The notes below the pieces were generated by a model. It was not told the origin of the DNA, made no database searches, and saw only the letters and a program-made list of their open reading frames with translations. The translations under genes were made by a program, and so were the position numbers. From Heptranchias perlo (Eukaryota), in contig NC_090330.1 in the NCBI RefSeq assembly GCF_035084215.1, positions 12,648,001 to 12,712,000 on the forward strand: DNA of 64,000 nt, read 5' to 3'. Shown here in pieces: positions 1 through 64,000 of this stretch (positions within the stretch are counted from its first letter, which is position 1; every line of letters begins with the position of its first letter).

Positions 1-67
1 CAACAACAATGAGGCAATCACCAGGATTTGAAGAACAAGTGAAATCTAGTCAGGCTTCACTGTGGCA

Positions 68-2450
68 TGATGTGGAGATGCCGGTGATGGACTGGGGTTG
101 ACAATTGTAAACAATTTTACAACACCAAGTTATAGTCCAACAATTTTATTTTAAAATCCACAAGCTTTCGGAGGCTTCCTCCTTCCTCGGGTGAATGTGG
201 AAATGAAATCCTCGAACCTATCGCATTTATAAATCACAGAACAATGCCTGGTGATTACAGATAGTCTTTTCAACTGCCCGTTGCCAAGGCAACCAAAGTG
301 TTCAGACAGATAGGTGTTACCTACAGGGCCACCGAATATACAAATGGCCAGAACTAAAAAAACAGATGATGTTGAGATGCCAATTAAAAAAACAGAGCGA
401 GAGAGGCAGAAACATAGAAACATCCGGAAGGAAAAGACAGCAATCGACCCGTTATATTAAAAACAGATAACATTTGTTCGCTGGTGGGGTAACGTGTAGC
501 ATGACATGAACCCAAGATCCCGGTTGAGGCCGTCCTCATGGGTGCGGAACTTGGCTATCAATTTCTGCTCGACGATTTTGCGTTGTCGAGTGTCTCGAAG
601 GCCGCCTTGGAGTACGCTTACCCGAAGGTCGGTGGCTGAATGTCCTGGACTGCTGAAGTGTTCCCCGACTGGGAGGGAACCCTCCTGTCTGGCGATTGTT
701 GCGCAGTGTCCGTTCATCCGTTGTCGCAGCGTTTGCATGGTCTCGCCAATGTACCATGCTCTGGGGCATCCTTTCCTGCAACGTATGGGGTAGACAACGT
801 TGGCCGAGTCACAGGAGTATGAACCATGCACCTGGTGGGTGGTGTCCTCTTGTGTGATGGTGGTATCTGTGTCGATGATCTGGCATGTCTTGCAGAGGTT
901 ACCGTGGCAGGGTTGTGTGGTGTCGTGGACGCTGTTCTCTTGAAAGCTGGGTAATTTGCTGCGAACGATGGTCTGTTTGAGGTTGGGTGGCTGTTTAAAG
1001 GCGAGTAGTGGAGGTTTGGGGATGGACATAGCGAGGTGTTCGTCGTCATTGATGACATGTTGAAGGCTGCTACCATGGACTACTCCTCAGAATCAGTTTC
1101 TTTCTTGGACACACGAATCTCCATCAAAGACGGGCACCTCAGCACCTCACTCTACCGCAAGCCCACGGACAACCTCACGATGCTCCACTTTTCCAGCTTC
1201 CACCCTAACCACGTCAAAGAGGCCATCCCCTATGGACAGGCCCTGCGAATACACAGGGTCTGCTCAGACGAGGAGGAATGCGATGGACACCTACAGACGC
1301 TGAAAGACGCCCTAGTAAGAATGGGATATGACGCTCGACTCATCGATCGACAGTTCCGACGGGCCACAGCGAAAAATCGCATAGACCGTCTCAGAAGACT
1401 AACACGGGACGCAACCAACAGAGTACCCTTCGTCGTCCAGTACTTCCCCGGAGCGGAGAAACTACGCCATGTTCTCCGCAGCCTTCAACATGTCATCAAT
1501 GACGACGAACACCTCGCTATGGCCATCCCCACACCTCCACTACTCGCCTTTAAACAGCCACCCAACCTCAAACAGACCATCGTTCGCAGCAAATTACCCA
1601 GCTTTCAGGAGAACAGCGTCCACGACACCACACAACCCTGCCACGGCAACCTCTGCAAGATATGCCAGATCATCGACACAGATACCACCATCACACGAGA
1701 GGACACCACCCACAAGGTGCATGGTTCATACTCCTGTGACTCGGCCAACGTTGTCTACCTCATACGTTGCAGGAAAGGATGCCCCAGAGCATGGTACATT
1801 GGCGAGACCATGCAAACGCTGCGACAACGGATGAACGGACACCGCGCAACAATCGCCAGACAGGAGGGTTCCCTCCCAGTCAGGGAACACTTCAGCAGTC
1901 AAGGACATTCAGCCACCGACCTTCGGGTAAGCGTACTCCAAGGCGGCCTTCGAGACACTCGACAACGCAAAATCGTCGAGCAGAAATTGACAGCCAAGTT
2001 CCGCACCCATGAGGACGGCCTCAACTGGGATCTTGGGTTCATGTCATGCTACACGTTACCCCACCAGCGAACAAATGTTGTCTGTTTTTAATATAACGGG
2101 TCAGTTGCTGTCTTTTCCTTCCGGATGTTTCTATGTTTCTGCCTCTCTCGCTCTGTTTTTTTTTTAATTGGCATCTCCACATCATCTGTTTTTTTTAGTT
2201 CTGGCCATTTGTATATTCGGTGGCCCTGTAGGTAACACCTAGCTGTCTGAACACTTTGGTTGCCTTGACAACGGGCAGTTGAAAAGACTATCTGTAATCA
2301 CCAGGCATTGTTCTGTGATTTATAAATGCGATAGGTTCGAGGATTTCATTTCCACATTCACCCGAGGAAGGAGGAAGCCTCCGAAAGCTTGTGGATTTTA
2401 AAATAAAATTGTTGGACTATAACTTGGTGTTGTAAAATTGTTTACAATTT
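68..2450. mobile_element. Penelope-like retroelement (family A), head-to-head inverted insertion: minus arm 68-~1070, plus arm ~1071-2450
   Basis: Left arm is the reverse complement of the 3' ~1 kb of the right arm. Both encode a GIY-YIG endonuclease (VVYLIRC..WYIGET..LRQRMNGH). Direct repeat ACTGTGGCA at 59-67 and 2451-2459. Confidence 0.93.
1071..2091 (+). pseudogene. 5'-truncated PLE ORF: RT C-terminus/thumb, Cys-rich linker and GIY-YIG endonuclease
   Basis: ORF 1036..2091: SVSFLDT..LSTSLYRKPTD..HP.HVKEAIPYGQALR, PCHGNLCKICQ linker (Neptune-like), NVVYLIRC..YIGET, GLN. The first ~12 codons come from the inverted arm. Confidence 0.9.
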
Positions 2451-3714
2451 ACTGTGGCAGACAGCCATTCGAAGGGTGCTTTTACGTTTAAGATCAGTAA
2501 GGTTGGGTAAGGAGTGATGCCAAAGCGACACATGCCACTCTCTTGCTGTGTTCCGGCCTGTATGTGCGCCCAAAGATCTGTTCAGGAGGAACATCGTATC
2601 GTGAATGGCAAGCAGCAGGCACACTGGGAATTTGATGCTGAGCCTGAGCTGGTCATCAGCGTGAAGCACTAAACCAGCTTAGGCCACAGGAGGTGGTAAT
2701 TGTTCGAACAGGTCACATATTTATACCGACAAGTGCTGTTGACAGCACGAGACCCCCGCATCTGAAGTGACAGCACTCTTGTAAAGTAAAAGCATCATAA
2801 ATGCTCCAAGACACTTCTCTTTGAAGTTCAGTGTAGCAGGTTCAAACATCTCGAGACTGGCTGAAGAAATTAGAAGCCATCCTCCAGGAACATTTTGAAT
2901 GCCAAAGATAGGGCCAGTCCCTCAAATAACCGAATCGGATGGCAAATGTTTATTATCTGCAGTGTTACCATCCGAGGTGCAACTTGAACTTGCAAGTTAC
3001 AATCATGTCAGTGCCAGCACTGGTCAAACTCAACTTCATAAGCCCCCGTTTTATCCATGCCAAGTCAGTACCAGCCAGCTGCACGTCGTACCATGATCTG
3101 TGCTTTGACAGAAAAATTTAAATCTGGAATTATGGAATCTGGTACTATTCTTCTCCCTGCCAACTTATTTTGGACAAATCTCCCATATCATTGGCGAATA
3201 CGAAGCGAGAAAAGAAAAGCAGTCGTCATGTAATGAAGTATATATGGTCACCAATACCAATACTGGGACTGAACGCACATTCAAGTAATTGTTACATTCC
3301 CCTATCAGTTTTTGATCACCAACAAAGCAGTTGTTTCAATCTAGAGCTTAAGGTTTTTTGATGTGTCACCCAAAGATTTGCTTAGCCTGAGAAAATTCCT
3401 TGGTACAAATTATTCTCCGGCAATTCCTTCTCTGAAGTTGAGCTACTGAGCACCTCACCATTATGGTATTTTTATTCTCCCTCTTTCTGGCATCTCAAAT
3501 GCAACTTCAACCCATTTCCTAGCTGAGTTATTTCAGTGACCAAGGTACTAATGTACAAAGATTGTACTTTTCAATCTCCATCCCAAAAGTTCTGAATAGC
3601 AGAAATCCAAGACTAAAAGTTTCCCATCAATTAATGTTTCTATCCAAGAGCTCGTGGGGAGTATCATTCAATTAATTTTCTCAGCTAAATAAATCTTGGA
3701 ATATTCACATGGTC

Positions 3715-5010
3715 CATCTCTTACTCTTCCCTTCCTTGACTTCTCTATCTCCATTTCTGGGGATAGGCTGGCAATATCAGTCAACCAATATCTATTATAT
3801 GCCCATCAACTCCCACAGCTACCTTGATTACACTTCCTCCCACCCTGTTTCCTTTAAGGACTCTATTCCATTCTCCCAGTTTCTCTGTCGCATCTGCTCC
3901 GATGATGCCACCATTCACACCTGTGCTTCAGATATGTCTTCCTTTTTCCTTAACCGAGGATTCCCCTCCACTGTAGTTGACGGGGCCCTCGACCGTGTCC
4001 ATCCCATTTCCGGCACTTCTGTCCTCACCCCTTCCCTTCCCTCCCAGAACCACGATAGGGTCCCCCGTGTCCTCTCCTTCCACCCACCAGCCTCCACATT
4101 CAATTGATCTTCCTCCGCCATCATCAGCACGATACCACCACCAAACACATCTTCCACTCCCCTTTCAGCATTCCGGAAGGGACTGTTATCTCCACAACAC
4201 CCTAGTCCACCCTTCCATCACAAGCGCAGGAGGCAACACCTGCCCTTTTACCTCCTCCCTTCCCACCGTCCAGGGCCCCAAACACTCCTTCCAGGTGAAG
4301 CAGCGATTTACTTGTACTTCTTTCAATTTAGTATACTGTGTTTGCTGCTCAAAGTGCAGACTCCTCTACACTGGGGAGACCAAATGCAGATTGGGTGATC
4401 GCTTTGCTGAACACCTCCGCTCAGTCCGCAAGCGTGACCCTGAGCTTCTGGTCACCTGCCATTTTAATTCTCCGTCCCACTCTGACTCTGCCCTCGGCCT
4501 CCTACATTGTTCCAATGAAGCTCAACGGAAGCTCGAGGAACAGCACCTCATCTTTCGATTACACACTCTACAACCTTCCAGACTCAACATTGATTTCAAT
4601 AACTTCAGATCATAACCACAGCTCCCATTTTTTCAGACAGCAGGTGCTGGTTATGATGTTGCCATTTACAGCTCCTCTAGACCCATCTTTTGTCTCTTTA
4701 CTTGTCCCATTATCACCCTCCTTGCCTTGCACCATCATCACTTTTGTCATTTAATCACTCCTGCCCTCCACCCTATCAGAGACCTTCCCTTTTGTTCTTT
4801 CCTCTCCTCTTCCCCACCCTCCCCCCTTGCCTGGCTCTGTACTTGCTTAAAAACTATTACAGCTTTAACTTCTTCCGGTTCTGATGAACAGTCATCAACC
4901 TGAAACATTAACTTTGTTTCTTTCTCCACAAGTGCCGCCTGACTTGAAGTATTTCCAGCATTTTCTGTTTTTAATTTCAGATTTCAAGCATCTGCAGTAT
5001 TTTGCTTTTG
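3715..5010 (+). mobile_element. Older Penelope-like element (family B), degenerate RT thumb, GIY-YIG and 3' UTR
   Basis: SHSYLDYTSSHP..KDSIPFSQF, then NLVYCVCCSKCRLLYTGET..RFAEHL..GLN-like end. Decayed hammerhead CTGATGAA..GAAAC at ~4881-4907. Confidence 0.85.
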
Positions 5011-5765
5011 ATGAGGTGTTGAGGTCAATTGTAACCCCTCACTACTGCCCCCTAACTCAACCACTGCCCTGGCTAAGATAACCAAACTCAACATTAAGTA
5101 ATTGAATTTGGGATGCTGTGATCAGAATGGCCTATTACTACAATGAACTGTGTCTTTACTCACTCCATCTTTCAGTAGCTCTTTGCATTAATTGCATTAA
5201 GAAATCCTCAAAGATTTCTGTTCTGAAGGTCCTGCTTTCAATGGGGAACCCAACGTCAGAACCATGGAGAAATCAAGTGCTTCATCCATTGGAGAGTATG
5301 CCCGTCCATCTCCTCTCTGGACCATCATTGGAAGAATAAAAGCATGTACAATTGTCCTTCAATTATGATATTACATAGAATTTACAGCACAGAAACAAGC
5401 CATTAAATCCATTTGGTCTATGCCGGTGTTTAAGCTGCACAAGAGTCTCCTCCCACTCTACTTCATCTAACTCTATCAGTGTATCCTTCTATTCCTTTCG
5501 CTTTCATGTACTTATCTAGCTTCCCCTTAAATGCATCTATGATCTGTGTGAACCATTTATATAGGATTCGCCACTCATCTGAATTCCTTTATGTACCTCA
5601 AGTGACCGATTCAGCTGTCAAATGTTTATTATCTGCGGCTGAGATATGGCACATGAGCTGATTCCTGTTCCGTATTTGCCAAGGAAATGCTTCAAATGTT
5701 CATTGCCTCCTCTGATCAACTGCATAGGGCTCTCAGATCAGGTCTCTTCAGTCTTAAAGAAACTG

Positions 5766-6000
5766 TGATATGGAGATGCCAGTGATGGACTGGGGTTGAC
5801 AAATGTAAACAATCTTACAACACCAGGTTATAGTCCAACAATTTTATTTGAAAATCACAAGCTTTCGGAGGCTTCCACCTTAGTCAGGTGAATGTCAGGA
5901 AATCCTGACATTCACCTGACGAAGGAGGAAGCCTCCGAAAGCTTGTGATTTTCAAATAAAATTGTTGGACTATAACCTGGTGTTGCAAGATTGTTTACAT
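5766..6000. mobile_element. Mini palindromic PLE family A insertion (two inverted 3' ends)
   Basis: Tail-bearing minus arm plus tail-less plus arm, centre ~5901. TSD TAAAGAAACTG at 5755-5765 and 6001-6011. Confidence 0.9.
5911..5948 (+). ncRNA. Minimal type I hammerhead ribozyme motif
   Basis: TCAC-CTGACGA-A-GGAGG/AAG/CCTCC-GAAA-GCT-T-GTGA: core boxes, stem I, stem II, palindromic AGCT stem III. Confidence 0.8.
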
Positions 6001-6558
6001 TAAAGAAACTGGAGTTTCTAATTTACACCAATGACGGATTCAGAAACTCAATGCAAATTGGTATAAGAGGCAGTGGAATCAAAGAAAGGAGCACAAAAAC
6101 TACATAAAGAGTTGGGCAAAATACCTAAGTAGGCAGAAAAATGGCAGATGAAATTTAATGCAGACAAGTGAAGGATATTACACACTGGAAGAAAAATTGG
6201 GTGACATATGAATGGCAGTGAAATAGGCAAGGATGAAGTTGAAATAGACCTAGTAGTCTTCTTAGACTTGATGTCCAACATGTCCAATCAATGCAAAGCA
6301 ACAATCAACAAAGCTAACAGAATGTTGCACTACATACCCGGAACAGCAGAAATACAAGTCAGAAGAAGGCATGATCAAAACTGTATAATGCTCTGGTCAG
6401 ATCGTATCCTAAATGCTGTGACCAGTTCCGGTCATCAAAACATAAGGGAAACATTCAAGTATTGGTGCAAGTGTAGAAAACAGGCATGAGGCTGATCCAC
6501 AGTGTCAAAGATCGGAGTTGAAGTTTGAAAAAGCTTCAAGGCTTTTCAGTCTTGAAAG

Positions 6559-7328
6559 ACAGATACCACCATCACACGAGAGGACACCACCCACCAGGTG
6601 CATGGTTCATACTCCTGTGACTCGGCCAACGTTGTCTACCTCATACGTTGCAGGAAAGGATGCCCCAGAGCATGGTACATTGGCGAGACCATGCAGACGC
6701 TGCGACAACGGATGAACGGACACCGCGCAACAATCGCCAAACAGGAGGGTTCCCTCCCAGTCGGGGAACACTTCAGCAGTCATGGACATTCAGCCACCGA
6801 CCTTCGGGTAAGCGTACTCCAAGGCGGCCTTCGAGACACACGACAACGCAAAATCGTCGAGCAGAAATTGATAGCCAAGTTCCGCACCCATGAGGACGGC
6901 CTCAACCGGGATCTTGGGTTCATGTCACGCTACACGTTACCCCACCAGCGAACAAATGTTATCTGTTTTTAATATAACGGGTCAGTTGCTGTCTTTTCTA
7001 TGTTTCTACCTCTCTATCTCTTTTTTTTTGTTTGTTGTTTTTTTTGGTGATTTGTATATTCTGAGACCTGGCAGGTAACACCTGTCTGTCTACACACTGA
7101 TTGCCTTGGCAACGGGCAGTTGAAAAAACTGTCTGTAATCAACAAGCATTGTTCTGTGAATTATAAATGCGATTTCATTTCGAGGATTTCATTTTCACAT
7201 CGTTCACCTGACGAAGGAGGAAGCCTCCGAAAGCTTGTGAATTTAAAATAAAATTGCTGGACTATAACTTGGTGTTGTAAAATTGTTTACAATTGTCAAC
7301 CCCAGTCCATCACCGGCATCTCCACATC
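6559..7328 (+). mobile_element. 5'-truncated PLE family A (GIY-YIG, 3' UTR, tail)
   Basis: ORF 6598..6972 encodes GIY-YIG. Ends in ...GGCATCTCCACATC. TCTTGAAAG repeated at 6550-6558 and 7327-7335. Confidence 0.92.
7203..7241 (+). ncRNA. Minimal type I hammerhead ribozyme motif
   Basis: TTCAC-CTGACGA-A-GGAGG/AAG/CCTCC-GAAA-GCT-T-GTGAA, with a perfect 5-bp stem I and 5-bp stem II. Confidence 0.85.
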
Positions 7329-7621
7329 TTGAAAGGAGGTGTCAAAGAAGTGATCTTATAGAAGTATACAAGATAGTTAACAGTATGGAAAAAGTAAATG
7401 TGGGAAATTACTTCAAAGTAAATTGGATGTACAGGACATGGGAACATGGGTTCAAGTAAATTTCGGACTAATATCAGGAAGTTCTTCATACAAAAGGGGA
7501 TCAATACATGAAATCTACATCCCAACTGAGTAGTAGAGGTGAAAAACCTACAATCATTTTAGAATCCATTGGATGCGGCAATGGGAGAACTTTAAGGTAT
7601 TTTTGGATGGATGAACTAAGA

Positions 7622-8495
7622 TTTCAGTTCCATTCGCAACCCCTCAGATAATGAAGCAGTCCATGCTCACATGCAGCAAAACCTGGACAACATCTAGGCT
7701 TGAGCTGATAAATGGCAAGTAACATAAGTGCCACACAAGTGCCAGGCAATGACCATCTCCAACAAGAGAGTGTCTAACCACCTCCACTTGACATTCAACG
7801 GCATTACCATGGCCGAATTGCCCACCATCAACATCTTGGAGGTCACCAGTGACCAGAAACTTAACTGGACCAGCCATATAAATACTGTGGCTACAAGAGC
7901 AGGTCAGAGCCTGGGTATTCAGCGGCAAGTGACTCACCTCCTGACTCCCCAAAGCCTTTCCACCTACAAGGCACAAGTTAGGAGTGTGAGGGAATACTCC
8001 CCACTTGCCTGGATGAGTACAGCTCCAACAATCAAGAAGCTCGACACTATCCAGGACAAAGCAGCCCGCTTGATTGGCACCCCATCCACCACCTTAAACA
8101 TTCACTCCCTCCACCACCAGCACACTGTGGCTGCAGTGTGTACCATCTACAAGATGCACTGCAGCAACTTGCTTCTTTGACAGCACCTCCCAAACCCGCA
8201 ACCTCTACCACCTAGAAGGACAAGGGCAGCAGGCGCATGGGACCACCACCACCACCACCTGCATGTTCCCCTCCAAAATCACACACCATCCTGATTTGGA
8301 AACAGGTCGTCGTTCCTTCACCGTTGTTGGGTCAAAATCCTGGAACTCCCTACCTAACACTGTGGGAGTATCTTCACCACACGGACTGCAGCGGTTCAAG
8401 GCGGCGGCTCACTACCACCTTAAGGGCAATTAGGGATGGGCAATAAATGCTGGCCTTGCCAGCGACGCCCACATCCCATGAATGAATAAAAAAAA
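7622..8495 (+). mobile_element. CR1/L2-group LINE (family X) 3' fragment
   Basis: KCQAMTISNKR..DQKLNWTSHI..EYSPLAW. Ends GGGCAATAAATGCTGGCCTTGCCAGCGACGCCCACATCCCA(TGAA)n-polyA, like 46236-48658. Confidence 0.85.
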
Positions 8496-9901
8496 TGAAT
8501 TGAATAGCCTCCCTCATCTTTAATTATCTTGTGATCTGTAAGAAAGATCAAGCACTTTTTACAAACCACATCACTGCAGCTTTGGTTTGCAACATACTAC
8601 AAAAAGAAACTGTGGCTTTTATATTCATTTTTGTGGAAGTATATTGACCAAGTTTAATAAGCAGCACACCCACAAGTTTATTTCTGGCATCTATTTCAAA
8701 TGATATTATTCTGTTCCCTCAAACTTCAACTTGGAACAAATCATATGGACTATAGTTACTACCCTGAATGACTGCTGCATACGTAGAATTAATACAGTCG
8801 GTAAGTGAAAAGTACTGTAATAGATTCTATAGGATCGTAAAATGGTATTCAAGTGCAAATATGGCCCATAACTATCTCAAATGGTGAAATCCAGAGCTGA
8901 TGCTGTAATCCATAGTCCTGATATTCCTTGCCCCTTGTTTTACAGAACTGTCCATTTTATACAATCAAACAGTTCTGTGAATTACCAAGCAGAAAAACAA
9001 TTGACGGACTACAACCCCCATTGGCACTCAGTTTTTGTCCCCCTATCAGTTCTATTGTTTTTCTATTAGTGAGGGAATTTTAACATAGCTGCCTTTATTT
9101 TAAACTATTTCCTTCACCAGTGAAAAGTACTGGAGGCGATAAATGGGGAAAAGACAGCTTTGTGGAAGAATGAGCAGCTTCTTTCTTGGGAATATGGACT
9201 TCACACGCCTCCGAACTAGCCCAGAGTGGATGTTATTACTTTGGAGGCTAAAATAGAAATCTAGATATTCAACTATGTGTACGGTATCATTTTAACCTTA
9301 AAACCAAATCCCAGATCAACTCAATATTTATTGCCTTGGCTTTGAGGTGCATGTAGGAATGACATCTGCACATTGTATCCTTCTCTGATTTAATATTATA
9401 TGAATCAGGAATTAACGCATGTGTATGCTATAATAATTCTAATAAGGTTGCAGATTAAAAGATTTTAAATGATATTAGGTATAGATGACCCTTGAGATTT
9501 CTTAGCTCTATTTAAGCTACATAGACAACCTCCCTCAGAAGCAAGTTTTGCCTCTTTAGTGTTGGTAACGTGAGGGGGCGTTTTGAAAATAATAAGTAAA
9601 CTCATTTTTTTTAAAAAAAAGCTTGTGTTGGACGTCTCCCTGCCAAAATAATTAATAAAACATTACAAATATTACAATATCTACTAATCAACTGCTCAGA
9701 GCACCATAGAAATTTCAGCACATTAAGTGGCCATCTGGTCCAGTATAGCTTTACATCACAACTATCTACTCTAATCATTTATTTATCATTATCTACTCTA
9801 ATACATTCCAGTTACACTGTGAAAATGTTTCTTCTAACCTTATTATGCTTTTAGTATTTATTTTAAATTCACCAAGTGTAAATACTCTTTTATCCTCTCG
9901 A

Positions 9902-10288
9902 ACCTTTCTCACTGATCTTACTGAAACATCACCATACCCATCGCTCTCCATAGCACTAATTGTAGATTCTACACTGTGAGAAAGGTAAACTTCAACTAGC
10001 TTTTAAATGTCATGATTCCAAGGAGAACCTGCAAACAAATGCGAGGAAAAAGAAATCAACATTCTGCAACTGCTTTCCCATCATTTAGAAGCATCTATTC
10101 AAGGCACTGCATCTCCCGTTATAAAACTGTTGAAAAATAAATTTAACAACTTCACAGCACAGTTGAGCATAGCTAAAATTACTCCTGCTTTAATAAAGAA
10201 TAAAAATGCCAAACAGTGTTTTAAATATAGGATGCCTTTCAATGAATTATCAAACTCATTAAGGAGCTACCAGGTAACAATTTTCTTT
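9902..10288. repeat. 387-bp direct duplicate of 13147-13533, inserted in an old minus-strand CR1 fragment (~9705-10700)
   Basis: Matches at constant offset 3245 with no difference seen on reading. Confidence 0.92.
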
Positions 10289-11298
10289 GAACTTTGAACT
10301 TCTATTAGATCCCTCTTTAAACTTTTCTGTTCCAATGAACGCAGTTCTCATATCTATATCCTCATGTCCTTGGCAAATCTATGTCGGACTTTTTCCATGA
10401 TTTCAATATCCTTTCTACAATGGATTGCCCAAAACCGCACATAGTATTTAAACCGTGGCCTAACCAAAGCCTTTTACAGATTCACCATCAACTCTGGATT
10501 CAATGCACAAAAACCCAAAATCCCATTTACCTTTTTTTTTAAAAAAAATAGCTTTTCCATTTGCAATCAAGGTTATAAAAACCTGTTTATTTACATCACT
10601 AAGTCTCTCTGGTCTTCCAATCCATTGAGAATGTTATCATTTAAGTTATAATTCCATTCTTTCCACATTTTACTAGTCCCCCAATATGTCTTATGTTCTC
10701 TAACATGCATTGTTACAATATCTTCTTGTGCATGGGCAGCACTGTAGAAATGCAAGTTATTTGTAAACTTATTCAAATCATGTATAACTGTGCTACAATG
10801 TGAACAATATGTGGAGCGAAGTTATGTTGTATCTGCCATGACAAATTAAATTTTGCTTAACCAACACTAATACAGCTGTAGTGGTTGTGCAAACTTGTTG
10901 AAAAATTCCTCAACAATTGAAAATGGAGTCTTCAGTATTTAGTTTTTAAAACAACAATTTTACACTATCATCCGTAAATGCCAGTTCAAATCTCCAAAAG
11001 TTTAAACTTTAGTACAAAGATGTAAAGTTATGAAAAATTTGCCAGAAATATGTGCATGCAATCATAAAAAGTTAACAAAATTTAAATCAACTTCTAAAAA
11101 AATGCAAACATTTGAATTGGTGATGTTGGAAATAATTGATCTTTCCCAATTTCTGTAGGTCTGTGCAATGCAGACAATATTTATGTTTGATGTATAGGTA
11201 CAAAATAATTAAATAAACAAAGAGCCAACTGATGTTACCTGTTTACAGCTAGTCATTTTTGGAGTCCTGCTCTGTACCCTTATACTACTATGGGAGGT

Positions 11299-11725
11299 GT
11301 CAGCCTTGGCTCAGTGATAGCACTCTCGCCTGAGTGAGACGGTCATGTGTTCAAGCCCCACTCCAGAGACTTCAGCACCTAATCCAGGCTGACACTTCAG
11401 TGCAGTACTGAGGGAATTCTGTTGGAGATGCTATCTTTTGGATAAGACGTTAAACCCAGGGCCCCGTCTGCCCCCTCAGGTGAACATGAAAGATTCCATG
11501 GCACAGAAAAGCAAGGAAGTTCTCCCAATATATATCGCTTAACCAACATCACTAAAAAACGGATCTTATTATTGTTTGTGGGACTTTGCTGTGTGAAATT
11601 TGGCTGGCACGTTTCTCTACATTACAACAGTGACTCCACTTCAAAAGAACTTCATAGGCTGTAAAGTGCGTTGGGACGTCCTTAGGTTGTGAAAGGTGCT
11701 ATGTAAATGCAAGTCCTTTCCTTTC
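11299..11725 (+). mobile_element. tRNA-headed Deu-domain SINE (SacSINE1-like) with L2-type tail
   Basis: A box TGGCTCAGTG, B box GTTCAAGCCC, Deu-like core TCTTTTGGATAAGACGTTAAACC..AAGATTCCATGGCAC, tail ..GGTGCTATGTAAATGCAAGTC. Confidence 0.75.
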
Positions 11726-13148
11726 ACGGTTTTAATTTTTTTTGGGGGGCGGGGGGGGGGGGGTGCGGAAGGGAGGGAAGGAATACATTTTGTGCTCGAC
11801 CAGGCTTTCTTAGCTGCATAAAGCATGCCCAGATCAGGTAGCTCATAACCAAATGCAGAGAAAAGCACTCTCCACTCTACAACAATGTGCTTCAACATCC
11901 ATCTCAGAAGACCAATTCCTGATGCATTGAGAAATTTTCCACTCATCGCAAAATATATGTTTGTGGCATCGCCAATTGTGCCAAATCGAAGTAGTTTTGT
12001 GCTCTGTCGCACGTCAACTTGGAACCAAGATCAGACTGTTCAAACTAATTTCACGTAGGAAACCTCCAGCAAACAAGCAGAAGCAGTTTACGCCCCATTA
12101 CTCTATATTGGAATTAAATGCAAATCCCAGAGTGAATGGACAGCATGATAACTCACTGCACCATCAAGGGGTATGATCCAGGTCTTCAAAATGCTGAAAG
12201 AAATTGATATGCGGAAACAAGCAGGTTATTTAACTTAAACTACTACTGCAGCAGAAAAAGAGACGAGAAGGCAGTCATTGCCAACTCAGCAGGTATCTTG
12301 AATTGACATCAAAATTAATTTTATTAACTCCTTCAAAAAGGAGTCAGATACATAACTGTTAAGAATGAGCGTGAGATGACGAAATACATTTTGCTCTAGT
12401 CCTGTTGGAACTGTGGAAATGCAATTAGTCAGGATTGAATAATGTAGATGGCAACGTTAGACAGATACCCTGGCCAATCTGTAGCTTAACACAATGGAGA
12501 AGCAATCTCAGCCACAGTAGTGATTGCTGGTTCAATTCTCCATTCTCCAGTATTTCCAATCTCTGCCATGTCACTGAGGAGATGGAATGTCCTCAGAGAA
12601 GGATCATAAAATTGCAAATAGTCATGTAACTAACTTATTCTTGCACAAGTCCTAGCGGTTGGAATATAAACAATACTGGGAAGTCAGCTGGCTCTACCTC
12701 AAAATCGATATGCCATTTTCAATCAGCTGTCTTTATTTCAGAAGAAATTTCACAGTGTTTAATTTTCTTGGGAATTTAATATGTTCATTCAACACCTTCA
12801 TGAGATTATAGAAATTGGACAAGAGTACACGACAGTGCAAGCTGCATACTTGTTGCTGGAAGAAGCTGGCTCCTTTTCTGCTTTATGTTCTTAAAAAGGT
12901 CAATATAATACCGTTGTCTGGTTAATATGTCACGACGTTTCAGATACCTCCAAAGATATGGATTCTGTAAATGCACCATTTTTGGTGTAGGGTGAAAAAA
13001 TTATTTTTTTATGATGGAGAGATTTTGCAGTAAAGTCAGCAATTGTTTCATTTAGAGCAGAGCAAAAATCACGATTGGAGCCAGTGAAGTAAGCGGCCTA
13101 TAATTTCTTTTATGAAAGTTAAGAGTCACTAACCTAGAAGTCCCTTAC

Positions 13149-13273
13149 CTTTCTCACTGATCTTACTGAAACATCACCATACCCATCGCTCTCCATAGCA
13201 CTAATTGTAGATTCTACACTGTGAGAAAGGTAAACTTCAACTAGCTTTTAAATGTCATGATTCCAAGGAGAAC
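13149..13273 (-). other. Candidate internal exon (125 nt) of the gene starting at the 19-kb CpG island (probably NIPA2 5' region)
   Basis: Minus-strand acceptor TTTCTTTTTCCTCGCATTTGTTTGCAG|G and donor AAG|GTAAGG. Contains a short uORF (MTFKS*) and an ATG open to the donor (MESDGYGDVSVRSVRK). No homology recognised. Confidence 0.5.
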
Positions 13274-15829
13274 CTGCAAACAAATGCGAGGAAAAAGAAA
13301 TCAACATTCTGCAACTGCTTTCCCATCATTTAGAAGCATCTATTCAAGGCACTGCATCTCCCGTTATAAAACTGTTGAAAAATAAATTTAACAACTTCAC
13401 AGCACAGTTGAGCATAGCTAAAATTACTCCTGCTTTAATAAAGAATAAAAATGCCAAACAGTGTTTTAAATATAGGATGCCTTTCAATGAATTATCAAAC
13501 TCATTAAGGAGCTACCAGGTAACAATTTTCTTTTGGTTTCTTCTTTCTTTTAAAGCATGTATGTTTAACCACATCAGGAATAATGGGATTTAACATTATT
13601 TTGGGTGTATTGCTGCTAACAGGGTACGTGCCAATAAATAGCAATCCTGCAGTGCAGAACTTATAATACTACCAGGTCTGTTTTGGAAGCAATCTCTTTT
13701 TTTTGTAATGCAGCAGGTATTTTTCATTCAATCACCCTCATCATTAATATGGGATAACAGAGACTGGAGTGCAGTTCAAGTTAGGATCACGTCAATGATT
13801 GCAATGAGATGCAAGTACATTGATTTCCCACCCCCCCCAAACCGGCAGGGCTTATCTGAGGTTGGGGCTAAGGCCAGTTTATCACTCGAGTACAGAAACT
13901 TTTCCTGATCTTCACTATAAATTTTAGTTTGCTTCACTGTATCACTCTCTTTTATAACCAACTCTCAACGAACAACACATTCAAGGAACTCCAGTGAGAA
14001 TGAAAACTACATTCATAATCCATGTATTGCACTTAATTATTGAGGCCAAGTATGAGGAGACTATTGTCCTAACTGTATTATCTGCGACATGGGATTACTT
14101 AATGACAACTCTGGAGAGTGTTCCCATTCCCCAGAACTAACTTCCTTAGAGAGCACCAAATTCACAGAAAGTTCAAGGTATAAATAATATACACCGGACG
14201 ACTGTTAGTGCTTTCAGAAAGTTTTGCCTGAGGCAGATGACTTTGCAGACAACAGTGGCTTTTTGACCAAATCGCCTGGTTTGAGATGGAGTAATATTAC
14301 GTTTTATTTTACTGTGCACTACAGGAAAATAACAAACCCTGTATACAAGACAGTAAGGCACTCTAGGACTCAGATGGCATTGGTAAACCTTTGAATTTTG
14401 TTCTATTTATGTTATCAACGTTAAGATGTGTTTCTGGCATGTAACACACACCTATGTATTCATTAAGCCGTAAATTAAATACATTTATTAACCTCTAGAT
14501 ATCACAGAATACCTTAGTTATTATGCAATTGCACCCTTTTAGTAAATCCAGCAAAGTACAGGAATGTTGTGTTAAACCCCTAGGTTGCCATCATTTCTGG
14601 CACACTCCACAGCAACAGATTTAAATAGAAACTTTCCAGTATTTAATCATCATCTTGTATAGATTGTATAAAACAAAAACACAAGTCCATTTCAAGGGTG
14701 AAACACATCTCAGGATTGATACGAGATTTACTGCACAACCTGATGTATAAGTTGCATCATTAATCTTTAGCTGCGCTTTAAAATATGAGTGCCAGCTTAT
14801 ATAGTAGACAACTTAGCACCTTTTTAACATTATTTTACATATTTATTGATATCATTTTCCTCAATGTCACACATTTTCCTCACATGGTATTAGGAAGAGG
14901 TTATATTAGTGTATCTGTACATCTCCCTCAAATTCGTTTCAAACACACTGCAAAGTATCTATTATTCTTTAATAAATATTTAACACGGTGCTCCCTGTTA
15001 ATCTGGTGGCAAGCACTGCTCACATGGTGCTATTGATCTTTGGGTTAAAATGCCACCAACTGTGCCATTTTGACACTGCTCAATCTTTGCAACTATATTG
15101 ATATAAACACATCAAAAAGGAAACAATTATAAACACTAACATACTGAAAATATCTGGAATTTCTTTGTGTCACTCATTCCAATAAATAATTTTGTGAAGG
15201 TCTTGATTTCTAAACATCCAGATATTCCAGTTTCAAGCAGTCACTCTGATTTGTCTGAGTTACCAACTACAATCCTAAGAAATGAGCTTTAATATAGTAA
15301 ACATATATGATATATAATATTCAAAATAAAAGATACTGAAGAATTAATTAAAGGCATTAATCAACCCTCAGGGCTCAGAAAATAGTCATATGCCACTCAA
15401 GCTTTGACTTGCAGTTTCTGAATTATGCCCTCGTACTCTACTTTGCAGTATTATGTATTTATTCTATAGTAAAGCCCTTGGCATAAGTTCAGTTTTTTTG
15501 TCAATTCATATAATCCTGCTCTAGGTTGAATTTTAATCAATCACTTTAAAAGTTACAGTGAACTACCGTCTACTCCTGATAATTCTGGGTTTTTTTTTGC
15601 ACTAAAAAATTTGAATGATCCAGTTGAATTACCAATGTAAATACAGAATTGTGGGAATTTCAGTATTAAAGAAATTGCATTTTGAGATCATTTGAGTTAA
15701 GCAACTTTGAACTTGAAACAAACTTGCATTTATTTGGCACCTTTCACAAGCTCAGGATCTTTCAAAGTGCTTCACAGCCAATGAAGTACTTTTGAAGTGT
15801 AGTCACAGTTGTAATGTAGAATAATGGTG

Positions 15830-16410
15830 TTGAAATAGCTACGGATGAAGCTGACAGAGACCAAGGAGCCTTAGTAGACTTGACTTGACTCTAAACATGT
15901 CCAATGCAGAGCAGTAATCAACAAATACAACAGCATATTAAACTACATAGCCAGAACAGGAAGTTGTGATGAAAACGTATAATGTTCTAGTCAGACTGCA
16001 CCGTAAATATTGCATCTAGTTCTGGTTGCCGAAACACAAGGGAGATACTCAAGTGTTGAAGCCAATGCAGAAAAGAGCTATGAGGCTGGTCCCTCAGTTC
16101 AAAGATCTGAGTTATGAGGAAAGACTGGAGGTATCCAAGAAGCAATCTTGGAGGCATACGATAGTTAAGGGAATGGAAAAAGGTTTATTACCTTAATTTA
16201 AATTGCAAGGGTAGGACAAGGGGACACAAGCTCCAACTAGTAAAAGATAAATTTAGGACGAATATCAGGAAATTGTTCTCACACAGCGATGGATGAAAAG
16301 AACGGACTGCCAAACAATTAGATACTGCAATGCACAGACTTTAAGATCTTTCTGGGTGGATGGATGGATAAATGAATTAGAATGAGCCGAGTGGCCTTGC
16401 TCGTCCATAA
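15830..16410 (+). mobile_element. Old CR1 LINE 3' fragment
   Basis: YCI.FW.P, LSYEERL and RTRGH motifs, followed by a CR1-type 3' UTR. Confidence 0.7.
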
Positions 16411-16750
16411 TTATCTTGCTGTAATGCTGCATTTTTCTCATCACCTGGAGTGACACCATTGCTTCTCCTTCATACAATGCACTTCCTGAAGGACAACAGT
16501 CAAAACCTGTTTTCTAGTCTATGGCTGCACGAGAAAACTTTCTGTAGAATTTTGGGTGATGGGCAAAAAAGTGTACACTTTTAAATTAGACAAATTTCAG
16601 CACAAATTTTAGAACACTAGACACAATTTTACACACAGCTACAAAACAAAGGCTGGCTATAACGATATTTTAATTCACCAACTTGCACTGCATCAAATAA
16701 TGACACTGCCCCACAATGGTAACAAAATATGTTACCATTGTGGGGCATTG

Positions 16751-17318
16751 CGGGGAACACTTCAGCAGTCAAGGACATTCAGCCACCGACCTTCGGGTAA
16801 GCGTACTCCAAGGCGGCCTTCGAGACACACGACAACGCAAAATCGTCGAGCAGAAATTGATAGCCAAGTTCCGCACCCATGAGGACGGCCTCAACCGGGA
16901 TCTTGGGTTCATGTCACGCTACACGTTACCCCACCAGCGAACAAATGTTATCTGTTTTTAATATAACGGGTCAGTTGCTGTCTTTTCTATGTTTCTACCT
17001 CTCTATCTGTTTTTCTTTGTTTGTTGTTTTTTTTGGTGATTTGTATATTCTGAGACCTGGCAGGTAACACCTGTCTGTCTGCACACTGATTGCCTTGGCA
17101 TCAGGCAGTTGAAAAAACTGTCTGTTATCACCAAGCATTGTTCTGTGAATTATAAATGCGACTTCATTTTGAGGATTTCATTTCCACATCGTTCACCTGA
17201 GGAAGGAGGTAGCCTCCGAAAGCTTGTGAATTTAAAATAAAATTGCTGGACTATAACTTGGTGTTGTAAAATTGTTTACAATTGTCAACCCCAGTCCATC
17301 ACCGGCATCTCCACATCA
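16751..17318 (+). mobile_element. 5'-truncated PLE family A with hammerhead (CTGAGGA..GAAA, ~17192-17230) and tail
   Basis: GEHFSSQGHS..GLNRD. CAAAATATGTTAC repeated at 16723-16735 and 17317-17329. Confidence 0.92.
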
Positions 17319-18879
17319 AAATATGTTACAAGGAAGATTTCTCTACAGCACAGCAATAAATGTTTTACAGGATTTTTATCTGTCACCACAGAATATTAAA
17401 ACTTGCTACTTGTTAAATAAGACGATGTGAAAGTCAAAGCATTATTCTCAGTCACAATGGCACAAAGTTGTGCTACAGCACAAATCTCCTTCCCTTCTCT
17501 TTTCCCCCAAACAATGTTTTGTGCCAAAACTTGCAGGCTGACTACTAAATTTGACATTGAATTTACCCTCAGATTGCCTGGCAATAGTTTTGTGCTACCT
17601 CATCGAATCTCAATCATGCGGAACAAGCTGCGCAAGTGACTATTTTAAAGATGCATTACAGTTTTAGCTAAGCGCCAACATTTAAGGGACTCCCATTTAA
17701 AGCACGAGAATTCCTAATATTAGCCTTAATACTTGGTTACCTCAACTTGTCACACTGGTTCATACCAGTGAGTGCACTGCACTTTTTTCTGGGGAGGTGG
17801 TGGTGAAGGAGTGAGATTAAGGAGGGAGCAAGTGGATAGAGCTGTTGCCCCATACTGTCAAAATGTTTCTCTTATCAGCTAACCAAAGAGCATCATTGAT
17901 GGTGAACATAACCCCTGCCCCACATCATCACAGCACCACCCAGCAGTACAACATTGTGGTGGCTGCTGGTCTGAATATAGATGAATAATTGGAGAGGGCA
18001 AAGAGAAAGAAAATCACAGACCAGTAACAGCAATTTTGAAATATGCAACCAGAATAAATATTACTTGTTTACACAGATCTTATATTTAAAAATAAAAATA
18101 CACATTTGAAACATTATTATATAAACTGGGCTCAGACAAATGAAACTGCCTTTCTCTTTCCTCACCAGCCCATCAGCTTTTAATTATTAATCAGAGACAG
18201 TTGCACTGGGGAAACATCAAGCATGAAATGATCCAGAAATGAGACACAAATCAGAAACCCATTTAATCATAGGAAGCGGTCACCCTCCCTCCCTCAGATA
18301 CATATGGGATACAATTTCAAAAGAGCAAATTTCCTAAAACAGATCTGAATGCATCCAGCCTATCAGTTAGTATTAAAATTTACCTCCATACTGTTGGAAA
18401 AAAATAAATGCAGCTACATGCAGATTCGGCAAAAATGTATCTCCAGTCAATAATAAAATAATTGTAGCTCCATGCAGTTGTTGACATTTGTTTCCATACA
18501 ACTAATAAAATAATTGCTTCCATACAGACGACGAAGATAAATTTATCCCTACAGGGCTGATGAAATGTATTTAATTCAAATGCCACATATAATGTCCAAT
18601 AAAATAAAAAAATTGCTTTATAAAGTCCGATTCAAGGAAGTTTTTTTTTTGCCAGGTACAAAATTTAAACACAACGGGCCGTAATTACAAAATTAAGGAC
18701 GGCAAAGGAAAATGCAGGAGGAACTTTTCACGAAAACAAAAAGGTGGTAAGTTTGTGAACAGATTTCAGGCAGAGGGGTGTGTGTGGGTGGAACAAGAAG
18801 TCAGAACAGATTTCACGAAGGAACGAAGACAGGTTCTTGTCAACAAATGTGATTCAAGGTTAGGAGAAATGCACCAACT

Positions 18880-19535
18880 GAACACTGTGGACGGGTGGGC
18901 TGGACGGACGGACGGACCGACGGACGGATCGACGGCCGGCCTCCTCCTCCTGCCTCACGCCGTGTTATGGTGTGACTGAAGTCGGTGAAAATCCAGCTCC
19001 CAACAGCCGATGACAGTAAATGTTCTCGCCCCCCCCGCCGCAGACAACCGGGCGAACGGACCTCGGATCCCCGCCACTTTCTTTCCCCCGCCTCTCCATC
19101 GATTGTGAATCGACTCTCGGGATCGATCCCCCCCCCTCCTCCTCCTCCAGGACGCCTCGGGGGTGTCGTGAACCGAGCAGAGACCGGGCCTGTTCGAGGC
19201 GTCGCCTCGGCCAGCGACACCGACTCTTTCCTTCGCGCAATGCCGCCCTTTCAAACCGCCTAGTGCCGGGGGTGGGCGGGGCCTGATTGCCCGGAGCTGT
19301 TATTTGCATTGGCGCTGACGTTACTTACCGCCTGTCCCCGCCGGTGCCGCCCGCTGTCTCGCTCCTCATCCTCTCTCTCTCTCTCTCCCCGCTCCGCTCC
19401 CACCTCTTCACGGATCGCAGCAAGGGAAACAACAGACCGCGTTAAAGAGAGGCCCCGCCCTTCCCTTCAGTGCCTGCTCCGCCTGCAGTAGCGCCACCTG
19501 CCGGCGGGGAGGCCAATTTTGCTGCGTGTCGGCTC
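18880..19535 (-). promoter_or_regulatory. CpG-island promoter and first exon (donor GCG|GTAAGT at 19329/19328) of a minus-strand gene, probably NIPA2
   Basis: Dense CpG in an otherwise CpG-poor region. GC boxes (GGGCGGGG ~19274, CCCCGCCC 19453-19460) and a consensus donor. Gene identity is inferred only from NIPA1-NIPA2 tandem synteny in other vertebrates. Confidence 0.7.
19489..19505 (-). promoter_or_regulatory. CTCF-like motif
   Basis: GCCGGCAGGTGGCGCTA matches the CTCF core consensus and sits at the CpG island edge next to the repeat cluster. Confidence 0.6.
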
Positions 19536-19576
19536 ATTTCTGTTCACGCAAGAGTTTTAACATAGAATGATACTCA

Positions 19577-19911
19577 TGATGTGGAGATGCCGGTGATGGA
19601 CTGGGGTTGACAATTGTAAACAATTTTACAACACCAAGTTATAGTCCAGCAATTTTATTTTAAATTCACAAGCTTTCGGAGATTTTCTCCTTCCTCAGGC
19701 AAATGTTTCAAGATCTCCTTGAAGCCTACCTTCACAAGCTTTCGGAGATTTTCTCCTTCCTCAGGCAAATGTTTCAAGATCTCCTTGAAGCCTACGGAGC
19801 CTTCAAGGAGATCTTGAAACATTTGCCTGAGGAAGGAGAAAATCTCCGAAAGCTTGTGAATTTAAAATAAAATTGCTGGACTATAACTTGGTGTTGTAAA
19901 ATTGTTTACAA
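19577..19911. mobile_element. Mini palindromic PLE family A with an internal 66-bp tandem duplication (three hammerhead motifs)
   Basis: ATAGAATGATAC repeated at 19562-19573 and 19911-19922. Unit repeated at 19665 and 19731. Plus-arm hammerhead at 19822-19860. Confidence 0.9.
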
Positions 19912-19928
19912 TAGAATGATACAGCACA

Positions 19929-20415
19929 GATGTAAGGTATCTTACAACACCAGGTTATAGTCCTGATGTGCAGATGCCGGTGATGGACTGGGGTTGACAA
20001 ATGCAAACAATCTTACAACACCAAGTTATAGTCCAACAATTTTATTTGAAAATCACAAGCTTTTTGATTGTGATTTTCAAATAAGCTTGTGATTTTCAAA
20101 TAAAATTGTTGGACTATAACTTGGTGTTATAAGATTGTTTACATAGGTTATAGTCCAACAGTTTTATTTGAAAATCACAAGCTTTCGGAGGCTTTCTCCT
20201 TCGTCAGGTGTAGTGTGGGATTCCTTGAAATTTATCGCATATATCGACAGAGATCAATGCCTGGTGATTACAGATAATCTTTCCAACTGCCCGTTGTCAC
20301 GGCAATCAGACAGAGAGACATTAGGTACAAGACTACTGGATATACAAACGGCCAGAACCAAAGACAGAGAGAGAGAGAGAGAGAAACATCCGAAAGGAAG
20401 AGAAAGAGAGAGAAT
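19929..20415 (-). mobile_element. PLE family A 3' UTR fragment (tail-less), interrupted by a mini palindrome and itself inside a CR1 3' end
   Basis: Homologous to 107-440. Hammerhead on the minus strand at ~20175-20210. CR1 tail resumes at GAGGCCATTCGGCCC, ~20416. Confidence 0.8.
19964..20144. mobile_element. Mini palindromic PLE family A (arms end before the hammerhead)
   Basis: TSD AGGTTATAGTCC at 19952-19963 and 20145-20156. Confidence 0.88.
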
Positions 20416-20883
20416 GAGGCCATTCGGCCCACCGTGCCTGTGGCCGGCTCTTTGAAAGACCTATCCAATTAGTACCATTCCCCCAATAGCCCTGCAAATT
20501 TCCCCCCTTCTAGTATTCCACCACCCTTTCAGGCGGTGCATTCCAGATCATCAAAAAAAAAATTCTCCTCATCTCACCTCTGGTTCTTTCACCAGGAGGA
20601 GGTTGCTGAAATAAATGCTGGAAATGCAATGCCAGCAGAGTTTTCAGTGCGACCCTTTGTCAGTCTGGCCAGTTCTAACCAAAACATTTATTTGCGACTC
20701 ACTGTTCTGATGCTCTTTGATGATTGCTTTAATGCCCCTATCATCTTTTTACCATGGACATAGATTTACTGTACACCTTGCTCCCACACCAGGAGGAGCT
20801 CTGGGGCCTCCCGTGATTTCTCAAATAGTGGTCCAACAAATCCCCACCCATCTTCTTCGCTTGTCTGAACTTATTTTCAACTT

Positions 20884-20977
20884 TTGTAAACAATTTTACA
20901 ACACCAAGTTATAGTCCAGCAATTTTATTTTAAATTCACAAGCTTTCGGAGATTTTCTCCTTCCTCAGGCAAATGTT
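20884..20977 (-). mobile_element. Solo tail-less PLE family A end with hammerhead
   Basis: TTTCAACTT repeated on both sides. Confidence 0.8.
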
Positions 20978-21096
20978 TTCAACTTGAACAACTAATTTCT
21001 CCAGATAAGAGGTGTTGCTGTGGGAACCAGCAAGTAGTCCCAACTGCACTGTCTTTTTGTAGGATACATGTAGGGCAATCTTTGTTTCAAATCTAC

Positions 21097-21224
21097 ATTT
21101 ACCTGAGGAAGGAGGAAGTCTCCGAAAGCTTGTGAATTTAAAATAAAATTGCTGGACTATAACTTGGTGTTGTAAAATTGTTTACAATTGTCAACCCCAG
21201 TCCATCACCGGCATCTCCACATCA
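21097..21224 (+). mobile_element. Solo tailed PLE family A end with hammerhead
   Basis: CAAATCTAC repeated at 21088-21096 and 21223-21231. Confidence 0.85.
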
Positions 21225-21929
21225 AATCTACTCAGCATCCTCCCTCCACCTTTCTTTTTTACATTGATGCTTGCTGTCACTCTGATATTGAGAATTTCAT
21301 TAATTACGCTTCTAGTTTCCCCCCATCAATCACTTTCATGTGGTCCATGTCTGACCCTTCCCTTCCTGGACTTTTCCTTTTCTATCTCTGATGATGGGCT
21401 TTCCACAGAAATCTATTAAAAGCTCATTGATTCCCACAACTACCTGGAGCATAATTCTACCCAGCCTGCTTCCTGTAACGACTCCATGGCTTTCTCCCAG
21501 TTTCTCCATCATCGTCGCATCTGCTATGATGACTCCATCTTCCACACCAGAGCCTCTGAAATGACTTTTTTTCTCAATCGAGGTTCCCCCTCCACGATGG
21601 CCAAGGTTATCCTTGAGTGTATCCATTCCATTTCCTATACCCCTGTTGTCACCTCCTCCCCCTCCTCTCACTAGAACAGGATATCGCACCTTCCACCCCA
21701 CCAGCTTCCATATTTGCCAGATCATTTGTCACTTACACTGCTTATAACATGATCTCACCACCAAGCACATCTTCCCCTCCCCATCCCTCTCCACTTTCTG
21801 GAAGGAACTTTCCCTCCACAATATACTTGTCCACTTTTCCACCACCCTAACTTTCCACCTTCCCCTACCACTTTCCCATCTAACTGCAGAAGGTGCAACA
21901 CTTATGTTCAAAAGGGTTAGGAGCATTAT

Positions 21930-22790
21930 GGCTATAAGAGCAGTCACTGATGCTGGATCAGGGAAAGTGAAGAACAATGAGTAAATCCAGTACTAGAGGA
22001 TCCTGAAAGGGACAGCTGGAGAACATCACTGAGGGGCAATGGGATGAGACCATGGAGGGATTTGAAAGCAAGGGCAAGGATCATAAAGTCAGTTTGTTTT
22101 GACATGGGAACTGAATAGAGCTTGGCAAGGTCAGAGACAATGGGAGTGCAGCTGAGGACATTTTGAGTAAGTTGTAGTTTGTGGACCATGGAGGCTGGCA
22201 AGAGTATTGAAGAAGTAAACCCCCATATGTTAAAGGTGTGGATGACAGTTTTGGCAGCAGTGGGGAAGAGGTAGGTGAAGAGGTAAGCAATATTCCAGAG
22301 GTAGAGGAAGGTAGTTTTGGTAATAGATTGAACATGAGGAAACAAGCTCAGCTCAGGATTGAGCACTGTGTCAAAGTTCCACAACTCTGGAATTACCTTA
22401 AGGCAGCAGTTAGAAAGGTTTAAGAAGTCAAGGCCACAAATGTTGTCAAGAACTGAAGAGGATGGCTTCAATCTTGCAGACAACAAGGAGACGTTATTGG
22501 TGAATATGTGGGGGCTAAATCCCATGCTTCTGGATGATGTTGCCAAAGGGTAGTATATAAATAATGAAAAGGAGGGCAGCAAGGGTGGAACCCTCTGATA
22601 CACTGGAGGTGTTGTTTGAGCATTGGAGGAGAACCATTAGAGGGGATATAATACGTTTGCTGCAACAGGGATGAGTGGAAATATAATAAAACAGTGGATT
22701 GGAGAAAAGAGACATTGTAGATGGATGGAGTTATTGACATTATGTCAGAGGCCACAGAGACGTCACGGAAGATAAGAAAAGACAGTCACA
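21930..22790 (-). mobile_element. Old L2 LINE RT fragment
   Basis: IYILPFGNIIQKHGI, ELSLFPHVQSITKT.F, HKLQLTQN motifs. Confidence 0.7.
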
Positions 22791-22949
22791 ACTTCATGAT
22801 GCATTTACTACAAAGGAAGCTAAGAAGTTACTTTTCAAAATAGCTTTCACTAAGGAAATACAGCATACACCAAAGGTGCAGGAAAATTTGGGGAAGGGAA
22901 AGAAACTGGAAAATAAATAACAAAAGAAGTTTCATTCATTGCTTTCAGA

Positions 22950-23495
22950 GGAACAGGCCATTCAGCCCCATGTGCCTGTTCCCCTTTCAATTAGATCATG
23001 GTTGATATGTATATTAAATCCATTTACCCACCTTAGTTTCATATCCCTTAATACCCTTCCCTAACAAAGATCTATTAATCTCAATTTTGAAATTTTCAAT
23101 TGACTTAGCCTCAACAGCTTTTTGGGGACAGAGTTCCAGATTTCCACTACCCTCTGTGTGAAGAAGTGCTTCCTGACATCATCCCTGAACAGCTTAGCTA
23201 TAATTTTAAGGTTATGTCCCCTTGTTGTGAACTCCCCCCCCACCCCCACCAGAGGAAATAGTTTCTCTCTATCTACCCTATCAAATCCTTTAATCATCTT
23301 AAATACCTCAATTAGATCACCCGTTAATCTTCTGTACTCAAGGGAATACAAGCCTAGTCTATGGAACCTGTCCTCATAATTTGATCCTTTCAGCCTCAGC
23401 CTCAGTATCATTCTGGTAAAAGTGCACTGCACCCCTTCCCAGGCCAATATATTCTTCCTGAGGTGCCCAGAACTGAACACAGTACTCCAGATATA
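22950..23495 (-). mobile_element. CR1 LINE 3' end
   Basis: YEDR..LGLYSLE.RRL.GDLIEVFK..TRGH..FFTQRVV..WN. Confidence 0.88.
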
Positions 23496-24334
23496 TAGCA
23501 CAAAAGACTGGAGCAGAAAGGGCATCAATGTCCTGTGTAACTGGCCCACAAGAGATTACAGCAGCATTTTCTTCCCCTGCTGAGAGATGTCACTCATTAC
23601 TTCCCTACCTACCTACCCCCACCCACAATGACTGACATGGCTCAGATTGAGAACTGAGTGTAGCAAGACTCAAAACTTGCAGATGTCTTGCTTTGCAGCA
23701 TGGAGTGTTAAAATACCAGTCATTTTCTACCTTTGATTTGTGATAGTTTTATGCAGTCATGGTTCATTGCACATAGACCTTACATTACAGATATGCATTA
23801 TATATGGAACAACTTAGCACATGGAATGCAACCGTGGAGGGCTTGTGGACAGTCCCAGCCATTTGTATTATTATTTATTGTTTCCTCCTTGGACACAGGT
23901 AATTAGAAAAGCATTCTATAAATTTCTTGTCTTTTTTGATCCATAATCCATTTGGCTCCCTTCCAGCTGGGTGTCTTGTCACACATATTCCTGTTTGCGT
24001 AATATATGTAAAGATATTGCTGGTATAGCTTAACTGGTGCTGGCAATAGGCTAGAAACAGAGACTGCAGCAAGAAGGAAACTGAAGAGTTTTCTTGTATT
24101 CAAATCTACAAGAGTCACTGTGGTGAATATCAGGACACCGTGCTGGGTCCAGGCCAACAGCGAACTGAGTAATTGCTTTGATTTCTCTTAACATATTTTG
24201 CCAGTAGGATTGAGGTTTTGGGGCCACCTAGAAGATATAGAGGTTAGTGTCCTTTTGTCAGCATGTTCCTGAAAGTTTGGGATTCTATATGTAAGTCACT
24301 GTAAGCTTATCAAATGATCAGATGACGACGACGA

Positions 24335-52289: not shown

Positions 52290-52680
52290 TTTTTATCATT
52301 CATTCTCGGGATGTGGATGTTGTTGGCAAGGCCAGCATTTACTGCCCATCCCTAGTTGCCCTGAGAAGGTGGTGGTAGGCCTTCTTCTTGAACTGCTGGG
52401 TAGCAGTTTTGATACAAACTGAGTGGCTTGCTCGGTCACTTCAGATGGCAGTTAAGAGTCAACTGCATTGGTGTGGGACTGGAGTCACACATAGGCCAAA
52501 CTGGGTAAGGACGGCAGGTTTCCTTCCCTAAATGAACCAGTTTTTATGACAATCCGACAGCTTTTTATTTCAACTGAATTCAAATTCTCAAGCTGCCATG
52601 GTAGGATTTGAACTCACTTTCTCTGGATTATTAGTCCAAGGCCTCTGGATTACTGGCCCAGTAACATGACCATAGCTGCT
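52290..52680 (-). mobile_element. tRNA-headed SINE ending in the family X LINE 3' end
   Basis: Minus strand: GAGTTCAAATCCTACC B box, body similar to 26480-26690, tail GGGATGGGCAGTAAATGCTGGCCTTGCC..CACATCCC..GAATGAATG. Confidence 0.7.
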
Positions 52681-53237
52681 TGGGTATTAAGGACAAGGGC
52701 AAGGAACTGGAATTAGAGAAACAGCGCTGTTGTGCCACACTAACGGACTGGATTGTCCCAAGGGTCTCCATTCATCCCTAAAGTTAGAAAGTGTACCGAA
52801 GGTTTTAGTGACTGAATCAACGCAGGCGGGGATGATGTACTCTTCCAATGTACAGAAGGCGGTAGGTTATCAGTGTGTGGCTTCATAAGAATTTTGTGAC
52901 CCATTTCATTTAAAATAAACAGTGGTTTGCTGCCCAGATTAATAATCACCGTGTGTGTATCAAGTTTTGGGAATCTGGAATTCTCTCTCCCCAAAAGGGT
53001 GTGGATGATGCTGGGGATCGATTAAAATTTTCAAGACTAAAAAAGAAAGACTTGTATTTATATAGCACCTTTCATGACTTCAGGACATCCCAAAGTGTTT
53101 TATAGCTAATTAAGCTACCAACTAAGCCACAGCTGACACTGAGATTAAAGATTTTTGTTGGGTAAGGGTACCAAGGGATAGGGAGCAAAGTTGGGTAAAT
53201 GGATTTGAGGTACGGCTCAGCCATGATCTATTGAATA

Positions 53238-53402
53238 GTGGAACAGGTCGAGGAGCTGAATTTCTTCTCTTCTAATGTAACAGACTCAATGGGCTGAATG
53301 GCCTCCTCCTGTTCTATGTAACAGGCTCGAGGGGCTGAATGGACTACTCCTGTTCCTATGTAACAGGCTCGAGGTGTTGAATGGCCTCCTCCTGTTCCTA
53401 TC
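53238..53402 (+). repeat. ~42-bp tandem repeat (3-4 copies) of the CR1 3'-terminal stem-loop
   Basis: Unit AACAGGCTCGAGGGGCTGAATGGCCTCCTCCTGTTCCTATGT, following a CR1 3' UTR. Confidence 0.8.
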
Positions 53403-53494
53403 TATCCAAATTGAATAATGGTTCAACACCAGTAATTACCCCTTTAAGTGGACGCAGTGGGACAACAAAGAGTTGATAGGGGAGATAATCATCT

Positions 53495-53600
53495 GATATG
53501 CGGTTGCCTGTGGATTTTCCCTTTCGGTGTTTCACTTGAGTGACAACTAACACTTATGAGTCAGAATTAGGAACGCCTGGAAAGAGGAAGTAAATTAACA
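53495..53600 (+). promoter_or_regulatory. Myeloid-type proximal promoter of MPEG1
   Basis: RUNX TGCGGTT 53499-53505, kB-like TGGATTTTCCC 53511-53521, IRF-like TTTCACTT 53530-53537, AP-1 TGAGTCA 53557-53563, PU.1 AAAGAGGAAGT 53581-53591. Confidence 0.65.
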
Positions 53601-53667
53601 GCAGAAGATCACTAGCCAAGAGCATTTGGTCGGATGAGGAGCTGAGAGAGAGGACTAGTCTTTAAGG

Positions 53668-55851
53668 ATGTGTCTGGTCTTGGCCAATGCGTTCCTTTGG
53701 ATTCTGACAGTGGGGACAGTTGATGCGGGGCTTCAAGTGCCAAGTGAGGATGGTCTGACCGAATGTAGGAAGATTCAGAACTTGATTGCCCTTGAAGTTC
53801 TGCCTGGAGGAGGCTGGGACAATCTGAGAAATTTGGACCGGGGGCGAGTGATGAACATCAGCTACTCGCAGTGTAAAACCACCAAGGACGGTATGTACTT
53901 CATTCCAGACCAGGTCTACGTGGTGCCCCAGAAGCAGACCAGCATCGATATCGTGTCGGAGATGATCGAGAGCTGGCTGACCTACAAAAGCTCCACCAGC
54001 GCCTCGGTCAACGCTGAGGTGTCCTTCCTCTCCTTCTTGAACGGGAAGTTCTCCTGGGACAGCGAGAGGGTCAAAACTCACCAGGTGCATGACCGTAGCG
54101 TGACCACCAGAATCCAGGTGAGGAACGTCATGTACGAGATCATGTCATTGCCCAATTTCCAACTGGACGAGGGCTTCAAGAAGCGGCTGATTGAGATAGC
54201 CAACTACATCGAGAACAACCAGACAAGAGCTGCCAATTACTACTCCGAGTTGCTTGTTCGTAACTATGGGACCCACTTGTTGACTGGTGTCCATGCCGGG
54301 GCCAACCTGCTGCAGGAAGACCAGGTGCGATCGATCTTTGTGTCAGACAGCTGGAGTCGGAAATCCTCCATCACTACCTCGGCTGGAGTCACCTTCTTCC
54401 ACACAGTAAACGTAGGACTCGGCAGTCGAACCGAAACCATGGACGAGTTCACCAGGCTGTATATCGGGAACAGGTCCCACTCCAGGATCGAGAACAACGG
54501 CGGGCTCCCCTTTTATCCCGGGATCACCCTGCAGAAGTGGCAGCAGGAGATCTTCAACCAGCTGGTGGCCATTGACAGATCAGGTCAGCCTTTGAGTTTC
54601 TTTGTCAGCCCGGAGACCGTCCCTGAGCTCCCGGAGCCCACGGTCAAGAAGGTCTCCCAGACCATCGAGCGAGCCATCAACCTCTACTACACCGTCAACA
54701 CCCACCCGGGCTGCTTGGATCTCCAGTCCCCCAACTTCAACTTCAAGGCCAACATCGACGACGGGTCTTGCAAGGAAATGGGCACCAATTTCACCTTCGG
54801 CGGCCTTTACCAGGAATGTTCCATGCTTTCAGGGGCAAACGCCCAGCCCCTATGCCAAGCCCTGGAGCAGAGGAACCCCCTGACAGGGTCATTCAGTTGC
54901 CCCTCCGAGTACAAGGCCATTCTCCTGCATACGGGAGTGAAGGAGGAAGCTTACAGCCAGTACGAGTGTCACCGGAGCTGCCATTCCTGTTGGCTCATCT
55001 TCAGCTGCTGCCATGACGTGTGCGGAGACGTGTATCATGTGCGCAGAGCCCAGTTCAAGGCATACTGGTGCGCAGCTATGGGCTCGGTGCACCAGTCCTC
55101 GGGCTACCTCTTCGGCGGCCTCTACAGCGCCAGCGTCGGGAACCCACTGACCCAGACCCGCTCGTGCCCTCCATCCTTCTATCCGCTGGGCCTCTTCCGA
55201 GACCTGAAGGTCTGCGTGAGCGACGACTATGAGATGGGGTTCCGCTACTCCACGCCTTTTGGCGGCTTCTTCAGCTGTGAGGTGGGCAACCCCCTGGTCG
55301 ATCATCCCGGCGTCCAAGGCCCAGGGGGGCTGCAGAGCTTCATGCAGAAGCAGCCGAGCCCCTACCCCAAGAGGTGCCCCAAGGGCTACAGCCAACACCA
55401 AGCTGTCATCAGCGATGGGTGTCAGATACTCTATTGTGTGAAATCCGGCACCTTTGATGGAGTTCAACTGGCCCCCATCAATCTGCCCCCATTCACACGG
55501 GCCCCTCTTCTGACCAAGGGTTCCATCAGCACAGTGGCTGTCCTGTCTGAGTACCAACAGCCTTGGGTCAAGGACACCAAGACCCAAATGTGGAGAATGG
55601 CCCAAGAGTCAGAAATCCGTCAATTATTTAGCGAGACCTCATCCTTGTCCGGAGGGGCCACGGCTGGCATCTCCATCACCGTCACCCTGATCTTGGCGGG
55701 TTTGATCGCCCTCGCTTTCTACGGTACGAAGCGTTGGAGAAACCGGAGCTACCAAATCCTGGAGAGGTACTCGGTGCATTCCAACTACGGCACGGCAGAA
55801 CACCAGGACACAGCTGATTTGTGTCCGCCAACTCAGAATGGTGATGCCTGA
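53668..55851 (+). CDS. MPEG1: Macrophage-expressed gene 1 protein (perforin-2), intronless, 727 aa
   Basis: Signal peptide, LEVLPGGGWDNLRN, MACPF signature YGTH..G, AIDRSG.PL, Cys-rich P2 domain (NPLTG..SCP, FGGFFSC..GNP), TM helix, YQIL tail motif. Confidence 0.97.
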   Translation: MCLVLANAFLWILTVGTVDAGLQVPSEDGLTECRKIQNLIALEVLPGGGWDNLRNLDRGRVMNISYSQCKTTKDGMYFIPDQVYVVPQKQTSIDIVSEMIESWLTYKSSTSASVNAEVSFLSFLNGKFSWDSERVKTHQVHDRSVTTRIQVRNVMYEIMSLPNFQLDEGFKKRLIEIANYIENNQTRAANYYSELLVRNYGTHLLTGVHAGANLLQEDQVRSIFVSDSWSRKSSITTSAGVTFFHTVNVGLGSRTETMDEFTRLYIGNRSHSRIENNGGLPFYPGITLQKWQQEIFNQLVAIDRSGQPLSFFVSPETVPELPEPTVKKVSQTIERAINLYYTVNTHPGCLDLQSPNFNFKANIDDGSCKEMGTNFTFGGLYQECSMLSGANAQPLCQALEQRNPLTGSFSCPSEYKAILLHTGVKEEAYSQYECHRSCHSCWLIFSCCHDVCGDVYHVRRAQFKAYWCAAMGSVHQSSGYLFGGLYSASVGNPLTQTRSCPPSFYPLGLFRDLKVCVSDDYEMGFRYSTPFGGFFSCEVGNPLVDHPGVQGPGGLQSFMQKQPSPYPKRCPKGYSQHQAVISDGCQILYCVKSGTFDGVQLAPINLPPFTRAPLLTKGSISTVAVLSEYQQPWVKDTKTQMWRMAQESEIRQLFSETSSLSGGATAGISITVTLILAGLIALAFYGTKRWRNRSYQILERYSVHSNYGTAEHQDTADLCPPTQNGDA

Positions 55852-56010
55852 TTGGACATGACATTCCGTTGGGTTGGGGGTTGGGGGTTGGGGGGGGCGT
55901 TGAATCCTTAACTACAACTCATTAAACCAGGACAAGGACTAGAAGGCAAACATTCCATTATTCAGTCATGGGTTAGATTGACAAAAAAAAATCACTGAGT
56001 GGGATAGTTG

Positions 56011-56400
56011 AATGAGCAGGAGATTGGGATTAGACTGAGTGGGACGTTAAAGGGTATGAGGAGAGAGTAGGAGAGTGGGATTAGACTGGGTGGGACATTA
56101 AAGGGTATGGGGAGTGAGCGGGAGAGTGGGATTAGCCTGGGTGGGATATTAAAGGGTATGGGGAGAGGGTAGGAGAGTGGGATTAGACAGGGTGGGATAT
56201 TAAATGGTATGGGGAGTGAGCTGGAGAGTGGGATTAGACTCGATGGTACATTAAAGGGTATGGGGAGTGAGCGGGAGAGTGGGATTAGCCTGGGTGGGAT
56301 ATTAAAGGGTATGGGGAGAGGGTAGGAGAGTGGGATTAGACTGGGTGGGACATTAAAGGGTATGGGGAGTGAGCAGGAGAATGGGATTAGATTAGGTGGG
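56011..56400 (+). repeat. 51-bp G-rich minisatellite, ~7.5 copies
   Basis: GGGATTAG recurs at 56026, 56077, 56128, 56179, 56230, 56281, 56332 and 56383. Confidence 0.92.
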
Positions 56401-56869
56401 GCTATGTTGAGTTAAACACCAGCACAGACTTGATCGGCTGACTCATTTGTTTTTGTCTGAAAACATTCTTGTTCGAATTGAACTTCCTCAATTTCCATAA
56501 TCTCTGCTGTTTTTTTGATCCTCTCAGTGTTATTTTTTGTTTTACCCCTTTGAACCGAGCGAGGCATTTTGGTAAAGAATCACCCTGATTTGATGTTGTG
56601 AATCTTCCCTTGAATGAACTTGCGAATCGGATGACTGGGAAATGAGATGTAATTTTATTAACTGCGGTAACCCCTCTATATTAGGTGCTGGAAACTTGGA
56701 GCAAAGTTAGATGTGTAACTTACTAATGCATAAACTACTAATGTATAAACTACTAATGTAACCTCGAGAGAGAGAGAGAGAAAACAATGAAACTTTGAAA
56801 CACAATTCAGGTGTATTTGCTAAATAAAATTGAGCTGAATTCATTCCCGATTTTTGCAGTGTGTTACAA

Positions 56870-57115
56870 TAACAATTTTCATTTAAAGTAGTAAAATGTC
56901 TCAAGGCGTTTAATGGAGCATTATCAGACAATATTTGACACCGAGCCACATAAGGAGATCTTAGGACAGGTGATCAAACACTTGGTCAAAGAGGTATTTT
57001 TTAAGGAGGGTCTTAAAGGAGGAGAAATAGGTGGAGAGGCGGGGAGGTTTAAGGAGGGAATTCCAGAGTTTACGGGCTAGTCAGTTGAAGGCACAGCCGC
57101 CAATAGTGGGGTGAA
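56870..57115 (-). mobile_element. L2 LINE 3' fragment
   Basis: Matches 24380-24610. Confidence 0.7.
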
Positions 57116-57209
57116 GGTAGTTGGTTTTACCCTTAAAAGGGAACAAGAAGCAAAACAGCGCAGATGATGGAAATGTGAAAATAAAATCAGAGAATAGCTG
57201 GAAACACTA

Positions 57210-60015
57210 TGGGGGTAATTTTAACCCCCAACGACAGGCGGGAGAGGGTTGGGAGGGGGTTAAATCGGCAAATATGTGAAACCCAACCCTAACAAGCTGC
57301 TAATGCACCTACTTCCGATTTAACCGTGGCAGGATTGAGGGCGTCCAAGTAAACAGCTATGGAGAGGCGGCTCCGTCATTATAATATGTTAATGAGGCTC
57401 TGTTCCTCAGATTTTGGGAGCCATTTGAATTTAACGGGAAACCCGGCAGCTAAAGGAAGGTGGGAGATGCTGGATTCTGCAGGTAAGTGCTTTTTAGAGC
57501 GCCTTGTGGGCCAGAAGGGGCAGGAGTGCGTCCCCCAGCCCCCCAAGCAAATCTTCTTCTGCAATCGGCCAATCCCCCCCCCGCCGCCGTAATCTGTCTT
57601 CCCCCACGATCTGCCCACCTCCCCGCGATCTGCAGACCCTCGCGATCTGCCCATCTCCCCCACGATCTGCCTCCTTCCCCGCAATCTGCCTCCCTTCCCG
57701 CGATCATCCACCCTCCCCGCATCATCCACCCTCCCCGCGATCTGCCGACCACCCAACTATGCTCCGATCTGGCCCTCCCTCCCTACTCGTTACCATGCTC
57801 CGAGACTTCCCCCCACCACCCCACACCATGCCCCGATCCTTTCCGATTGCTGGGGACCGCCCTCAGCTGCGGCCTTCTACTGATGGCTTTCCCGATCAAG
57901 GCCAACCAGCCTCTCAATCTGGCCAGCTGCTGGGCAGGAAATGGAGTAAAAAAAACGCCAATGAGGTCCTGTGGCAATGGCGCGTTTGCGGCCAGGAATC
58001 CCGGAAATGCAGGGAACATGATAATCACCTGTGTTATCTTGACAGTTAGAACAGCCTCTAATTGTCATGTGTAACTGGACTGCAGAATCTTTCACACATT
58101 GCAGGGTATATTTTCCAACTATCAACAAAACATACGTGAAAATTCGAGGCTGTTATAATTGTCAACATAATACATGATAATTAGTGGCTGTTCTAACTGT
58201 CAGGATTTTTTTTTATTATTCATTCATGGGATGTGGGCGTTGCTGGCAAGGCCAGCATTTATTGCCCATCCCTAATTGCCCTTGAGAAGGTGGTGGTGAG
58301 CCGCCTTCTTGAACCGCTGCAGTCCGTGTGGTGAAGGTTCTCCCACAGTGCTGTTAGGAAGGGAGTTCCAGGATTTTGACCCAGCGACGATGAAGGAACG
58401 GCGATATATTTCCAAGTCGGGATGGTGTGTGACTTGGAGGGGAATGTGCAGGTGGTGGAGTTCCCATGTGCCTGCTGCTCTTGTCCTTCTAGGTGGTAGA
58501 GGTCGCGGGTTTGGAAGGTGCTGTCGAAGAAGCCTTGGCGAGTTGCTGCTGTGCATCCTATGGATGGTACACACTGCAGCCACAGTGCGCCAGTGGTGAA
58601 GGGAGTGAATGTTTAGGGTGGTGGATGGGGTGCCAATCAAACAGGCTGTTTTGTCCTGGATGGTGTCAAGCTTCTTGAGTGTTGTTGGAGCTGCACTCAT
58701 CCAGGCAAGTGGAGAGTATTCCATCACACTCCTGACTTGTGCCTTATAGATGGTGGAAGGGCTTTGGGGAGTCAGGAGGTGAGTCACTCGCGGCAGAATA
58801 CCTAGTCTCTGACCTGCTCTTGTAGCCACAGTATTTATATGGCTGGTCCAGTTAAGTTTCTGGTCAATGGTGACCCCCAGGATGTTGATGGTGGGGGATT
58901 CGGTGATGGTAATGCCATTGAATGTCAAGGGGAGGTGGTTAGACTCTCTTTTGTTGGAGATGGTCATTGCCTGGCACTTATCTGGCGTGAATGTTACTTG
59001 CCACTTATCAGCCCAAGTCTGGATGTTGTCCAGGTCTTGCTGCATGCGGGTTCGGACTGCTTCATTATTTGAGGGGTTTCGAATGGAACTGAACACTGTG
59101 CAATCATCAGCGAACATCCCCATTTCTGACCTGATGATGGAGGGAAGGTCATTGATGAAGCAGCTGAAGATGGTTGGGCCTTGGACACTGCCCTGAGGAA
59201 CTCCTGCAGCAATGTCCTGGGGCTGAGATGATTGGCCTCCAACAACCACTACCATTTTCCTTTGTGCTAGGTATCACTCCAGCCACTGGAGAGTTTTTCT
59301 CCTGATTCCCATTGACTTCAATTTTACTAGGGCTCCTTGGTGCCACACTCGGTCAAATGCCGCCTTGATGTCAAGGGCAGTCACTCTCACCTCACCTCTG
59401 GAATTCAGTTCTTTTGTCCATGTTTGGACCAAGGCTGTAATGAGATCTAGAGCCGAGTGGACTTGGCGGAACCCAAACTGAGCATCGGTGAGCAGGTTAT
59501 TGGTAAGTGCCGCTTGATAGCACTGTCGACGACACCTTCCATCACTTTGCTGATGATTGAGAGTAGACTGATGGGGCGATAATTGGCCGCATTGGATTTG
59601 TCCTGCTTTTTGTGGACAGGACATACCTGGGCAATTTTCCACATTGTCGGGTAGATGCCAGTGTTGTAGCTGTACTGGAACAGCTTGGCTAGAGGCGCAG
59701 CTAGTTCTGGAGCACAAGTCTTCAGTACTACAGCCGGGATGTTGTCAGGGCCCATAGCCTTTGCTGTATCCAGTGCACTCAGCCGTTTCTTGATATCACG
59801 TGGAGTGAATCGAATTGGCTGAAGACTGGCTTCTGTGATGGTGGGGATATCGGGAGGAGGCTGAGATGGATCATCCACTTCTGGCTGAAAATGGTTGCAA
59901 ACGCTTCAGCCTTGTCTAACACTGGTGATTATCATGTTCTCTGCATTTCCGGGATTCCCGGCCGCAAACATGCACCGACGCTCCCTCCCCACCTCCCGAT
60001 AAATATCAGGGCCTA
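57210..60015. mobile_element. GC-rich DNA-transposon-like element hosting a palindromic MITE (57981-59972) that hosts a LINE
   Basis: Begins GGGGGTAATTTTAACC and ends TAAATATCAGGGCC. Inner inverted repeats at 57981-58060 versus 58178-58204 plus 59917-59972. Confidence 0.5.
58205..59916 (-). mobile_element. Family X LINE, 5'-truncated
   Basis: ORFs 58272..59255, 59274..59717 and 59447..59878 carry RT motifs. PolyA at 58206-58215. Confidence 0.92.
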
Positions 60016-60144
60016 TGTTTCCCCACAGGTGATGTCTGATCTGTTCTGTTTCTTCCCAGTTTTTTTTATTACTACCTTAAATTTAATTCAGTGCACCAGC
60101 TTTGTGGCTCGGTGTTTGTCCGATTATATTTGCTACATACGATT

Positions 60145-60565
60145 TAGATCCACCTTAAACAGCCACTCTCTCTACCACCGGCGCATAGTGACTGCAGTGT
60201 GTATTATCTACAGGATGCACTGCAGCAAGTCGCCAAGGCTTCTTCGGCAGCACCTCCCAAACCTGCGACCATCATCACCACCTAGAAGGACAAGGACAGC
60301 AGGCGCATGGGAACACCATCACCTCCAAGTTCCCCTCCAAGTCACACGCCATACCATATGGACATATATCGCCATTCCTTCATTGTTGCCAGGTCAAAAT
60401 CCTGGAACTCTCTACCTAACAGCACTGTGGGAGTGCCTTCACCACATGGACTGCATTGATTCAAGAAGAAGGCTCACCACCATCTTCTCAAGGGCAAGTA
60501 GGGATGGGAAATAAATGCTGGCCTTGCCAGCGATGCCCACATCCCAATAATGAATCTCAAAAAAA
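60145..60565 (+). mobile_element. Family X LINE 3' fragment
   Basis: TLNSHSLYHRR..IYRMHCS..LRQHLP and the same 3' end as the other copies. Confidence 0.82.
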
Positions 60566-61439
60566 GTCTCCAGAGACCAGCTTGTAAAAGTTGGTTTCAG
60601 TTAAAAGTTATTTTCTTCTGTATCGATCCTCTGAATATTATTAACAGTCGTGTGCTGTTCCCAGTTATTCACTACCCACAGATTCAGCTGTGCCAATGGA
60701 TCATTTCTAACCTGTTATTGGACTGAAGAATCTTTCACACATTGCAGGGTATATTTTCCAACTATCAACAAAACATACGTGATGATAAGATGAAAATTCG
60801 AGGCTGTTGTAATTGTCAACATAATACACATGATAATTAGAGGCTGTTCTAACCGTCAAGATAACACTGGTGATTATCATATGACATTTCGAGGTTGTTG
60901 TCATCATAACATGTGATAATTAGAGGCTATTCTAACTGTCAACATAAAATAGATGATAATTAAAGGCTGTTTATTTCAAAATTATTTTAAAAAACTGAAC
61001 TCAAAACAGGATGAGGAAATATACCATCTCTCAGCTTAACGTTTATAGAACATAAAACAACAGGTGTGTAATCAGTACTCTGCCTTTTTTCTATCTTCCA
61101 CACTCTCAGACACATAAAAAAGCCCTCGGTTAAATAAAGACACAATGCGTCTGCGTTTTTTTAAAAACACACTCAAATAAATTTTGCCTGAATAAAGTTT
61201 TTGAAAATGATGCTCTTGCTTTTCTTTTGAAAAGTAACTGGGTGGAAACTGCTAGATGCTGAAGAAAAAATTCCAGCAGTTCAGCTGATCGAATGGTACT
61301 GATGCATTGTGGAAAATTGGTACACTTGTTCAAACAGTACTAATGGGAAATTAATCATACTACACATGCTTAGACTGCACAATCCAAATTCTGCCAACAA
61401 CATTGCAGTTCTGGGCATAAAAGAAACTTCAGCACATGA

Positions 61440-63100
61440 GTGACTCAGGTGAATTTTCTACTTTGAGTACTGCCAGTCTTTAAGTACTTCCTCTTTATCT
61501 ATTTTTATCCCTGATGTGGAGATGCCGGTGATGGACTGGGGTTGACAAATGTAAGGAATCTTACAACACCAGGTTATAGTCCAACTGTTTCATTTGAAAA
61601 TCACAAGCTTTCGGAGGCTTTCTCCTTCGTCAGGTGAGCGAGTCACACTCGCTCACCTGACGAAGGAGAAAGCCTCTGAAAGCTTGTGATTTTCAAATAA
61701 AACAGTTGGACTATAACCTGGTGTTGTAAGATTCCTTATATTTTTATCCCATCCAACATCGCTACTACCTCCTCCTTTACTGCTACAATGGCAGCACCCT
61801 CTTCTCTAGTGAAGATGAATGCGAAATATTCGTTTAGTGCCTCAGCCAGGCCCTCTGCCTCCACAAGAGGATCTCCTTTTTTGTCCCTAGTCGGTCCCTC
61901 CCTTCCTTTGACTAGCCTTTTACTATTTTTGGTTTACAAGAGACTTTTGGGTTCCTTTTTTTGTTAGCCACTAATCTATTCTCATACCCTCTCTTTGCCT
62001 CTCTTATTCACTTTTTTAGATCTCCTCTGTACTTTCTGTATTCAGCTTGGTTCTCTACTGTATTATGAACCTTATATTCGCCATAAGCCTCCTTTTTTTA
62101 GATCATTTTAATTTCTATATCTTTAGTCATCTAGAGAGCTCTAGCTTTGGATGCTCTTCATTTCGCCCACGTAGGAATGTGTCTACTCTGTACCCGAACC
62201 AACTCCTCCTTGAAGGCCTCCCATTACTTAGTTATTGTTTTGCCTACCAATTTTTGATTCCAATCCATCTGGGCTAGATCCCTTTTTAACTCACTGAAAT
62301 TAGCTCTCCTCCAGTTAAGTATTTTCACATTTGATTATTTTCCATAACTGTTCTAAACCCTAATGATATTATGATCACTGTTCCCCAAATGCCCACCCAC
62401 TGAAACATGCTCCACCTGCCCCACTTCATTCCCCAGAACTAGATCCAGCACTATTTCCTTCCTCGTTGGGTTGGAAACACACTGTTCCAGAAAGTTCTCT
62501 TGTATATATTTTAGGAATTCCTCCCCCTCTTTGCCCTTTACATTGTCACTGTCCCAGTCTATATTGGGAAAATTGAAGTCCCCCATTATCACCACTCTAT
62601 AGTTCTTGATCTTTCTGTAATTTGCCTGCAAATTTGCTCCTCCCCACTCTTTGCTGGCCTATAGTACACACCCAGTAGCATAATAGCCACTCTATTGTTC
62701 CTTAATTCTAACCAACTAATTTCTGCTTTTGATTCCTCAACTATTTCATTCTTTTCCAGTGCTATAATAGTTTCTTTGATCAATACTGCCACCTCCCCTT
62801 TTTCCTTCCCTATCTTTCCTGAATACCTTTCGCTCGGAATATTATGTACCCAATCCTCCCCTTCTTTGAGCCCGGTCTCTGTGATATCATAGTCCCATTT
62901 GGCAACTTGTGCCTGCAGCTCACCAAACTTATTTACGCACATGCATTCCAAACTCATCTTAGTCTGCTTCGCATTTGCCCCCTGTCTGATCCCTCCTATT
63001 TCTGAACTCTTCTTTAACCTAGTGTTATTTGTCTCTCCCAGTCCTCTGTGCACCTTGTTTCTCCTCTCTAATGTTTCATCCTGGTGCCCATCCTTTTGTC
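61440..63100 (-). mobile_element. CR1 LINE ORF2 N-terminal (APE endonuclease) fragment
   Basis: WLELRN..LGVYYRP, VVIMGDFNFPNIDW, PTRKE.VLDLVL, LGNSDH. Confidence 0.85.
61512..61738. mobile_element. Mini palindromic PLE family A insertion
   Basis: TSD TATTTTTATCCC at 61500-61511 and 61739-61750. Centre GAGCGAGT-CAC-ACTCGCTC. One hammerhead per strand. Confidence 0.92.
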
Positions 63101-63769
63101 AGTTCCATTCAACAGCTTGCGTGCAATCAACGGAGCGACATATTTCTGAGTATTTTAAAAAGTGTCGTTATTGGCAATGATCACATCAGTAGTTCAGGAA
63201 ACATGCTAAAGCAATTTGAACTGTGCTTGTTTTGCCTTTTTTTTTACCATTTATGGACAGAAGTCAGAACCCTGTGTCTTCAGGATGTGAGGGTAGTGTT
63301 TATTTCTGGTGCAATGAGGAAAAAGCAGGTTTTCGAACTCTGACTGCGATCCCACTCACAGCTGAAACAATGCAATCCTGCAAAATCTGTCTGCACCTCC
63401 AACTCCTCAGCTTGGGTGAGTATCACTGCTGGCAGCATCTCAGAACAGAATGATTGAGAGTGCAGTTTACTGCGGACAACTAGGAACTTCCCTTAGTAGA
63501 GTGGCATTGATTCTTTCAAGAGACTACACCATTGTGCTGCTGTGGTAGACCAGCATCATTATTCGTGTAGTTTTTCAATTCTCCCAAGCAGTCATCTGAA
63601 AAACAGCATCAGATATGATAGACTTCTTCGTCTCTGCAATGGAAACATTCTTAAACAGGAAGGAAAGCTAAAGTAACTAATTTACAATTACTTGACAAAG
63701 AGAACTTAACCAGTGAGCTTGGCAGAATTTTTAGCATCTTTCAGCAAAACCATCTTCAGAAAATTTCAG

Positions 63770-64000
63770 TTTTTTTAATTGAAAATTATGAGGGGTTTTA
63801 ATAGGGTTGACAGGGAGAAACTGTTTCCACTGGGTTGGTAGGAGGGTTGGTAACCAGAGGACACAGATTTAAGATAAATGGCAAGAAAGCCAGGGGGAGA
63901 TGAGGAGAAATTTTTTTACTCAGCGAGTTGTTAAGATCTGGAATGCATTGCCTGAAAGGGTAGTGAAAGCAGATTCAATAGTAACTTTCAAAAGGGAATT
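63770..64000 (+). mobile_element. CR1 LINE 3' fragment (runs off the window)
   Basis: KIMRGF.RVDREKLFPL..TRGHRFK..FFTQRVVKIWNALP. Confidence 0.85.

What the first reader, a model, noticed from the sequence alone, without database searches (positions are those of the whole stretch)
68..61738. Penelope-derived asymmetric palindromic insertions with a hammerhead motif on each strand (most copies)
Seen: five insertions (68-2450, 5766-6000, 19577-19911, 19964-20144, 61512-61738) share one architecture: TSD, PLE 3' end with a ~35-nt tail, the same 3' end inverted without the tail, TSD (9-12 bp). Four are only 180-335 bp and non-coding. Three of these keep arms just long enough to hold the CTGANGA..GAAA hammerhead motif. 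Established: PLEs can have inverted pseudo-LTRs, a short tail and minimal hammerheads. Inference: the arms within each copy share subfamily-specific variants and every centre differs, so each hairpin probably forms de novo during integration (two priming events or a template switch) rather than spreading as a fixed MITE. This would seed the genome, here largely inside introns, with long-hairpin dsRNA sources that may self-cleave in either orientation.
Basis: partly seen in the sequence, partly recalled or inferred. Interest (0 to 1): 0.85.

Follow-up and report, generated by a model that had tools for sequence, protein, structure and literature searches.

The report
Twin-primed Penelope mini-hairpins in a shark
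These five mirror-image inserts are head-to-head copies of the end of a Penelope-like jumping gene, one of more than ten thousand such hairpins in this genome, likely built anew at each landing by two copying events on opposite DNA strands; this makes an open question about how these elements insert testable, while the ribozyme inside them is predicted to be buried and silent.

Summary
The five insertions are real: target duplication, tailed antisense arm, tailless sense arm, target duplication. They belong to a young endonuclease-bearing Penelope-like family (Neptune/Nematis-type linker) with 24,724 exact tails in the genome; 64 of 95 sampled tails are head-to-head, 51 of them under 400 bp. 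The architecture is published. What the data add is mechanism. Centres are diverse (80 distinct of 88); recurring ones point both ways relative to the tail; either arm can be the longer; some arms come from different subfamilies; each arm type also inserts alone; no sampled pair has two tails. This favours two primings about 35 nt apart on the RNA, one per target strand, with the cDNA ends then joined, over unit copying or one cDNA folding back. Centres pile up just upstream of the hammerhead (8,600 loci against 31 ninety bases further up), near TATA+30, likely the RNA's 5' end. Not supported: an intact core lies on both strands in only 2 of 5 copies and folds buried; intron location was not shown. 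No RNA evidence was obtained.

The parts
68..102 (-). 35-nt tail of insertion 1 (sequence just before and into the ORF start codon of the element)
   Evidence: position of the tail relative to the ORF ATG seen in full-length copies
103..1070 (-). Tailed arm of insertion 1: pseudo-LTR, 3' UTR and 3' end of the ORF; hammerhead core changed to CCGAGGA; carries a private 15-nt tail fragment near 375-395
1072..2450 (+). Tailless arm of insertion 1, about 400 nt longer than the tailed arm; 339-aa open frame with RT end, CX4CxxC linker and GIY-YIG; same core change and same private fragment (2163-2189); 9-bp target duplication ACTGTGGCA
5766..6000 (.). Insertion 2: 235-bp hairpin, tail at left, centre at a built-in CAGG/CCT microhomology, 12-bp target duplication; intact core on + only
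19577..19911 (.). Insertion 3: 335-bp hairpin with a 66-nt re-copied stretch of the tailed arm at the centre (three cores), 12-bp target duplication
19964..20144 (.). Insertion 4: 181-bp hairpin turning at the AAGCTT of the hammerhead cut site, no core, nested in an older copy
19931..20370 (-). Older copy of the same family (19931-19963 and 20147-20370) that insertion 4 interrupts
61512..61738 (.). Insertion 5: 227-bp hairpin; arms end 29 and 32 nt below the TATA start of its subfamily; core on both strands; 12-bp target duplication
20884..20976 (-). Single tailless arm with its own 10-bp target duplication (TTTTCAACTT), ending at TATA+30
21095..21224 (+). Single tailed arm of another subfamily, ending at TATA+32
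6559..7329 (+). Single-armed 5'-truncated tailed copy
16751..17318 (+). Single-armed 5'-truncated tailed copy

Best explanation
The hairpins are head-to-head insertions of a Penelope-like retrotransposon's end, likely made anew at each site by two reverse-transcription events: the element protein, predicted to be a dimer, likely cuts the two target strands about 12 bp apart and likely primes one DNA copy at the end of the tail and the other about 35 nt further in, and host end-joining likely fuses the two free copy ends. Shown: the structure, the 12-bp duplication, the two start points, the one-tailed pairing, the diversity of centres. Inferred: both arms are copied from RNA independently, mostly from the same source copy and perhaps the same molecule, which would make the tail the offset between two active sites. 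Inferred with less confidence: the short class arises when priming occurs at the pseudo-LTR/ORF junction near the 5' end of the transcript and copying runs off the RNA about 30 nt below the TATA box, just upstream of the hammerhead; long copies are primed at the downstream pseudo-LTR. The hammerhead is carried along as a passenger and is predicted not to fold in a transcript of the hairpin.
For: 64 of 95 exact-tail sites are head-to-head, 60 of 64 with a duplication, 44 of 60 of 11-13 bp; the second arm stops 33-39 nt short of the tail end in 48 of 58 and none of the 58 measured keeps a whole tail (independent choice of start would give 18-33% two-tailed pairs). The tailless arm reaches over 10 nt further than the tailed arm in 20 of 64, so it cannot be a fold-back copy of it; 6 of 112 loci have arms differing at 2 or more subfamily-diagnostic columns. 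Tailless arms also insert alone with duplications. 80 distinct centres among 88; longer arm tailed 35, tailless 34; recurring centres point both ways, 2:5 and 5:4. Same source: 63 of 113 arm pairs identical over about 74 nt, mean 0.9 differences against 5.1 between loci; private alleles lie in one arm 43 times and in both 3 times, so later homogenisation is slight; insertion 1 has a private 15-nt insert and core change in both arms and in no other locus held. Stop point: 8,600 centres just above the core, 1,530 with a wider gap, 31 about 90 nt upstream, 1,700 about 60 nt downstream, 486 at the cut site; modes at TATA+29 and +30 in subfamilies where this is 17 and 10 nt from the core; copy number falls 4,225 to 1,948 and 6,805 to 5,093 across TATA+27..32. 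Dimer model of residues 1-260: score 0.57, best control 0.00, pLDDT 61, runs share at least 27% of contacts; the mark was reached by 17 of 29 eukaryotic homodimers (animals 7 of 16; 1 of 7 without an older relative) and 0 of 30 monomers. In vitro, the lizard element cuts and extends both strands from two internal start sites that bound the tail (PMC11167929). Hairpin -175.8 kcal/mol against -13.4 for the hammerhead alone; stem II probability 0.0 in 5 of 6 cases.
Against: No RNA 5' ends, small RNAs or spanning reads were obtained. In the tail-picked set the TATA anchor is barely better than the core anchor when pooled (20 against 18 of 48 ends in a 4-nt window); the stop sites coincide with A or T runs that offer microhomology; the short-spacer subfamily loses only 25% of copies there and has many ends further up (18 of 36); no control interval was counted. 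An extra C (cap signature) is not resolved: 7 C and 10 T at +29, confounded by microhomology. One RNA versus two RNAs of one source cannot be told, and the chimeric arms need two templates or two different pseudo-LTRs. The sample comes from the start of one chromosome. Fold-back during the joining step is not excluded.
Confidence: 0.66

Rival explanations
1. Two primings make the hairpin, but arm length is set by the enzyme stalling at hammerhead structure or at A/T runs, or by trimming to microhomologies, not by the RNA 5' end.
For: Pooled tail-picked ends fit a core-anchored window nearly as well (18 against 20 of 48); 15 of 16 ends at +30 continue with extra A; a stem-loop lies just upstream in one subfamily.
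Against: Modes differ by 7 nt from the core but by 1 nt from TATA between subfamilies; the two genome-wide drops lie in disjoint core intervals, 15-19 and 8-13 nt; longer A/T runs downstream hold only 1,700 centres.
Confidence: 0.15
2. One cDNA folds back on itself and copies itself (self-priming, proposed for rotifer elements), the second arm ending near the tail by microhomology to the target.
For: Arms usually share one source; recurring centres sit at built-in short inverted repeats; the tailless end overlaps the duplication by 1-4 nt in 33 of 54; PMC3846280 reads junction palindromes as self-priming.
Against: Tailless arm longer in 20 of 64, by 400 nt in insertion 1; loop orientation 35:34; chimeric arms; tailless arms insert alone.
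Confidence: 0.1
3. The short hairpins spread as ready-made units (a MITE-like or retrozyme-like family) copied from a few master hairpins.
For: Identical centres at 8 and 18 loci; a few centres recur 2-3 times among 88.
Against: Recurring centres point both ways relative to the tail; 80 of 88 centres distinct; continuous range of lengths 109-5228 bp with one architecture; ends are asymmetric, unlike terminal inverted repeats.
Confidence: 0.07
4. The palindromes are assembly or fold-back read artefacts.
For: No read or contig spanning an element was seen.
Against: Unique flanks on both sides, target duplications, asymmetric ends, arm differences and insertion into a known older copy cannot come from fold-back reads.
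Confidence: 0.02

Closest known systems
Inverted pseudo-LTR and tail architecture of endonuclease-bearing Penelope-like elements (Arkhipova et al. 2013, PMC3846280; Craig et al. 2021, PMC8557442; passages read)
   Same: An inverted 5'-truncated copy at the 5' end, a 30-40 bp tail at one end only, head-to-head orientation, palindromic joints, 8-10 bp target duplications in the rotifer.
   Different: Here the inverted form is the majority product (64 of 95), mostly under 400 bp with no ORF, at over ten thousand loci; the papers propose self-priming or endonuclease resolution, or leave the route undefined.
PAc (Poseidon of Anolis carolinensis) in vitro (Frangieh et al. 2024, PMC11167929; main text read)
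   Same: Both strands cut and extended, two internal start sites bounding the tail, AT-rich targets, predicted dimer with an N-terminal helical interface, hammerhead not needed for insertion.
   Different: The tail there lies about 111-118 nt into the ORF, here at the ORF start; this family has the CX4CxxC linker absent from Penelope/Poseidon; the text read does not explain head-to-head products.
Minimal hammerheads of PLE pseudo-LTRs (Cervera and de la Pena 2014, PMC4209133; passages read)
   Same: CUGANGA core, extra base before stem II, no real stem III; that paper already notes pairs of motifs 100-700 bp apart on opposite strands in Schistosoma, and no detectable cleavage of a single motif.
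   Different: Here the opposite-strand pairs are tied to single insertion events and the motif is predicted to be buried.
Twin priming of LINE-1 (recalled, from no call)
   Same: Second target strand primes internally on the RNA; cDNA ends joined by microhomology.
   Different: In L1 the two cDNAs copy different parts of the RNA and give an inversion; here they copy the same part from starts 35 nt apart and give a palindrome.
Penelope inverted repeats as siRNA sources in Drosophila (PMC3681739; passages read)
   Same: Rearranged copies with long inverted repeats; siRNAs match the inverted regions.
   Different: No small-RNA data for this family.

Membership tests
Endonuclease-bearing Penelope-like element | Single ORF with RT and C-terminal GIY-YIG endonuclease | tested here: met
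   Open 900-aa frames in genomic copies; RVT_1 E 3e-10; GIY-YIG E 0.003 on the window fragment, below the curated cut-off; relatives carry PF00078 and often PF01541
Endonuclease-bearing Penelope-like element | CCHH motif with two cysteines between GIY and YIG | tested here: met
   VVYLIRCRKGCPRAWYIG with two downstream His; definition from PMC8557442
Endonuclease-bearing Penelope-like element | Pseudo-LTRs from tandem or partial-tandem copies; 30-40 bp tail | tested here: met
   Tandem and partial-tandem copies L036, L079, L017/L018; tail 33-39 nt
Endonuclease-bearing Penelope-like element | RT groups with telomerase-like PLE RTs in a tree | not tested
   No tree with named references was built
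Neptune/Nematis clades | CX2-5CxxC linker before the endonuclease | tested here: met
   PCHGNLCKTC; Neptune versus Nematis not resolved
Penelope/Poseidon clade | No CX2-5CxxC linker | tested here: not met
   Linker present
Minimal PLE hammerhead | Conserved core with stems I and II | tested here: met
   90% of cells paired against 25-48% when slid, but covariation not above shuffles; no Rfam hammerhead match
Minimal PLE hammerhead | Self-cleavage | not testable with these tools
   Predicted buried in hairpin transcripts; only 486 centres at the cut site, many explained by the AAGCTT palindrome
MITE | Uniform unit with terminal inverted repeats copied as a whole | tested here: not met
   Asymmetric ends, 80 of 88 centres distinct, both loop orientations
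Non-LTR retrozyme | Tandem direct repeats of a hammerhead-bearing unit | tested here: not met
   Short copies are inverted or single; description from the abstract start and two passages of 10.64898/2026.07.22.740005

The most novel reading that the evidence does not exclude
The Penelope tail is the footprint of a protein dimer that loads two reverse transcriptases about 35 nt apart on one RNA, each primed by one strand of a 12-bp staggered cut; priming at the 5' pseudo-LTR and run-off at the transcript start make a strong-stop-like product, so that over half of all insertions of this family are dead 100-bp hairpins, more than ten thousand potential double-stranded-RNA sources against the element's own 5' leader in a shark genome.
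Probability: 0.4. Interest if true: 0.72.

Novelty: new member of a known kind. Interest (0 to 1): 0.5.

Why it matters
How Penelope-like elements make their inverted repeats and one-sided tail is stated as undefined in the papers read. This family supplies thousands of young products whose geometry separates the models: it argues against self-priming as the sole route, links the two in vitro start sites to one insertion event, and gives sharp predictions (12-bp stagger, one tailed plus one tailless arm, run-off at TATA+30) for an existing in vitro system. It also warns that such hairpins will be misannotated as MITEs or microRNA precursors (one search gave only sub-threshold microRNA matches).

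Tried and rejected
Reads: the run search gave only contig-level holders of this organism; laying four runs on 5000-21600 and four on 61400-61860 was swamped by the repeat, showed no piece spanning an element, no empty site and no RNA starts. Rfam: no hammerhead family matched. Pfam at 0.001 missed the window ORF. No solved structure resembles the ORF. The pseudo-LTR/ORF junction folds no better than shuffles (z 0.06), so no start-site stem-loop is claimed. Cap signature unresolved. Hammerhead covariation not above shuffles. Hammerhead cleavage as the source of the RNA 5' end: rejected for most copies, since ends pile up upstream of the core, not at the cut. Gene conversion as the cause of arm identity: rejected (43 against 3). 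Host exons left of 19 kb: none among the frames scanned. Look-ups of earlier notes near this place and with the longer word list found nothing.
Full report
Observation. The five insertions are present as described: duplication, 35-nt tail and antisense arm, sense arm without tail, duplication. The tail 35-mer occurs 8 times in the window and never in 100 shuffles. An intact hammerhead core lies on both strands in 2 of 5 insertions only; insertion 2 has one, insertion 1 has the same U4C change in both arms, insertion 4 has none. Insertion 4 interrupts an older copy of the family, which confirms its 12-bp duplication. Intron location was not shown: of 88 frames scanned, only NIPA exons (32.8-35.8 kb, a further motif at 38.3 kb) and a MACPF gene (53659-55851) were found, and none of the five lies between them; genes without Pfam hits may have been missed.

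The family. The genome (3.25 Gb) holds 24,724 exact tails. Fetched loci contain open 900-aa frames with RT, a CX4CxxC linker, CCHH and GIY-YIG motifs, which by PMC8557442 is the Neptune/Nematis type, not Penelope/Poseidon; no tree was built. The tail is the 35 nt that end within the ORF start codon, and tandem copies regenerate it. The closest named proteins are from sharks, 80-96% identical, so the host is taken to be a shark.

What insertions look like. Of the first 100 exact tails listed on contig C1, 95 distinct sites were parsed: 64 head-to-head, 23 single-armed, 4 continuing into an ORF (one of these, L089, is in fact a hairpin with a longer tail), 4 unresolved. A duplication was found in 60 of 64 inverted (44 of 11-13 bp; calls allowing one mismatch inflate the longer values) and 12 of 23 single-armed copies. 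51 of 64 are under 400 bp, which scales to about 13,000 loci; four exact patterns give 12,316, not strictly disjoint. The second arm stops 33-39 nt short of the tail end in 48 of 58 measured, never less than 27, and overlaps the duplication by 1-4 nt in 33 of 54. Among 34 loci picked by an arm pattern instead of the tail, the script classed 15 as single tailless, 7 single tailed, 11 one of each and 1 as two tailless; at least 2 of the 15 are hairpins with a very short partner, only 7 gave a duplication-like match, and the last has a partial tail on inspection.

De novo or unit copying. The centres of insertions 2 and 5 recur at 8 and 18 loci. Of the loci fetched (8 of 8 and 10 of 18) a tail was found in 7 and 9; the asymmetric loop faces the tail 2:5 and 5:4. 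A unit copied from its tail would keep one orientation. Among 88 short hairpins (tail-picked and pattern-picked, the 18 centre-picked loci left out) 80 centres are distinct, the longer arm is the tailed one in 35 and the tailless one in 34, 33 joints have 1-4 nt microhomology, 3 are blunt and 52 have extra letters. 14 of 29 inserts of 8 nt or more contain a match of 9 nt or more to nearby element sequence (shuffles about 6.4 nt); about 5 of these reflect a poorly matched reference. Microhomology with templated inserts is the recalled signature of polymerase-theta joining; this is inference.

One priming or two. The tailless arm reaches over 10 nt further than the tailed arm in 20 of 64, the reverse in 9; in insertion 1 by about 400 nt. 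Each arm then holds sequence the other lacks, so neither is a fold-back copy of the other. 7 of 113 loci have arms differing at 2 or more diagnostic columns, one of them two nested insertions and dropped; 97 have none, against 8% of random pairs. Arms otherwise share a source: 63 of 113 identical, mean 0.9 against 5.1 differences, private alleles 43 in one arm and 3 in both; in 12 of 13 long copies the partner arm is closer than any other locus held. Insertion 1 carries a private 15-nt insert in both arms and in no other locus held. Independent choice of start site would give 18-33% two-tailed pairs; none was seen. A model of residues 1-260 pairs through an antiparallel helix at 41-79: score 0.57, best of 3 controls 0.00, pLDDT 61, at least 27% shared contacts, alignment not used; calibration on eukaryotes 17 of 29 dimers (animals 7 of 16, 1 of 7 without an older relative) and 0 of 30 monomers; no solved relative by sequence. 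It supports, and does not show, a dimer. PMC11167929 reports cutting and extension of both strands and two start sites that bound the tail.

Why the short ones end where they do. Centres number 8,600 just upstream of the core (gap 4-34), 1,530 with gap 35-65, 31 about 90 nt further upstream, 1,700 about 60 nt downstream and 486 around the cut site (patterns differ in how many subfamilies they admit). In 54 of 87 tail-picked copies the furthest end lies 111-160 nt from the tail end, in 5 at 161-400, in 16 beyond. All panel copies have a TATAAAT-like box 36-47 nt above the core. End modes are TATA+29 (17 nt from the core) in long-spacer and TATA+30 (10 nt) in short-spacer subfamilies. Genome counts fall 54% across +31 to +27 in one and 25% across +32 to +27 in the other. 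In loci partly chosen for stopping there, 43 of 57 and 21 of 35 ends lie at +29..31 and none at +28. TATA-to-start spacing of about 30 nt is general knowledge. Against: pooled tail-picked ends fit TATA (20 of 48) little better than the core (18 of 48), the sites are A/T runs, no cap base was resolved, and Drosophila Penelope has a TATA-less internal promoter (PMC2377424). I put run-off at the RNA 5' end at about 0.6.

The hammerhead. The motif matches the minimal type, for which a single copy showed no cleavage in vitro (PMC4209133) and which needs protein in the lizard element and is dispensable for insertion. In a hairpin transcript the complement is made first; the hairpin folds at -175.8 kcal/mol against -13.4, and stem II has probability 0.0 in 5 of 6 full transcripts, the exception being the extra middle copy of insertion 3. 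Insertion 1 was copied from a source with a changed core. Self-cleavage of these hairpins is unlikely.

What is known. Inverted pseudo-LTRs, the one-sided tail and junction palindromes are in PMC3846280 (passages) and PMC8557442 (passages); opposite-strand hammerhead pairs in PMC4209133 (passages); siRNA from Penelope inverted repeats in PMC3681739 (passages). PMC11167929 was read in parts 1-2 of 4; 10.64898/2026.07.22.740005 in two passages. Nine searches listed no paper whose title or abstract start describes twin priming or 5' run-off for these elements; one search gave two general papers, not read. Older subscription papers (1997-2006), figures and supplements were not seen and may bear on this. 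Earlier notes of this scan in other genomes reach like readings; they are unchecked and not independent support.

Verdict. Real, a new high-copy member of a known kind, with an architecture already in print; the value lies in the statistics that favour paired priming and point to the transcript start. Interest 0.5.

Noticed in passing
window 2163-2189 and about 375-395: A 15-nt end piece of the tail sits inside the 3' UTR of insertion 1, between short T-rich direct repeats, in both arms: a minimal insertion into the source copy.
   Followed up: partly
window 16706-16750: The 5' junction of a single-armed copy carries a short inverted repeat of its own flank; similar fold-back fillers follow arm ends in L005, L038 and L080.
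   Followed up: no
window 19964-20144; L070: Insertions into the pseudo-LTR of an older copy of the same family at the same GGTTATAGTCC motif, a possible self-target site.
   Followed up: partly
L034 (whole locus); L036; L079: Two open full-length ORFs head to head around a short inverted pseudo-LTR in L034; tandem full-length units in L036; a 5.2-kb inverted insertion in L079.
   Followed up: partly
window 3977-4615: Endonuclease end of a second, unrelated Penelope-like family (GIY-YIG E 0.017).
   Followed up: no
window about 10000-10290 and 13250-13530: A duplicated segment of about 280 bp with an open frame of 93-110 codons on + and no Pfam match; perhaps a duplicated exon.
   Followed up: partly
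window 32842-38350 (-) and 53659-55851 (+): A NIPA magnesium-transporter gene and an intronless MACPF-domain gene (MPEG1-like, name recalled).
   Followed up: partly
window 18900-19560: A GC-rich, promoter-like stretch directly beside insertions 3 and 4.
   Followed up: no
tail-picked loci: The tailed end also varies: in 19 of 87 the flank matches 3-10 further bases of the ORF start, so the outer start site is a short range, not a point.
   Followed up: partly

What the first reader, a model, noticed from the sequence alone, without database searches (positions are those of the whole stretch)
19665..19795. Two hammerheads in tandem, 66 nt apart, on one strand next to a CpG-island promoter
Seen: the tailed arm carries an exact duplication (units start at 19665 and 19731), so the minus strand reads TTTGC-CTGAGGA-AGGAGAAAATCTCC-GAAA-GCTT-GTGAA twice. 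Established: minimal PLE hammerheads have a very short palindromic stem III and cleave efficiently as dimers. Inference: this layout allows an intramolecular dimer through AGCU/AGCU pairing. Double cleavage would release a 66-nt RNA that could circularise, like a nascent micro-retrozyme. It lies ~150 bp upstream of the promoter and on the same strand as that gene.
Basis: partly seen in the sequence, partly recalled or inferred. Interest (0 to 1): 0.72.

Follow-up and report, generated by a model that had tools for sequence, protein, structure and literature searches.

The report
Stuttered end of a Penelope retrotransposon
The two back-to-back ribozyme motifs are in the assembly, but they lie inside one short, young insertion of a very common jumping gene, were likely doubled by a copying slip during insertion (as at dozens of other sites in this genome), and are predicted to be blocked from cutting by a neighbouring mirror-image copy, so this is ordinary.

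Summary
The exact 65-nt repeat (period 66) is there, and each unit holds a minimal hammerhead motif. It lies inside one 337-bp Penelope-like element (PLE) end-fragment insertion (19574-19910), which has a 12-bp target-site duplication and a head-to-head inverted arm. The arms match a full-length relative at all but 2 of 338 bases. The same 39-nt hammerhead occurs 7,606 times in this genome. Close same-strand pairs occur 54 times, nearly all with their own junction; this junction occurs once. Arrays of 3-4 units exist at 7 loci, 2 of them with a broken core, so doubling does not need an intact ribozyme. The dimer can be drawn, but it is predicted to cost 81 kcal/mol with the inverted arm present and 12-16 without it. 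The tandem lies behind the promoter, which reads away from it. The 66-nt product would lack both sites where this family's insertions begin. Most likely it is an inert reverse-transcriptase jump-back product. PLE-derived hammerhead dimers are already in print as 'non-LTR retrozymes' (1 of 9 tested cleaved). This scan reached the same verdict on two other genomes.

The parts
19562..19573 (+). Left target-site duplication, 12 bp
   Evidence: Identical to 19911-19922
19574..19730 (-). Tailed arm of the PLE terminal repeat (pLTR): from 27 nt upstream of hammerhead stem I to the ORF ATG
   Evidence: 157 nt, 1 mismatch (the junction base 19730) to the subfamily copy L105 that runs into the ORF
19665..19703 (-). 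Minimal hammerhead B (core CUGAGGAA at 19698; predicted cut after 19670, triplet CUU)
19731..19796 (-). Extra 66-nt unit A (the duplication)
   Evidence: 0 mismatches to L105; junction found once in the genome
19731..19769 (-). Minimal hammerhead A (core at 19764; predicted cut after 19736)
19670..19735 (-). 66-nt piece that double cleavage would release (predicted, not observed)
19798..19912 (+). Untailed inverted arm with a third hammerhead (19822-19860); complementary to 19613-19727 (99%) and 19731-19793 (98%)
   Evidence: I3, I9; 1 mismatch to L105
19911..19922 (+). Right target-site duplication (its first 2 bases also fit the arm)
19926..20310 (.). Older nested pieces of the same PLE family: an inverted pair (19964-20144) inserted into an older pLTR copy, with a 12-bp duplication at 19952-19963 / 20145-20156
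18900..19600 (-). CpG island with a likely non-coding first exon ending at 19329 (donor GTAAGT); probably the promoter of the NIPA-family gene left of the window
   Evidence: the link to the coding exons is inferred

Best explanation
The tandem is part of one young, 5'-truncated Penelope-like retrotransposon insertion, and it likely arose when the element's reverse transcriptase stopped 27 nt upstream of the hammerhead, jumped back 66 nt and copied the same stretch again; it is predicted to be inert. Shown: insertion boundaries, target-site duplication, identity to an intact RT-encoding family, the inverted arm, and many unrelated tandems of the same kind. Inferred: both target strands were primed, one at the family's 'tail' start site and one at the site about 35 nt upstream, which gave the tailed and untailed arms joined head to head. 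The tailed arm stopped twice at the same place (units begin G-GTAGG and C-GTAGG), with no microhomology and one non-matching base at the junction. Predicted: a minus-strand read-through RNA makes the inverted arm first, which zips up one hammerhead in a long duplex, so the two cannot pair with each other.
For: TSD and boundaries. 2 mismatches in 338 nt to L105, both at junctions. The same 39-mer lies in 3,081-bp head-to-tail arrays with an intact 902-aa RT ORF. 7,606 exact copies of this hammerhead plus 34,430 of a non-overlapping sister pattern. 54 close tandem matches and 93 at period 44-74, with varied junctions. Of 28 distinct tandem loci fetched (30 of the 54 matches, this locus included), 24 have an inverted arm, and 23 of those 24 carry the tail on one arm only (motif-based). 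22 of 22 close pairs among the first 100 motif places are head-to-head inverted. 2 of 7 arrays with three or more units repeat a unit with a broken or missing core. Some tandems join units of different subfamilies (L017, L021), which points to template jumps. Masking costs 81.4 kcal/mol. The architecture is described in PMC8557442 and PMC3846280 (passages), and two internal RT start sites with both strands extended in PMC11167929.
Against: The mechanism is read from sequence anatomy alone, and DNA-level slippage after insertion is not excluded. Tandems of the hammerhead half (93) outnumber tandems of a motif 23 nt downstream (24). I attribute this to where arms end, but the two motifs cover different subfamily sets, so the control is loose. 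A few junctions recur at unlinked sites with different flanks (L144/L145; L011/L017/L146). Folding energies omit core tertiary contacts and protein help (the Anolis PLE hammerhead cleaves only with its protein, PMC11167929), and I ran no known active dimer as a positive control.
Confidence: 0.85

Rival explanations
1. Nascent micro-retrozyme. A transcript starting inside unit A, past the inverted arm, would fold into a double hammerhead, cut twice and release a 66-nt RNA that circularises.
For: The nested dimer can be drawn and the cores are intact. Stems I and II hold across 45 distinct variants (88% of cells paired; slid controls 31-50%). Several inverted copies fold back at ACATT just before stem I, about 33 nt after a TATA box in the full element. 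This hints at a start site that would skip the arm, and a TATA/Inr pair is described for rotifer pLTRs (PMC3846280, passage). The locus abuts a CpG island.
Against: The TATA box is absent from this insert: both units begin a few nt downstream of it. Even without the arm the dimer lies 12.3-16.5 kcal/mol above the ensemble, and 13 of 24 other tandem pairs score better. Stem I has two G-U pairs. The CUU triplet is a weak one (recalled). The junction is single-copy, and the piece lacks both insertion-start sites. 8 of 9 comparable dimers did not cleave (bioRxiv 10.64898/2026.07.22.740005).
Confidence: 0.05
2. The duplication arose in DNA after insertion, by replication slippage or repair at the cruciform-prone inverted repeat.
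For: The unit ends at the tip of a 63-115-bp near-perfect inverted repeat. Most fetched tandems also sit in inverted inserts, and several have 2-8 nt of overlap.
Against: The match is 65 of 66 nt: no microhomology, and one base that the locus cannot supply. Chimeric tandems at other loci need two templates. The insert is too young to show any internal substitution.
Confidence: 0.07
3. The duplication is an assembly error at a hairpin.
For: Complex PLE inserts are known to trouble assemblies (PMC8557442, passage).
Against: Clean TSD, a one-base difference between the units, and dozens of analogous structures with different periods, some joining different subfamilies.
Confidence: 0.03

Closest known systems
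EN+ Penelope-like elements, Neptune/Nematis type: tandem/inverted 5'-truncated pLTR insertions with a 30-40-bp tail (PMC8557442, PMC3846280; passages read)
   Same: TSD, head-to-head inverted truncated copy, tail on one arm only, hammerhead in the pLTR; parent ORF with RT and a CX4CxxC linker
   Different: The tandem unit is only 66 nt, lies at the 5' end of one arm and holds no ORF
Minimal type I hammerheads of metazoan PLEs (Cervera & de la Pena 2014, PMC4209133; abstract, results and discussion read)
   Same: Extra nucleotide between 9 and 10.1, G10.1-C11.1, short stem I, palindromic 15.2-16.2; inverted pairs 100-700 bp apart already noted there
   Different: 5-bp stem II and a CUU cleavage triplet; this family has not been assayed as far as my searches show
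Non-LTR retrozymes as defined by Li, Clavereau & Pollet 2026 (bioRxiv 10.64898/2026.07.22.740005; abstract to discussion read, supplements closed)
   Same: Two or more tandem units, each with a full type I hammerhead; unit size inside their 51-972-bp range; pLTR origin; found in a chondrichthyan too
   Different: Single locus, no amplification, embedded in an ordinary PLE insertion with a masking arm
Expressed metazoan retrozymes of coral, mussel and axolotl (Cervera & de la Pena 2020, PMC7229834; passages read)
   Same: Tandem hammerhead units that could act as dimers
   Different: Those have canonical hammerheads, about 300-bp units, arrays up to 62-mers and abundant circular RNA; none of this is shown here

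Membership tests
Penelope-like element (EN+) terminal fragment | Identity to the pLTR of an element with a single RT-bearing ORF | tested here: met
   2 mismatches in 338 nt to L105; 902-aa ORF with RVT_1 E 3e-10 in 3,081-bp tandem copies
Penelope-like element (EN+) terminal fragment | C-terminal GIY-YIG endonuclease | tested here: inconclusive
   Pfam reported only RVT_1; a WYIGET motif and downstream R/H/E residues are seen by eye (motif recalled)
Penelope-like element (EN+) terminal fragment | TSD, inverted 5'-truncated copy, tail at one end | tested here: met
Neptune/Nematis clade | CX2-5CxxC zinc-finger linker between RT and EN | tested here: met
   CHGNLCKTC in the ORF; definition from PMC8557442
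Neptune/Nematis clade | RT phylogenetic placement | not tested
   No reference PLE set was fetched
Minimal PLE hammerhead | CUGANGA(N) / GAAA core, G10.1-C11.1, palindromic stem III, NUH site | tested here: met
   Rfam has no match at E<=1, so the call rests on the motif, not on a covariance model
Minimal PLE hammerhead | Stems I and II kept across variants | tested here: inconclusive
   88% paired, 4 of 10 pairs with two-sided changes; shuffles reach the values 24/500 and 117/500 times (covariation score 6/500); slid controls 31-50%. Variants were selected by a core regex, and some are junction-truncated
Minimal PLE hammerhead | Self-cleavage as a dimer | not testable with these tools
   Only folding energies
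Non-LTR retrozyme | [quoted passage not shown] | tested here: met
   their TRF and MFE filters were not rerun
Non-LTR retrozyme | Unit spread to other loci or expanded in arrays | tested here: not met
   The junction 27-mer has 1 match in G000; none of the 7 arrays of three or more units uses this unit
Non-LTR retrozyme | Hammerheads free to fold in the transcript | tested here: not met
   Predicted only: 81.4 kcal/mol penalty with the inverted arm, 12.3-16.5 without
Non-LTR retrozyme | Accumulation as linear and circular monomer RNA | not testable with these tools
   Only contigs of guessed-RNA runs were available

The most novel reading that the evidence does not exclude
PLE reverse transcriptase, a telomerase relative, reiterates at the 5' boundary of its template and writes 2-4 copies of a 44-80-nt hammerhead unit in a single insertion. 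This seeds dozens of ready-made hammerhead dimers per genome, the birth step of retrozymes. This locus is one caught at birth (probably still polymorphic) at the edge of an open CpG island, where an internal start in unit A skips the masking arm and yields one of the smallest ribozyme-made circles (66 nt).
Probability: 0.05. Interest if true: 0.65.

Novelty: new member of a known kind. Interest (0 to 1): 0.17.

Why it matters
As an inert by-product it matters little. It does caution that pipelines calling any hammerhead dimer an 'active retrozyme' will count such insertion stutters. The genome-wide set (54-93 matches, 7 arrays) is the more useful result. It suggests that short pLTR tandems can be made during insertion itself, not only by later unequal crossover as the 2026 preprint discusses, and it gives a list of natural dimers to assay, several better placed than this one. 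My two searches for this reiteration or for shark PLE hammerheads returned no paper on them, but the library is partial. If the insertion is polymorphic beside the promoter, an allele-specific effect on the NIPA-family gene is testable.

Tried and rejected
Rfam: no hammerhead family matched; only sub-threshold miRNA hairpin hits caused by the inverted repeats.

Sequencing runs: no RNA holder listed; four runs are RNA by guess only. All are contigs of one sample. In one search no listed piece spanned the 19730/19731 junction in one DNA run or three guessed-RNA runs. In one search the two guessed-RNA runs showed no cover at 19402-19563. Tables were cut and a hole proves nothing, so neither is used as evidence.

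5' ends at the predicted cut site, as a footprint of cleavage in vivo: 0 of 36 fragments in 600 kb of arbitrarily chosen DNA (nearest 2 nt off; BLAST ends are blurred by subfamily divergence). In one search, 4 of 93 tandem junctions leave the element right at the cut site, by eye. No enrichment is seen.

Junction from a cleaved fragment: rejected, because the junction lies 5 nt past the predicted cut.

An amplified mini-retrozyme: the one junction seen 10 times is a passenger in a larger repeat. The 5 of 10 copies fetched were 97-99.7% alike over about 2.07 kb in the four pairs compared, and its core is broken.

Fold-back copying of the first cDNA as source of the inverted arm: rejected, because that arm lacks the duplication.

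tblastn with the upstream NIPA exons found no second NIPA exon inside the window. The protein atlas gave 'NIPA2' only at 0.89, a lead.

Luense et al. 2017 (PMC5785218) is not held; I saw only its title in a reference list and a review's summary. One search returned an unrelated paper. No earlier notes exist for this genome.

Full report
Observation. The window has an exact 65-nt direct repeat at 19665 and 19731, period 66; the 66th base differs. On the minus strand each unit carries a minimal type I hammerhead: stem I UUUGC/GUGAA, core CUGAGGA plus one extra A, stem II GGAGA/UCUCC, then GAA, the palindrome AGCU and the cleavage base U. These features match the description of PLE minimal hammerheads in PMC4209133. 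Rfam has no matching model. Across 45 distinct variants from fetched loci the two stems are 88% paired against 31-50% for slid controls, with 4 of 10 pairs showing two-sided changes; the shuffle controls are only modestly exceeded.

What it belongs to. The tandem lies in one insertion, 19574-19910, flanked by a 12-bp duplication. The insertion is a tailed arm (19574-19730, minus), the extra unit (19731-19796, minus) and an untailed inverted arm (19798-19912, plus) holding a third hammerhead. The three parts differ from subfamily copy L105 at 2 of 338 bases, both at junctions. The same 39-mer occurs in 3,081-bp head-to-tail arrays with an intact 902-aa ORF that has an RT domain and a CX4CxxC linker. 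That is a Neptune/Nematis-type PLE by the criterion in PMC8557442; the GIY-YIG domain is seen by eye only and no tree was built. The host is likely a cartilaginous fish (recalled resemblance of its repeats; not tested).

How common. G000 (3.25 Gb) has 7,606 exact copies of this hammerhead and 34,430 of a non-overlapping sister pattern. There are 23 motifs in 600 kb of arbitrarily chosen DNA and 10 in this window, so being near a promoter needs no special cause. Among the first 100 listed places, all 22 close pairs are head-to-head inverted. Same-strand pairs with a 15-45-nt gap match 54 times, and 93 times at period 44-74 with a looser pattern. This locus's junction matches once. Arrays of three or four units occur at 7 loci, and in 2 of them the repeated unit has a broken or missing core. 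Of 28 distinct tandem loci fetched (30 of the 54 matches), 24 have an inverted arm and 23 of these carry the tail on one arm only. The only junction found ten times is a passenger in a larger repeat (5 of 10 copies checked). Against my reading, two unlinked insertions with different flanks share one junction (L144, L145) and three share another (L011, L017, L146). Short AT-rich overlaps, and the mixed-subfamily units of L017, favour independent recurrence, but a shared dimer-bearing template is not excluded.

How it was likely made (inferred). Arm 3' ends in 30 subfamily loci fall at a short site (14) or a tail site (11); 4 run into the ORF and 1 ends elsewhere. This fits the two internal RT start sites and the extension of both target strands shown in vitro for an Anolis PLE (PMC11167929). 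Here one strand was primed at the tail site and the other at the short site. The tailed cDNA stopped 27 nt upstream of stem I, resumed 66 nt back with no microhomology and one unmatched base, and stopped again at the same place. The inverted arm lacks the duplication, so it is an independent copy. The junction lies 5 nt past the predicted cut, so it does not look like a cleavage product.

Could it work? The double hammerhead is nested and would release 66 nt (19735->19670). With the inverted arm in the same RNA the active fold is predicted 81.4 kcal/mol above the ensemble: the arm pairs with one hammerhead and leaves the other alone in a loop. Without the arm the penalty is 16.5, or 12.3 if the RNA starts at 19771; 13 of 24 other tandem pairs score better. 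These energies omit tertiary and protein effects, and there was no positive control. In print, dimers and trimers of a schistosome minimal hammerhead cleave weakly (PMC4209133), 1 of 9 Xenopus dimers cleaved (bioRxiv 10.64898/2026.07.22.740005), and the Anolis ribozyme needs its protein and is dispensable for insertion (PMC11167929). The released piece would lack both start sites, so it would have no known handle for the element's RT.

The promoter. A CpG island spans about 18900-19600, with a minus-strand donor after 19329. Bin depths in a guessed-RNA run fit one contig of depth 26.0 covering 19329-19359, ending at that donor. NIPA-family coding exons begin about 24.7 kb further left on the same strand. 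The label NIPA2 rests on recalled sequence and gene order, and the exon link is not shown by a spliced read. The gene therefore reads away from the tandem. Read-through from the upstream NIPA gene (last coding exon 32845-33537) would make the masking arm first. Divergent transcription would read the plus strand, which has a single hammerhead. The one open route is a start inside unit A. The full element has a TATA box about 33 nt before an ACATT where several inverted copies fold back, but the TATA box is not part of this insert.

Age. In two DNA runs of one sample, a 461-nt contig lies on 19147-19561 and carries 46 further letters that do not continue into the insert. That is the length and left-aligned break expected of an empty allele running to about 19956, 30 nt into the next repeat. 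I did not see those letters, so polymorphism is an inference.

Verdict. A real but ordinary product of PLE insertion. It meets the operational two-unit definition of a non-LTR retrozyme in the 2026 preprint (whose supplements I could not see and which may list such loci), fails the amplification test, and is predicted to be masked. Two earlier notes of this scan on other genomes reached the same kind of verdict; I did not check them. Interest 0.17.

Noticed in passing
G000 genome-wide; L009-L038, L131-L138: PLE insertions with 2-4 reiterated 44-80-nt units at the 5' end of an arm. The same junction repeats within a locus (e.g. L034 3x59, L135 4x70, L138 3x70), which is reminiscent of telomerase-like reiteration.
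   Followed up: partly
L144:390-663 and L145:418-693 (both contig C14, about 19.7 Mb apart): Two insertions with different flanks share an identical 51-nt tandem junction: independent slips or a shared dimer-bearing template.
   Followed up: partly
inverted inserts in L009-L038: In 23 of 24 inverted inserts the tail is on one arm only and the other arm starts about 35 nt upstream, consistent with two RT start sites used on opposite target strands.
   Followed up: partly
window 19147-19561 / 19911-19956: A 461-nt read contig in two DNA runs fits an empty allele, so the insertion is probably polymorphic at the promoter edge.
   Followed up: partly
L149:305-3010 and 3386-6091 (-): Head-to-tail full-length PLE copies, period 3,081 bp, each with an intact 902-aa ORF: an apparently active family.
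   Followed up: partly
window 19926-20310, 20879-21224, 17086-17318: Nest of further pLTR fragments around the promoter, including an insertion into an older pLTR at GGTTATAGTCC; similar self-targeting appears in L023 and L038.
   Followed up: no
window 32845-35775 (-) and L039:796-1560 (-): Two NIPA-family magnesium transporter genes in tandem on the minus strand (40% identical over 179 aa); NIPA1/NIPA2 labels are recalled.
   Followed up: partly
window 53659-55848 (+): 730-aa single-exon ORF with a signal-peptide-like start, resembling MPEG1/perforin-2 (recalled resemblance, not tested).
   Followed up: no
window 10016-10294 and 13261-13590 (+): Two stretches about 3.2 kb apart translate identically over about 90 residues: a local duplication.
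   Followed up: no
window 4881-4905, 21388-21411, 29351-29376, 37917-37938 (+): Hammerhead-like cores of other, older PLE families with different stem II sequences.
   Followed up: no
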